A DNA stretch of 47,561 bases, from IMG/VR virus record IMGVR_UViG_3300036951_000304; one strand, given 5' to 3'. The notes under the pieces are model-generated. The model worked only from the letters and a program-made list of their open reading frames with translations. It was not told the DNA's origin and searched no databases. The translations under genes were made by a program, and so were the position numbers. Of the stretch, positions 1-47,561 are shown one piece after another; within the stretch, counting starts at the first letter, position 1; the number at the start of each line of letters is the position of its first letter. Source of the DNA: a virus (taxonomy: Duplodnaviria; Heunggongvirae; Uroviricota; Caudoviricetes).

Positions 1-3000
1 ATGGTTGCATATTGTTATGTGCCACACCACCACCCGTATAGCCTGTATATGGGTTATTATTTGCAAAAATTGCATTGGCCCAATTATACCAAGGCAGAGA
101 GCTGCCCGGTGTTACCAAGTTATATCCATCTTGTGTATGTCTATGGCTTGGCATTTCCGCTTCTGTCAATGTATGATTTTCTGTACCGGATTTTCCGGCA
201 AGGGCGTCTGCCTGAGCGGATGTAACAACATTTGCAGAGCTTCCGCCCATATTGTCTTTACCGAGTGGTATTCTACCTCTCAAATCTGGTAGTGGCAATC
301 TCTTATTTGCAGAGAAATCTGCGGCCGCAGTTACTCCTCTTGTTGTAGGACTACCGGCACTATCCTGTATAATCAATTCTGTATTTGTAGTTGCATTCCA
401 CAACAATTCAAACAATGTCTGTGTATCAGCATTCGCCCTTCCAGTTGCACCAGAAGAAACACTTCCAACTGTCTTACCATCGGAGAGAAGCCATCCGGTT
501 GGTGCCGTTACTCCCATATATGGCATAAGAACTCCGGTTGGCATACCCTCACCAGAGGTGCCGGATGTACCGGACGAACCACTACTACCATATGTTCCGA
601 TTGTTCCAACTCCACCAACGACAGAGCAGATACCGGAAACTGGGGTAGAAAATGTTATCTCGATATTGTTCTCATCAATAAATTCAATGCTCTGTGGCTC
701 AATATAAAAATCATCACTCGTGCATTGGACATTGACATATTTTACACCGAGATTGTGGGTAATATCCCATGCGGTTACCGGAGAGGAGAATGTATATATC
801 AGTTCCCCAACAACAAGACCACCACCAGAAGAAATAAATGCGTGACCCGATACTGCCTCAGAGAATGTGATGGTGAGATTATTCTCATCATCAAATTTGA
901 TACTGTCAGGAAGTATCGTATAGGCATCCCCATCAGTAACCTCAACGACACAGTATTGACAATTCAAAATGTGGTTGACAGACCAAGTTGATGCCGGTAC
1001 TGTTTGGGTGTGAAGATATCCTCTACCACTTGTACCGGATGTTCCTGCTGTTCCACTCGTTCCACTTGTTCCTGTTTGCCCTCTATTACCGATACCGAGA
1101 ACTACTTCATCCTCATCATTCAATGTTCCATTTCCGACAAGGTATGCAACATTGAATTTGTAATATCCTGCGGCAGATGTTGGTGCACTCAACAATAGAT
1201 AGTCGTGGAAAATCTCCACACTATTCTGGTTCATTATTCTGACAGCATTGCTATCGACAAGACTTGCAATCCAAGCCTCGACATCCACGGCAAATCTATT
1301 CAGAGTGTCAACATAAATGTATGTTGCGAGTGACGGGTCTGAATTGTTCAATTTGATATGCCCGCTTGGTGGGTCACTATCTGTAGTGTTATCATCAAAC
1401 CAGTACAAATGTGCATTTGCACCAAGACCTGCGAGACCGGATGTTCCGGAAGTTCCCGCATCACCCGTTGGAACAAAACCAATCTGAAGGTCATCATCTT
1501 CCCTGAATGCACCGGAAACTGCCGGTGAACTTGAGGCAATCAGACCAACGTGAAGTTTCCTGTATTGTGGGTCAATATCAGTCGTTCCGTTTATTTCAAA
1601 GTATACATAATCACTTTCATCGTGATCTCTCCAAATCTTGACATAACCCTTTGACCACAATGATGTACTGTCATCCATCAAGTCAATCCAAGAAGTCAAA
1701 TCCTGACCATATCTGTCCATAAGGTCGATATAAATCCTTGTGACTGATGAAAATGTTGTGCTGTTAAACTTCAGATGGCCGATATTCGGGTCACCGTCTG
1801 AAGTATCGTCCTCAAATCTGTATGGTATACCCCAGGCAGCCGAGAAACCACTTGTTCCACTTGAACCGGATGTTCCACTTTCTCCGCTTGAGCCCGATGT
1901 TCCCGAGCTTCCCGATGTTCCATCAGCCCCATCAAATCCGGAAGTGCCGGAAGTTCCGTCTATACCGGAAGTTCCTGCTGTTCCCGATGTGCCGGAAGTG
2001 CCATCAATACCCGATGTGCCCGATGTTCCGGATGTTGCTGATGTTCCTGATGTTCCCGCCGTTCCACTTGAACCGGACGAACCGGATGTTCCTGATGTTC
2101 CCGCCGTTCCACTTGAACCGGAGCTTCCACTTGAACCGGATGAACCGGAAATACCAGAGGTTCCGTCTATACCAGAGGTTCCAGAACTTCCTGATGTTCC
2201 CCAACCTGATGTACCGGAAGAACCCGAGCTTCCCGATGAACCACTACTGCCGGAAGAGCCACTTGAACCGGAACTACCACTTGAACCGGAACTACCACTC
2301 GTTCCCGCCGTTCCAGAAGTTCCAGAAGTTCCTGAAGTTCCTGAAGTACCGGAACTTCCGCTCATTCCCGATGTACCAGAGGTTCCACTTGAACCACTTG
2401 ATCCACTTGTTCCACTCGTACCCGATGTTCCAGAGGTTCCATCATCTCCGGTTGGTGTCATCGTGAGAACGATTTTCTCACCGGAGCTGAAAAGAGCACC
2501 GCTGAAACCAACACAGGATACCCAAAATCTCTTGTACCCTGAGCGGGCTGTCAATCCAGTTATGTTGTAAAGAACAAACTTCGTTGGATTGGCTTCTGAA
2601 AAAATCTTGATAAGTGAATTGTTGTTTGATAGTGTAAAAATATCAAGCCAATCTTCAAGATTTGCACCATTATCATCCCAAAAACTTACATTGATACGGG
2701 ATACAGATGTATAAGCCGTATTATTGAAGAGGAGTTTACCGGATGTTGGGTCTGCATCGGATGTTGACGAATTGAATGAGTAAAGGGCGCTTGCTCCACC
2801 GAACAAACCATCAGCACCGGAAGTACCTGATGAGCCCGATGTTCCCGCAGAACCGGCAAGGCCCGATGTTCCTGAAGTTCCACTTGAACCGCTTGAACCG
2901 GACGAACCTGATGTTCCTGAGCTTCCAGATGTTCCACTTGTTCCGGCTGTTCCCGATGTTCCTGAAGTGCCGGAAGTTCCTACTGCACCACCACCACTTA

Positions 3001-4153
3001 CGAAAGTCGCGCTTCCCGAAACTGGAATATCGAATGTCAATATTACATTGTCATCATCGACATAGAGAACATCTCCGGGCTCAATACCATACCCATCGCC
3101 GTTCATTACTGCTACGGCAACTGGTTGTACTCCAAGGCCGTGATAGATAGACCATCCAGTAGACGGTACTGATTGTGTATAAGTAAACGCACCACCGATA
3201 GCAGATACACCCGATGTTCCTGTTCCCGCAATAATTCTTGCGTGACCAGAAACTTCTTCAGAGAATGTAATCCAGAGATTGTTACTGTCCTCAAAAAGTA
3301 TACCGGATGGGATGATATACATATCATCTTCATCAGCCACTTCGACAATTACATACTGCTCTCCGAGGTTATGTGTGACATACCACGCTGAGGATGGTAC
3401 TGATTGTGTATGAAGATATCCGCCCGGGAATGTAGTTTCGCCGGAAGTTCCTGATGAGCCGGATGTTCCATCTATACCTGATGTACCGGAACTGCCACTT
3501 GTACCGGATGAACCGGATGTTCCATCACCTGATGTACCGGAGCTTCCACTTGTACCGGAGCCCGCAACAATCTTGGCTTGGCCAGCAATATCTGATGGAA
3601 ATGTAATTACAAGATTGTTACTGTCAATATACTGAATTTCAGAAGGAATAATAAAAAGGTCGCTATCGTCTGAAACCTCGACAACAACATATTTATCACC
3701 GAGATTGTGTGTTACAGACCAGGCAGAAGAAGCGACAGATTGAGTAAAGAGATACCCGCCGGGGTATGTTGTTTCGCCGGAAGTACCGGAACTGCCCGAG
3801 GTGCCAGCTGGGCCTGTAAGACCCATAGCACCGGATGTTCCTGATGTTCCTGATGTTCCTGATGACCCATCAATACCCCGCCTGAAAATATCAATATTCT
3901 CATAACGGGTTTCACCAACGACAATATCGAATTTCTGTGTGGTGACATAATCACCATCATCTACATAGAAATTGAAAAGGCCGTAAGCATCGGATTCCAG
4001 TTGTGGAGCAATTTGAATTGCCGTTCCACCAGTTTGCTCGAGATAGACCTTGGCCGCTGTCGTGGTTCCGGCCAAGTATACGGAAACATCAACTCCTTCC
4101 AATACATTTCCGTAACTATCTCTCGACCTACCAATAAAATGATATCTTGCCAT
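1..4153 (-). CDS. Giant modular tail fibre / tail-collar protein (>1380 aa, 3' end runs off the window)
   Basis: Manually translated open frame from ATG at 4153 (MARYHFIGRSRDSYGNVLEGVDVSVYLAG). No stop was seen in the stretches translated, and the frame is consistent at checkpoints down to base 2. It is missing from the ORF track because it has no stop codon in the window. The C-terminus is a phage tail-collar domain (MPTGVLMPYMGVTAPTGWLLSDGK...LPDLRGRIPLGKDNMGG...HTLTEAEMPSHRH...GGGVAHNNMQP). It also has GTSG linkers and repeated HNLG and ADPT modules. Confidence 0.9.
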   Translation of the reverse strand, partial: MARYHFIGRSRDSYGNVLEGVDVSVYLAGTTTAAKVYLEQTGGTAIQIAPQLESDAYGLFNFYVDDGDYVTTQKFDIVVGETRYENIDIFRRGIDGSSGTSGTSGTSGAMGLTGPAGTSGSSGTSGETTYPGGYLFTQSVASSAWSVTHNLGDKYVVVEVSDDSDLFIIPSEIQYIDSNNLVITFPSDIAGQAKIVAGSGTSGSSGTSGDGTSGSSGTSGSSGTSGIDGTSGSSGTSGETTFPGGYLHTQSVPSSAWYVTHNLGEQYVIVEVADEDDMYIIPSGILFEDSNNLWITFSEEVSGHARIIAGTGTSGVSAIGGAFTYTQSVPSTGWSIYHGLGVQPVAVAVMNGDGYGIEPGDVLYVDDDNVILTFDIPVSGSATFVSGGGAVGTSGTSGTSGTAGTSGTSGSSGTSGSSGSSGSSGTSGTSGLAGSAGTSGSSGTSGADGLFGGASALYSFNSSTSDADPTSGKLLFNNTAYTSVSRINVSFWDDNGANLEDWLDIFTLSNNNSLIKIFSEANPTKFVLYNITGLTARSGYKRFWVSCVGFSGALFSSGEKIVLTMTPTGDDGTSGTSGTSGTSGSSGSSGTSGTSGMSGSSGTSGTSGTSGTSGTAGTSGSSGSSGSSGSSGSSGSSGSSGSSGSSGTSGWGTSGSSGTSGIDGTSGISGSSGSSGSSGSSGTAGTSGTSGSSGSSGTAGTSGTSATSGTSGTSGIDGTSGTSGTAGTSGIDGTSGTSGFDGADGTSGSSGTSGSSGESGTSGSSGTSGFSAAWGIPYRFEDDTSDGDPNIGHLKFNSTTFSSVTRIYIDLMDRYGQDLTSWIDLMDDSTSLWSKGYVKIWRDHDESDYVYFEINGTTDIDPQYRKLHVGLIASSSPAVSGAFREDDDLQIGFVPTGDAGTSGTSGLAGLGANAHLYWFDDNTTDSDPPSGHIKLNNSDPSLATYIYVDTLNRFAVDVEAWIASLVDSNAVRIMNQNSVEIFHDYLLLSAPTSAAGYYKFNVAYLVGNGTLNDEDEVVLGIGNRGQTGTSGTSGTAGTSGTSGRGYLHTQTVPASTWSVNHILNCQYCVVEVTDGDAYTILPDSIKFDDENNLTITFSEAVSGHAFISSGGGLVVGELIYTFSSPVTAWDITHNLGVKYVNVQCTSDDFYIEPQSIEFIDENNIEITFSTPVSGICSVVGGVGTIGTYGSSGSSGTSGTSGEGMPTGVLMPYMGVTAPTGWLLSDGKTVGSVSSGATGRANADTQTLFELLWNATTNTELIIQDSAGSPTTRGVTAAADFSANKRLPLPDLRGRIPLGKDNMGGSSANVVTSAQADALAGKSGTENHTLTEAEMPSHRHTQDGYNLVTPGSSLPWYNWANAIFANNNPYTGYTGGGVAHNNMQP
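1850..2450 (-). repeat. Degenerate 9-bp-unit coding repeat encoding (GTS/GSS)n, about 200 aa; shorter tracts near 550-610, 1025-1075, 1420-1465, 2810-2990, 3440-3570 and 3775-3870
   Basis: Recurring ccggatgttcc / ccacttgaacc / gaagttcc units read GTSG/GSSG on the minus strand. They generate the Pro-Glu-Val shadow ORFs on the plus strand. Confidence 0.9.
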
Positions 4154-4293
4154 TAGAATATATCCCCAATTCCCTGAGCGCTAATGAAATCCACCAATAC
4201 TTTATACATTGGATGGTTGTCATCGAAGCTTCTTATTTCGTAATTCAAACACAATGAGACATTCTCAAATGTATAAAAAAAGTTATAGCTCAT
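4153..4293 (-). CDS. Small hypothetical protein (46 aa)
   Basis: MSYNFFYTFENVSLCLNYEIRSFDDNHPMYKVLVDFISAQGIGDIF. Its TAA overlaps the tail-fibre ATG (TAATG), and it fills the gap exactly. Confidence 0.55.
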   Translation of the reverse strand: MSYNFFYTFENVSLCLNYEIRSFDDNHPMYKVLVDFISAQGIGDIF

Positions 4294-4588
4294 TTACCAC
4301 CACCCTTGTCTTGTGATAAAAGGTATAGGTGCTCGTAGCTGTTTTTACAATTCTCCAAATAACATCGTACTCGCTGGGAGTTGCTGTTACAATCGGAGTA
4401 AGTAAAAAGTATATCTTGTAACCATCTACCATAGCCTGGCCTTCCGTCCAGACGGTACGACCAGTATAAATGTCCACAACTTTCGCGTAAGCCGCATCAG
4501 GAAATACGGGGTCATCATTCTGATCCCTCACAAGTATCTCTATAGCTCTTGTCTCGTTTTGATTTACCGTAAGGTAAGTTTGGCTCAT
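4283..4588 (-). CDS. Hypothetical virion protein, beta-rich (possibly BppU/Ig-like baseplate domain)
   Basis: 101-aa ORF with an alternating beta-strand pattern, translationally coupled within the tail gene run. Confidence 0.55.
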   Translation of the reverse strand: MSQTYLTVNQNETRAIEILVRDQNDDPVFPDAAYAKVVDIYTGRTVWTEGQAMVDGYKIYFLLTPIVTATPSEYDVIWRIVKTATSTYTFYHKTRVVVNEL

Positions 4589-4983
4589 TCCTCAAATTCT
4601 ATAAAGTTTTCCAGAAACGGGAAATCAGCCGGAGCGAGAACTCCCGCTGGCAAACTGTCCAGTTTTATTTTTATCTTGTCCAGACCGAGTTCAACATCAA
4701 TATCCAGCAAGTCAATCATATCCTTGTTGAAGTCTTGGATGTTTTCCGGTGGAACACTATACTGATTATTTTCAATTTTTGGTTTTCCGTTATCGTCCTT
4801 AGCACAATGGTTCTCGATAACCCTCTGTTTCGCCTCACTATAGAGCCTGAACTGCTCGTCCAGAGCCTTTGTGAGCTTCGCAATCTGATAACTTGTTTTC
4901 ACCGGAAGCTCTCTTGATTTGATAAGATTTACGAGAATGTCCGTCCTTGACAACGCTTCCAACACCGAATTTTTGATAACCAT
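4585..4983 (-). CDS. DUF1617-like phage tail-fibre-associated protein
   Basis: ELPVKTSYQIAKLTKALDEQF...IENHCAKDDNGKP...FNKDMIDLLDIDVEL pattern; strong AGGAGG RBS; adjacent to fibre genes. Confidence 0.6.
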   Translation of the reverse strand: MVIKNSVLEALSRTDILVNLIKSRELPVKTSYQIAKLTKALDEQFRLYSEAKQRVIENHCAKDDNGKPKIENNQYSVPPENIQDFNKDMIDLLDIDVELGLDKIKIKLDSLPAGVLAPADFPFLENFIEFEE

Positions 4984-5013
4984 AAAAAACCTCCTACAGT
5001 TTTATTCAATAGA

Positions 5014-5042
5014 TATTTATGAAAATATCTATGTTATTTATA
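5014..5042 (-). promoter_or_regulatory. Tandem T4-type late promoters (TATAAATA 5035-5042; CATAAATA 5014-5021)
   Basis: Exact T4 late consensus in the intergenic gap upstream of the 4983 gene. Confidence 0.7.
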
Positions 5043-5047
5043 TCCTT

Positions 5048-7063
5048 TTACCAACCCGAAGCAATTGTTCTCCACCCGCCATCACCGTACACTTTGACAG
5101 TATTATCAAAAGTATTGATACAAATTAATCCCTCATAACCATAAGCCGGGTCACCAGTATCCGTCTTGGTAATTACACCGACAACCTCAAATGTTTTTGC
5201 ACCACCGATATTCTTCTCAAGGTAAAGTGTTCCTTGGAACAAGTTCTTTGAACTATAACCGGCAGAATAGAGATTGTATCTAACCGATCCCAACAATGTA
5301 CCGCCCATAGGGCAGGGAATTGCGGTGTGATCTTCAATATAAATACCGTACAGATTAGAAACTGTATATGTACTGTTTATCGGGGGCCCCTCCCAAAACC
5401 ATAATTCTGGAGCACAAACTTTAATTCCATAAAATGTTCCAATAGTAACCGCATTAGAAGCATCACTACCACACTCTAATAGTGCTTCCGTAGTAATAAA
5501 GGCTGCTTCGGTTAAATTAATCACGCCGCCGTAGATGGCGCCTATGTCAAATACATAACGAGAACCTTTTAAGAGAGATGCAGTCAGAGTATTATTACTA
5601 TAAGCTGTCATACCACAACCCACACTAAGGCCCTGGCCATCAGAGGTACAATCGTCAAAACGCGCAGATACATTTGCTGACACCTCTAAAGCACTATTCC
5701 AATTACTACCATAAGTACAATCTCGTACTTGAGTGTTAAAAACGCCGGCACAAGCGCTCGGATTTATACAATTATTCAATCCACAATGGGATTCAATACC
5801 ATAGAGTTTGCTTTCTTCGTTTTCTCCAACCCCCTGACCGTCAGCAGACAAAGTTATTTTTATGCCATATTGAGTTGTATCCGGTGTAGTGGCTTCGGTT
5901 GTAATATTAAGTGCGCACAGTTCGTCACTATAGCCACCGTGGTCAATACCCCCGCCATCAGTTCTTGTAGCACTAAGAGCAAAAATTTCACGGTTTTCAG
6001 ATTCTCCCGTTGCACCACTCCAACTCAATGCAAGTTTGCCCAGTATATTGTCATAGGTAAAATTATTTGTGCCACCAATAACACCAGAATCATTGAATAG
6101 AACCTGATTGTCAGAACCGGAAATTGAAATGAAACCAGTTGAAACATCCAAGTTACCACCGATTTCAACATCACCCTCAAATTTATTCTTTGATGTTGCA
6201 CCGGCAGAATAGAGATTGTAGTGACTTCCGGTAACAGGTCTTACACTATGATCATCAATATAAAGACCGTAGTTGTCTCCTATTGTTTCTACTGCCCCCA
6301 CATCCGCTGCTGGGTTCAATGAAATTTTAATTCCGTATGTTTCTAATACAGTATATGTACCATCAAAGGCAAATCCACCGTGAATTGCCTCTACACCTAT
6401 TTCGCTTGTTACAGTAGCGGTCACCGGCGCTATAACCATACCTTGAGCAGTAGCTTGAATACCAATTAATTCACCACTTGCATCTCCTGTGTCTGCTAAT
6501 AACCACGCCCCAAAAAGGTTCTGAATAACCGCGTCAGTAGCATCATACCCCAAAGCACCAATCATATTTCGGGAACGGGTCGCGAGTTCTGCCCCGCTAG
6601 TTTGAGCATAAACTGATATACCTGCAACAGAACCAGTTCCCTTCGCGGAAAATACTGCGGCCTGAGTATCACCATAGCCAATAGAATTAGTATCTATCAC
6701 ATTATGAGAAATAACCTGAAGTTTTGATGTAGAATAACGATATTCCGTAAGAGTATCAGACCCGGCCCATATAAACCCCTCAAAGAAATTCTTTGAATCT
6801 GTACCTATGGAAAGAATATTGTAGCTATTTCCTGAAATAGAAAGCGTATTGGTAGATTTATCAAATGTCAGATTCTCATTCGCACCCATCGTGCCAACAT
6901 CATTGAACTGGATTTGTTTATCTGCTCCGGCGGCTTCTGGTGTTGCAGCGGCATCCCAAGATAATCCACCCAAACCATCGTTGAATAAATAGCCTGGTGC
7001 ATCGGCCGGAAAAGCGGCCCCGCCACCAGCTAATGATTTACCAAAAGGTGTTCCAAAATTCAT
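5048..7063 (-). CDS. Tail-fibre-like structural protein (671 aa)
   Basis: Two copies of xDxQ[IV]xFNDxGxxGxxxN[LF]T[FY]D and two copies of YG[LI]YI[DE]DH...YNLYSAGxxSKNxFxG; Gly/Ser/Thr-rich beta sequence in the tail block. Confidence 0.65.
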   Translation of the reverse strand: MNFGTPFGKSLAGGGAAFPADAPGYLFNDGLGGLSWDAAATPEAAGADKQIQFNDVGTMGANENLTFDKSTNTLSISGNSYNILSIGTDSKNFFEGFIWAGSDTLTEYRYSTSKLQVISHNVIDTNSIGYGDTQAAVFSAKGTGSVAGISVYAQTSGAELATRSRNMIGALGYDATDAVIQNLFGAWLLADTGDASGELIGIQATAQGMVIAPVTATVTSEIGVEAIHGGFAFDGTYTVLETYGIKISLNPAADVGAVETIGDNYGLYIDDHSVRPVTGSHYNLYSAGATSKNKFEGDVEIGGNLDVSTGFISISGSDNQVLFNDSGVIGGTNNFTYDNILGKLALSWSGATGESENREIFALSATRTDGGGIDHGGYSDELCALNITTEATTPDTTQYGIKITLSADGQGVGENEESKLYGIESHCGLNNCINPSACAGVFNTQVRDCTYGSNWNSALEVSANVSARFDDCTSDGQGLSVGCGMTAYSNNTLTASLLKGSRYVFDIGAIYGGVINLTEAAFITTEALLECGSDASNAVTIGTFYGIKVCAPELWFWEGPPINSTYTVSNLYGIYIEDHTAIPCPMGGTLLGSVRYNLYSAGYSSKNLFQGTLYLEKNIGGAKTFEVVGVITKTDTGDPAYGYEGLICINTFDNTVKVYGDGGWRTIASGW

Positions 7064-7078
7064 ATTTCTAATCCTCCG

Positions 7079-7399
7079 TTAAAATTCGGGCGTAATCACA
7101 AATGCACCTGGCACACCACTTGCGGCACTAATATATCTGAAATTGAGTATATTGTCTCTACCAACGACCCTGAAGGCATCACCGTCTGACATAATATGTC
7201 CTATACCACTCGCCCCCTGTGTGGGTGTTTCCTTCCATGCAATTCTTATACTTGCGGTTTCACAGGTAATGAGAACCGATACCGATGGATTGCCATCTCC
7301 GTCAACAATTGCCGCGGATGGGAAAGCTGTTGCCGTATCCGTAGAAGCAACACGCATTGTTGGCCCATATACTCCCGTCATTGAAAAATCTCTTTCCAT
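7079..7399 (-). CDS. Hypothetical (probable virion) protein
   Basis: 106-aa ORF with a GGAGGAG RBS, in the late block. Confidence 0.6.
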   Translation of the reverse strand: MERDFSMTGVYGPTMRVASTDTATAFPSAAIVDGDGNPSVSVLITCETASIRIAWKETPTQGASGIGHIMSDGDAFRVVGRDNILNFRYISAASGVPGAFVITPEF

Positions 7400-7411
7400 A
7401 TTTCTCCTCCG

Positions 7412-7906
7412 TTATAACCCAAATCTTCTTTGTTCTGCTTTGAGCCACTTCATTCCTTTCTGTTTGGCTCTTGTTATTCTCGATGAAAAATCTTTTCGCC
7501 AAGTTCCGATGATGGCGACCTGCATTTCATCACCACGAAATTCCTTGGCATCCCTGATATATCCCGCGCCGAGGATGTATCTTCTTATGGCTATAACCAT
7601 CCAAGGCCATCTCTTCTTTATCAATTTCCAAGTCAGAAGAATGTGGCCGTGATTTTTCTCCAATGTGTCCATCCACACCTTGGCAAAAATCTTCCTCTGG
7701 TTTCGAGGGATATAGGTAAAATTGATGCCCTGAATATAATTGTGCATCTTTCTCGTCTTGGGATGAATACCACGAATAGCGTTGATACAGATTATGGTTG
7801 GTTCGGGATCATTTTCATAATTCAGATATTTGAACCTGTAAATGTGACCCGATTTGAAAGAAACCCTTCCTTCCCTTACACTATATACTTTGTTCAATTG
7901 TGGCAT
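7412..7906 (-). CDS. T4 gp2-like DNA end-protector protein
   Basis: GHIYRFKY...DPEP...GINFTYIP...R...IRRY motifs resemble the gp2 family; adjacent to gp4 as in T4. Confidence 0.6.
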   Translation of the reverse strand: MPQLNKVYSVREGRVSFKSGHIYRFKYLNYENDPEPTIICINAIRGIHPKTRKMHNYIQGINFTYIPRNQRKIFAKVWMDTLEKNHGHILLTWKLIKKRWPWMVIAIRRYILGAGYIRDAKEFRGDEMQVAIIGTWRKDFSSRITRAKQKGMKWLKAEQRRFGL

Positions 7907-7908
7907 TT

Positions 7909-8367
7909 TTACCTACCAAACAATTCCTTTTCAGTAAATATTTTAAACTCGTAACCCCGTTTTCTACAGAACTCCGAGGCGGCAGACCATTTGGCCTGAT
8001 TTCTTGAGTAGGTTATCTGTTCATATATTTTTGTCTTGACAGATTTATTGCCCTTGCTCTTTGGGGGAATGGTTTCCCTGTGAGGCTTTATTTCAACAAC
8101 ATAGATAACTTCCTTTTTGTTTTTATCCAGAACTCTTAGCATAAAATCCGGATAATATCGTCTGTGTTTCTTGTTTACAGGATCAAAATACGGTATCTCG
8201 ATGCCCTCGGAAGCCCAAGTTATGACACTTGGATTTACATCACACCATTGGGCGAATTTCCTTTCCCATTCACTTCTTATAAGTATCGGCCATTTCCCCT
8301 TGTACTTCTCCGGAAATTTGGGTTGAAATGCCGAAGTCTTATCTGTAATATGATGTTTTATGAACAA
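7909..8367 (-). CDS. gp4: T4 gp4-like head completion nuclease (TnsA-N-like PD-(D/E)xK)
   Basis: RSEWERKFAQWCDVNPSVITWASEGIEIPYFDP...RRYYPDF...VEIKP. Confidence 0.9.
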   Translation of the reverse strand: MFIKHHITDKTSAFQPKFPEKYKGKWPILIRSEWERKFAQWCDVNPSVITWASEGIEIPYFDPVNKKHRRYYPDFMLRVLDKNKKEVIYVVEIKPHRETIPPKSKGNKSVKTKIYEQITYSRNQAKWSAASEFCRKRGYEFKIFTEKELFGR

Positions 8368-8369
8368 AA

Positions 8370-8564
8370 CTAATCCCTGTATGTATCCCTGTACCGTTCC
8401 AATGATTTTTGGAGCGCTTCTTTTCTTTTTCTCAATGCTTCTTTTGTATTTTTATCTTCCGTGCTCTGGATTTGTTTTTCCAAATCCTGTATCTGTTTTT
8501 TTAACCTTATTCTCGCATTTATTGTCTGTGTATCATCTTCAGAGAGAAATTCGTAAAGTCTCAT
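8370..8564 (-). CDS. Small coiled-coil protein with MRLYEFLSE leader
   Basis: 64-aa ORF coupled to its neighbours. Confidence 0.65.
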   Translation of the reverse strand: MRLYEFLSEDDTQTINARIRLKKQIQDLEKQIQSTEDKNTKEALRKRKEALQKSLERYRDTYRD

Positions 8565-8983
8565 TTTTCTTCCTTTTCATACTCTTCCGCTTCTTCCTTG
8601 GTCTTGTGAACCGTTCCCGGCGGATGATGTGGAGGAGCATATAAACTGTAAAGCTTCAATTTCTTCGTGGAGGATGTATTCACAACATTGTGATATGTTC
8701 CCTGTCTGATAAGAATTGAACTGCCATCTTTTATCGGGATTTCCTCTTTATTATTTACAACTACTTTTCCCTCTCCCTCATCAATACGGAAGAACTGGTC
8801 TGTATCATTGTGAACCTCATTCCCGATTTCACTATTGGGCTCAATGGCCATCAGAACAAGTTGAAGATGTTTTCCTGTATACAGAACTTTTCGGAAATAA
8901 TTATTTTCAACAGTTTCATCTTCAATATCTCTCACATCAAATGGTTTTTGCTCTTCTTCTTTCAGATAATCTTTGAATTTCAT
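8561..8983 (-). CDS. Cupin-domain protein with MKFKDYLKEEE leader
   Basis: Cupin motifs GNEVHNDTDQFFRIDEGEG...ILIRQGTYHNVVN...LYAPPHHP; start moved to the second Met. Confidence 0.85.
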   Translation of the reverse strand: MKFKDYLKEEEQKPFDVRDIEDETVENNYFRKVLYTGKHLQLVLMAIEPNSEIGNEVHNDTDQFFRIDEGEGKVVVNNKEEIPIKDGSSILIRQGTYHNVVNTSSTKKLKLYSLYAPPHHPPGTVHKTKEEAEEYEKEEK

Positions 8984-8996
8984 TATTTCCCCCAAT

Positions 8997-9182
8997 TTAT
9001 CTCGTCAGTTTATCGAATGCAAGGCCGATCTTATGCCAGTCAATCCAACCATCTCCACCTCTATTCATCACCATTTGGTTCAGAATAAAATCATAGGCCC
9101 CATCTTCTCCATATTCGGCAAGAAGATTTTCTGCTTCCTGTCTATAATTTATCGCCTCGGTCAAATAATTTTTAAATTTCAT
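8997..9182 (-). CDS. Small hypothetical protein with MKFKNYLTEA leader
   Basis: 61-aa ORF, tightly packed. Confidence 0.65.
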   Translation of the reverse strand: MKFKNYLTEAINYRQEAENLLAEYGEDGAYDFILNQMVMNRGGDGWIDWHKIGLAFDKLTR

Positions 9183-9556
9183 TATGCCGGCTCCGTATCA
9201 TATGACCCACATTTCGGGCATTTTACTTCGTAGGTACTTGGCCCAATTTTTTTCTTGAATGTCTTACCACATTCCATACACTTCATATTAGTGGGTGGGC
9301 CTGTCATTCTTCTTGAAGAACCAGAACCGGGCTGTCCGGGCCAGCGATGGGCTGGGCCGCGCTGAGACATAAAATGCTCAGAGACAAGATATTTGTCAAT
9401 TAGCCTGTCTATACTCTCATTCTTTTCTGTATTCTGTTCCCACATTGAATAACAAATTGCCGCGGCCTCGTCCTGCTCGTGGCCTTCACCTTTCAGAATT
9501 GGAATACAACGGGCAATATATTCGTCTTTTTTTTCTCCTGCTTCCGGTTTCGGCAT
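9182..9556 (-). CDS. Hypothetical protein with N-terminal PKPxxGExKDEYIARC motif and C-terminal Zn ribbon
   Basis: Start reassigned to MPKPEAGE (GGAGG RBS). C-terminal CMEC...CPKC. Confidence 0.7.
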   Translation of the reverse strand: MPKPEAGEKKDEYIARCIPILKGEGHEQDEAAAICYSMWEQNTEKNESIDRLIDKYLVSEHFMSQRGPAHRWPGQPGSGSSRRMTGPPTNMKCMECGKTFKKKIGPSTYEVKCPKCGSYDTEPA

Positions 9557-9557
9557 A

Positions 9558-9851
9558 TTATCCTCCAAATTTACCCAGCTCTTTTCTTGCCATCTTTTCA
9601 AATTCATCTGGTTCCAGATATTCATCTACATTGACCAGATTTATATGTTTTGAGGTTGTCCGACTATATTTTTCCGCCGTGGCATATGTTCTGTCGTTTG
9701 CTTCAAACGCTACAAGTGTCTCGTATGAAAAATACAGTACGGTTTCCCCGACATTTACTCTCACGAAATTCGGGGCCATCTGCTTCAAATGTGCCAAGCC
9801 TGGCGCAGAGGCCTCTGTCAGAACATCCCTGTCTTTTATAATTTTTCCCAT
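9558..9851 (-). CDS. Conserved phage hypothetical protein
   Basis: LYFSYETLVAF...YSRTTSKHIN motif, recognised as typical of phage proteins. Confidence 0.7.
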   Translation of the reverse strand: MGKIIKDRDVLTEASAPGLAHLKQMAPNFVRVNVGETVLYFSYETLVAFEANDRTYATAEKYSRTTSKHINLVNVDEYLEPDEFEKMARKELGKFGG

Positions 9852-9852
9852 A

Positions 9853-10146
9853 TTAATCCTCTTCTTTCTTTTCTTTGCCGAATTTTTTCCTCAAAAGGTC
9901 TTTCGCGTGCTCAAGGGCACTTTTCCTGGCATCGGAAATCTTGTCACCGGCCCTATTGATATAAAAATTGAGCCTGCTCATAGCCTGTTTCAAATCATCA
10001 CTCTGCGAATGAAGAACTTTCGCGATGTTCTCGGCGCTCGATGTGAAAAGACCTTCCGGTGGCTCCCATTTGGTTGACACCTCACCTGACCATAATTTCT
10101 CATTGACAAGGAAAAGGTCAATTCTTTCTAAAAGGTCGCGTTTCAT
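9853..10146 (-). CDS. DUF3175-like protein
   Basis: KLWSGEV...EGLFTSSAENIAKVL...AMSRLNFYINRAG...LEHAKDLLRKKFG matches the DUF3175 signature as recalled. Confidence 0.75.
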   Translation of the reverse strand: MKRDLLERIDLFLVNEKLWSGEVSTKWEPPEGLFTSSAENIAKVLHSQSDDLKQAMSRLNFYINRAGDKISDARKSALEHAKDLLRKKFGKEKKEED

Positions 10147-10478
10147 TGTATTCCTCCCGTTTTATCTAGCTGTTCCTTTACTTTCTCTCGTTCTCTGATA
10201 ACATTGTTATAATCTTCCCGTAAATCCTGATCACTTGGATATTTCTTCATCAGGATTTTGAGATTGACCATCTGATCTGTAAGGGTCGTGTATCTCTGTT
10301 GCAATCTGTCTCTTTGATAATCCTGTTTGAATTGCTGAAAGGTTTGAACTGTTTGCTGCTCCATTTGCGCCAGTTCTTTACTCCTCGCATATCTGCTATC
10401 AAGACCAAAAAGTGAACTTACAAGACCAAGAATAATACCCATTGTTATAAGTATATTTTTCACATTTATCTCTGGCAT
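10143..10478 (-). CDS. Single-pass membrane protein with coiled coil
   Basis: Hydrophobic ILITMGIILGLVSSLFGL followed by a helical Q/E-rich tail. Start set by the late promoter and RBS geometry. Confidence 0.7.
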   Translation of the reverse strand: MPEINVKNILITMGIILGLVSSLFGLDSRYARSKELAQMEQQTVQTFQQFKQDYQRDRLQQRYTTLTDQMVNLKILMKKYPSDQDLREDYNNVIREREKVKEQLDKTGGIQ

Positions 10479-10506
10479 ATAATCCACCCCCATACTTTGT
10501 CAATAG

Positions 10507-10514
10507 TATTTATA
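10507..10514 (-). promoter_or_regulatory. T4-type late promoter TATAAATA (leftward)
   Basis: Exact consensus in the divergent intergenic gap. Confidence 0.75.
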
Positions 10515-10532
10515 TTTATTTACTGTCTTTCC

Positions 10533-10540
10533 TATAAATA
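10533..10540 (+). promoter_or_regulatory. T4-type late promoter TATAAATA (rightward, PAS operon)
   Basis: Exact consensus about 35 nt upstream of ATG 10576, followed by a GGAGG RBS. Confidence 0.75.
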
Positions 10541-10575
10541 ATACTGAATATTCGTCATTCGGGCGGTGGAGGTTT

Positions 10576-11550
10576 ATGGGAAACGATATTTGTCAGAAAA
10601 CCGTAGATTATTTGAACTATGTTATTGATTTCCTACCTGATATCATTTTCGCGATTGATTTGGACGGCAAAGTCATTGCGTGGAACAAGCAGATGGAAAT
10701 ATTTGCCGGAAAAAGGAAAACAGATGTAATGGGTCTTGGTAGAGAAGCATATTCGACGCCATTTTACGGTTATGACAGGAAACTTCTCATTGATCTGGTA
10801 TTTTCCGAGGATACGGAAACAGAAAATACATATGACAAGTTTTGCAGAAAAAGCGACGGAACAGTTGAGGGGTATATATATATCCCATATCTGAATAGAT
10901 ATATGTGGGGTATGGCATCCCCCATAAAAGACGCTGAGGGGGATATCATCGGTGCCGTTGAATCTATAAGGGATGTTACTGATGTGGTTGACACAAGAAA
11001 AATGGTTAATCTCTCAAGTAAACTTATTGATCATATACCGGAATTGGTCTGGGCAAAGGATATAAACAATAGATATCTGTTTGCAAATAAGAAGTTTATG
11101 GATGTTTTACAGATATCGGATAAAGACATAAGAGGAATAAAATCCTCTGACTTGTTTGGTGAAACAAAATTTGAAGTTTCTGATGATAGAGTAAAGGAAC
11201 TTGGAACGCAAGAATATGTAGATAGTGTAAAAATACCCACCGGAGAAACCATTTGGTTGAAAATATGCAAGATGCCCTTCTTTGATGATAAAAATAGACT
11301 TATAGGAACTATAGGGAGTGCCAGAGATATAACGAAGAAAATAAAAATTACTGAGGAGAGAGATGTAGAAATTAACCGCCTAAAAAAGACCGTTGAAGAA
11401 GAAATAGAAAGCTGGAAAAAAGAAAACGAAGAGAAACACAAAGAGCTATCCATCAAAATATCCCAATCAATAACAATATTAAAAAATCTACAGCTAAGCA
11501 ACGGTGTAATAACCCCATTGGAAAGTAAGAAAGAGGAGCTAATATTTTAA
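10576..11550 (+). CDS. PAS-PAS domain protein with C-terminal coiled coil and no output domain
   Basis: PAS1 IDFLPDIIFAIDLDGKVIAWNKQME...GAVESIRDVT; PAS2 IDHIPELVWAKDINNRYLFANKKF...IGTIGSARDIT. Confidence 0.88.
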   Translation: MGNDICQKTVDYLNYVIDFLPDIIFAIDLDGKVIAWNKQMEIFAGKRKTDVMGLGREAYSTPFYGYDRKLLIDLVFSEDTETENTYDKFCRKSDGTVEGYIYIPYLNRYMWGMASPIKDAEGDIIGAVESIRDVTDVVDTRKMVNLSSKLIDHIPELVWAKDINNRYLFANKKFMDVLQISDKDIRGIKSSDLFGETKFEVSDDRVKELGTQEYVDSVKIPTGETIWLKICKMPFFDDKNRLIGTIGSARDITKKIKITEERDVEINRLKKTVEEEIESWKKENEEKHKELSIKISQSITILKNLQLSNGVITPLESKKEELIF

Positions 11551-12092
11551 TGTCCGAAGAAAGATTAATTCCCGAAACAATAGTCAAGCTATTATTTGAC
11601 CAGATAAAAAGTTCTGCTGACACCAATACATCTTCCATTCAGAAACTTGGTGATGCGATCAATGAAATTACCAAGGTTCAATCTTCTCTCGCAACAAAAA
11701 AAGACCTTATAGATGAGATAAAAGGTCTTGATGGAAAGGAGAGTGAGAGATTAAAATATCTGATTCAGAAAATAGAGAAAACAGAGGAAATACTGGGAAC
11801 AAGAGTAAATGGTGTAGGAAGGAAAGTTGAGGATGAAGAAGATTCCATAAATAAAATAGAAATTATAGAAAAGAAAGTTGATGGTATAGAAAAAAAGGTA
11901 GACGATATATCATCAAAAATAAAGACGATGATAACAGTTGTCATCGTTTCCTTTGCATTGCTACTGGGTGTTTTTTATTTTGTAAAAAGTGCAACCGATG
12001 TTTCTGTCAGAAATGCAATTGAGGGGGCTGTAAAAGAGATAATCACCACAAGACCATCCAATATATATCCACCATCGCCCGGAGGAAGATAA
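11550..12092 (+). CDS. Coiled-coil protein with C-terminal transmembrane helix
   Basis: Heptad-rich body, then MITVVIVSFALLLGVFYFV; TAATG coupling to the PAS gene. Confidence 0.75.
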   Translation: MSEERLIPETIVKLLFDQIKSSADTNTSSIQKLGDAINEITKVQSSLATKKDLIDEIKGLDGKESERLKYLIQKIEKTEEILGTRVNGVGRKVEDEEDSINKIEIIEKKVDGIEKKVDDISSKIKTMITVVIVSFALLLGVFYFVKSATDVSVRNAIEGAVKEIITTRPSNIYPPSPGGR

Positions 12093-12093
12093 G

Positions 12094-12462
12094 ATGAGGT
12101 TGTTGAATTTCTTGAAGAGTATTGAGGAACAGGATGGCGGTATGGTTGGTGCGACTACAACCGCAAGTATCGCCCAATATCCTGTCAGGCTCGGTATTGG
12201 AATTACCAGAAGGGAAGCCACCAAAAATTGGAGAAGATGGAAAAAGAAAAGGAAAAAAGTCGAGGAGCAGGAAGCCAGTATCGGGATGCCTGGTGGTTGG
12301 GGTTCGGCTGGTGGGTCACCCACAACAAAACAAATATTACAGGATCCTGTAAAGCACGATTACGGTATGACAAGAAGGGAAGCCACCAAAAATTGGCGCA
12401 GACGCAAAAAAAGGATGAAGGAATTATTCCAAAATGGCACATCTCATTCAATATCTGATTGA
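12094..12462 (+). CDS. Basic protein with duplicated TRREATKNWRRxKK motif
   Basis: 24-bp exact repeat at 12208-12231 and 12373-12396; MRLLNFLKSIEE leader. Confidence 0.7.
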   Translation: MRLLNFLKSIEEQDGGMVGATTTASIAQYPVRLGIGITRREATKNWRRWKKKRKKVEEQEASIGMPGGWGSAGGSPTTKQILQDPVKHDYGMTRREATKNWRRRKKRMKELFQNGTSHSISD

Positions 12463-13798
12463 ACAGAATATAGACAAAGTAAGATTTGTAGTTCTTACTG
12501 GCAGAAAACCAAATGGTGAAAATGAACTGATCAGGACGGCCAGAGTTATCAAGGAAACTTGTGATAAAAAAGGTGTGCCCTGTTATGTCGTATTTGCTGA
12601 GGATGGATATATTTCCAGAAAGAACGGAAAAGTTTATATCCACAATATTGAAGATGATAAGGGTTTCGAAATCAATTCTCAAGACACGGTTGTTATCGTG
12701 AGAGGAAGCGTCACCAAGTCACAATCAAGCCTTGACCTTCTTTCCCAAATCGAGAGACATAATATCTTTTGTGTAAATCACAGATTGACACTTGAACAAT
12801 GTGCTGACAAGTACAGAACAGCTCTCGTACTTGCGGATGCGGGAGTGTCAACGCCCAAAACAGCCATTGTCAATAACGAAAAGGGTCTGGAAATCGCGTT
12901 CAAGAAAATGGGAAGAAGGTTCCCTGTCATTCTCAAGACATTGACTGGCTCAAAAGGCGTCGGTGTATTTGTCGCAGACAGCTGGGAAGGATTGAAATCA
13001 ACCCTGCAAGCCATCTGGAAAATAAATCATAGTGTTGAAATCATTATGCAGAGATTTCTTGAGGCTGACTATGATCTCCGTGTTCACGTTCTTGGAGATA
13101 AAGTCATCGCGGCAATGAAGAGGAAAAAAATAAAGGGAGATTTCCGCTCCAACTATTCTCTCGGCGGTAAAGTCGAAAAAGTGGAGTTACAGGATGACGA
13201 AATTGAACTCGCCATCGCGGCCTCGAAAGCCGTGGGGGCGACTTGGTGTGGTGTCGATATAATGAGAAACAAGAAGGACAAAAAGCTTTTTGTCCTCGAA
13301 GTCAATTCATCGCCCGGCACAGAGGGGATTGAAAAGGCCACGGGAAAATCGGTTGTAACAAAGGTGGTCAATTACCTTCTGGACAAAAGAAACTGGTCGA
13401 GAAGGCCAATAGAGTGTGGCTACCTTGAGACAATGGAACTGGAAGGCATCGGGCCCGTAGAAGCCAAACTTGATACAGGTAACGGCTCTTTCTGTGTCAT
13501 TCACGCCGAGGAATATGAGGTGGATGGAAATAAAGTTACTTGGCTATTCAACGGAAAGGAAATCACAAGTGAACTTGAAAGTGAAAGAACCATCAAGGTT
13601 GGTGGACTGAAAACTGGAACAGTAGACAGGCCGGTAATCTGGTTGGATGTCAAATTCAGAGGTGAAACTTACAGGATGAGATTTGCCCTGAATTACAGGG
13701 GTGACAGAAAGACTTATCTATTGATGAATAGAAACTTCATTCGTAAGGCAAATCTGATAATCAATCCTCGCAGAAAGCATGTGTTCACGAAAGATTAG
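12434..13798 (+). CDS. rimK: RimK-family ATP-grasp ligase fused to a RimK-associated putative protease domain
   Basis: ATP-grasp motifs CADKYRT, PVILKTLTGSKGVGV, DLRVHVLG, DFRSNYSLGG, GVDIM, LEVNSSPG; C-terminal EAKLDTGNG...RPVI...LMNRNFI. Confidence 0.88.
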   Translation: MAHLIQYLIEQNIDKVRFVVLTGRKPNGENELIRTARVIKETCDKKGVPCYVVFAEDGYISRKNGKVYIHNIEDDKGFEINSQDTVVIVRGSVTKSQSSLDLLSQIERHNIFCVNHRLTLEQCADKYRTALVLADAGVSTPKTAIVNNEKGLEIAFKKMGRRFPVILKTLTGSKGVGVFVADSWEGLKSTLQAIWKINHSVEIIMQRFLEADYDLRVHVLGDKVIAAMKRKKIKGDFRSNYSLGGKVEKVELQDDEIELAIAASKAVGATWCGVDIMRNKKDKKLFVLEVNSSPGTEGIEKATGKSVVTKVVNYLLDKRNWSRRPIECGYLETMELEGIGPVEAKLDTGNGSFCVIHAEEYEVDGNKVTWLFNGKEITSELESERTIKVGGLKTGTVDRPVIWLDVKFRGETYRMRFALNYRGDRKTYLLMNRNFIRKANLIINPRRKHVFTKD

Positions 13799-14403
13799 CT
13801 CAACCTTTTCACAATACCGTCACACATTCCAAGTTTTATTGCTTCCTCCGGACGCAGATATTTATTCCTGTCAATCAGTTTCGTAACATCTTCTGCCGAC
13901 AATTTACATCTTGAAGCAATTTCCTCAATCATCTGGCCCTGTAGAAACTTTATCTCTTCTGTATCAATGACCACATCGGCAAGTGTTCCCCCGTGCCAGG
14001 AACTTATCTGATGGAACATCAATCTGGAATGTGGGGTCATAAACCTTCTTCCCTTCTTACCGTTTATGAAAATAAAGGCGGCCGCCGACATTGCTTTTCC
14101 TATACAGATTGTCCTGATAGGGGATACAATGATGTTCATCATATCCGTTACGGAAAACATACTATCAACTTCACCACCGTAACAGTCAAGTATCAATGTA
14201 ATCTCTTTCAATGGGGCATCAGATTGATAATCCAACAATCTTTCATTTATATCTTTTGCCAGATTTTCGTCAAGGTTCCCCACGATATAGATAATCCTGT
14301 CCATTCTCTTGGCTGTTTTCGGGGGCCCCATCTCCTTCATTATCTCCTGTGGATCAATAATAAAATGAACTTCCTGTGATTCTTTCTTTGTTTTCCTCTT
14401 CAT
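13795..14403 (-). CDS. clpP: ClpP-family protease subunit
   Basis: RIIYIVG, YGGEV, GKAMSAA (catalytic Ser), RLMFHQ (His), PEEAIKLGMCDGIV. Confidence 0.9.
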   Translation of the reverse strand: MKRKTKKESQEVHFIIDPQEIMKEMGPPKTAKRMDRIIYIVGNLDENLAKDINERLLDYQSDAPLKEITLILDCYGGEVDSMFSVTDMMNIIVSPIRTICIGKAMSAAAFIFINGKKGRRFMTPHSRLMFHQISSWHGGTLADVVIDTEEIKFLQGQMIEEIASRCKLSAEDVTKLIDRNKYLRPEEAIKLGMCDGIVKRLS

Positions 14404-14405
14404 CT

Positions 14406-15281
14406 CTACTCACCAAAAAATAAATTCAAGCCCTCACCAGCTGAGCCAGAAAGTAATTCCTTTTTATTCATAGGTTCCAGTAAAATCTCAATCTTGGACA
14501 AGAAGTATTTATCCAGCATTTTGTCGTAATCTATCTGGACAACCTTGTCAAATTCGTGGGGCCATCTCAAAAAGGATATGACATCCAGACCCAAGGCATT
14601 TCTCTTGAGATACACAACCTTGGCCTTTGCCCCGCTATAAATGTCCTCATACTTTTTTTCAAGTTTGAGGTGCTTGAGTAATTTCCTGTAATTATTTATG
14701 CCTCTCAAATGGAATGGAGTTCCCTTCTCAATCTCTCCATCTGCTTTCACAAATTTCTCTATATCACTTGCTCCGATGTTGACTGAAATCTCTTCCGGAT
14801 AAACCCCCTTCAATTCCTTCTTGTACTGCTCTATCTTTTTCAGGATGTTCTCATCCGTTTCGCCGCGGAGGATCATCTCCATCACATCTTTCAATCTCGG
14901 CCTGATGGCCTCCGGTGTGTCAGACCGGATAATTTCCAGACCAGTAACCTTTATCTTGTCAACTGGGGCACCCTCTTCATTGACAGACCAGTAACCATAC
15001 TTCTTCTTCTTCACGAAGAGAGCTGTCTTAGCCACGATTTCCTGTTTGAACTTTATCCTGAAATCGGTAACTGCGGAGTTATACATTTTCCTCTGGACTT
15101 CCCGATAACAAGTCTCGTTCACATAATTTTCTATAATCGAGCCCAGTTCAAGTATCATCTTTATAGCAACATCATCACTATATCTCGATACATCAATTCC
15201 ATTATCAGAAAGGAATTTGCCCGTCGAAATAAACAGGGAATCAGTATCAGCGTATAAAACATAATCAGTTTTCTTTATCAT
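14406..15281 (-). CDS. polB: Family B DNA polymerase, C-terminal part (motif C, palm/thumb)
   Basis: MIKKTDYVLYADTDSLF, FKQEIVA...KKKYG, KVTGLEIIRSDTP. Its ATG lies inside the 3' end of the endonuclease ORF. Confidence 0.92.
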   Translation of the reverse strand: MIKKTDYVLYADTDSLFISTGKFLSDNGIDVSRYSDDVAIKMILELGSIIENYVNETCYREVQRKMYNSAVTDFRIKFKQEIVAKTALFVKKKKYGYWSVNEEGAPVDKIKVTGLEIIRSDTPEAIRPRLKDVMEMILRGETDENILKKIEQYKKELKGVYPEEISVNIGASDIEKFVKADGEIEKGTPFHLRGINNYRKLLKHLKLEKKYEDIYSGAKAKVVYLKRNALGLDVISFLRWPHEFDKVVQIDYDKMLDKYFLSKIEILLEPMNKKELLSGSAGEGLNLFFGE

Positions 15282-15876
15282 AAAAACATTTCCAACCCCT
15301 GTGATGTTTTCTCTTTCCCACAGCAACCGAGGACATCAAGGTTTGTTGTAAGTTATGTTTTTTACAAAAATCTATCAATCCTTTTATTCTATATTCAATG
15401 CCGGCCGGTGAAATGATGATATACTTTTTACTATTCCAATGTAATTCCCCACATCCTGGCTTGCATTTATCTATCCACCATTGGGGTAATTTTTTACCCC
15501 TCGTTGGGTGGGGGCCCCTCTTCTTTGTTTCGCTAATTTTTTTCTTCACATCATCGGGCCGTGATTTACCGAAAAATGGGTGCCTTTCGCCCGGCATCCA
15601 ACCATCACCGCCTTCAGTACAATTATATCCCAATTCTATTGCCCTCGTTTCCTTTATAAAGGAAATTTCCTTTTCGTTTAGCTCATCAACTTTCCCTTTC
15701 CAAAGGACTTCAACATCAAAATTTTCCCAGCCATACTTATCAATGGCCCTTGTAAGTGGAGTTATATTTCTACGATCTTTTTTATGTGATGACATTCTTT
15801 TTTCGAGGCTTGTTACAGTTTTTCCAATATAAAATTTACCATTTATTTTATTTGTAATTTTATAAATTATTGACAT
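15265..15876 (-). mobile_element. GIY-YIG homing endonuclease inserted within the polymerase gene
   Basis: IIYKITNKINGKFYIGKT...R...H, GYN, NUMOD3-like HPFFGKSRPDDVKKKISE, C-terminal HTH-like segment. Confidence 0.92.
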
Positions 15877-15909
15877 ACAAGAAACCAAAATGTATATATG
15901 CTATATAAT

Positions 15910-17667
15910 CTATTTATATTTTTCGAGAAAAGACTTCAATTTTACATCTTTATCTGGATTATTCAGGAAATCATTTACATACCTCTCCCCGGCCTTGATG
16001 GTTTGTCTACCACAGGATGTAATTGCCTCTGATATGTTCACATTGAAATAACGGGAATAGGGAACACTCGTAACACCAAAAACTGCATTGAGTAGGATTT
16101 TGAGTGCGTTCTGTAGTGAATCGAATTGATTTATCCTCTCGTCTGCCCTCTTTTTGTTATCATCCCTCAATTCGGATAAAGATTTTTTCATCTTTATCAT
16201 ATTGTTCTTGATGTCGCGCCTCTTATTGAAAACATCCTTTTCAATCTGGGCGAGCACGCCGGGAGTCTTTGTCGAAAATACCGAACCACAAGGAGCGATA
16301 CTTATCAACTTCTTTTCGATGGCTGTATTGAAGGCCTCAAGTCTCTTACCTGAAAATGTTATCTTTTTCCCGTCCTTGAGAAGATTGAAATCGGGAAAAC
16401 TTCTCTGTCTCACATATTGAATGACGGTATCCTCTGTCATATCGAGCACCCTGCCATAATATGTTTCCGGTGACATATTCAATGTGATTATAGCCGTGGG
16501 ATAAGATGAAGCAATATCCAAATCAACAACCCACTCGTATTTACCTTGTTGTGGTTCCTTGACATATGCCGCCTCAAATGGTTCCTGCTGACCCCCAATG
16601 AATTTCGGGGCACACAATCCATTTCTCCTGTAATGTGTCAACAACAAGCCTTCAATGAGCTGCGTCATCACATCATAGTATTTCATCGGGCTTTTTGTGA
16701 GAAGTGAAAGTGCTTGAACCTGACCTATGTAATTCAATTTTCTGTCAAGCTGGAAAACACGAAGAGAGTCCGTTATATTGTAATCCACAAATAAATCCCA
16801 ATCCTTCTCACACAATTCCCTGATATCCTTGTACTGTGAATAGTCTACCTTGCCTTTCTCCAATTCATATTTGGAAACAAAATCGAGAGAATATCTTTCA
16901 AGTTTTACGGGGGAATACCATTTATAAAGGTCAATATAATCGAGTATGGTCAGGCCGGAGATGTTTATGTTCATCATTCCACTCTTCGATTCCCATATTT
17001 GAACATCGCTAATTGGGGATATCCTCATAAACATTCGTGGGTCATCGAATATTCTTTTGGCCCTGTTTATGAGATAAGGAATGTCAAAATTTGATATAGA
17101 CCAACCGGAGATAACATCGCAGGGAAATTTGTGGAAGAAATTCAGTACCCTTGTCAAGAGGGATTTCTCATTTTCACACTTGATATACCTCACATACTTT
17201 TCCTTGGAAAACTTCCCATTCCTGTAATCCCTCAAGCCAAATACAGTTGTAGTATCTGTATCACTATCATAAATGGATGTGAGACAAATCGGGTCACGGG
17301 CATCTTCCGGATGAGGAAACCCAACTTTGTTATCAACTTCCATATCGAAGAAATACTTCTTGAGTTTTGGAACCTCAATTTCATTTTCCGGTATACCATA
17401 ATATCTCTCGGCAAGAAATTGGATTTCGGGTCTTACCCTGTCCTCAAATATATTGTCCTTGCCCTTCAGGTAGGCAAAGTAATCCGAATAAGATCGGAAC
17501 AGCCTTTTGGTAACGGGTTGGCCGTCTATTGTCTTTACATCACCCTTTTCATACGGGAAAAACACATATGGAACCCAAGGAATTTCTGTATAAAAATTTT
17601 CACCTTTGAGTTGTTCCCAAAGGTGAATAGTGGATGATTTTGTATTGTAATATACATTCTTGAACAT
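15910..17667 (-). CDS. polB: Family B DNA polymerase, N-terminal part (3'-5' exonuclease, motifs A and B)
   Basis: FFDMEV (ExoI), SGWSISNFDIPYL (ExoII), YNITDS (ExoIII), DLDIASSYP (motif A), QNALKILLNAVFG (motif B). Confidence 0.95.
   Translation of the reverse strand: MFKNVYYNTKSSTIHLWEQLKGENFYTEIPWVPYVFFPYEKGDVKTIDGQPVTKRLFRSYSDYFAYLKGKDNIFEDRVRPEIQFLAERYYGIPENEIEVPKLKKYFFDMEVDNKVGFPHPEDARDPICLTSIYDSDTDTTTVFGLRDYRNGKFSKEKYVRYIKCENEKSLLTRVLNFFHKFPCDVISGWSISNFDIPYLINRAKRIFDDPRMFMRISPISDVQIWESKSGMMNINISGLTILDYIDLYKWYSPVKLERYSLDFVSKYELEKGKVDYSQYKDIRELCEKDWDLFVDYNITDSLRVFQLDRKLNYIGQVQALSLLTKSPMKYYDVMTQLIEGLLLTHYRRNGLCAPKFIGGQQEPFEAAYVKEPQQGKYEWVVDLDIASSYPTAIITLNMSPETYYGRVLDMTEDTVIQYVRQRSFPDFNLLKDGKKITFSGKRLEAFNTAIEKKLISIAPCGSVFSTKTPGVLAQIEKDVFNKRRDIKNNMIKMKKSLSELRDDNKKRADERINQFDSLQNALKILLNAVFGVTSVPYSRYFNVNISEAITSCGRQTIKAGERYVNDFLNNPDKDVKLKSFLEKYK
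15911..15918 (-). promoter_or_regulatory. Late promoter TATAAATA for the homing endonuclease
   Basis: Exact consensus overlapping the last codons and TAG of the polymerase N-part, 35 nt upstream of the HEG ATG. Confidence 0.7.
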
Positions 17668-18089
17668 TATTCAATCTCGTATAACGATATCCTCTCGGCA
17701 TTCAGGCCTGCAGTCGCTTTGCCACTTCTCTTCCCAGCTGTCGTGGAAGTTTTCGCTATACCAAAACCTGATAAAGTTGAGAGGCCTTCACCCGCCATAA
17801 TAATATCCGTATAAAACTTTACCAGCTGGGGTTGTGTCAATTCCCTGTCAAGATATTTCTTGATGTTCGTTATTTGTCTCTTGACCCGCGCCTCCCCTTT
17901 TACGTCCATCAATTCCTCGACCATCAAAAGTGTTTCCTGTATCCAATGACGAATAGTTTCCGCCGATACAAATTGTATTTTTGGATACCAGATAGATAGT
18001 GTTGATGAAAGGACAGATTTCAAGTCATCACAAGTGGTATAAAAATTTCCATTCAATATAATTCTGATATTCTCTTTTCTTTTTGCCAT
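17667..18089 (-). CDS. Hypothetical protein
   Basis: ORF coupled by TAATG to the polymerase start; start set at MAKRKEN. Confidence 0.65.
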   Translation of the reverse strand: MAKRKENIRIILNGNFYTTCDDLKSVLSSTLSIWYPKIQFVSAETIRHWIQETLLMVEELMDVKGEARVKRQITNIKKYLDRELTQPQLVKFYTDIIMAGEGLSTLSGFGIAKTSTTAGKRSGKATAGLNAERISLYEIE

Positions 18090-18093
18090 AAAA

Positions 18094-19410
18094 TCACCCA
18101 TTCTTTTTCTGAAATACAAATACTGGCTCGTATTTGTTCACTCTACCTTCACATCTTACAGTATTCATTGTACCACGGGCAGAGATATCCTCAAGGTTGT
18201 TATCTCGTCCTATAGTAAATCTCATTAGCATATGTATCATATCACGATTTTGAAACCCAACACTCTCTGCCAAGGACGCGGAATCCTCTTCCATTTTGAG
18301 ATATTTATTTTTCGCCAATTTTATGTTTGCAATATTCCAGACAAAGAAACCACCGGGCATCAGAAATTCGTGGACATTCTGCATTGTCTTTTTCAAGAAA
18401 CCATTCTTCCACGCTTCGTAGGAATTGAATTTCTTATATGACTGTGCATCATCATCACTATATCTTTCCCGATTGAAATATGGTGGTGAGGTATAAGCCA
18501 AAACCGCCTTACCTTTGTACTTTTCAAATAGGTCTGTTTTATCAAAATCCTCGGAACCCGAGCAAATTGGATACACTTCGGCGGTGCAGGAAGGGTCAAT
18601 GAATTTCTTCCAGAACTTTTCTATCATCCCATACCTCTCGTATATCGCCGAGTTGGGGTCTGTTCCTATATATACACACCTTTTATTTCTTAGCTGGGAA
18701 GAAGCCGAAAGAAATGAAATCAATCTACCGCCCCACCCCATTGACGGGTCAAAGACAATTATCTCTTCCTCCTCTACACAGGGAGACATCTTCAACATAA
18801 AATGTTGATATATCCATTTTGCCACGGGGCATCTTATATTTGAAACTGGCTGTGTTCCGGAACCCATTCTGATTGATTGTTTGAGAGTGGGCCAGACGGG
18901 TTTATTCGGGTTGTCTCTCCATCCATTGAGTTTATCTTTCCACAACATCCTCTTCATCTTCTTCATATAGACTTGTTTATCTCTCAACAAGTCTATTACA
19001 GATGGTGTCTGCTGATTTATTCCACGGGTAATGGGAACATCCATCATTTCTGGAAACCAATGGTCTATAACAGTTGACCAGGCGTTGTACCCCTTGAGGA
19101 TTTTCTTGCCATCCTCTTCAAAATATATGTCAGGTTTATTCGGGTTGAGCCCGTGAAACTTTCTCAATCTGGTAATTATTTCTTCAAGAGAGGCGGAGCC
19201 TGCACCAACCGGATAATGTTCCTTCTCATACTTCTCCAAAAAGAAAATACGCAGTTTTTCTGCGTACTTTTCAAATTCCTTTTCAGACATATCCCTGACT
19301 ATTGGCCACAATGGGTTCAATTCATCAGGAACTTCAAGTGTCGTATACAATGGAAGGAAATCACAGTCCTCAATTTTATCTTCCTTCACATCAAAAAATG
19401 TTTCAATCAT
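18094..19410 (-). CDS. DNA amino-methyltransferase (m4C/m6A type)
   Basis: Motif I VFDPSMGWGGRL, YIGTDPN, catalytic TSPPYFNRERYS. Confidence 0.85.
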   Translation of the reverse strand: MIETFFDVKEDKIEDCDFLPLYTTLEVPDELNPLWPIVRDMSEKEFEKYAEKLRIFFLEKYEKEHYPVGAGSASLEEIITRLRKFHGLNPNKPDIYFEEDGKKILKGYNAWSTVIDHWFPEMMDVPITRGINQQTPSVIDLLRDKQVYMKKMKRMLWKDKLNGWRDNPNKPVWPTLKQSIRMGSGTQPVSNIRCPVAKWIYQHFMLKMSPCVEEEEIIVFDPSMGWGGRLISFLSASSQLRNKRCVYIGTDPNSAIYERYGMIEKFWKKFIDPSCTAEVYPICSGSEDFDKTDLFEKYKGKAVLAYTSPPYFNRERYSDDDAQSYKKFNSYEAWKNGFLKKTMQNVHEFLMPGGFFVWNIANIKLAKNKYLKMEEDSASLAESVGFQNRDMIHMLMRFTIGRDNNLEDISARGTMNTVRCEGRVNKYEPVFVFQKKNG

Positions 19411-19975
19411 TATATCCTCTGAATTTCTCAATACTCTCTTTCAATAGTTGTTCGCCCTTCGACGGATTATAAATCGTAAAGGCCGGGTGAACAGAAATCA
19501 CCACGGGGCAATCAAATTCCCTGCTGTGTACTTCTTTTCCACTATGTTTCATTATATCACTTTCGCCCAGAATTGTAAACAGGGCGTACCCACCCAAAAT
19601 CAATATGGCCCGCGGTTTCAAAACCTTCAAATATTTTCTTATCCACGGCCAGCATTGTTCCATCTGTTCATTCGATGGTTTTCCATTCTTATTTCCCACC
19701 ACAGGCCTGCAATTTACGGAATTGATAATCAGGAAATCCTCTCTGGAAAGGCCGTTTCTTTTCATTGCATCCCAAAGGATATTTCCGGCCTTTCCGACAA
19801 AAGGTGAGTTCTCACGGACTTCATCGAAGCCCGGAGCCTCACCTATTATCGCAAAACGGGAGGAAGATACCCAATAGGGTTTCGCCCCACCATTCTGAAA
19901 GAGAGAACATTTTTTACACTCCCCGATCATATTGTCGAGAAGCGACAACATTCGTAGTTGTTTTTTATCCATCAA
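19403..19975 (-). CDS. udg: Uracil-DNA glycosylase family 4 (Fe-S)
   Basis: CKKC, IIGEAPG, PFVGKAG, NSVNCRP, EQC, SVHPAF. Confidence 0.93.
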   Translation of the reverse strand: MMDKKQLRMLSLLDNMIGECKKCSLFQNGGAKPYWVSSSRFAIIGEAPGFDEVRENSPFVGKAGNILWDAMKRNGLSREDFLIINSVNCRPVVGNKNGKPSNEQMEQCWPWIRKYLKVLKPRAILILGGYALFTILGESDIMKHSGKEVHSREFDCPVVISVHPAFTIYNPSKGEQLLKESIEKFRGYND

Positions 19976-20174
19976 GTATCATCACCAATACAGCACAAAA
20001 TATGAGAAACACAAGACCAAGAACGGGCGGAACCCAAATCGGAGCAAATATCCACCACCAAGACCACCCAATAAAACCCAAGACTTTGAGGGTTATCAAA
20101 AATATTGTCAATAAAACAAAAGGCCACATACTCAAACTTCTCCTTTCTCTTTTTTCCCACCATCGTTTTTTCAT
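19965..20174 (-). CDS. Small membrane protein (WSWWW motif, Tmemb_185A-like phage family)
   Basis: LITLKVLGFIGWSWWWIFAPIW; two hydrophobic helices. Confidence 0.75.
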   Translation of the reverse strand: MKKRWWEKRERRSLSMWPFVLLTIFLITLKVLGFIGWSWWWIFAPIWVPPVLGLVFLIFCAVLVMILDG

Positions 20175-21547
20175 CGCCTGCTCCTCTGGCCTCTTTCCTG
20201 ACCAATCAGGACGGCTTTTCTTTCATCACCAGTTTCCTTCGCGTCCTCCAACCACAGTTCAAGCTCGGAAGTATCGTACATCTTCAATGTGCGAGTATCG
20301 TAATAAAATTTGTCCACTTCCCCAACTCGACCACCAATCCTGTTCTTCACAATCTTATAATGCAGTTCACTCTCATAAATCAGTTTCTCGTCATCCACGC
20401 CGTAGATTGCCATAAAATCTGCGGTTGCCGGAACCCCCATACTTTCTGCGATATAGACAAAATCAACTTCATCAAAAGCAATCATCGAGCCTTCCCTGTT
20501 CAATTGTGAAACAGAAACAACCGGACATTCAAACTGGAATGACATCGCTCTACATTCCTCGGCTATCCTCTTGACATCAGAATAGAGATTGTCTTTACCT
20601 GAATAGGTGGGTTTCATTATATTGATATAGTCGAGGTAGATGATATCTGGTTTCACACCCCTGATAATCCATTCCCTTATCAACCTTTTTATATCCTGAA
20701 CAGAGGCCTCGCCGGTTGGAAATTGTTTGATGACGAGTTTTCCTCGTTGAGGGGTTTCACTCTTTATCTTTCTCAATCTGGATATCAATTGGCTCTTCAT
20801 CGCCTCAAGAGTATATATCTTGTTGATATCAAGGTTACTGAAGATACTGTCAAATCTTTGTGCGAAAGCATCCTCTGACATTTCCAATGTACAGAGAAAT
20901 ACATTATGACCGTGAAGAACTTGGCGGGCAGCAATATTGGCAAGGGTATTTGATTTGAACCCGTGAACACGGGCCACAATTACCGAAAATGTAAATGGTG
21001 GGAACCCACCATTGAGATACTCATCGAATTGGGGAAAATATGTTCTTATCCTGTTTGAGGATGTAGTGAAAATCCTCTTCAATCTTTCCCCGAGCATTTC
21101 AAAATAGTCAAGACCGATATCTATCCTCAAATCTTTCGCCAGGGCAGCCTCGACCAGTTCTCTTATCTTTCCTCTCTCTTCTATCTTTCCACTATTGATA
21201 ACATCAACGGAATCGAGAATGGCTCTCTTGACGGCTTTATCCTTGAGATATTCATTCGATTCCTTGAGAAGATAATCCCAGTTCTTCGCGATATCGAAAT
21301 CAATAGCGTCCATCTCGGAGAATATTTCCCGAATCTCATCATCGTGATGAGAAAGGGAACCCCTGATGGCATCCCTCGGTGGGATTTTGTCATACTGCTC
21401 CAGATGAGACTTCAGAAAAGTGAAAATCTCCGATATTACGGGATCATCAAAATACTCTGTTCGAAATGTGGATGTAATAGTCGCAAGAAATCCCTTGTCA
21501 ACCATACAACCTTTCAATATGACTTTTTCAAGAAATCTCGAATCCAT
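20171..21547 (-). CDS. gp41: Replicative DnaB/gp41-like helicase
   Basis: TLEMSE, IKQFPTG, IYLDYINIM, VVSVSQLNREG, AESMG, VKNRIGG; Walker A atypical (ARVHGFKS). Confidence 0.9.
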   Translation of the reverse strand: MDSRFLEKVILKGCMVDKGFLATITSTFRTEYFDDPVISEIFTFLKSHLEQYDKIPPRDAIRGSLSHHDDEIREIFSEMDAIDFDIAKNWDYLLKESNEYLKDKAVKRAILDSVDVINSGKIEERGKIRELVEAALAKDLRIDIGLDYFEMLGERLKRIFTTSSNRIRTYFPQFDEYLNGGFPPFTFSVIVARVHGFKSNTLANIAARQVLHGHNVFLCTLEMSEDAFAQRFDSIFSNLDINKIYTLEAMKSQLISRLRKIKSETPQRGKLVIKQFPTGEASVQDIKRLIREWIIRGVKPDIIYLDYINIMKPTYSGKDNLYSDVKRIAEECRAMSFQFECPVVSVSQLNREGSMIAFDEVDFVYIAESMGVPATADFMAIYGVDDEKLIYESELHYKIVKNRIGGRVGEVDKFYYDTRTLKMYDTSELELWLEDAKETGDERKAVLIGQERGQRSRR

Positions 21548-21915
21548 CAATTCACCTGCTCGAATTGGCTACACTTATATATTATCTGATCTTTGGACAT
21601 TTGACAATTATGCTTACAAAGATTACAGAGGCTCTTATTTTTTTCGAGAGAAATTGGATAGACCTTTTCATAAGATTTGGGTAAAATGAAAAGTTTTTCC
21701 ACATCAAGCTCGTCCAATATTTCCTTTGCAACGGTGCTCGCTCTGCCTTGCAATCTCAAATATTGTTTGAGAGTAAGATAATTTTTGATATTTGGAACAT
21801 CATCAACCTTGGTGATTTTTTTCAAAAAATTGAATTTGTTCTTCCTCAAAATTCCAAGGTTCCAGCTTCCATCCGTATCCTTTACAACGGCCATTGCTTT
21901 TATGTTTATACTCAT
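21547..21915 (-). CDS. Hypothetical protein with C-terminal CxxCxxxC
   Basis: Start reassigned to MSINIK (GGAGG RBS), downstream of the early promoter. Confidence 0.65.
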   Translation of the reverse strand: MSINIKAMAVVKDTDGSWNLGILRKNKFNFLKKITKVDDVPNIKNYLTLKQYLRLQGRASTVAKEILDELDVEKLFILPKSYEKVYPISLEKNKSLCNLCKHNCQMSKDQIIYKCSQFEQVN

Positions 21916-21942
21916 AAAACGCCTCCACATTTTATCTACTGT

Positions 21943-21971
21943 ATTATACCACAATTTGGCTTGATTGTAAA
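21943..21971 (-). promoter_or_regulatory. Sigma70-type early promoter TTTACA-17-TATAAT (TG-extended) for the replication operon
   Basis: TTTACA atcaagccaaattgtgg TATAAT. Confidence 0.8.
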
Positions 21972-21977
21972 TAGAAG

Positions 21978-22016
21978 TTTACACTTGAAATACAATATGT
22001 TATAATAGTATAAATA
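21978..22016 (+). promoter_or_regulatory. Tandem early (TTTACA-17-TATAAT, 21978-22006) and late (TATAAATA, 22009-22016) promoters for uvsY-HEG-uvsW
   Basis: Both consensus sequences are exact. Confidence 0.8.
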
Positions 22017-22036
22017 CATATACAAGAGGATCTTCA

Positions 22037-22486
22037 ATGAATAATAACAATGATTTGGCCCAAGGTGAAGTTGTAGAAAGGGATAAAATCTGGAAAGAAT
22101 TATATAATTTACACCCGATAGACAAGCAAGTCCAGTTTTCAGAACTCGATATACAGGAAAAAATCCGAAATCAACCATTTCTTTTACTCCAATATAATGA
22201 CCTCTATTACAAGGAAAGGGCCCGGATGGATAAAATGTTGGAAGTTGTAGATAAAATACAGGGTACAAGATATGACTTCTACAAATTCAATTACGATAAA
22301 GAGCTGACAAAATACGAAATAGAAAAGTTTTATCTTCCAAAAGACCCCACCCTCCTGAAAGCAAAGGAAAAACTGAGAAAACAACAATGGAGAGTTGACT
22401 TCTACAAAATGTGTTCTGATGCCATAAACAATCAAGGTTGGCAATTCAAATCGTATATGGAGGCCCTGAAACAGGGCCTTATGTGA
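22037..22486 (+). CDS. uvsY: UvsY-like recombination mediator
   Basis: Helical 149-aa protein ending KDPTLL...RVDFYK...AINNQGWQFKS (cf. INNRGFQIKN); next to uvsW. Confidence 0.7.
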   Translation: MNNNNDLAQGEVVERDKIWKELYNLHPIDKQVQFSELDIQEKIRNQPFLLLQYNDLYYKERARMDKMLEVVDKIQGTRYDFYKFNYDKELTKYEIEKFYLPKDPTLLKAKEKLRKQQWRVDFYKMCSDAINNQGWQFKSYMEALKQGLM

Positions 22487-22519
22487 TCATTATATCAATA
22501 AATATCAAAAAAGTAAACA

Positions 22520-23146
22520 ATGATAATTTATAAAGTAAGTAACAAAAAAACTGGTAAATCATATATTGGAAAAACAATTCTATCTATTTCCAAAAGGATT
22601 TCAAATCATCTGAATGAAGCCCAAAGAAATAAAAAGAGATATGTATTTCATAATGCGCTAATAAAGTATGGTATAGACAATTTCAACATTGAAGTATTAT
22701 GTCATTGCTCAAATAAAGATAATCTCAGTAAAATGGAGACATTCTATATTCAATATTATAATACGCACTATCTCGATGGATATGGTTATAATATGTCTTA
22801 TGGTGGAGATGGACAAATTGGGCATATACATACAAAAGAAACAAGAAGAAAAATGAGTTTAGCACAAAAAGAAAGACATAAAAAATTTGGGCATCCATTG
22901 TCGGGTAAACATTTGACAGAAAAGCATAAACATAGGCTTTCATTATTCTGGAAAGGAAAAGAAAGAAAAAAATGGACAGCCGAGCAAAAAAGAAAGGCCT
23001 CTGAATTTTGGAAAGGGAAAAGATCGGGTAAAAATAACTCGATGTATGGTAGAAAAAGAATTTTTTCTGATGAAACCAAAAAGAAAATAAGTGAGGCTGT
23101 GAAACTAGCGTGGCAAAAAAGAAAAGAAAATGGTTACAATTTGTAA
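22520..23146 (+). mobile_element. Free-standing GIY-YIG homing endonuclease with NUMOD3 repeats
   Basis: MIIYKVSNKKTGKSYIGKT, GYGYN, HTKETRRKMS, FSDETKKKIS. Confidence 0.92.
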
Positions 23147-24575
23147 ACACGACTTTCTGAACATCCAAATAAACACGGAAGATTACAAATATCTCCGAGA
23201 AGTGAGAGACTTCTTCTCAGCATATGTCGAAGGGTATCAATTTATGCCCTCCTTCACCCACGGTGGATGGGATGGAAGAGTTTCAATGTTGAACCTCTCC
23301 AACAAAACAATCCCCTATGGTCTATTGACAGACTTCATAAAGTTCCACAAAAAATATCATTCAGAGACAGAATTGAAAATAGAACAAGATGTTCTCAATT
23401 TCTTCCGTGGGAAGAATGTTGATCCTGTATATGACTTGTCTCTCCAACCCCATTACTATCAGGATGATTGTATCAGGACTGCCCTCAAGTATAAACGGGG
23501 AATAATAAGGTCAGCCACAGCAAGTGGAAAGTCTCTTATCATATCCTACATAATCAAAACCCTGTTCGAAAACAACCTTTCAAAAAAGGTTCTCATCATT
23601 GTTCCCACAATTTCTCTGGTAGAGCAGTTTTATGGTGACCTCTTGGAATATGGTTATTTCAAAAAAGAAGTCTTGGGAAGGGTTTATGAGAAATGTAAGG
23701 AGTTTGACAGGAAGGTTGTCATTTCCACCTGGCAGACATTGAGCCGAAATCACAAATTACTTCCCCAATTCGATTGTCTGATATGTGATGAAACACACGG
23801 AGCCAAGGCACACGAAATCAAGAAAATCCTCAGCAAATGCACACAAGCGGATTACCGCTGGGGATTTACTGGTACACTTCCCACACCAAAAATCGACATA
23901 TGGAATGTCAAGTCATACCTTGGCCCGATATTGAGAGAGTATGGTGCTGGTCAGCTTGGGGATGAGGGATATATCAGCAAATGTAATGTCAAGTTTGTTG
24001 GAATACATTACAAGGGGAACTATAAGGGAACCTATGAGGAAATCAAAGATGCCATTTTCAGAAATCATTTCAGGCTGAATACCATCAGGGATATCATCAA
24101 ATCCGTGGACAAAAATATCCTCGTACTGGTTGCCAGAGTAGAAAAGGAGGGGATATTGCTGAAGCAGTATCTTGAAAAAAACCCAGTTGACAGCAGGGAA
24201 ATTGTATTTCTGTACGGAAAAACAAAGGTCGAGGACAGGGAATATTGGAGAAAGGAATGTGAAAGAAGAAACGATATCATTCTGATCGCGACTTATGGTA
24301 TATTCCAGATGGGTGTCAACATTCCATCATTGAAGTATGTCATTCTCGCCAGCCCGTTCAAAAGCAAAATCAGGGTTCTTCAATCAATTGGTAGAAGTTT
24401 GAGAAAACACGCGGATAAACTGGACGGGGCCTATGTATTCGATATTTTCGACAACTGTAAATATCTGAGAGACCACGGTATAAAAAGAGAACGACATTAT
24501 ATATCTGAGGGGTTCAAGGTCGAAGATATCCCTCTTGAAGAAGGATCATCATTTTTTCCCACCGAAAACCAGTAG
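23130..24575 (+). CDS. uvsW: UvsW SF2 DNA helicase
   Basis: SATASGKS, VPTISLVEQ, ISTWQT, DETH, GFTGT, GVNIPSL, LQSIGRSLR. Confidence 0.95.
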   Translation: MVTICKHDFLNIQINTEDYKYLREVRDFFSAYVEGYQFMPSFTHGGWDGRVSMLNLSNKTIPYGLLTDFIKFHKKYHSETELKIEQDVLNFFRGKNVDPVYDLSLQPHYYQDDCIRTALKYKRGIIRSATASGKSLIISYIIKTLFENNLSKKVLIIVPTISLVEQFYGDLLEYGYFKKEVLGRVYEKCKEFDRKVVISTWQTLSRNHKLLPQFDCLICDETHGAKAHEIKKILSKCTQADYRWGFTGTLPTPKIDIWNVKSYLGPILREYGAGQLGDEGYISKCNVKFVGIHYKGNYKGTYEEIKDAIFRNHFRLNTIRDIIKSVDKNILVLVARVEKEGILLKQYLEKNPVDSREIVFLYGKTKVEDREYWRKECERRNDIILIATYGIFQMGVNIPSLKYVILASPFKSKIRVLQSIGRSLRKHADKLDGAYVFDIFDNCKYLRDHGIKRERHYISEGFKVEDIPLEEGSSFFPTENQ

Positions 24576-25214
24576 ATGTGATTTTCCCAAATTACTTTTC
24601 ATCATCGAAGAAAAATAATCCTTGTATTTTTTTATGTATTTGTTGATATCCGGTTGATGCTTGTTTATATGATCTTTTTTTTCTGGTTTGCCGAGCAGAA
24701 CATCTGACGGAAATGAAATAATCATTACACCCTCCTTATTCAATACGCTCACAAAATCATCTACCAATCTGAAAGCATTTTTTCCTTCAAGGTGTTCCAA
24801 TGTTTCAATACAGAGAATTACATCCACCTTCGGCACTTTTGTTTTTATATCGTCCTGCTCAAGGTCGAGACAAAAAGTATGACACCCAAAATCAAATAGC
24901 CTCTCAAGTTTGTCTTTGGCTATATCAACACAATAATAGTTCTTTGGATTGACCCCCTTTTGAAACAGGAAATAATCGGCAACATTATGACCATCACCGG
25001 AGGCACAATCAAGCCAGTTTCCCCCATTGAAATACTTATTCGGAACAAGAAAAGATAGATGAATTGCCTTGCTATCTTCCAGATTTGCCCTACTTCTTTT
25101 ATTGAGGATGAGAGCCTCCATACATAATTTTTTTATCTCCTCATTATCCGTCAGGTCATATATCTTTTTTACCTTTTCTGATATTGTTCCTCTCACATTG
25201 ATTTTTTCTTTCAT
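24549..25214 (-). CDS. Class I SAM-dependent methyltransferase
   Basis: WLDCASGDG, CVDI, DVILCIETLEHL. Confidence 0.85.
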   Translation of the reverse strand: MKEKINVRGTISEKVKKIYDLTDNEEIKKLCMEALILNKRSRANLEDSKAIHLSFLVPNKYFNGGNWLDCASGDGHNVADYFLFQKGVNPKNYYCVDIAKDKLERLFDFGCHTFCLDLEQDDIKTKVPKVDVILCIETLEHLEGKNAFRLVDDFVSVLNKEGVMIISFPSDVLLGKPEKKDHINKHQPDINKYIKKYKDYFSSMMKSNLGKSHLLVFGGKK

Positions 25215-25852
25215 TTCTCCCCACCAATATAATAAATGTTTTTGCGGAGCCTTCCGGCTTCTATTTTTCTGAAAAATCTTTCCATCAATTTTTCTAGCGA
25301 TCCTTCATCAAAATACGATATATGCTCATATTTCATCCATCCATCTGTATCATAGTAAGATGGAACCTCAACATATATAATACCCTCTTTTGACAATAAT
25401 CGTTGCCATATATTCAAAACTTTACTTGGATATGGTAAATGTTCAAGACAATGAGATGCAATAATAGTGTCATACTGCTTTATCGGTAGTTTATCTATAA
25501 ATTCCTCGGTAGTAATATCACCATTTATAATATTCCGTCCTGTGGCCATATTATCAACATTTACAAATTCCTTATATCTTATTTCAGAGGCGTCCATCGC
25601 CTTCTGGAACCTCGCCATTCCACTACCAAGGTCGAGAATATTTTTATCCACAAAATATTTTTCAAAATGTTTGACAATCGAAAGATTATGTTTCGACGGG
25701 TTCAATAATATTTTACTTCTGATATTTCTGAAGAGGTCTTGGGTGTACCGATAATCGAATTGCATAAACCCGCAAGACCCACACTTATATAAAACAAACT
25801 CACCAAGTTGTTCATATGGATTTATTATACTATGACACACTTCACAATTCAT
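25211..25852 (-). CDS. Class I SAM-dependent methyltransferase with N-terminal Zn knuckle
   Basis: CEVC...CGSC, ILDLGSGMA, YDTIIASHCLEHLPYP, YVEVP, EHISYF; typical of sugar methyltransferases. Confidence 0.85.
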   Translation of the reverse strand: MNCEVCHSIINPYEQLGEFVLYKCGSCGFMQFDYRYTQDLFRNIRSKILLNPSKHNLSIVKHFEKYFVDKNILDLGSGMARFQKAMDASEIRYKEFVNVDNMATGRNIINGDITTEEFIDKLPIKQYDTIIASHCLEHLPYPSKVLNIWQRLLSKEGIIYVEVPSYYDTDGWMKYEHISYFDEGSLEKLMERFFRKIEAGRLRKNIYYIGGEK

Positions 25853-26586
25853 CTATTTTTCCTCAAAACGTGCCATCTATAAAGCTCGTATTCATTTCCT
25901 CTGTAAAAAATATATCTTATCCTGTTTTCATAGCCACCAAGATGTAAATGTCTGTAGGCCGCCGCATGGGGATATATTTCCCTTATATCGGGACAACAAT
26001 TACAATGGAACCCATTCTTTATCTGATATCTGTCAAACAATGTACCAAAATAGTCCATCAGGTCTGAATTACTGAAAAACCATATGTCCTGAAGGTGTTT
26101 CAGTTTCAGAGAGTGATTGTTCTTTTCATATCTCACAGCATCGTGATAGCCCGGATAAGTATTGTAGTTTGAAGCCCAGAAATATTGAGGATCAAACTTG
26201 GAAAAATCCACGGGCTTCAACCACATCGTATCAAACCTACCAACCATCACCAAGTCATACTTGAAGTTGTTTTCCTGTTCGTATTGTTTCTTCAGCTCCA
26301 ATGTTCTTTTACTACTGTACCACCTACTGAAACCGTTCTGCACTTTCAAACTCTTGGAGAACTTCCTCTGTTTTTCAAAAACAAATTTCTTTGGTTGATA
26401 TAATTCCACAAGTCTTTGTTGATATTTCGGCTCCCAACAATGGATGAAAACATCCACTCCCGATTTCCTCAAAATATATTTCCGATAGTGGTCATAACAT
26501 CTTACATAGTCGATTGTCGAACCACCACCAAAAGAACCATCAGACCCACCAATAAGACCCATCAAACAAAGAGCATACTTGTTCAT
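25849..26586 (-). CDS. Putative glycosyltransferase-like protein, paralog A
   Basis: KYALCLMG...DVFIHCW...SRWYS...LKKQYEQENNFKYDLVMVGRFD...DIWFFSNS; resembles a family common in large dsDNA viruses. Confidence 0.6.
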   Translation of the reverse strand: MNKYALCLMGLIGGSDGSFGGGSTIDYVRCYDHYRKYILRKSGVDVFIHCWEPKYQQRLVELYQPKKFVFEKQRKFSKSLKVQNGFSRWYSSKRTLELKKQYEQENNFKYDLVMVGRFDTMWLKPVDFSKFDPQYFWASNYNTYPGYHDAVRYEKNNHSLKLKHLQDIWFFSNSDLMDYFGTLFDRYQIKNGFHCNCCPDIREIYPHAAAYRHLHLGGYENRIRYIFYRGNEYELYRWHVLRKNR

Positions 26587-27311
26587 TTGAAGCAATGTAA
26601 GACCCACCACCTATAAATTTCATAGTCTGACCATCGGTAAAAGGCATATCTCAATTTATCCTTGTATACAGGATGTAGATGTATCCAATCCCATATAAGT
26701 TTATGAGGGTCATATTCTATATTCCCTATTTTGGGAATGTTGTCATATAATCCTCCGACATAATCAGCAATTTCTGTTCCCATCAAAAACCACATATCGA
26801 GAAGTCTGTGAGATTTTGGGGAGGTATTGCTCTTATCCGATGCTATCCTGTAATTGTTTTTCGGTCTTGGATAATCATTCCAATGAGAGGCGTAAAAATA
26901 CTGGGGATCAAACTGGTCGAACTTCACGGGAACAAACCACATCAGATCAAACCTACCCAGCATTACCATATCATACTTGAAGTTGTTTTCCTGTTCGTAT
27001 TGTTTCTTCAATTTCAGGGATTGCTGGGTACTGTACCATCTACTGAAAGAATTTTGTTTTTCCAGAGCCCAATCACCTCTGAAATTCCAATATTTTTGTC
27101 TCTCATAAATGGCTTTCTTGGGCCCATAAAGCTTGGCCAATGTTTTTTGATGCCTCAAAGACCAAGTATGAATAAACACATCTATATTGTTATGGTCAAA
27201 TATATTCTTCTTATAGTGTTGCCAGCATAATCTGAAATCGGCATCCCCGCCGGCACCATCCTTACCAGTACGACCACCTACAATACCGAAAAGACATAGC
27301 GCAGATTTCAT
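26583..27311 (-). CDS. Putative glycosyltransferase-like protein, paralog B
   Basis: KSALCLFG...DVFIHTW...SRWYS...LKKQYEQENNFKYDMVMLGRFD; clear paralog of A. Confidence 0.6.
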   Translation of the reverse strand: MKSALCLFGIVGGRTGKDGAGGDADFRLCWQHYKKNIFDHNNIDVFIHTWSLRHQKTLAKLYGPKKAIYERQKYWNFRGDWALEKQNSFSRWYSTQQSLKLKKQYEQENNFKYDMVMLGRFDLMWFVPVKFDQFDPQYFYASHWNDYPRPKNNYRIASDKSNTSPKSHRLLDMWFLMGTEIADYVGGLYDNIPKIGNIEYDPHKLIWDWIHLHPVYKDKLRYAFYRWSDYEIYRWWVLHCFK

Positions 27312-27658
27312 ATCTCTATATCCCCTATTCCCTTGTTTCTTTCTACACAAAAATGTCCCGCTGTTTTATCCAAAGAATCTTCCTTCATATCATTTATGAT
27401 AATCCTTGGGCCCCGTGGTAACCCCATAATCAGATGGTCATAAAATAATCCAAATTTCTGTAATTGATCCTCGGTCAATTTTCTGGCGGATTCTTTCCTA
27501 CCAGTTATCAATATTATTGTATATCCCCTTCTATCCCATTCCCTGAATTTCTCAAGAACACCTTCGAGCACTTCGGGCTTGATAATCATCTGTCCTGTCA
27601 TTCCGTGACCGTGATGTTTCAAGATAGTACCATCTATGTCAATGAAAATTGTTTTCAT
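27308..27658 (-). CDS. HAD-superfamily phosphatase (capsule-biosynthesis type)
   Basis: MKTIFIDIDGT (DxDGT), ITGR, IINDMK. Confidence 0.85.
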   Translation of the reverse strand: MKTIFIDIDGTILKHHGHGMTGQMIIKPEVLEGVLEKFREWDRRGYTIILITGRKESARKLTEDQLQKFGLFYDHLIMGLPRGPRIIINDMKEDSLDKTAGHFCVERNKGIGDIEI

Positions 27659-28596
27659 ACTGTAAACCTATAAATCCTGTCAATATTTTTTATAATTTCT
27701 GATCGTACATCAACATCGAGGGAACGAATAATTTCTTCCACTTCATCATCTGTATAATAATAGTGCATTGTCGTTTCCACTATCTTGTCCTCGCTCTTTG
27801 TCCAACGATCCCATTTGCCGCCACGATAACAAATTTCTTTTATTTTTTTTATGTCTCGATCTCTCCCAAGTTTTTTCAGTTCATTTATGTATATCCTGTT
27901 CTGGATATTTATCAGTTCCGGGCCTATATTACAGGCGTCCAAACCCATTTCAAATCTTTTCTTTATACCATCTCCAAGAAAGTCACAGTTATGTTCCTTG
28001 GAAAGCAGACCGTGTTTCTTACAGACATCAATCATTCTTCTGAAAACACCCTTGTCAAACCCGGCAATATTTGTACCATCAAATACTCTTGTCTTTCCCT
28101 GTATGACACCATATATAATTCTTCTTTCAAACAAATCTTCTCCAATCGTGTCTTTCAATTTTACAAGAAATTTATCAAATGTCTCTGCATCATATTCTTT
28201 TACCTTCTGTTCTGTCCCGACTTCATAATAGCATTCAAACCTATCGGAGATCATCAACGCCGTCATATCCACTACATTATCCATCTCGTATTCAAACCAC
28301 GGATCAATATGAATAATGGAAAACCCGGCCTTCAAATCCTCCAAAAGGGTCTTGTATACTTGTTGGCCGTGGAGATGATCCCTGCATAACATTACATTCG
28401 GTAAGCGGTTCTTTACATAATTGGAAAAACCGGCTGTCCTGAAGTCGTTCACATATCCGGTATTGTAATCAATCTGATGCCGAGTTACCGTGAAACCAAT
28501 ATTCGCACCCGTGTTTTGAATATACTCAATAACACAGGAAATGATTTCGGGGCTCATTGGGTTTATATATAATTTTGGTAGGTTAGCTCTCTCCAC
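27655..28596 (-). CDS. Tagatose-bisphosphate-aldolase-like (GatZ/KbaZ-like) TIM barrel
   Basis: CRDHLHG, IHIDPW, YEVGTEQ, KEHNCDFL, CNIGPEL motifs. Confidence 0.7.
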   Translation of the reverse strand: MERANLPKLYINPMSPEIISCVIEYIQNTGANIGFTVTRHQIDYNTGYVNDFRTAGFSNYVKNRLPNVMLCRDHLHGQQVYKTLLEDLKAGFSIIHIDPWFEYEMDNVVDMTALMISDRFECYYEVGTEQKVKEYDAETFDKFLVKLKDTIGEDLFERRIIYGVIQGKTRVFDGTNIAGFDKGVFRRMIDVCKKHGLLSKEHNCDFLGDGIKKRFEMGLDACNIGPELINIQNRIYINELKKLGRDRDIKKIKEICYRGGKWDRWTKSEDKIVETTMHYYYTDDEVEEIIRSLDVDVRSEIIKNIDRIYRFTV

Positions 28597-30137
28597 AGGC
28601 TATATCTCCCGAAGTAGTATAAAAAGATGTTGAGTGGGTAATTGTGAAGTGGTGACATATTGATCCATATAAGTGGTGTCAGGACATTTACCTTATCTTC
28701 CCTGAAACCGTTTTTCTTTATAAAGTCCAAAAGAATCCCCTGACATTTACAGAAAAGATTCTTCCGTAGAATATCACATTTTATATTGCTCGAACTCATT
28801 GAGATATCAAAAAACTTTCTTGATATAAGGTTGTGATCGAGAATAAGATTGTGGTTCATTTTTGCGAAGTCATAGTAGATATCACCATTCTCAAGATCAC
28901 CACCAAAGTCCTGACGCCAATCTATAAGTGTAAACGAACCGTGATTATATATTATGTTTTCAAGAATAAAGTCTCCGTGATACCCGTACATTTTGTTCGT
29001 ACATAAAAGGGTATCTGGTATTGATCCAAGAAGTTTCTCAACACTCGGTACTTCACAATCATTTATCTGCTCTGTTTTATCTCTCCTTCCCGTCTTTTGT
29101 GTAAAAAGTTGAAGTCGCTCTCTCGTTTTTTTATAGTAGAAATTTTTACTGACTTCATAGAAATCTCCACTTTCACCTTTATATTTCCACAAATTTTCCT
29201 TGGCCCACCAGAGAAGGTTGGAAAAAATCTGCTCGTTCACCATTTTTGATAGGGTCTCACCTTGAACCATCCTATATTTGTAGAAGTTGTCCCTCCTGCT
29301 TATAATGTCTGGAACAAGACCCCTGAGCAGTTTACTCCTTTCGATTCTCTTATCAATAATGTTTTTATCGTGAAAGAATTTTACCACAAACTCATCGAAT
29401 ATGTGAATAGACTCATCTTCCTTTTCCAATATTCCTGATATTCCACCAAGATGTTCTCTCGCCAGGTTGAGGGTTTTGATGTTTCCAATATCATACCACT
29501 CATTGAAAATGATAAGTTTGAACTCATTGTCCCTCATCAATTCCTGAGTAACGTGGACATCTGACAACTGGTTATTATCAGATTGCTGAAAATATATCTC
29601 ATCCGCAATCCTCCAAAATTCCTCATAGTCTTTTATACCGGCGAGACCAATATAAACATAGTCGTAGGTTGCTTCACCCTTTTCCCCAAGATCAATTACA
29701 TTTGAACCGAGTGCTTTTATCGTTCTGTAATCAGAGCTGTCACCCCTACAACTACCCCCAAGCCAATTGTGATTTGGTGGTGGAATCTGGTCATTTACAA
29801 TCGTGTCACACGCATGGAATATGAAGGGACATTGAAGGTGATCACGGGCCTGTAACATCGAATAGACAAGGCTTGATCCTTGACCTTCATACTTGTCAAT
29901 CTCAACGAATGTGATGTTTTTGTTGGGATATGAAATTGTCAGATAGTCCCTGACATGATTGGCGAAATATCCGATGGTCACAACCAGTTCGACATTATCA
30001 GGATATTTCTCAACAATATGGGAGAGTGCTGCTCGATCCCCCAAGGGAACGAGAGATTTGTTTGTATATTTTGTGATGGAACCAAGTCTTGAGCCTGTTC
30101 CACTTGTCGTTATAAGAACCTTATAATAACCTACCAT
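28563..30137 (-). CDS. Sugar-phosphate nucleotidyltransferase fused to an APH/choline-kinase-like domain
   Basis: N-terminal TTSGTGSRL...NKSLVP; C-terminal YHGDFILENI...IDWRQDFG. Confidence 0.85.
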   Translation of the reverse strand: MVGYYKVLITTSGTGSRLGSITKYTNKSLVPLGDRAALSHIVEKYPDNVELVVTIGYFANHVRDYLTISYPNKNITFVEIDKYEGQGSSLVYSMLQARDHLQCPFIFHACDTIVNDQIPPPNHNWLGGSCRGDSSDYRTIKALGSNVIDLGEKGEATYDYVYIGLAGIKDYEEFWRIADEIYFQQSDNNQLSDVHVTQELMRDNEFKLIIFNEWYDIGNIKTLNLAREHLGGISGILEKEDESIHIFDEFVVKFFHDKNIIDKRIERSKLLRGLVPDIISRRDNFYKYRMVQGETLSKMVNEQIFSNLLWWAKENLWKYKGESGDFYEVSKNFYYKKTRERLQLFTQKTGRRDKTEQINDCEVPSVEKLLGSIPDTLLCTNKMYGYHGDFILENIIYNHGSFTLIDWRQDFGGDLENGDIYYDFAKMNHNLILDHNLISRKFFDISMSSSNIKCDILRKNLFCKCQGILLDFIKKNGFREDKVNVLTPLIWINMSPLHNYPLNIFLYYFGRYSLWRELTYQNYI

Positions 30138-30516
30138 AATTATCCGCTAACCTCACAACATCATCCAGCTCATTTGTAGAACATTCAAGGTAAACAGCGG
30201 ATGTTTTCCCTATCATACGGTGGATCATGCCGGGTTCAATAATTCTATAATCACCTGCTTTGAGTTCTTCCTTTCTATCTTCCAAAATAAGATCAACAAT
30301 ACCACTCAAAATAAGAATCGTTTCGTGCTTCTGTTCGTGGTACTGGACACTTGTCATACCACCCTTTTCAATTTCAAGAATTTTTACAACATACCTATCG
30401 CTAATGAGAAGGACTTCTCTTCCCCAAGGCTTCTTTGTCTCTGCTTCCTCTCCTGTCAAATTTATCTTTATGGTGCCAGAGAATATGTCTTTTAGCAAAC
30501 GAAAGAAGTTCATCAT
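30121..30516 (-). CDS. Cupin (mannose-6-phosphate isomerase C-terminal-like)
   Basis: KKPWGREV, SVQYHEQKHET, PGMIHRM, STNELDDVVRLADNYGR. Confidence 0.85.
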   Translation of the reverse strand: MMNFFRLLKDIFSGTIKINLTGEEAETKKPWGREVLLISDRYVVKILEIEKGGMTSVQYHEQKHETILILSGIVDLILEDRKEELKAGDYRIIEPGMIHRMIGKTSAVYLECSTNELDDVVRLADNYGRLL

Positions 30517-30700
30517 TTTTACCCTCACACTTTTTTATCGTACCGTTATTTATCTTCAAATATTTCTTCTCCTGATCGTTATAACAGGCAATAATAGACT
30601 CATTCTGAGAAATTTTTGCAATAAATATGCCCTGAAATTTCTCATCAGTTACCCATTCACCTTGAGAAAAACTACCCTCCAAAAAATTTTTGAACAGCAT
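30401..30700 (-). CDS. Hypothetical protein with MLFKNFLE leader (3' end overlaps the cupin gene by about 116 nt)
   Basis: GAGGT RBS and leader motif; the long overlap lowers certainty about the C-terminus. Confidence 0.5.
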   Translation of the reverse strand: MLFKNFLEGSFSQGEWVTDEKFQGIFIAKISQNESIIACYNDQEKKYLKINNGTIKKCEGKNDELLSFAKRHILWHHKDKFDRRGSRDKEALGKRSPSH

Positions 30701-30706
30701 AATACC

Positions 30707-31042
30707 TCACTTTTTTTCTTTCCAGATATAAAAATATTGCGTATTTGTATGTTTTTCAAAATCTGAATCGAATTTCAGATCGTTATTATCACAAAAATCT
30801 ATAAGGTAGTTTGTCAATTCGTAAAAATCTTTATTGTAGAATATAAGAACTTGCGGGGGTTTCCAGACAATCTCAACTTCTCTTTCCTCTTCAGTATAGT
30901 CATCTGAAAACGATTTGAGTGTAATGACGGTGTTTCGGGGGCTCCTGACGATGGTTTTCAACATATTCTTATCCTGTGGAACCAGTTTATCCGATGCTTC
31001 CACAATCACATCCTTATACAGGTATTCATCAAATTTTGCCAT
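30707..31042 (-). CDS. Hypothetical protein (MAKFDEYL...VEA leader)
   Basis: 111-aa ORF in a tight operon. Confidence 0.7.
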   Translation of the reverse strand: MAKFDEYLYKDVIVEASDKLVPQDKNMLKTIVRSPRNTVITLKSFSDDYTEEEREVEIVWKPPQVLIFYNKDFYELTNYLIDFCDNNDLKFDSDFEKHTNTQYFYIWKEKK

Positions 31043-31043
31043 A

Positions 31044-31334
31044 TCAATCTGTCAACCTCTTTCCTGATTTTGTTTGTCTTACAGCTTCCTTATAAATGTC
31101 TGCCAATCTTTTGAGTGGTTCCTTGACATCCAGAATATATCTTATTGCTCCTTTATAAAAATCTCTGCTAAACCTATCGTGTTCATCCGTATAATCCTTA
31201 TATTGGAGCCTCTGGTAACTTCCGGAATATTCCTTTTCTTTCTTCTCAAGAAGGTCGAGAAGCTTTTCTGATAACTCTGCTATATCATTCTCTTCCCTAT
31301 ATGTCGCCTCTCTGATATAATCTTTCAGTTTCAT
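31044..31334 (-). CDS. Hypothetical helical protein (MKLKDYIREA leader)
   Basis: 96-aa ORF with a GAGGT RBS. Confidence 0.7.
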   Translation of the reverse strand: MKLKDYIREATYREENDIAELSEKLLDLLEKKEKEYSGSYQRLQYKDYTDEHDRFSRDFYKGAIRYILDVKEPLKRLADIYKEAVRQTKSGKRLTD

Positions 31335-31336
31335 CT

Positions 31337-31774
31337 CTACCTCACTATCGCCTTTTCTGGAATATCTCCCCTGTGCCAGATATTTCCTTCGGCTTGTCCT
31401 GTCAATCTCATATCCATCGGGTCAAGTTGAGCAAGGTCAACTTTCAACATACTCTTACCGTATGATATGGGGTCAGGTGACAACCACACTACCTTATCAA
31501 CCCTTCCACCAAAATCTGTATCCATTGCATCCTGTGACCCGTCAAGATTTCTGTTCTGATACGCCTTGATGCCTCTTTTTGTCTCTTGCCCTTTCGGTGG
31601 TCTGTGATAATAATACCTTTGCACGATATGTGGCCACCTTCCACGGGAGCTTCCGGCAATCATCGCCTGCTTATCAGGGTCAAAGTCTTTATACCATCCC
31701 TCAAACTTTTTCTGCCATTCCTTCTGTCTGGAACCTATCGGTCTACTTTCAACGAGGTAACCTTTCAATCTCAT
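31337..31774 (-). CDS. Possible ADP-ribosyltransferase/KptA-fold protein (MRLKGYLVES leader)
   Basis: YYYHR...VWLSPDP...LKVDL...EGNIWHRGDIPEKAI; spacing resembles ART-fold proteins. The ORF is solid, the function tentative. Confidence 0.5.
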   Translation of the reverse strand: MRLKGYLVESRPIGSRQKEWQKKFEGWYKDFDPDKQAMIAGSSRGRWPHIVQRYYYHRPPKGQETKRGIKAYQNRNLDGSQDAMDTDFGGRVDKVVWLSPDPISYGKSMLKVDLAQLDPMDMRLTGQAEGNIWHRGDIPEKAIVR

Positions 31775-32334
31775 CAATCCATATGCTCCATATTCGTATG
31801 TTTATAACCACTTGGTTTACCGTACATCACTATACCATAATGGTAGGATTTGTTTTCCTGATCAATATAAGCGTGCCATCTTGCATCAAGTTCATCATAT
31901 GTCAAATATGTTCTCTTTGGTGAGGCGGGATCTTCAAAATAAATCCTCTTATCATCATATCCTATTGCCACAACCCAATGTGCCCAATCCCATTCTTCGT
32001 TCCAATCTACAGGATTATCAGGCCACGCCTGAACCATCATCATTACCGGAATACCACGATCAATATACGATTTCAATTCGTCTATCGACATATTTTCCTT
32101 TTCTTCCGGTGTCAATCCATACTTTTGGGATGCCCTGACTATATCAGCCGGTTCCGCACCTATATTGGGATCAACATTCAAATCCTTTATAATGTCAGAC
32201 TCGCGATATTCCTTTCCATAATAAAAAAGAACTGATTGTAATACAGAGGCCCCACAATCGTAATCATAGGTCTGTCTCAATTCCGGAAATTCCATCAGCT
32301 TTATATTGTTTACGAAGATTGAAAATCTACTCAC
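31774..32334 (-). CDS. C39-like cysteine peptidase
   Basis: RQTYDYDCGASVL (Q..C), HWVVAIGYD (His), FEDP (Asp). Confidence 0.88.
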   Translation of the reverse strand: MSRFSIFVNNIKLMEFPELRQTYDYDCGASVLQSVLFYYGKEYRESDIIKDLNVDPNIGAEPADIVRASQKYGLTPEEKENMSIDELKSYIDRGIPVMMMVQAWPDNPVDWNEEWDWAHWVVAIGYDDKRIYFEDPASPKRTYLTYDELDARWHAYIDQENKSYHYGIVMYGKPSGYKHTNMEHMD

Positions 32335-33752
32335 TATTTCTCTCCTCCGTGGAGCTTCAATATATATTTATCAATTTCCTCTTGGTCTTGAACATTGTTA
32401 TCTATGGCCCATTCCGTGGCTTTCTTGATAATCTTACCTACTTGAGGGCCGGGTGATAGACCCGTCAGCTCCATTACCCTGTGACCGTCCACAACCTTCA
32501 TAATGTGATTGACCATCTTCTGGCCCCATTTCTTCTTTATCTCCACGGCAAGATCGACAATCTTCTCAAAATCATCCCTCGCCATAAATTTCTCTCCACG
32601 GGAAAATTCATCTGCTCTGGCTACCGCAACCAGTACATCCCAGTTTTCATCCCCAACCAGTTTGGCAATCTTACTTGGTTTCATACCGATGATTTTCTGG
32701 AACTTCATATGGTTCGCCACGGAGAAGAGGATGGCATCTCTTTCCTTGTTACTCAATCTCAATCTGTCTGCTATATCGTTTACCAGTTTGACGCCTTCTT
32801 CAGCGTGCTGATAGTATATCGGGCCTCTCTCATTATAGTCAAGAGTAACACCTTTACCTACATCGTGGAGAAGGATTGAAAGATTGATAAGTGGGTCTTT
32901 ACTCCTGCTGTTTTCCAGAGCGGAAAGAATGTGTTCCCACACATCACCCTCCGGATGAAATTCCTTGACGTGCGGCATACCTTTCAGTTTGGCTATCTCC
33001 GGTAGAATGATTTCCAGTATTCCCATCTCATCGAGATAGGTGAGATATTTGGCAAACTTATCCCCACCGGAACTGGCTGCCTTGAAGATTTCCTCTTTTA
33101 TTCTTTCGGCTGCAAGACCCTTTACCTTGTCTGCCAATTCCGTGGCCGCCTGTTTCGTTTTCGGGTCTATGGCAAACCCAAGGCGGGAGGCAAATCTTGC
33201 CGTCCTCATAATCCTCAAATAGTCCTCACCAAATCTATCGTGAGGATTTCCCACCGTCCTGATGACCTTGTTTTTTATGTCCTTCATCCCGTCGAAATAG
33301 TCGATGATGTTTCCCTCTGCATCAACAGCCATTGCGTTGATGGTGAAATCCCTTCGGGCGGCATCCGCCTCAAAGGAACCCACAATCTTCACGGTGTCGG
33401 GCCTTCTCCCATCCTTATATGTTCCATCCTCACGGAACTGAGCAACCTCATAACTGAAACCGCCTTCCCTGACCACGACCAGACCGAACTCCTTCGATTT
33501 ACCGATATCATATACTTTCCAGATTTTGGAAAGTTCTTCCATCGGCATATTCGTGGCAATGTCAATGTCCTTTGGTTTGTCACCGAGAACAATATCCCTG
33601 ACAGCCCCGCCAGTAATATAGGCCGAATATCCCCTTGATGTTATCTTTTTCAGAACAGAAACGGCACCACGAAGAATAGGTTCGGAATTATAATATTCCT
33701 TCCATTTTTCAAGTTGCTCGGCTTCAAGTAATAATCTTTTATGTAAATTCAT
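32334..33752 (-). CDS. cca: Class II CCA-adding tRNA nucleotidyltransferase with HD domain
   Basis: GGAVRD, KDIDIAT, DAARRDFTINAMA, EDYLRIMR, HPEGDVWEH, LLHDVGK. Confidence 0.95.
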   Translation of the reverse strand: MNLHKRLLLEAEQLEKWKEYYNSEPILRGAVSVLKKITSRGYSAYITGGAVRDIVLGDKPKDIDIATNMPMEELSKIWKVYDIGKSKEFGLVVVREGGFSYEVAQFREDGTYKDGRRPDTVKIVGSFEADAARRDFTINAMAVDAEGNIIDYFDGMKDIKNKVIRTVGNPHDRFGEDYLRIMRTARFASRLGFAIDPKTKQAATELADKVKGLAAERIKEEIFKAASSGGDKFAKYLTYLDEMGILEIILPEIAKLKGMPHVKEFHPEGDVWEHILSALENSRSKDPLINLSILLHDVGKGVTLDYNERGPIYYQHAEEGVKLVNDIADRLRLSNKERDAILFSVANHMKFQKIIGMKPSKIAKLVGDENWDVLVAVARADEFSRGEKFMARDDFEKIVDLAVEIKKKWGQKMVNHIMKVVDGHRVMELTGLSPGPQVGKIIKKATEWAIDNNVQDQEEIDKYILKLHGGEK

Positions 33753-34277
33753 TTATTCCCCAATATTCAGCCCTGCGGCTTCTGCATCATTTTCGGAGCC
33801 ATAGTGGTAATAATCCCTTTTGACATCTTCTATCCAACTATTATAATTACTGATATATTTTTTGAGCCATTCTGGTGATAACTCAAAACTGTATTCAGAC
33901 CAAAAATGTCCTTCACCTGGCGCAGTTATTTCCATCTTACCACTATTGTCTGATGTAATAAAGCCTGTAACATACTCCCTTGGTTCACCTTCCGGTGGAT
34001 ATAAAACAACTGGTTTCATATAACCCTTTTTGGCTAACCATCTTATCATATCAAGATGTATTTCTGCTCTGATTGGCCATACTATCAGTTTTTGTTCCTT
34101 TGGAGCAACAATAAATCTGAACCTCTTTACACCGGATGTTTTTACAAGGTTTTTCATTTCCATTGGTGTTGGATTGACATATATTTCACGATATTGTTCA
34201 CCTATCCTGAAACCGATATCACCTCTACCAGAGAAGGTCGCTAAATATTTTTCCTTCAAATATTTCTTCAGCCTCAT
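33753..34277 (-). CDS. Paralog family member 1 (MRLKKYLKEK)
   Basis: YVNPTPMEMKN...RFIVAPKEQKLIVW...IHLDMI...FS..WLKKYISN. Confidence 0.8.
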   Translation of the reverse strand: MRLKKYLKEKYLATFSGRGDIGFRIGEQYREIYVNPTPMEMKNLVKTSGVKRFRFIVAPKEQKLIVWPIRAEIHLDMIRWLAKKGYMKPVVLYPPEGEPREYVTGFITSDNSGKMEITAPGEGHFWSEYSFELSPEWLKKYISNYNSWIEDVKRDYYHYGSENDAEAAGLNIGE

Positions 34278-34681
34278 CAAAACATCCTCGCATCTTCCCT
34301 ATTGGAAAAATACTTGTCGAGCCACGCCCAACTGTCATCCAATTTCTTATCACCAAAAGTATCAGTAATTACCATCTTCGACCCACGCACTTCACACGAA
34401 CCAACCATCAGCGTGCCAGCGAGATATCTTTCAGTAATTGGAATGAGGCCCTTCTTTATCAAATGCTTCAACATAAAAGAGTGAATTTCAACTTCCTCAT
34501 CCCATACATAGAGATTTTTCTTATTTGGATCAGCAATAAATCTCATCCCGTTCAATTTGAATTGTTGCATATCCCGAGCATCCGGATTTACATAGATCGC
34601 CAATCTTTCATCCTCAAAGGTCTCTCCGGCGGGTAAATATGATCCGATATATTTTTCCTTCAGATATTTCTTGAGCCTCAT
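34277..34681 (-). CDS. Paralog family member 2 (MRLKKYLKEK)
   Basis: IYVNPDARDM...RFIADPNKKNLYVWD..IHSFML...WAWLDKYFSN. Confidence 0.8.
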   Translation of the reverse strand: MRLKKYLKEKYIGSYLPAGETFEDERLAIYVNPDARDMQQFKLNGMRFIADPNKKNLYVWDEEVEIHSFMLKHLIKKGLIPITERYLAGTLMVGSCEVRGSKMVITDTFGDKKLDDSWAWLDKYFSNREDARMF

Positions 34682-35175
34682 CCCTTTTCACCCCACTTGT
34701 GGTGAGTTCTCATCAATTCACCCGTATTACCAATATAGGCCATCACCCTGTCCATATTACTGAAATACTTTTCGACCCACTCCCATCCATCCGTTTGAAT
34801 ATGCTCAAAGTCTCTCATATTGTAACCAAGACCCCATTCAAATTTCATCTTGTCTCCGTCCGGTGAAGCAAATCCTGAAAATAAACTTTCCGGAAACCTT
34901 CCCCACTCATCTGCTGGAATTTTATCAATACTCTGAAGATACTCAAGGACGCAGGAATGAATACCCTCATCCTCCGATGCCCATATGAACATCTTTTTAT
35001 TCGGTGAAAATGCTATAAACTTTATCGTGGCCTCCGGAAACTGCTGTGACCTTGTATAAACATCGGGCATTTTTCTTATCTCTTCCGGTGTTGGATTTTC
35101 ATAGATGCGTGCTTTCGCACCGGCATACTTATAAAGACCCATATATTCCTCTTTCAGGTATCTCTTCAGCCTCAT
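34678..35175 (-). CDS. Paralog family member 3 (MRLKRYLKEE)
   Basis: GLYKYAG..IYENPTPEEIRKMP...IKFIAFS...MFIWAS..GIHSCVL...WEWVEKYFSNM; start reassigned (ATGA overlap). Confidence 0.8.
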   Translation of the reverse strand: MRLKRYLKEEYMGLYKYAGAKARIYENPTPEEIRKMPDVYTRSQQFPEATIKFIAFSPNKKMFIWASEDEGIHSCVLEYLQSIDKIPADEWGRFPESLFSGFASPDGDKMKFEWGLGYNMRDFEHIQTDGWEWVEKYFSNMDRVMAYIGNTGELMRTHHKWGEKG

Positions 35176-35906
35176 CCAGCTATAGCCTCCAATTCCCGTA
35201 TCCACTCTTTCGGAATATTCCAAGTTCTGATAACCCTGATAAATGCCGGATCGTTTTCAATCTGTTTTTTCAGCTTCCATCTGTAAAACTTGAGATAATT
35301 CTCCATAACCTCAATTACATCGCCGTATTTCTTGACTTCCCTTGTATTACTGATAATCTTGAGTTTACCCTTTGTCTCATTGATCAAACTTCCTACGGAA
35401 AGCAACCAGTAATAATCGACAATGACAATAACCTCACCCTTGGCTCCATCCGGAATTTTATTTGAGACCTTGTATCCCCCGACAACCTGATTTATCTTAT
35501 CATCGTCTACAGACTTCCATAGATTGTCATTCCTCTTGACTTGTGCCAAATCCCATATTTCCGGATTATAAAATGTAGTAAACGGGCCGATAGGAATAAA
35601 AACATACGGTGTACCAAAAAAGGCGGAATGGGGGAGGTCTGTAGTCGTAAAGACAGGAGAGCCGGGCAAATCCAGCTTCTCTATGACCCTTTCTGCACTC
35701 GGAAGGAAACTACCACGGAAACCCTCCCTGTCAGATTTTACCTTTACCATCCAACCGGAACCGTGAAAATCTGATCTCTTTGACCATCCCTTCCATAAAA
35801 CTGGATCACTCCTGTCCATCTTCTTGAGAAGATCAAGAACTTCATCAAAATTCCATTCATCCCTTCTGGACACCACACCTTCATTTATAAATCCCGATAG
35901 TCTCAT
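35172..35906 (-). CDS. Hypothetical protein, possibly ART-like (MRLSGFINEG leader)
   Basis: VLWKG...R..FRG...VFTTTD...AFFGTPYVFIP; pattern resembles an ART beta1-beta2 core. Confidence 0.5.
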   Translation of the reverse strand: MRLSGFINEGVVSRRDEWNFDEVLDLLKKMDRSDPVLWKGWSKRSDFHGSGWMVKVKSDREGFRGSFLPSAERVIEKLDLPGSPVFTTTDLPHSAFFGTPYVFIPIGPFTTFYNPEIWDLAQVKRNDNLWKSVDDDKINQVVGGYKVSNKIPDGAKGEVIVIVDYYWLLSVGSLINETKGKLKIISNTREVKKYGDVIEVMENYLKFYRWKLKKQIENDPAFIRVIRTWNIPKEWIRELEAIAG

Positions 35907-36356
35907 TTATGTTCTCGCCGCTTGTAAATTCGACCTGATATAGCTATATACTTTACCCATATTCAGGAAATACTTCGAAAGCCAACTCCAATCATATTCA
36001 CCAAAAACACTATACCCTCTTGTAAACTTCATCTGGCCGCTCTCAGGTATTGCGTATCCGGCAAAAACACCATCGGCCTCAAGAGACCACGCATCACGAA
36101 TTTTCCTTTTTGTGTGAAGATAGTCCAAAACATAATCGTGGATACCGCCATCACTTCTCCACATAAAAAGCTGCTCAGTTGGGGCATAGGCAATAAATCT
36201 TATTGTTTCATCCGGATTGATGTGTTTTTCGGATTTTTGAAAAGTGGGCATAAATCGTATCTCATTAGCATTCGGGTTCTCATATATTTCGGTATGTTCT
36301 CCCGCATACTTGTATATACCGATATATTCCTCTTGGAGATACTTTTTCAGCCTCAT
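35907..36356 (-). CDS. Paralog family member 4 (MRLKKYLQEE)
   Basis: GIYKYAG..IYENPNANEIRFMP...IRFIAY...LFMWRSDGGIHDYVL...WSWLSKYFLNM. Confidence 0.8.
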   Translation of the reverse strand: MRLKKYLQEEYIGIYKYAGEHTEIYENPNANEIRFMPTFQKSEKHINPDETIRFIAYAPTEQLFMWRSDGGIHDYVLDYLHTKRKIRDAWSLEADGVFAGYAIPESGQMKFTRGYSVFGEYDWSWLSKYFLNMGKVYSYIRSNLQAART

Positions 36357-36817
36357 TTTCTCCCATCCTTTTCAATATAATTCATCAGCTGAGGCATATT
36401 GACAAAATACTTGTCAAGCCAATCCCATATGCCCTTGGAAATATCGTATCCCCGTGTGCCAAGACCGTATCCCCTTTCGAACTTCATCTTGTTCCCTTGT
36501 GGGGAGGCATATCCGGAGACAATATCAGCGGGTTCCCGTCCATATACATCCGTGGGTATTTTCTTTTTCAGTTGAAGCCATTCAAGAACGTGGTAGTGGA
36601 CACCACCATCGGAGGCCCATATAAACAGTTTTTGTTTTGAGCCGAGGGCGAGAAATCTTATAGAGCAATCCATAAGCTCCGGATGCTTGGGTTCATTGTA
36701 TATGGTGGGCATAAACCGGATTTCATTGGGGTTGGGGTTTTCATATACCTCTGTAGCTAACCCACCATACTTATACATACCTATAAATTCTTCTTTGAGA
36801 TATCGTTTCAGCCTCAT
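36353..36817 (-). CDS. Paralog family member 5 (MRLKRYLKEE)
   Basis: GMYKYGG..VYENPNPNEIRFMP...IRFLAL...LFIWASDGGVHYHVL...WDWLDKYFVNM. Confidence 0.8.
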   Translation of the reverse strand: MRLKRYLKEEFIGMYKYGGLATEVYENPNPNEIRFMPTIYNEPKHPELMDCSIRFLALGSKQKLFIWASDGGVHYHVLEWLQLKKKIPTDVYGREPADIVSGYASPQGNKMKFERGYGLGTRGYDISKGIWDWLDKYFVNMPQLMNYIEKDGRK

Positions 36818-37083
36818 CAGTAACCGTCCGGATCGTCCTCTACTTCATCGTAAATCATATCCCTCAAGGCCATACGAACATCGGCCGAGTTTGCGTGTTC
36901 ATAAGCAGACCCGTAATACCCAACTTCCATATCCCTTCTGGGCAATCCGAGCTGTTTTCTTGCGCCGTGAACCAGTTTAACCAGTTTATCATCGAGGGCC
37001 TGGGCCATTTTCTCAAAAGCCTCTTGGATATCGGCTGCATAATCATCTATCATTCTATCTGTAATCTCTCGTCTTTTTGGCAT
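36817..37083 (-). CDS. Hypothetical protein, tandem paralog of 37095-37382
   Basis: ITDRM...ARKQLGL...ANSADVR..LRDMIYDEVED is shared with the neighbour. Confidence 0.75.
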   Translation of the reverse strand: MPKRREITDRMIDDYAADIQEAFEKMAQALDDKLVKLVHGARKQLGLPRRDMEVGYYGSAYEHANSADVRMALRDMIYDEVEDDPDGY

Positions 37084-37094
37084 ATACCTTCTCC

Positions 37095-37382
37095 TCAATA
37101 TTCCTCATCTTCTACTTCATCATAGATCATACTTCTCAATTCCTGTCTTACATCCTGAGAATTGGCCAGTTCCCACAGGGAGCCGGAATAGTCCATTTCC
37201 AGATACGGCATTCTCTTCAGACCGAGTTCCTTTCTGGCCTTGTGAACCATTGATACTATCTTCGTATCTATTTTCTTCGCTTCCTTCTCATAAAAGTCTT
37301 GGATACCTGCGGCAAGCCTGTCCACCATTCTATCCGTGATCTGTTTTCTGGCTTCATCGAGCCGTTTTTCGAGTTTTGACAT
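37095..37382 (-). CDS. Hypothetical protein, tandem paralog of 36817-37083
   Basis: ITDRM...ARKELGL...ANSQDVR..LRSMIYDEVED; GGAGG RBS. Confidence 0.75.
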   Translation of the reverse strand: MSKLEKRLDEARKQITDRMVDRLAAGIQDFYEKEAKKIDTKIVSMVHKARKELGLKRMPYLEMDYSGSLWELANSQDVRQELRSMIYDEVEDEEY

Positions 37383-37430
37383 AGTTTTCCTCCGAAAATA
37401 TCACTTTCTCCATCAAAAAAATCCTGCATC

Positions 37431-37459
37431 TTTACAAACAAAAAAATATGTGATAAAAT
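37431..37459 (+). promoter_or_regulatory. Sigma70-type promoter TTTACA-17-TAAAAT pointing rightward into non-coding DNA
   Basis: TTTACA aacaaaaaaatatgtga TAAAAT. Confidence 0.5.
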
Positions 37460-37523
37460 ACAAATTACTTGTGAGGTCGTGGAATATATAAATTTTATAA
37501 ATTACAAGTTTTATTATCAAAAT

Positions 37524-37531
37524 TATTTATG
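37524..37531 (-). promoter_or_regulatory. Probable late promoter CATAAATA for the 37382-24549 operon
   Basis: The only late-like octamer found between the terminator and the first gene; the same variant occurs at 5014 and 42987. Confidence 0.5.
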
Positions 37532-37543
37532 GTTTTTATGCAG

Positions 37544-37578
37544 AAAAAAAGGGTTATTACAGTAAAATCAATAACCCC
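37544..37578 (-). terminator. Rho-independent terminator ending the ThiF-JAB transcript
   Basis: GGGTTATT-11 nt-AATAACCC followed by T7 on the minus strand. Confidence 0.8.
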
Positions 37579-37608
37579 TTTCTTGTTTCAATTGAAATTT
37601 TTATAAAA

Positions 37609-38439
37609 TTATATAGTAAAATTGTCTTTTTCACTATTTTCAGTAAATTCTTTTATCAATTCCTCTTCCAGAGAAAGTTCCTTATCCTGACTATCAAATA
37701 ATTGAGGTGATTTCTTTTCAGGTTCTCTATTGACATATCCATAGCCATCAAAGAAATCCCCACCACAATATCTGTCATACCAGTTATCTCTGGATGAAGT
37801 ATACGGTGTAACAATTTTCCTGTCCCTGATATTCTCTTCTGCGGACTTGATAAAGGTTTCCTCATCAAAGTCAAGATTATAGCTCACCTTTGGTTTGGCC
37901 TCCATAATCTTCTTGGCGCCACAGGGAACATTCACCCTGACCTGAACCTTCATACTGGTATGGCTGACAAGGATGGAGATATCGTGGTTCTGATTGATCC
38001 ACTTGTCATCGGTTCCGGAAAATCCACAACCCATATTATGGTGTGAATGAATGACACCGAGGACTTTCATTCCGTTTTCCAGCTTGGGGAACTGAATGTC
38101 ATCAACGCTGGCAGATGTTGCTGTCTGGACAGGAATAACCATATCAACGATGTGAAACGGTTTCTCCGGTGAACCAACCAGATAACCAAGCCATTCTCTG
38201 CTTGTGTACTTTTTCATCAGGGCGTCGATCTTAGCCATCACAATAGGGGTAAGATATACAGTTATATCCTTTGGGGCCTTACTGCACTCCGTGATGCACT
38301 CCACCTTTGTCTCCCACTCGTCCGGTTCCGAAGGAGTGACAACTACGGAGGGTGAAGATTTCCACGGAGACCCCACCAAATCTTGAGCCACCCACCTACC
38401 CCCTATAAACTTTTTTATAATCATTTTTATCTTCTCCAT
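37609..38439 (-). CDS. JAB/MPN+ (JAMM) metalloprotease, prokaryotic deubiquitylase-like
   Basis: REWLGYL (Glu)...GVIHSHHNMGCGFSGTD (HxH-x7-S-x2-D). Confidence 0.88.
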   Translation of the reverse strand: MEKIKMIIKKFIGGRWVAQDLVGSPWKSSPSVVVTPSEPDEWETKVECITECSKAPKDITVYLTPIVMAKIDALMKKYTSREWLGYLVGSPEKPFHIVDMVIPVQTATSASVDDIQFPKLENGMKVLGVIHSHHNMGCGFSGTDDKWINQNHDISILVSHTSMKVQVRVNVPCGAKKIMEAKPKVSYNLDFDEETFIKSAEENIRDRKIVTPYTSSRDNWYDRYCGGDFFDGYGYVNREPEKKSPQLFDSQDKELSLEEELIKEFTENSEKDNFTI

Positions 38440-39017
38440 TGAAATAATCTCTGTATATTCGATGACATTTCACTATCATAATATTTCATAATTTTTGCGA
38501 CAGCCAAGGCGGCCACAATTGTAGCCGGAACAACCCAAGACGGAACAACGGTGTAACCATCCTCCGCCTCCCCCCATTCAGCCACGGCATTGTGTATGCT
38601 CATATTCATACCGTCATACCCCACCTTCATATACCGCGCACCAAATTTATGGGCTATCTTTTCGTTTGCCTGTTGTGAGCAAAGCTTATCGGTACAATCG
38701 ACAACCCAATCGGATTGAGGAAATGTGTGATCCTGTAAAATAAACGGGAAGGCCAAAACCGTGGCGCTGGGTCTGATACGGTTGATGATAGACTTCGTGA
38801 CCTGAGCCTTGTTTATACCGAGATATTCAATCGAAATGTCAATCCTGTTCAAATTATGCTCTTCAAAGGCATCAGGATCAAAAAGATATATCCTCTCTAT
38901 ACCGGACATTGCGGCAAATTTTGCCACCCAGTATCCGATACCCCCACAACCAACTACAGTTATAGATTGCTTCGTAGAAAGGTTGAGAGTGCTCTGGCGG
39001 GTATATAAATTATCCAT
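38427..39017 (-). CDS. ThiF/MoeB-family E1-like adenylating enzyme
   Basis: LYTRQ, VVGCGGIG, DPDAFEEHNLNR, NKA, VVDCTD; start MDNLY with a GAAAGGA RBS. Confidence 0.9.
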   Translation of the reverse strand: MDNLYTRQSTLNLSTKQSITVVGCGGIGYWVAKFAAMSGIERIYLFDPDAFEEHNLNRIDISIEYLGINKAQVTKSIINRIRPSATVLAFPFILQDHTFPQSDWVVDCTDKLCSQQANEKIAHKFGARYMKVGYDGMNMSIHNAVAEWGEAEDGYTVVPSWVVPATIVAALAVAKIMKYYDSEMSSNIQRLFQWRR

Positions 39018-39046
39018 ACACAATCCTTTCACAAATTTATTGGTAT

Positions 39047-39075
39047 ATTATACCATATTTTCGATAGGTGGTAAA
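39047..39075 (-). promoter_or_regulatory. Sigma70-type early promoter TTTACC-17-TATAAT for ThiF-JAB
   Basis: TTTACC acctatcgaaaatatgg TATAAT. Confidence 0.78.
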
Positions 39076-39076
39076 T

Positions 39077-39121
39077 AGAAAAACAGGATAGAGCCGTAGT
39101 GCTATCAGACCCTATCCTGTT
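39077..39121 (-). terminator. Hairpin terminator after HNH
   Basis: 10-bp inverted repeat AACAGGATAG/CTATCCTGTT followed by a T-run on the minus strand. Confidence 0.7.
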
Positions 39122-39124
39122 ATG

Positions 39125-39646
39125 TTACCAGCCCAACTCCTTCAAGGCATCTTCCATACCAAGACGCCTGATCTGCATCTTGATAAATTCCATAATGGTT
39201 GGCTCATAAGCCCTGTACCTTGGAAACATACTTGCCTGTGAAGGAAGCCTGTTATCCTTCTTCTGATTACAAGGAACGCAGGAAGTCACAACATTCTCAA
39301 ATGTTGACTTACCACCTTTTGCTTTTGGAACAACGTGGTCGAGTGACATATGAGTTGTGCTCCTCTTGCCACAGTAGGCACAAGTGTAATTGTCCCTCAT
39401 AAGAACGTGCCTCTTGTTGAAAGGAACCTTTGTCTTGAAGAGGGTTCTGATAAACTTGATCAAACGAAGGATTTTAGGCAACAAGAACTTCACGGTCTTT
39501 TCCGTATTATGGATCAAGATATCAGTTGCTTTGACAACCTCTACCTTACCCTTCGCCATCAGTTTTACAGCCTTCTTACCACCGATTACACCCAATGGAG
39601 TGTAGTCAGCGTTCAACAAAAGAACTCTCGCTGTTTCCAACCTCAT
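39125..39646 (-). CDS. HNH endonuclease (McrA-like)
   Basis: VLLLNADYTPL, RDNYTCAYCG, LDHVVPKAKGG, NVVTSCVPCNQKK. Confidence 0.92.
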   Translation of the reverse strand: MRLETARVLLLNADYTPLGVIGGKKAVKLMAKGKVEVVKATDILIHNTEKTVKFLLPKILRLIKFIRTLFKTKVPFNKRHVLMRDNYTCAYCGKRSTTHMSLDHVVPKAKGGKSTFENVVTSCVPCNQKKDNRLPSQASMFPRYRAYEPTIMEFIKMQIRRLGMEDALKELGW

Positions 39647-39651
39647 ACAAA

Positions 39652-39912
39652 TCACTCCTTTCTGAATTGATCAGGAATTTCCAGTTTTCCTCTTTTCAAT
39701 TTCTTGATATTATCGTTGTCCTCTCTTATCAATCTCATATATTTTTGATATTCGAGAACTATGTCTGCTCTTTTCGCAACCTTTTCGTTATTTTCACCGT
39801 ACCTGATTTCTTCTACACCCTTCTCACAAAACATACATAGTTTTGTTTTCTCTTCCACCTTGGCTACAAATCCAGGCGGGTAAAATTTTCTGCATTTATC
39901 ACACAATGGCAT
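39652..39912 (-). CDS. Hypothetical protein with two CxxC motifs
   Basis: CDKC...CMFC; GGAGG RBS. Confidence 0.7.
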   Translation of the reverse strand: MPLCDKCRKFYPPGFVAKVEEKTKLCMFCEKGVEEIRYGENNEKVAKRADIVLEYQKYMRLIREDNDNIKKLKRGKLEIPDQFRKE

Positions 39913-39914
39913 TT

Positions 39915-40721
39915 TTATTCCTCCACTTTTTCATTGTATCGGAGCCTCGCCAATTTTGTAAAAAAATCAACATCCGTATTATTATCACAGGCCATTCTTG
40001 TGGCCCTTATGAACATAGCTGTAACATATTTTATGGCTTTCCACTTCAGATGATAATCCCGGCCCCCGATATATCTGAATTCAATATACTTGTTTTTTCC
40101 CTTGAGATGCTGTAGATTTATCCCCATATAGTGATTTTCGCTGAAAACGGGCTTCACTTTATAATTTTCAACAATGAAATCTCCCACTCTTTTCCTGAAT
40201 ACTTTCTTTATGTCCTTATGAACACTCTCACAAAAAGTATTATTCTTTCTCATCGGAAAGAACTCATATATCTCGTTCTCATCCACAAAAAGACCCAATT
40301 TCATAACATCTATCTTATTATACCATCCTCTATCCTTCAAGGAAATGCCCAAGTGAAAACCACATTTATTATCAGTTACGGCCCCCACCTTTTTCATATG
40401 AGAAAATATAAACGGACAAATCTCAAGATATTCTTTTAGCGGCATAACAGGCGAAACCAACTCCAATCCGGCATCACCCACACTATTATCACTCTTGATA
40501 ATCCATTTCTTCTTATTGTAATAGTGATGATAGTCCTTTATTACATAATCGAATGGTAATCTTGGCGCCTTGAAATAGGAATACGCAATTTTGGATATAT
40601 CGGGTTTCGTTTTATACCCCTCATTCCGAAAAACAGACGGAAAGATACATTCTATTTCAAACCCCACTTGTACTTTGGGGTCTTGGAGAACCTTTCTGAT
40701 TTCTCCCCGTATCATAATCAT
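39915..40721 (-). CDS. Putative amidoligase (COOH-NH2 ligase, Amidoligase_2-like)
   Basis: VGFEIEC, IKSDNSV...LELVSP, CGFHLGIS, HYMGIN, IEFRY. Confidence 0.82.
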   Translation of the reverse strand: MIMIRGEIRKVLQDPKVQVGFEIECIFPSVFRNEGYKTKPDISKIAYSYFKAPRLPFDYVIKDYHHYYNKKKWIIKSDNSVGDAGLELVSPVMPLKEYLEICPFIFSHMKKVGAVTDNKCGFHLGISLKDRGWYNKIDVMKLGLFVDENEIYEFFPMRKNNTFCESVHKDIKKVFRKRVGDFIVENYKVKPVFSENHYMGINLQHLKGKNKYIEFRYIGGRDYHLKWKAIKYVTAMFIRATRMACDNNTDVDFFTKLARLRYNEKVEE

Positions 40722-40727
40722 CCCTTT

Positions 40728-41045
40728 CTATACTTTCATATATGTGCAATGCGGATAATTCTTTTCTTCCAATTCTCTCAAAGACCAATAGGGATTGGGA
40801 AATATCGACAACAAAAACAAAATATCCCTGATTGCCATATCACGAAAAAATTTATATTCCCGATACGAAAACATTTTGGCCGCTTCCATCTTTCCAAAGA
40901 TTTTAGCTCTTTCACTAAAGAGCGCACTCGATAAATAGAGATCAACTGCCTTGTGAATGATAGCTCTTCCCCACGGGGATAACCAGACAACATTCATCAT
41001 AAAATAAGTTATCTTATAGATGATATTTTTCAAAATGTCTTTCAT
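40728..41045 (-). CDS. Hypothetical protein
   Basis: 105-aa ORF with ATGA coupling. Confidence 0.6.
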   Translation of the reverse strand: MKDILKNIIYKITYFMMNVVWLSPWGRAIIHKAVDLYLSSALFSERAKIFGKMEAAKMFSYREYKFFRDMAIRDILFLLSIFPNPYWSLRELEEKNYPHCTYMKV

Positions 41046-41911
41046 ATATTTCCTCTATTGATATAATCAATGATTACAGGAATTACATATTTTTCATCAC
41101 CAAAAAATTGGGGAGCGGGATTAATTTCGAATACCAACCATTCACCAGTTTTCTTATTCTGTACAATATCAACCCCGGCGAAATCGAGATTGAATATCCT
41201 ATCGACTTTAATAGCAAGATCTTCTACTTCCGGTGGAAGTTTGTCAATATATTCCTGTTTCCCGCCCAAAGAAATATTATTTCTGAATTCCTTTGGCGAG
41301 GAACTTTTTCTTTTTATAGAGTAGAGTATTTGACCTCTGAAGAAAAAGACCCTAATATCCCCATCATTGGGTATAAATTCTTGGAATATGAAAAAGTCCT
41401 CTTTATTACCCATAGAAAGAAATTTGTCAAGTTGAAACCTCTTATCTATCTTTGACACACCTTCTCCTCGTGCAGTATCAAGAGACTTGACCACAACCGG
41501 CAAACCCAATTTTGAGAATAGTTCCTCGGACGATGTTTTCATTTTTGAAGAAATAATAGTTTTAGGTTGTGGAATTGACATCTCCTCAAATTTTGAGTTC
41601 TGAGAAATCTTACTGGTTTCATTCGAGCCTTTTCCGTAACAGAGATATCTTATGTTATGTAATTTCAAATAATTTATAACGGTAGATGCCATATTAATAT
41701 GATCCCCGTAGCCGACTATTACAAAATTATAACTCCCCAAACTCTCGCCCCGGATCAATATATCCTCTTCAAAGACAATATCAGTCCATTTACAGTCAAC
41801 TATATTTTCAAAATGTTCTCTCAGAAAATCGACCACCGTGCTTTTCATAGAGATCATCAATATTCTACCCCTGAATGTTTCTGTTAGATATCGTCTTAGT
41901 TTTGTTTCCAT
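41042..41911 (-). CDS. rimK: Second RimK-family ATP-grasp ligase (METKLRRYLTE leader)
   Basis: PVVVKSLDTARGEGV, FQEFIP, DIRVF, FRNNISLGG, AGVDIV, FEINPAP. Start reassigned to ATG 41911 (AAGGAG RBS) because the track's extension overlaps a tRNA. Confidence 0.88.
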   Translation of the reverse strand: METKLRRYLTETFRGRILMISMKSTVVDFLREHFENIVDCKWTDIVFEEDILIRGESLGSYNFVIVGYGDHINMASTVINYLKLHNIRYLCYGKGSNETSKISQNSKFEEMSIPQPKTIISSKMKTSSEELFSKLGLPVVVKSLDTARGEGVSKIDKRFQLDKFLSMGNKEDFFIFQEFIPNDGDIRVFFFRGQILYSIKRKSSSPKEFRNNISLGGKQEYIDKLPPEVEDLAIKVDRIFNLDFAGVDIVQNKKTGEWLVFEINPAPQFFGDEKYVIPVIIDYINRGNI

Positions 41912-41924
41912 CTCCTTTCTCCCT

Positions 41925-42018
41925 TGGCGGAAGCGATAGGACTTGAACCTACAGGGGATGCTGTTCACACCCCCACACGATCTCCAATCGTGCCGACTAC
42001 CAATTATCGCACGCTTCC
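41925..42018 (-). tRNA. tRNA-Ser(GGA)
   Basis: Cloverleaf GGAAGCG..., anticodon arm CACGA-TTGGAGA-TCGTG, long variable arm, GGTTCAAGTCC, encoded CCA. Confidence 0.92.
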
Positions 42019-42183
42019 AAATCTTATTGGTGGTTGTTCCGGTGGAGGCCAAGCCTGGCCGGATTGATCTATTGCCCAACCACATTTCGGGCATAACTTA
42101 TATCCCATTGCGACTTCCGGATATTCCAGATAGTCGAATTTGTGTTTACAATGTTCACAGACAACAAAATATTTTGGCGCCAT
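42004..42183 (-). CDS. Small Zn-ribbon protein (59 aa); may start further upstream at 42282
   Basis: CEHC...CPKC; AGAGGA RBS. The 3' end overlaps the tRNA 5' end by 15 nt. Confidence 0.55.
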   Translation of the reverse strand: MAPKYFVVCEHCKHKFDYLEYPEVAMGYKLCPKCGWAIDQSGQAWPPPEQPPIRFGSVR

Positions 42184-42292
42184 ACTTCCTCTATTTTTTA
42201 CAAAGCGTTCAAACCAAGTATAAAAATACGCAATGGTGGCCAGTAATGTTGCCACCGGATATTTTATAATTCGTTTCCACATATAAACCTTT

Positions 42293-42386
42293 TGGCGGAA
42301 GGGAAGGGAATTGAACCCTCAGACCCTATAAAAAGAATCAACTGCTTAGCAGGCAGCCCCGACTAACCAATATTCGGCTCCCTTCC
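42293..42386 (-). tRNA. tRNA-Ser(GCT)
   Basis: Anticodon arm GCTGC-CTGCTAA-GCAGT, long variable arm, GGTTCAATTCC, CCA. Confidence 0.92.
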
Positions 42387-42391
42387 AAACT

Positions 42392-42479
42392 TGGCGGAGA
42401 GGACAGGATTCGAACCTGCAACCCCTTTCGAAGCGACGGTTTTCAAGACCGCTTGATATGCCAAAATATCCACCTCTCC
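42392..42479 (-). tRNA. tRNA-Ser(TGA)
   Basis: Anticodon arm GCGGT-CTTGAAA-ACCGT, long variable arm, GGTTCGAATCC, CCA. Confidence 0.92.
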
Positions 42480-42485
42480 ATTATC

Positions 42486-42743
42486 TTATTTCATTGGGGG
42501 AATTATAACACTTGCCCCCCTCTTGGAAGCCTTCAATGGGTTGACTTTCTTCTTCTCAACCATTGTCCTCTTGATATGTGTGGCGATAAAGCAACCGCCG
42601 ACAGCCCACTTACCAGCTGGGTTCACCCAGCCGATTTCTCGCACCACTGGTGCGAGAAATCGGCTGGAGCTATACACCGTGCAAAAGCCGTCCTTTATCT
42701 TTTCACAGTTACCACACTTTTCTATTACAGGCATTTTCAACAT
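42486..42743 (-). CDS. PxxKW-family cysteine-rich protein, copy 2
   Basis: PVIEKCGNC...FCTVY...NPAGKWAVGGCFIATH...KVNPLKASKR. Confidence 0.8.
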   Translation of the reverse strand: MLKMPVIEKCGNCEKIKDGFCTVYSSSRFLAPVVREIGWVNPAGKWAVGGCFIATHIKRTMVEKKKVNPLKASKRGASVIIPPMK

Positions 42744-42756
42744 TTTACTTTCCTTT

Positions 42757-42960
42757 CTATTTCTTTCTTTTCATCTTTTTGGATGCTTTCAACGGGTTCA
42801 TCATCTTGGCCATAAAGGATTTCTCTTTGGAGATATGCGTCGCTATAAAACAACCCCCTATAGACCACTTGGCTTCCGGATTGGTATATACCTTACAGAA
42901 GCCATCCTCTGTTACTTTTTTACACCCCACACATTTTTCGATTATTGGTTTCTTTTCCAT
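42757..42960 (-). CDS. PxxKW-family cysteine-rich protein, copy 1
   Basis: PIIEKCVGC...FCKVYTNPEAKWSIGGCFIATH...MNPLKASKK. Confidence 0.8.
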   Translation of the reverse strand: MEKKPIIEKCVGCKKVTEDGFCKVYTNPEAKWSIGGCFIATHISKEKSFMAKMMNPLKASKKMKRKK

Positions 42961-42962
42961 TG

Positions 42963-43004
42963 TTCCCACCTATATAATGTTTATTGTATTTATGTAGGTG
43001 GAAA
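42963..43004 (-). promoter_or_regulatory. RBS-sequestering hairpin with a late promoter (CATAAATA, 42987-42994) in its loop
   Basis: RNA UUUCCACCUA-22 nt-UAGGUGGGAA forms 10 bp that include the AGGUGG Shine-Dalgarno of the 42960 gene. Confidence 0.7.
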
Positions 43005-43010
43005 TAGGAA

Positions 43011-43214
43011 TTATTTCATTTCTGTGATTTTTACCCTCACAATCCTCTTGAACGGGAATTGGCGATCATCCAAGGCTCTTGTCTGCTCAAAAGTATCTGT
43101 CATTGTATGGAGACAGAAAATATCTTCTCTCCCCGACAAATCCTTTTTTAAGCGGTCAATAATTCCTACATATTTGTAAGCAACAACTTTCTGCTTTCTC
43201 ATTTTAATCCTCAC
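43011..43214 (-). CDS. Hypothetical protein
   Basis: 67-aa ORF in a packed run. Confidence 0.55.
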   Translation of the reverse strand: MRIKMRKQKVVAYKYVGIIDRLKKDLSGREDIFCLHTMTDTFEQTRALDDRQFPFKRIVRVKITEMK

Positions 43215-43548
43215 ATTTTGGTTTTTTAACAGTTACTTCTCTTATTTCGTCCGTGCTGCTCAACTCAAAACCCGCGGGCTTTCTTACATTTACATCAATT
43301 ATTGTCGCCATCCTTTCCATTTCCCACAAATCCGGTTGGTTCTTGTGATAGAAATCTGAGCAGATAACAACCGGATCATATCGGCTCGGCCGTAAAGTTC
43401 CACGATTATCATTATTTGCCATACAGATTACACATTCATCATGCAATCTTGTTATTTGTACCTTCAAATGTTTACATCTGGAACAAAGACCATACTTACC
43501 CAAAGATACTCTTTTTATTCCATCGAGAGGAGGATCATAAATCATCAT
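43204..43548 (-). CDS. Cys-rich hypothetical protein
   Basis: CSRCKH...CVIC...CSDF. Confidence 0.65.
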   Translation of the reverse strand: MMIYDPPLDGIKRVSLGKYGLCSRCKHLKVQITRLHDECVICMANNDNRGTLRPSRYDPVVICSDFYHKNQPDLWEMERMATIIDVNVRKPAGFELSSTDEIREVTVKKPKCED

Positions 43549-43560
43549 ATATCACCATAG

Positions 43561-44361
43561 TTATCTTTTCTTTGATTTTTTCCCGACTTTCATCTTTTTA
43601 GATTTTGCCTTTTTGCTTCTTTTTTTGTTTTTCTTTGAAGGCTTCACGACCTTCTTGGTTTTCTTCACGACCTTCTTGGTTTTCTTTTTTGGTTTTGCCT
43701 TGGTCTTTACTTTTTTGGCCTTTTTCTTTATGACCTTCTTGGTTTTCTCTTTCTTTTCCGGTTTTTGTTTCTTTTCCGGTTTTTGTTTCTTTTCCGGTTT
43801 TTGTTTCTTTTCCGGTTTTTGTTTCTTTTCCGGTTTTTGTTTCTTTTCCTTTAGGGGCTTTTCTTTTTTCTCCTTTTTCTGTTTTCGTGTAGACTTCTTC
43901 TCCGGCTTCTCTCCCTCTTTCTTTTCCTCATCCTTTACGAGTTGTGCGAGCTTCTTTTTATCTCCGTCAGCCAATCTGTTATATTTCACGATATCTTCCG
44001 CAAGAGCCGGAAAGGCAGTTTCCGGAAACTCACCAGTAGGAAGAAGATGTTTACCAATCATTTTCCTCAAAAGAGAAACAGTACCATTCTTCCAAAAGAC
44101 ATTGGTTTTGAAGGAATGGGGAATACCGAGATTTGTTCCCGTTGTTCCGTTCATCTTCCCATTTGTGGGATTTTTAAAAAACATCGTGGTGAACCAATTA
44201 TCTCTGGCCCTGACCGTAAGTTTATCATTGTTCAGGGGAGTATTGGTATACAGAAGATACTTTATTCCCCTCTCGTTCGCCGTAAGCCTGGAAAAAATGA
44301 ACCTATTGTGGTCATCCAATTCTACATACGGAGAACCCTTATCGGAAAATCTCAAAATCAT
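43561..44361 (-). CDS. Protein with a histone-H1-like Lys-rich C-terminal half
   Basis: Globular N-terminal ~135 aa, then KKQKPE x5 and KKTKKVVKK-type repeats. Confidence 0.8.
   Translation of the reverse strand: MILRFSDKGSPYVELDDHNRFIFSRLTANERGIKYLLYTNTPLNNDKLTVRARDNWFTTMFFKNPTNGKMNGTTGTNLGIPHSFKTNVFWKNGTVSLLRKMIGKHLLPTGEFPETAFPALAEDIVKYNRLADGDKKKLAQLVKDEEKKEGEKPEKKSTRKQKKEKKEKPLKEKKQKPEKKQKPEKKQKPEKKQKPEKKQKPEKKEKTKKVIKKKAKKVKTKAKPKKKTKKVVKKTKKVVKPSKKNKKRSKKAKSKKMKVGKKSKKR
43751..43849. repeat. Perfect tandem repeat, 18 bp x5.5 (ttcttttccggtttttgt)
   Basis: Five identical copies at 43751-43840 plus a partial copy; encodes KKQKPE. Confidence 0.95.
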
Positions 44362-44398
44362 AAAAGCCCCTTTCTATTTTCTATAGTATAACTGATAT

Positions 44399-44427
44399 AT
44401 TATACCATATTTCAAGTAACTTGTAAA
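44399..44427 (-). promoter_or_regulatory. Sigma70-type early promoter TTTACA-17-TATAAT
   Basis: TTTACA agttacttgaaatatgg TATAAT; 26/29 identical to the promoter at 46206-46234. Confidence 0.82.
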
Positions 44428-44449
44428 GTAGAAAAAACAACAAAAAATA

Positions 44450-44484
44450 TAAAGAAAACGGGGAGTTACCATAAATAACCCCCC
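44450..44484 (-). terminator. Rho-independent terminator after the tRNA-Gln pair
   Basis: GGGGGGUUA-7-UAACUCCCC followed by GUUUUCUUU. Confidence 0.75.
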
Positions 44485-44502
44485 TATTATTTAGGCAATA
44501 AA

Positions 44503-44616
44503 TACGGGATTGCCAGCTTTTCATCCCATCACAATGTCCGACATAGGCCTTTCACACGATTACTGCAGGCTCGGTGAGATGTGCATAACGGTGAGAGTGT
44601 GAGACAATATCCCGTA
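44503..44616 (-). ncRNA. Candidate structured RNA downstream of tRNA-Gln
   Basis: Non-coding 114 nt closed by an 8-bp helix TACGGGAT/ATCCCGTA, with further internal complementarity (TCACAC/GTGTGA); lies between a tRNA and the terminator. Confidence 0.4.
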
Positions 44617-44630
44617 CCTATTACCTATAC

Positions 44631-44705
44631 TGGAACACGGGGCAGGCCACGATCCTGCATTTTCTGGTTCAGAGCCAGATATCCTACCGATTAGATGACC
44701 CGTGT
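44631..44705 (-). tRNA. tRNA-Gln(CTG), atypical T-loop
   Basis: Acceptor ACACGGG/CCCGTGT, anticodon arm TCTGG-CTCTGAA-CCAGA, T-arm GCAGG-ATCGTGG-CCTGC, CCA. Confidence 0.8.
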
Positions 44706-44708
44706 ATA

Positions 44709-44782
44709 TGGTTCACGGAGATGGAATCGAACCACCATTTTCTGATCCAAAGTCAGACGGCCTACCGTTAGCCGACCCGTGA
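44709..44782 (-). tRNA. tRNA-Gln(TTG)
   Basis: Anticodon arm TCTGA-CTTTGGA-TCAGA, GGTTCGATTCC, CCA. Confidence 0.92.
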
Positions 44783-44783
44783 A

Positions 44784-45587
44784 TTATTTTTCTGTATAGT
44801 AATCCTCTATCATCCTTTCAAAGAGCTTATACCTATTCGAAAATAGATGTGAACCAGTTCTTGCTTTTGTCTGGTGTGTGGCAAGATAAGTCAAAATATT
44901 AAAATGACCCCATTTGTTATCCACACCGGATTTGGACATTACCAAGTCATATCCTTCAATAACTTCTTCCTTGATTTTCTCCGAGAGGTACTCCCTCTTA
45001 TTTACAAAGAGAATAAAATCATCTTTTGTTTGTCTTTCCCTGACCCACTTCTGCCACAGTTTAACATTCTCCCTGAAATAGTCAAACTTCATTTCGATGG
45101 AAAGCTGGAGTTTCTTCGGGTTATCCGTAAAGTGATAATAACTTTCCTTGAAGATTTTTCTTCTGGCCATCAGTAATCCGTTTTCACAGACACTTCTGCA
45201 CGCAAGAAGCTCATATCCGAAACCAGACCTCACATCGTAGCCATTGAATATCTCCACGACGATAGTTACAGGATCATCTCTATCCACCTCAAAAGTAACT
45301 TTCTCACCTTTGAGAATAATCCTTCTTTTCCATCTTCGTTGTAGATTATCAAGATGGTCTCCAACTTTATCAATTTCATAATCTCTCAAAGCCTCATCAA
45401 AAAGTTTAGCCACTTGTGAATTGAGAACAACTTCATAGTCTGCCGACATTATCCCCAAAAGGGAATTTGTCTTGGCATTTAAGAGAGCCCATCTGCCTGG
45501 GATTTTTACTCCACTTTCCGTTTTAATAGCTTCCTTTTTAATCCGAAAGAATGGATTTATAACTCCCCTTCTATAATTATAGTACAT
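44784..45587 (-). CDS. DUF932-family protein
   Basis: LLGIMSADYEVVLN...EIFNGYD...CRSVCENGL...NKWGHFNILT. Confidence 0.75.
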   Translation of the reverse strand: MYYNYRRGVINPFFRIKKEAIKTESGVKIPGRWALLNAKTNSLLGIMSADYEVVLNSQVAKLFDEALRDYEIDKVGDHLDNLQRRWKRRIILKGEKVTFEVDRDDPVTIVVEIFNGYDVRSGFGYELLACRSVCENGLLMARRKIFKESYYHFTDNPKKLQLSIEMKFDYFRENVKLWQKWVRERQTKDDFILFVNKREYLSEKIKEEVIEGYDLVMSKSGVDNKWGHFNILTYLATHQTKARTGSHLFSNRYKLFERMIEDYYTEK

Positions 45588-45783
45588 CTTCTTTTCCCTC
45601 TTTCAAATCCTTTTCAAGCCGGCCGAATATGTCCTTTATCGCGTATTCGACAAGATTGAGAACTTCCTGCGTTGAAAGTTTCAAGTCACAAATCTTTTTA
45701 CCGTTTTCGTCAGCAACAATATGGACAACAAGACAATCATCATCCATTTTGCCCGAAAAATTCACCTTCTTATTTTTCAACAT
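45577..45783 (-). CDS. Hypothetical protein
   Basis: Small ORF coupled to both neighbours; start approximate. Confidence 0.55.
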   Translation of the reverse strand: MLKNKKVNFSGKMDDDCLVVHIVADENGKKICDLKLSTQEVLNLVEYAIKDIFGRLEKDLKEGKEDVL

Positions 45784-46189
45784 TTTCTTTAGCATAATCA
45801 CCTTCCGGCCAAATTATAATAATCTGTTTATTTCTTTTTCTCGCATACCTGATGGTTGCCCAAGTTCCACTTCTTGTGACTTCATATCTTGTACACGGTG
45901 TCGCCACCAGTAGGTCGCAGGCATCCACAATATCGTGGTTTCTATCAAGATAATCTTTTGGTGGTAAAATAGTTTTGGCCTCACAGAAAGCCCTCAGTAT
46001 ATCCTTTATAGGTGGATGTATAATTACATTTTCTGTAAGGTTCGTCGCAATCGAATGTGCCTGTTCATCTGCCCCCACACAATCACCGTGATGAAATTCA
46101 TCAGGTGATGAAACGGCAAGGATGCCTATAAGGCAACATTTCTGATCACGGGTCATTCCCCGTTTCGTTCCAGTAAAACCTATTTTCAT
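45770..46189 (-). CDS. SLOG (Smf/DprA/YspA-like) family protein
   Basis: MKIGFTGTKRG, HHGDCVGADE, RNHDIVD, SGTWATIRYA; start reassigned downstream of the promoter and tRNA. Confidence 0.85.
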   Translation of the reverse strand: MKIGFTGTKRGMTRDQKCCLIGILAVSSPDEFHHGDCVGADEQAHSIATNLTENVIIHPPIKDILRAFCEAKTILPPKDYLDRNHDIVDACDLLVATPCTRYEVTRSGTWATIRYARKRNKQIIIIWPEGDYAKENVEK

Positions 46190-46205
46190 AATATCACCAT
46201 AACAT

Positions 46206-46234
46206 ATTGTATCATATTTCAAGTAACTCGTAAA
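46206..46234 (-). promoter_or_regulatory. Sigma70-type early promoter TTTACG-17-TACAAT
   Basis: Near-duplicate of the promoter at 44399-44427. Confidence 0.75.
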
Positions 46235-46266
46235 GTGTAAATATATCCAAGAAAACCAGAGAGATA

Positions 46267-46346
46267 TGGTGGCGGCGGTGAGATTCGAACTCACAAGCTG
46301 GAAGGTTTGAGCTTCCAAGGTATGCCAAAATTCCCTTCACACCGCC
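46267..46346 (-). tRNA. tRNA-Leu(CAA), atypical (short variable loop, large D-loop)
   Basis: Acceptor GGCGGTG/CGCCGCC, anticodon arm GGAAG-CTCAAAC-CTTCC, GTGAG-TTCGAAT-CTCAC, A-CCA. Confidence 0.78.
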
Positions 46347-46352
46347 ATATTA

Positions 46353-46428
46353 TGGTAGCCGAGGTGAGAGTTGAACTCACGACCTTTCGATTATCAGTCG
46401 AATGCTCCACCAGTTGAGCTACCCGGCT
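46353..46428 (-). tRNA. tRNA-Ile(GAT)
   Basis: TAGCTCAACTGG, TTCGA-CTGATAA-TCGAA, GTTCAACTC, CCA. Confidence 0.93.
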
Positions 46429-46437
46429 ATATTTTCT

Positions 46438-46514
46438 TGGAGCTACCGGGCAGAGTCGAACTGCCGACCTTATCCTTACCAAGGATGTGCTCCACCGAAC
46501 TGAGCTACGGTAGC
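46438..46514 (-). tRNA. tRNA-Thr(GGT)
   Basis: TAGCTCAGTTCGG, ATCC-TTGGTAA-GGAT, GTTCGACTC, CCA. Confidence 0.93.
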
Positions 46515-46515
46515 A

Positions 46516-47433
46516 TTATGTATAAAGATAATTATTATTTCCCACTATCCAGAATAGGATTGTGTCCTTTCTCTTCAAACCATATCTCTCTCTCAAGAGT
46601 GCTTTCCAGGCTTTCGATTCATATACAACATTCATTTCAAAACTCTTACTATAATCATCGGTATTGGTTATCTTGGCCGTTATATGTTTTGTGTATGGAT
46701 AAGTCTTGTCAATATAGAACTCATAGTCACATTTTATATCCAGTTTATCCAATATGTGATTGATATCTTTTTTTCTGTCATATCCCGATATCTGTATACC
46801 GATAATCCTGTCAATATCCTTTCGATATTTCTTTACGCCGGCAATAATCGAGGCGAATTGTATTCCACTTCCAACGGGTACGACAATCGCGGTTAATTTA
46901 TCAGGTATATTTTTAACCTGATCAGCCACAGAACCCACAAGAGCCTCGGTATTCTCATCCACATTAATTCCGAAATTAATAAGATATAAATTGTGTTTTG
47001 CGGAAAACTTCTGTGCCTTGTTTTTGATTACAGTATTGTACCCGATTTTGGCAAGGTTATGAATTTCTGCTCCTGCCCTGTGACATTCCCTGATTGGGCG
47101 ATGCTTCTTTATCACATCCTTGACGGGAGAGTTTACACCAATCACCAGATGTGTCTTATACCCAAATTCCTTAGCCGTCCTTGTCACGACCATTGCCTGA
47201 GGCGAAGAAACAGAAACATAACTGGATATTCCGTTATACCGTTTCAATTTGTCTGTCAAAGAACAAAAAAGGGAAATGGCTTGTCTTACTTTCCCCCCAC
47301 CCAATCTCGGAGTATCTTCGAAGGGAAGAAACAAGTCATCCCTTTTGAAAAGGACTTCATCAAAATCTCCCACATTACTGACACAATCTACAGGAGTTAG
47401 CTCATCGAGTTTTCGGAAAATCCTGTAGTCCAT
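46516..47433 (-). CDS. PLP-dependent enzyme, ACC-deaminase/D-cysteine-desulfhydrase-like (fold type II)
   Basis: FKRDDL...GGGKVRQ (PLP lysine), IVVPVGSG, VYESKAW, LFWIVG. Confidence 0.8.
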   Translation of the reverse strand: MDYRIFRKLDELTPVDCVSNVGDFDEVLFKRDDLFLPFEDTPRLGGGKVRQAISLFCSLTDKLKRYNGISSYVSVSSPQAMVVTRTAKEFGYKTHLVIGVNSPVKDVIKKHRPIRECHRAGAEIHNLAKIGYNTVIKNKAQKFSAKHNLYLINFGINVDENTEALVGSVADQVKNIPDKLTAIVVPVGSGIQFASIIAGVKKYRKDIDRIIGIQISGYDRKKDINHILDKLDIKCDYEFYIDKTYPYTKHITAKITNTDDYSKSFEMNVVYESKAWKALLRERYGLKRKDTILFWIVGNNNYLYT

Positions 47434-47561
47434 TATGCACCCTTTCTTTTCATCGTGAAGAAAGTTCCTATACCGTTACCCACAGCTTACCCTGTAAAAT
47501 TGACACGATGAAAATAAAGTTGATCAATGTAATCAATATGGCCGTGATTGTAGCAGACCAT

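Follow-up and report, generated by a model that had tools for sequence, protein, structure and literature searches.

The window analysed here, a stretch of 47,561 nt from the Caudoviricetes record IMGVR_UViG_3300036951_000304, encodes a set of proteins that share a short N-terminal leader. In its strict form this leader comprises nine residues, M[RK][LF]xx[YF][LI]xE, and six-frame translation of the window yields 11 matches, all 11 of them on the coding strand at ORF starts (8564, 8983, 9182, 31334, 31774, 34277, 34681, 35175, 35906, 36356 and 36817), while the equivalent DNA pattern likewise occurs 11 times against 0.01 expected (100 shuffles). Two further leaders keep the spacing with an offset of one (MAHLIQYLIE, 12434) or two residues (METKLRRYLTE, 41911), and five are loose (MRLLNFLKSIEE, 12094; MLFKNFLE, 30700; MAKFDEYLYKD, 31042; MNLHKRLLLE, 33752; MSKLEKRLDE, 37382), so that a tag ending in (L/I)-x-E is strict in 11 proteins, offset by 1–2 residues in two and loose in five. 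All 18 N-terminal strings quoted in an earlier sequence-only reading of this DNA are present, at real gene starts. The leader-bearing genes and their neighbours are as follows.

8370–8564, minus strand: 64-aa protein, canonical leader MRLYEFLSE (strict motif)
8561–8983, minus strand: 140-aa cupin, canonical leader MKFKDYLKE; Cupin_2 domain at residues 44–114, after the leader
8997–9182, minus strand: 61-aa protein, canonical leader MKFKNYLTE (strict motif)
10500–10545: back-to-back TATAAATA boxes at 10507–10514 (minus) and 10533–10540 (plus), matching the T4 late-promoter consensus
12094–12462, plus strand: 122-aa basic protein, loose leader MRLLNFLKSIEE, with Glu at positions 11/12 and not 9
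12434–13798, plus strand: RimK-type ATP-grasp ligase fused to a Zn_protease-like domain, leader MAHLIQYLIE
13795–14403: ClpP-like protease
30401–30700, minus strand: 99-aa protein, loose leader MLFKNFLE
30707–31042, minus strand: 111-aa protein, loose leader MAKFDEYLYKDVIVE, retaining the hydrophobic positions and with I-x-E first at 13–15
31044–31334, minus strand: 96-aa protein, canonical leader MKLKDYIRE (strain variant MKLKNYITE)
31337–31774, minus strand: 145-aa basic protein, canonical leader MRLKGYLVE (strain variant MRLQHYLVE)
31774–32334, minus strand: cysteine protease of Peptidase C39-like type within the block; no leader
32334–33752, minus strand: CCA-adding enzyme (PolyA_pol head and HD domain), degenerate leader MNLHKRLLLE
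within 33753–36817, minus strand: five paralogous small proteins (starts 34277, 34681, 35175, 36356 and 36817), leaders MRLK[KR]YL[KQ]E
35172–35906, minus strand: 244-aa protein, leader MRLSGFINE, unrelated to the five paralogues around it
36817–37083, minus strand: 88-aa protein without leader, paralogue of the gene starting at 37382
37095–37382, minus strand: 95-aa protein, loose leader MSKLEKRLDE; L-x-E at 8–10, no aromatic residue
37383–37608, minus strand: intergenic region of 226 bp at the head of the 30.4–37.4 kb block
37609–41911: ThiF/JAB/amidoligase/RimK conjugation genes
41042–41911, minus strand: second RimK-type ligase (RimK2), leader METKLRRYLTE, spacing shifted by two residues

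Several of these start sites can be cross-checked. For the cupin, gene callers chose the same ATG on other contigs, and the RimK2 start at 41911 is correct because a tRNA-Ser occupies 41925–42018. The leader of the RimK-type enzyme at 12434 has the spacing of the T4 capsid-targeting sequence (CTS; positions 4, 7, 8 and 10) and, by alignment, lies within an N-terminal extension of approximately 15–20 residues relative to solved RimK, the tag preceding the first strand in both ligases. The degenerate leader of the CCA-adding enzyme has a canonical counterpart, MRFKRYLAE, in an orthologue (58% identical) from a related phage, where it is found among five other tagged genes. The 64-aa protein at 8370–8564 matches no Pfam family above cutoff and no PHROG.

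Distribution and conservation of the leader

A looser core of the motif, [YF][LIV]xE within the first 16 residues, is present in 19 of the 108 proteins of the phage, compared with 1.96 predicted from its rate in protein interiors (Poisson P ~5e-13). As the sequence-only reading had maintained, replication genes lack the leader: polB, DnaB, UvsW, the methyltransferase, UDG and the clamp loader are all negative at the N-terminus, and none of the tail and baseplate proteins of the phage carries the tag. UvsW does contain an internal KYLRE at residues 21–24, so that the four-residue core by itself is not specific. All 12 leaders compared have L or F at position 3 and Y or F at position 6.

The same reading had called the carriers unrelated, which holds in part. 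At least seven mutually unrelated families carry the strict leader, but the genes starting at 34277, 34681, 35175, 36356 and 36817 form one paralogous family when compared with the leader removed, and the two RimK proteins are related to each other. Codons vary synonymously between leader copies and the DNA upstream is not conserved, while M1, R2, L3 and E9 are retained in 35906 homologues that are 59, 42 and 39% identical, with variation at positions 4, 5 and 8; differing codons together with retention of the tag at 39–59% identity indicate that selection acts on the peptide and not on the DNA. In strain variants the leader is conserved and its variable positions behave as in the 35906 homologues. 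One exception is the protein starting at 30700, whose strain variant begins MLFKNFLQ, without conserving the Glu.

Beyond these strains, the DNA pattern occurs 19, 8, 10 and 5 times in records of related phages, and not once in the reversed control. The prohead proteases of these relatives, with their 5–19 tagged genes each, are 51–66% identical, and cargo sets differ from phage to phage. The present phage is an uncultured, distant relative of T4, with polB and the capsid protein only ~30–36% identical to those of any cultured phage.

The 31774 protein had been labelled 'ART-like', for which neither Pfam nor PHROGs provides a supporting match, and the C39 peptidase (31774–32334) carries no leader. 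Among the tagged proteins an ART fold may be weakly hinted at for the 35906 gene only, whose Atlas feature matches to DUF2441, DUF3841, PARP and Arr (scores 0.82–0.85), top Foldseek match to OspC3 (probability 0.44) and VIA-align Z of 2.5–4.0 to BC2332, Arr, DarT, cholix toxin and CteC all fall below reliable thresholds. AlphaFold2 models of two cargo families place residues 1–16 and 1–19 at pLDDT < 50, ahead of a confidently modelled fold, and with the leader forming this low-confidence N-terminal stretch the tag appears separable from the folded cargo domain.

Head module and putative late promoters

Genes of the head module, reached by walking along contigs of the same phage, include the following protease.

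L017:22931–23566 (same gene as L020:10001–10636): S77/gp21-type prohead protease (Pfam PF03420)

It is 28% identical to T4 gp21, conserves the GEL-x-HPP and SSRGLGS motifs (His, Ser), and begins with MKLITELSHNIE, close to MELITELFDE of T4 Alt. In a MAFFT alignment YKYLTE/AG of the major capsid protein (the slash marking the cut, here a predicted one) falls exactly under SFLTE/AE of T4 gp23, a known maturation site, at which the capsid proteins of relatives have KYLSE, QYMTE, IMLE, WLQE or FLME. The capsid-protein site has no hydrophobic residue at −6, and its match to the tag is therefore limited to the processing half. Each of four small proteins around the protease has RYLME, MYLKE, RYLGE or KYLAE among its first 14 residues, and an 831-aa protein following the portal starts MKFRNFVKE. 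In one strain an IS607-type element interrupts a 99-aa tagged head gene, so that at least this protein is dispensable. A radical-SAM/SPASM enzyme gene also lies among the structural genes.

These data bear on the earlier proposal of a portable, T4-CTS-like leader read by a prohead protease, and as far as sequence comparison goes they favour it: the phage encodes an S77/gp21-type protease, the predicted maturation site KYLTE/A of its capsid protein aligns with FLTE/A of T4, small proteins adjoining the protease carry YLxE near their N-termini, and conserved leader positions 3, 6, 7 and 9 reproduce the spacing of T4 CTS residues 4, 7, 8 and 10.

The timing of expression is less uniform. The TATAAATA boxes at 10500–10545 head two divergent operons holding the left-hand leader genes (8.4–10.5 and 10.6–13.8 kb), and exact TATAAATA boxes also stand at the head of head-module genes; late expression of tagged genes is thereby suggested for the two left-hand clusters only. 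No exact late box was found for the 30.4–37.4 kb block. The intergenic region at its head (37383–37608) contains, behind the JAB gene, a hairpin resembling a terminator, and further a 7/8 late-box match, CATAAATA, and a sigma-70-like site, TTGATA-17-TAAAAT (37520–37492), which is the best candidate promoter of the block. With a sigma-70-like promoter in place of an exact late box, late expression of most of the cargo stays putative.

Proposed capsid targeting and alternative explanations

In T4, the internal proteins IPII and IPIII begin MKTYQEFIAE. The prohead protease gp21 removes this CTS and that of IPI (Mullaney & Black 1996, cited in PMC9026906 and in PMC3012670), residues 4 and 7 being important for targeting and residues 8 and 10 for processing (PMC9026906). 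Here as in T4, short N-terminal tags ending in aliphatic-x-Glu are found on otherwise unrelated proteins, with L/F3, Y/F6, L/I7 and E9 spaced as Y4, F7, I8 and E10 of T4; a gp21-family protease is encoded, and the motif is shared with the capsid-protein maturation site; and tagged genes are located in variable blocks apart from the head module. The tags differ in length (nine residues here, ten in T4) and in having Tyr-Leu instead of Phe-Ile. Whereas T4 has three internal proteins and Alt, 13 to 18 tagged genes are found here in 47 kb, with five more in the head module, and the putative cargo includes recognisable enzymes (the CCA-adding enzyme, two RimK-type ligases and a cupin).

A comparable picture comes from the giant phages phiKZ, 201phi2-1 and SPN3US, whose ejection or inner-body propeptides are cut by gp21-related proteases at (S/A/G)-x-E or A-x-E (PMC5694885, PMC7411985). 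They too have many head-internal proteins processed C-terminal to Glu, and paralogous cargo with identical N-termini and diverged bodies. Their propeptides, however, are long and heterogeneous with a small P3 residue (Ala, Ser, Gly), in contrast to the uniform nine-residue tag with its aromatic-aliphatic pair, and the protease of the present phage is a direct Pfam S77 match, not S80.

We consider it probable that M-[RK]-[LF]-x-x-[YF]-[LI]-x-E serves this lineage as its own form of the T4 CTS, operating by a T4-like mechanism. The tag would form a short amphipathic helix whose hydrophobic face (positions 3, 6 and 7) attaches the protein behind it to the scaffolding core during prohead assembly; the gp21-type (S77) protease would then cut after the Glu of [YF][LI]xE, at the same site as that predicted for major capsid protein maturation, and the trimmed proteins would stay in the head and exit with the DNA at infection. 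Pointing to this reading are the N-terminal enrichment of the tag, selection on the peptide, the protease gene, the motif match in capsid and head proteins and conservation across the clade; docking, cleavage, virion retention, injection and a role in the next host are inferred by analogy with T4. That role might be tRNA CCA repair, RimK-type peptide ligation, or a function of the cupin or of the many ORFan proteins, and by inference only the 30.4–37.4 kb block, as the sequence-only reading proposed, may be a counter-defence/host-takeover island. Counting against capsid targeting, five of the 18 leaders are degenerate, one of them without its Glu in a strain variant, and the number and size of the cargo (more than 18 putative species, among them enzymes 454 and 472 aa long) go beyond anything documented for T4. 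A precedent for loading a large enzyme via a short cleaved N-terminus, followed by injection, is the 682-aa packaged ADP-ribosyltransferase T4 Alt, which like gp24 has a short N-terminal propeptide (cut at ITE-6 and LRE-10). In the present phage no homologue of Alt was identified, and the ART-fold hints of the 35172–35906 protein are weak.

The same tag could also serve as a prohead-protease substrate and core-incorporation signal on proteins that are not injected effectors but act in the assembling head, or that are disposable core filler, lost by degradation or expulsion during maturation in the manner of T4 gp22, gp67 and gp68. The four motif-bearing small head proteins do occupy the place of T4 gp67 and gp68, which after cleavage are for the most part lost (PMC9026906), and the dispensable 99-aa head protein interrupted by the IS607-type element fits as well. 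Yet it is not obvious what a CCA-adding enzyme, RimK ligases or a cupin would do in a prohead, every T4 protein with a short N-terminal CTS (IPI–III, Alt) is retained and ejected (PMC9026906, PMC5694885), and cargo that differs between related phages suits host-directed better than assembly functions; an assembly or filler role is accordingly rated unlikely. Less probable by some way is that some other system encoded by the phage recognises the tag as its handle. Genes for candidate systems are indeed present (the ClpP-like protease, the ThiF/JAB/amidoligase/RimK genes and the radical-SAM/SPASM enzyme), but one strain, with the rest of its head module unchanged, has a 367-aa gene without Pfam match in place of the radical-SAM gene, and six-frame searches of the window and the structural loci for the radical-SAM-linked tag motif (KxRxDFVTNSSSSSF type) gave no match. 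Such a handle would also leave unexplained why the tag ends in the capsid protein's maturation motif and why it marks genes flanking the S77 protease. Strongly disfavoured, finally, is a shared N-terminus without targeting function, whether left over from gene duplication or from shuffling of 5' ends, or kept because A-rich codons following the ATG are optimal for translation initiation. In its favour, five of the carriers belong to one paralogous family, and positions 2 and 4 have A-rich Lys/Arg codons; but such a reading would have to accommodate tagging of at least seven unrelated families, synonymous codon variation beside unrelated upstream DNA, retention of Tyr6, Leu7 and Glu9 at 39% overall identity, highly expressed structural genes without the tag, and a chance expectation of 0.01 for the strict motif.

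Capsid loading by an N-terminal tag is, as a principle, published for T-even phages, and no paper describing such a leader for the present lineage was found in the literature. The phage most likely employs T4's capsid loading with a different tag and for many more cargo proteins, enzymes included.

Occurrence of the leader and selection on the peptide

The N-terminal leader M[RK][LF]xx[YF][LI]xE is matched 11 times in the six-frame translation of the window, always on the coding strand and always at the first methionine of an open reading frame, and the matching degenerate DNA pattern is observed 11 times against 0.01 expected from shuffles. All the N-termini cited in the sequence-only reading, which had proposed an injected arsenal of some 18 unrelated leader-bearing proteins, are present at real gene starts. 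In the RimK-type ligases the motif is offset by one residue (MAHLIQYLIE) and by two (METKLRRYLTE), the start of the second ligase at 41911 being confirmed by the tRNA-Ser that occupies 41925-42018, and five more N-termini (starts 12094, 30700, 31042, 33752 and 37382) fit only loosely; the protein starting at 37382 has an untagged paralogue at 37083. Across 108 proteins of the same phage, drawn from the window, the structural region and the clamp-loader region, the core [YF][LIV]xE lies within the first 16 residues of 19, where 1.96 are predicted from its interior frequency (Poisson P ~5e-13). Replication proteins had been said to lack the tag, and indeed none has the motif at its N-terminus, nor does any tail or baseplate protein of the same phage. 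With an internal KYLRE at residues 21-24, UvsW (window 23130-24575) is alone among the replication and repair proteins in having the four-residue core near the N-terminal end, a resemblance that is probably incidental. Calling the carriers unrelated was an overstatement, as the genes at 34277, 34681, 35175, 36356 and 36817 form one paralogous family once the leader is trimmed, and the two RimK proteins are related; the strict tag is still found on at least seven mutually unrelated families.

Copies of the tag differ in synonymous codons (AGA/AGG, CTT/CTG/TTG/CTC, TAT/TAC) and have unrelated sequences upstream, which rules out a mobile DNA or recombination cassette as well as a regulatory DNA element. 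Homologues of the 244-aa tagged protein encoded at 35906 (three relatives only, found by a word-indexed homologue search), at 59, 42 and 39% identity, begin MRLKRFIKE, MRLASFMKE and MRLKKHLSE, with M1, R2, L3 and E9 invariant and positions 4, 5 and 8 variable. Strain variants follow the same pattern (MRLKGYLVE versus MRLQHYLVE; MKLKDYIRE versus MKLKNYITE), and these alignments indicate that selection acts on the peptide.

The head module and the T4 capsid-targeting sequence

The window derives from an uncultured phage placed distantly within the T4 superfamily. A GIY-YIG endonuclease interrupts its family-B DNA polymerase, which shares ~30% identity with gp43 from cyanophages and from Sinorhizobium phages. 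Other genes of the window encode UvsW, UDG, a DnaB-type helicase and a DNA methyltransferase, and there are eight tRNAs as well as tail-fibre-like genes. Regions outside the window were reached through metagenomic contigs encoding exactly identical proteins, and on contigs of the same phage a T4-like head module lies ~40 kb to the left, with the following content.

Head module, in order
Probable portal protein (558 aa, no Pfam hit), so named for its size and its place ahead of the head-core genes
831-aa protein, N-terminus MKFRNFVKE
Three small proteins, between the 831-aa protein and the protease
Pfam S77 (gp21-type) prohead protease (L020:10001-10636)
Four more small proteins, after the protease
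T4-type scaffold protein
Gp23-family capsid protein

The S77 protease shares 28% identity with T4 gp21, including the GEL-x-HPP and SSRGLGS motifs. When the N-terminal regions of the capsid proteins are aligned, YKYLTE|AG falls under SFLTE|AE of T4 gp23, the known gp21 cut site. In four of the small head-module proteins RYLME, MYLKE, RYLGE or KYLAE occurs among the first 14 residues, and in each of them a hydrophobic residue stands six positions ahead of the glutamate. The tag thus agrees in its final four residues with the phage's own predicted maturation site. The tagged genes of this module are exactly those standing in place of the T4 core proteins. One of them, encoding a 99-aa protein, is split just after the leader by an IS607-type element comprising a serine recombinase and TnpB/OrfB_IS605 (L019:11070-13471; L023:7216-9471, strain variant), so that its product appears dispensable.

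Other genes of the structural regions were recorded in passing. A PrkA/DUF444/SpoVR triad, homologous to the yeaG-yeaH-ycgB stress operon of bacteria, lies in the head-packaging module (L020:14904-19853), with the capsid protein gene on one side and the terminase genes on the other. At L020:2246-4539, among the structural genes, the gene for a radical-SAM/SPASM enzyme precedes that for a second Cys-rich protein (374 aa); in strain L019 a 367-aa gene without a Pfam match takes the place of the enzyme. The tail/baseplate region (L017:10001-14161) encodes a 1386-aa protein in which several methyltransferase domains and a faint glycosyltransferase domain are recognised.

T4 IPII and IPIII begin, as read from the T4 record, with MKTYQEFIAE, a capsid-targeting sequence (CTS) in which targeting depends mainly on residues 4 and 7 and processing on residues 8 and 10 (Black-laboratory work, summarised in PMC9026906). 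The conserved positions here are 3 (L/F), 6 (Y/F), 7 (L/I/V) and 9 (E), giving the same i, i+3, i+4, i+6 spacing one residue nearer the methionine. In AlphaFold2 models of two cargo families the leader lies in a low-confidence N-terminal stretch (pLDDT <50 for residues 1-16 and 1-19) before a confident fold. The tag is assigned to the T4-type CTS kind because everything about it that can be checked in sequence agrees with that kind.

Relatives of the S77 protease are encoded on 33 viral contigs, where small proteins with [KR]YLxE-type N-termini again occur in the head modules and the capsid proteins have YLSE, YMTE, IMLE, WLQE or FLME at the equivalent place. The DNA pattern of the tag is present in 19, 8, 10, 1 and 5 copies in five larger related records, its reversed control in none. 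In the 19-copy record a CCA-adding enzyme, 58% identical to that of the window, begins with a canonical MRFKRYLAE and has five other tagged genes around it, for which reason the MNLHKRLLLE of the window's enzyme is regarded as a decayed copy of the same tag. By these comparisons the tag is clade-wide. Literature searches pairing capsid targeting with T4-like phages and metagenomes turned up no description of so expanded a set of tags.

Tagged proteins and their genomic surroundings

Recognisable enzymes among the tagged proteins are a CCA-adding enzyme with an HD domain, a RimK ligase-Zn-protease-like fusion, a second RimK ligase and a cupin, and we know of no report that T4 packages CCA-adding enzymes, RimK-type ligases or cupins; compared with the internal proteins of T4, this putative cargo set is unusually large and enzymatic. 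The remaining tagged proteins have nothing in Pfam above curated cutoffs, nine of ten tagged ORFans are without a match in PHROGs, and fold searches with the five-paralogue family gave no fold match. The 244-aa protein has two weak PHROGs matches to families of unknown function, and weakly but repeatedly recalls ADP-ribosyltransferase folds (OspC3, Arr, DarT, cholix toxin, CteC) at sub-threshold scores (Z <=4); as a protein of that fold it would parallel T4 Alt, which is not established. The same label had earlier been given to the product of the gene at 31774, where it finds no backing in Pfam or PHROGs. A C39 peptidase encoded inside the 30.4-37.4 kb tagged block is without the tag.

A partial indication of expression timing comes from exact TATAAATA boxes, which stand back to back at 10507 and 10533, heading both left-hand tagged clusters (8.4-10.5 and 10.6-13.8 kb); the box also occurs upstream of head-module genes. 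Ahead of the 30.4-37.4 kb block there is only CATAAATA, together with a sigma-70-like site. Intergenic 39047-39075, 44361-44631, 45795-46267 and 21915-22037 share a promoter-like motif of the extended -10 type (TGGTATAAT or TGATACAAT), with TTGAAA ahead of it in two cases. These are probably host-sigma-70 early promoters, and none lies upstream of a tagged gene cluster.

The 30-42 kb block has no megablast match in cultured phages. The sugar-activation and methyltransferase cluster (window 24549-30137) behaves as a presence/absence cassette, since it is missing in several strain variants (compared with L001, L003 and L005), where the tagged block adjoins UvsW directly. A ClpP-family protease gene (window 13795-14403) lies between the C-terminal part of the DNA polymerase and the tagged RimK-Zn-protease gene. 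Past the right end of the window, two contigs (L006:1-5865 and L009:1-5865) carry bacterial-looking yceD, rpmF, acpP, fabF, SHMT, dCMP deaminase, NrdR and a class-Ic tRNA synthetase, and a third (L008:1-2275) carries phage HU and gp44/gp62 clamp-loader genes instead, reflecting either strain-specific auxiliary genes or chimeric assembly.

Probable capsid targeting, its alternatives and its implications

The tag probably works as a capsid-targeting and processing signal of the T4 type, and by analogy with T4 its carriers would be packaged, cleaved and injected and could have counter-defence roles. As core components, some of the tagged proteins may instead be cleaved and then discarded rather than delivered; this is the most serious alternative. 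Service to another encoded system, be it the ClpP-like protease, the ThiF/JAB/amidoligase genes or the radical-SAM/SPASM enzyme, is improbable, as it leaves the match to the capsid-protein site unexplained; a radical-SAM-linked tag in particular was rejected, its motif being absent from the six frames of the window and from the structural loci. Still harder to credit is a duplication relic or a translation feature, against which stand the number of unrelated tagged families, the codon divergence among copies and the lack of the tag in structural genes.

A broader and more tentative proposal, which we hold to be possible but somewhat doubtful, is that the tag marks a complete injected proteome readable from sequence in a large uncultured T4-like clade, that these pre-made enzymes act before phage transcription, and that the 30.4-37.4 kb block is a fast-evolving counter-defence arsenal. 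Under this proposal the proteins delivered with the DNA would include RimK-type peptide ligases, perhaps an ADP-ribosyltransferase, and the CCA-adding/HD enzyme, whose task would be to mend tRNAs cut by anticodon or CCA nucleases; the arsenal would be far bigger and more enzymatic than the T4 internal protein set.

The internal proteins of T-even phages are described as diverse defence proteins whose only common feature is a conserved CTS (PMC3012670), so the principle is already published for those phages and what is added here is an extension of it, with no new mechanism. If it acts as the T4 CTS does, the tag would provide a second packaging signal, different in sequence, with which protein delivery by T4-like capsids could be engineered. 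Should the tag work as in T4, the proteins carried into the cell could be listed from the genome alone, also for a clade of uncultured relatives; such a list would hold at least 18 proteins, most without known relatives and several of them enzymes, and would amount to a short, ranked set of candidate first-minute host-takeover or anti-defence factors.

Follow-up and report, generated by a model that had tools for sequence, protein, structure and literature searches.

A T4-like phage family B DNA polymerase gene divided ahead of motif C, with a homing endonuclease gene between its two parts

How does a phage obtain its replicative DNA polymerase when the gene for that enzyme is divided inside the palm and a homing endonuclease gene (HEG) lies between the two parts? 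The question is raised by a 47,561-nt stretch of DNA (IMG/VR record IMGVR_UViG_3300036951_000304; the whole stretch is referred to here as the window) from a T4-like phage recorded from sludge, wastewater and soil samples. ORF calls and Pfam matches identify two minus-strand genes for a family B polymerase (PolB) that resembles T4 gp43, with an HEG between them. The answer we favor, with a probability of roughly 0.85, is a two-subunit polymerase with a composite active site, formed without splicing, and a mobile HEG situated between the genes for its subunits. The phage would make the polymerase as separately translated polypeptides of 585 and 291 aa, with no splicing at the RNA or protein level, and the halves would join non-covalently and complete the palm beta-sheet. 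Since the palm would be completed by both chains, the metal-binding aspartates (D384 of the N-part, D12 and D14 of the C-part) would come from different chains.

Anatomy of the locus and position of the break

All features of the locus lie on the minus strand. The N-subunit gene (17667..15910), defined by its ORF and Pfam matches, encodes 585 aa and stops at a TAG codon (15912-15910). A 33-nt spacer (15877..15909) leads to the ATG, at 15876, of a free-standing GIY-YIG HEG (15265..15876; 203 aa), which in the window has the same frame as the N-part across the TAG. The 3′ end of the HEG overlaps the start of the C-subunit gene (14406..15281; 291 aa; ATG at 15281, MIKKTDYVLYADTDS) by 17 nt in differing frames (15265..15281), an overlap conserved in relatives L002 and L013, and the C-part initiation region GGTTGGAAATGTTTTTATG is encoded within the last HEG codons. 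A first-pass annotation, made from the sequence alone, had reported this stop, gap and overlap, and on re-reading its coordinates were all exact. The sequence is metagenome-derived and the runs that contain the junction may include the source sample, and the layout could in principle be an assembly chimera or a sequencing error. However, protein records place the identical N-part and C-part proteins on 19 contigs each, all sampled words of the 1-kb junction are present in 14 DNA runs (the source sample possibly among them), and a single DNA contig covers 14852-17800, i.e., three genes. Moreover, a lineage 74% identical in the polymerase (L002, L003, and L012-L014) repeats the layout exactly in other samples. 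The misassembly against which the annotation had cautioned was not found, and we consider the chance of an artifact negligible.

The N-part matches DNA_pol_B_exo1 (PF03104, 2e-20) and positions 10-202 of the DNA_pol_B profile (PF00136), and the C-part matches positions 224-363 of the same profile. On the N-part are found the N-terminal domain, the 3′-5′ exonuclease (Exo I D108/E110, Exo II D195, Exo III Y296/D300), palm motif A (D384, with SSYP at 387-390) and the entire fingers, motif B included (K523, N527, and G531); it ends in the palm helix ERYVNDFLNN. The C-part carries the motif C beta-hairpin YADTDS (D12/D14), KKKKY (K92, K93, and Y95), the remaining palm and the thumb. With Exo I-III, motifs A, B, and C and KKxY all present, the pair belongs to the family B polymerases of T4 gp43 type. 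N-part residues 159-570 align with RB69 gp43 186-607 and C-part residues 7-262 with RB69 616-878; the break falls in a variable-length loop (RB69 608-615) about eight residues upstream of the motif C DTD. The proposal that the polymerase is split between motifs B and C is thus borne out by ORFs, Pfam and the RB69 alignment, as is the placement of the catalytic aspartates on two polypeptides, motif A being on the N-part and motif C on the C-part.

Splicing, constraint and assembly of the two halves

HEGs of phage polymerase genes are frequently carried by introns or inteins, and inteins occur near this site in relatives. Together with the frame shared across the TAG, this could mean that the HEG resides in a group I intron, an intein or a split intein, and that splicing restores one polymerase. 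Against this, an Rfam search of 13500-18500 at E ≤ 10, the kind of Infernal check proposed at the outset, returned no group I or group II intron: there is no core match, and non-coding sequence amounts to 33 nt, the HEG overlapping the C-part, in keeping with the original view that a group I core has no space here. Intein termini had likewise not been visible in the sequence, and Pfam matched no intein (Hint) domain in either polymerase half, whereas the same search recognized the true inteins of relatives L023 and L055. A stop codon and a change of frame separate the two parts, and the N-part tail and C-part head together (~20 aa) do not exceed the length of the loop in unsplit relatives, which leaves no room for split-intein halves. 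RNA-library contigs bridge both the N-part/HEG junction (15739-15972) and the HEG/C-part junction (15217-15397) unchanged; the spliced mRNA that would have pointed to a single product was not seen, as no joined N-C form occurs among these contigs, which cover parts of the region, may derive from contaminating DNA and do not reveal expression level, strand or transcript ends. Finally, the shared frame is lost in L013 and L014, where the spacer differs by 1 nt, and relatives with overlapping cistrons are unable to splice. Restoration of the polymerase by splicing is, in our estimation, very improbable.

An explanation of a different kind is that polB was inactivated by the insertion, that the halves are decaying pseudogene fragments and that another polymerase replicates the phage. 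The window is part of a genome, and a second polymerase could be encoded elsewhere. Nevertheless, both polymerase ORFs are intact, and their catalytic residues do not vary among dozens of homologues that were split independently: the exonuclease and polymerase motif residues of the N-part in 48 stand-alone split homologues, and D12, T13, D14, K92, K93, and Y95 across 65 stand-alone C-parts. In comparison with L002, dN of the polymerase halves (0.14-0.18) is far below a saturated dS, and the coupling of stop and start has been refined in relatives. Judged from their sequences, both halves are under constraint. The palm interface is also complete in the predicted complex, which solved single-chain PolB structures may have shaped. 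We find decay of the gene hard to credit, although we would give it marginally more weight than splicing.

Assembly of the two halves was approached by structure prediction. A model of the N-part and C-part complex gave an ipSAE of 0.79 vs. 0.11 for the best control; in the benchmark, 58 of 80 solved complexes and 2 of 110 mismatched pairs attained that ipSAE mark. At least 97% of contacts are common to the three runs, with a partner pLDDT of at least 81. In the modeled interface, N-part residues 367-397 (the motif A strands) and 552-585 meet C-part residues 3-24 (the motif C hairpin) and 74-93. The model supports binding of the halves, even though the pass may reflect no more than likeness to solved single-chain PolB structures, and it suggests that they would assemble into one polymerase.

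Comparison with known split polymerases

From split PolBs it can be learned how much cutting the catalytic core of a replicative enzyme withstands without loss of function. The closest parallels are in T4-like phages, where gene 43 has the order 43A, IC-UTS, seg43(25) (a GIY-YIG HEG) and 43B in phage 25, and 43A, IC-UTS and 43B in phage 44RR (Petrov, Ratnayaka and Karam, 2010; PMC2988022, PMC3061061). The split gp43A/B of Aeromonas phages co-purifies and is active (PMC2988022). The window resembles these phages in having a two-cistron T4-type gp43, with a GIY-YIG HEG in one phage and a short spacer in a relative, and in placing motifs A and C on separate chains; whether the HEG was the cause is a question common to both. 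The break, however, lies elsewhere. By alignment, 43A of 44RR (498 aa) stops at the fingertip, short of motif B, so that motifs B and C are both on 43B, and the initial statement that the Aeromonas proteins are split in the fingers agrees with a 43B that begins before KILINSLYG (motif B) (PMC3061061). The window N-part, in contrast, keeps the whole fingers, motif B and the next 50 residues, and is cut in a palm loop; its break lies after motif B, outside the fingertip-split class (44RR, 25, 31, 133, and 65). Further differences from phages 25 and 44RR are that the window C-part has no group I intron and that the host clade is only ~26-30% identical.

PhiKZ, a chimallivirus, has DNAP-N and DNAP-C subunits that form a stable 1:1 complex, which is active and has an RB69-like fold by cryo-EM (PMC13648687). 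Here too, a phage PolB is encoded by two genes and the motif A and motif C aspartates are on separate chains, but the PhiKZ split falls after motif A, in a big lineage-specific palm insertion, so that the fingers are on the C subunit, and its genes are unlinked and without an HEG, whereas the window halves flank one. The Methanothermobacter thermautotrophicus PolB is split ~83 residues after Pfu 467, at about Pfu 550 (Kelman, Pietrokovski and Hurwitz, 1999, as described in PMC3061061). It is likewise cut in the palm near motif C, requires both parts and has an origin that has been linked to inteins at the motif C region (PMC4104785). Unlike the phage gp43 of the window, it is an archaeal PolB3 with genes 85 kb apart and no HEG. 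Judged from the position of the DTD motif in Pfu, the Methanothermobacter split presumably lies just after motif C, and the large subunit would then keep all three motifs.

Separate-chain aspartates are therefore not special to the window site, being found already in 44RR/25 and PhiKZ (PMC2988022, PMC13648687); on the sequences compared, the break ahead of motif C adds a new position to a type of split enzyme that was known before. In the window polymerase the cut falls within the palm, with the helix after motif B on one side and the catalytic DTD strand on the other, a position absent from the studied phage and archaeal cases compared (the 44RR group, PhiKZ, and Methanothermobacter). For the HEG itself, the nearest precedent is nrdA-a/mobE/nrdA-b of phage Aeh1, discussed with fractured genes and a gene-breaking model in which later loss of the HEG leaves a broken gene (PMC3045599, PMC2677866). 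Both loci have a free-standing HEG in an essential gene of nucleotide metabolism or replication and two polypeptides, which reassemble in Aeh1 and would do so here, but the Aeh1 host gene is nrdA and mobE is an HNH enzyme. Strictly defined fractured genes also have split-intein halves, which the window polB does not.

The endonuclease gene, the site in relatives and the origin of the split

The claim of a free-standing GIY-YIG HEG between the halves held up. The ORF matches PF01541 (5.6e-9, above the cut-off; NUMOD3 fell below it) and phrog_314 (homing endonuclease; 3e-29), its translation has Y5, Y16, R27, H31, and N87 in place in the N-terminal catalytic domain, and it has its own start and stop with no surrounding intron or intein. 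Its C-terminal ~80 aa are common only to HEGs at the same polB site, and the HEG relatives whose contigs were read (58-86% identity; P0241, P0242, P0243, and P0244) all sit at the polB junction. The gene is absent from L001, where polB is whole, and from L004, where it is split (71-74% identity). As first reported, a late-promoter-like octamer of T4 type, TATAAATA (15911..15918, minus strand), lies within the last N-part codons, overlapping them and the stop (AAA TAT AAA TAG) 34 nt upstream of the HEG ATG. By count alone the octamer is not over-represented in the window (6 found vs. 3.45 expected), and the raw count was set aside as promoter evidence; the positions alone are informative, five of the six copies being 13-51 nt upstream of a same-strand ATG-ORF of at least 100 aa (P ~9e-5). 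The octamer and the ATTATATA that follows it are conserved in L002 and L013. The HEG is thus probably transcribed late, from its own promoter in the end of the N-part. The L002 and L013 spacers contain a GGAG Shine-Dalgarno sequence, whereas the 33-nt spacer of the window does not; deprived of the GGAG of its 86% identical relatives, the window HEG may be poorly translated or beginning to decay. A T4-style hairpin masking the HEG ribosome-binding site in early transcripts was not evident, as the predicted fold of the spacer region (15960-15850; -14 kcal/mol, z -0.99) is no stabler than shuffled sequence. Read-through or recoding of the TAG, joining the N-part to the HEG, was rejected on the loss of frame in L013 and L014 and on the normal reading of other window genes with table 11.

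The arrangement had been called an unusual variant. This is true relative to published splits but not in metagenomes, where the site is split in about half of an uncultured clade, usually without an HEG. A single-protein scan of viral contigs found only four such loci, and an alignment-based scan found the rest: 43 of 81 related loci are split in the RB69 608-615 loop. Abutting or overlapping cistrons (ATGA, TAATG, and TAAATG) are found at 19 of the 43, where there is no intervening sequence and splicing is therefore impossible. Short spacers occur at a further 13, and the other 11 contain inserts of HEG size that belong to two unrelated nuclease families, so that 32 lack an insert of that size. 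Two of the short spacers hold HEG remnants, namely 43 aa from the C-terminal end of a GIY-YIG HEG in L048 (E 3e-14) and 66 aa of a Vsr-like HEG in L068 (E 1e-17). The second family at the site has a restriction-endonuclease-like domain (PF18741, MTES_1575, below the Pfam cut-off) that we read as a candidate for the Vsr-like type of PMC2677866. Short ORFs in spacers of 235-345 nt (L017, L024, L046, and L005) have no similarity to either HEG family, and those of L024 and L046 have no Pfam match. Two relatives (L023 and L055) have inteins in or beside the DTD, 8-10 codons from the break. In a tree built from the N-terminal 560 aa of 119 sequences, the split or whole state changes 22 times, with starred branches forcing at least 16; this is a FastTree tree of one segment, in which recombination blurs "changes" and gains and losses are counted alike. 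The whole allele P0004 is nested among split alleles at 71-74% identity.

Comparison of the window with L002 points to mobility. Nucleotide identity is 0.70 across most of the N-part, climbs to 0.78 in its last 255 nt and 0.81 in the HEG, and falls to 0.77 in the first 400 nt of the C-part and 0.69 in the remainder. HEG-bearing pairs, and no others, are 8-10 points more similar in the HEG and 250-400 nt of flank than in the remaining gene; in L004 and L001, which are equally distant but HEG-less, identity does not rise at the flanks. HEG dS against L002 is 1.48, vs. saturation in the polymerase, and its dN/dS is 0.06. The pattern is as expected from homing with co-conversion. The HEG would cut HEG-less polB alleles of co-infecting relatives, and repair would copy it along with a few hundred flanking bases, whereby the split itself would also be transferred. 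The length-variable loop at the break (RB69 608-615) would tolerate interruption, and as the HEG decayed the gene would remain split as two coupled cistrons.

Did the HEG cause the split? It is conceivable, if doubtful, that the split is older, that polB was already two cistrons, perhaps through a frameshift in the loop or the imperfect removal of an intein, and that the HEG is a passenger for which the junction was a harmless landing place; this concerns origin alone and accepts the two-subunit enzyme. An older split would suit the 32 of 43 split relatives without an HEG-sized insert, 19 of them tightly coupled, the use of one junction by two unrelated HEG families, and the inteins of L023 and L055. 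An origin by intein excision has been proposed for the Methanobacteriales split (PMC4104785), and a similar doubt was raised over phage 25 vs. 44RR (PMC2988022). On the other hand, the remnants in L048 and L068 show that at least some HEG-less splits descend from HEG-bearing ones. In the window, moreover, the N-part stop lies inside the probable HEG promoter and the C-part start inside the HEG coding end, so the cassette supplies what makes the split work; the flanks appear to be co-converted with the HEG, and the whole allele P0004 is nested among split ones.

Tentatively, then, the break ahead of motif C may be a horizontally spreading, self-perpetuating trait carried by HEG cassettes of at least two families. 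If so, the stop, promoter and restart signals of the cassettes would turn whole polB genes into split ones across a large uncultured T4-like clade. The junction left after HEG decay would lack an intact target and resist re-invasion, which would account for the split state of about half of the clade. With the two inteins added, some 15 codons of an essential enzyme would then have been a long battleground ending in permanent gene fission. The relatives at this site represent every stage, from whole gene to HEG-bearing, HEG remnant, short spacer and overlapping cistrons, and with two nuclease families and two inteins this comparative series allows the HEG life cycle and gene breaking to be tested on an essential gene. 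The site also offers natural designs for a two-piece polymerase. For annotation, the "DNA polymerase" fragments of ~290 and 585 aa that are frequent in viromes from sludge and aquatic habitats are not to be taken for truncated or broken genes.

The best INPHARED relatives of the window polymerase, at ~30% identity, are those of cyanophages, the Sinorhizobium phiM12 group and Caulobacter Cr30. One match, Syn33, appeared as two polymerase features, but this reflected an overlap with the next gene only, and the Syn33 polymerase is whole.

Position of the break in the polymerase

The polB gene of the window is divided between two open reading frames on the minus strand, with a third frame between them. 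The N-part (585 aa) occupies 17667..15910 (-) and ends in a TAG at 15912-15910. The middle frame (203 aa) begins with the ATG at 15876, 33 nt past that stop, and ends at 15265, and the C-part (291 aa, starting MIKKTDYVLYADTDS) begins with the ATG at 15281, 17 nt within the 3′ end of the middle frame and in a different frame from it, and ends at 14406. Pfam assigns DNA_pol_B_exo1 and positions 10-202 of the DNA_pol_B profile to the N-part, positions 224-363 of the same profile to the C-part, and a GIY-YIG domain to the middle frame, which PHROGs identifies as a homing endonuclease (3e-29; HEG hereafter). The split reported in the first-pass annotation is confirmed; its coordinates were all exact, including TATAAATA at 15918-15911 across the last N-part codons and the stop, and its interpretation is supported. 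The surrounding genes (12434-14403 and 18094-21550) are conserved with relatives; they include ClpP (13795-14403) and a RimK-type ATP-grasp protein with a C-terminal zinc-protease-like domain (12434-13798) downstream of polB, and a DNA methylase-like gene, a UDG-family gene and a DnaB-like helicase upstream, within 18094-21550.

By alignment, residue 570 of the N-part corresponds to RB69 gp43 residue 607, where the palm helix ERKVNEYLNE ends, and residue 7 of the C-part to residue 616, at the start of the FVLYGDTDS strand. The cut therefore replaces loop 608-615, about 8 residues ahead of the catalytic DTD. Exo I-III, motif A and the whole fingers including motif B lie on the N-part, and motif C, KKxY and the thumb on the C-part, so that motifs A and C are on separate polypeptides, as had been proposed. 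The closest unsplit relative (P0004, 885 aa, 74% identical, with a shared gene neighbourhood) is continuous through the loop and about 10 residues longer there; loop length differs among other unsplit relatives too.

Both a two-chain composite active site and an HEG between polymerase halves are already established. The Methanothermobacter polymerase is presumably split just after motif C, judging from the position of the Pfu DTD. Arithmetic on a position in PMC3061061 places that split at about Pfu residue 550. In PhiKZ the polymerase is interrupted downstream of motif A, within a palm insertion (PMC13648687); the window's split lies in the loop ahead of the motif C DTD. In Aeromonas phage 25, 43A is followed by a spacer, a GIY-YIG HEG and then 43B; in phage 44RR a spacer alone separates 43A from 43B. 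The split Aeromonas phage gp43 enzyme is active (PMC2988022). Alignment of 44RR 43A/43B puts that split at the fingertip, ahead of motif B (cf. PMC3061061), which bears out the earlier placement of the Aeromonas split in the fingers and differs from the site in the window. What is new is the position of the break, its frequency in an uncultured clade, and the fact that two HEG families and two inteins converge on a stretch of about 15 codons.

Intron, intein and assembly readings

The earlier impression that the locus has neither room for an intron nor intein termini holds. Only 33 nt are non-coding, and an Rfam search at E<=10, group I introns included, gave no intron match at the locus; neither half matched an intein (Hint) domain in Pfam, and their ends carry no extra residues for split-intein halves. 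The frame shared by the N-part and the HEG across the TAG is coincidental, since the spacer differs by one base in the 86%-identical cassette of two relatives (L013 and L014). An assembly artefact is ruled out by the occurrence of the N-part and C-part proteins on 19 contigs each, by the presence of all sampled junction words in 14 DNA runs, the source sample possibly among them, and by one DNA contig that spans the three genes. Window-identical contigs from three sludge RNA libraries bridge the N/HEG junction (15739-15972) and the HEG/C junction (15217-15397), and no joined form was reported among the RNA-library contigs; because these libraries may contain DNA, this argues only weakly against splicing.

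Spread and origin of the split

Among the best 120 clusters found with the N-part, 52 were of 568-612 aa and 62 of 840-906 aa, and the C-part retrieved over 100 stand-alone proteins, each about 290 aa long. Relatives, HEG-less ones included, were compared at 91 fetched loci, in 81 of which both polB regions were located: polB is whole in 38 and split in the same loop as the window in 43. The split loci comprise 19 with abutting or overlapping cistrons (ATGA, TAATG, TAAATG), 13 with spacers of 39-345 nt and 11 with inserts of 0.6-1.5 kb. A tree built from the N-terminal 560 residues of 119 sequences, with the junction left out, requires 22 changes between split and whole polB, at least 16 of them forced by well-supported branches. 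In the closest HEG-less split allele (L004:5767-5900), the frame for ...KTDFVCYI ends just ahead of DTDS and the called C-part begins at a TTG as LFAIFEWLDTDS; its motif C strand looks to have a 10-nt insertion bringing TGA and ATG, for which either a repair footprint or a sequencing error might account.

The 11 inserts belong to two unrelated families. One is the window's GIY-YIG type, 86% identical in L002, L003, L012, L013 and L014 and 52% in L064. The other carries zinc-ribbon/CapR repeats; the L055 insert has a C-terminal restriction-endonuclease-like domain (PF18741, MTES_1575, below the Pfam cut-off), the L049, L066 and L069 inserts are homologous to it along their length and that of L045 over its own, and we read the nuclease as probably the Vsr-like HEG type of PMC2677866. 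Two short spacers are visibly dead HEGs: one retains the last 43 aa of a GIY-YIG HEG (L048, E 3e-14), the other the final 66 aa of a second-family HEG (L068, E 1e-17). The relatives form a series that runs from HEG-bearing loci via remnants and short spacers to coupled cistrons, as expected under the gene-breaking model of Dassa et al. (PMC2677866). In one whole polB (L023), a LAGLIDADG intein some 340 aa long (L023:6707-7794) interrupts the catalytic motif between YGD and TDS, 8-10 codons past the split site, and the L055 C-part has a mini-intein directly after DTD. The L055 locus (6715-9118) thus combines the split, a 354-aa zinc-ribbon/MTES_1575-domain HEG between the halves and a mini-intein, recalling the spacer, HEG and intron of phage 25.

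Nucleotide identity between the window and L002 is 0.70 over most of the N-part, 0.78 over its last 255 nt, 0.81 in the HEG, 0.77 over the first 400 nt of the C-part and 0.69 over the rest; the equally distant HEG-less alleles, split (L004) and whole (L001), show no such rise at the junction flanks. The HEG has dN 0.092 and dS 1.48 (ratio 0.06), and dS of the polymerase halves is saturated. A selfish gene less diverged than the essential one surrounding it, and bordered by flanks of raised identity, is the trace that would be expected of homing with co-conversion, and suggests that the split travels with the cassette. The HEG relatives P0241, P0242, P0243 and P0244 (58-86% identical), whose contigs were read, lie at this polB junction; relatives below about 46% identity have only the catalytic domain in common, and the one such contig read (P0246) places it elsewhere. 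The window has a second free-standing GIY-YIG/NUMOD3 endonuclease gene (22520-23146, +; 208 aa), with 36% identity to polB HEG residues 3-132, which shares 17 nt with the beginning of the UvsW helicase gene (23130-24575), an overlap as long as the one at polB; the uvsW of a relative contains a LAGLIDADG intein (825-aa product).

We favour an HEG-driven origin of the split, because of the HEG remnants in the spacers of split loci, the stop and start signals supplied by the cassette and the flanks apparently co-converted with it. The same three observations weigh against the idea that the HEG lineage entered a junction already split and was not its maker, which we consider less likely even though the many HEG-free coupled splits among relatives and the inteins near the split site speak for it.

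Expression and function of the two halves

By count, TATAAATA is not enriched in the window; of the six copies, however, five precede a long same-strand ATG-ORF by 13-51 nt (P about 9e-5). The copies at 5035-5042 (-), 10507-10514 (-), 10533-10540 (+) and 22009-22016 (+), each that far upstream of an ORF start, fit the idea that the phage has T4-type late promoters; two stand back to back within the 10494-10575 intergenic region. The late-promoter-like copy noted earlier in the last N-part codons is present and, with the ATTATATA that follows, conserved in L002 and L013; from these positions and this conservation it may reasonably be taken for a late HEG promoter, as in T4. Ahead of its start codon (15877-15892), the window's HEG lacks the GGAG Shine-Dalgarno of its 86%-identical relatives (L002:5775-5794, start codon GTG; L013:6775-6792, ATG), and no hairpin masking the HEG ribosome-binding site is evident in the window. 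The initiation region of the C-part is encoded in the last HEG codons and is conserved.

Across 48 stand-alone N-parts and 65 stand-alone C-parts, none of the motif residues varies. A model of the N-part and C-part complex gave an ipSAE of 0.79 against 0.11 for the best control, a pass that may only mirror likeness to single-chain PolB, since those structures are solved. Of 80 solved complexes, 58 attained this mark, as did 2 of 110 mismatched pairs. The model supports binding of the two halves to each other: at least 97% of contacts are common to the three runs, partner pLDDT is 81 or higher, and the predicted interface sets the N-part's motif A strands and final helix against the C-part's motif C hairpin and KKxY strand.
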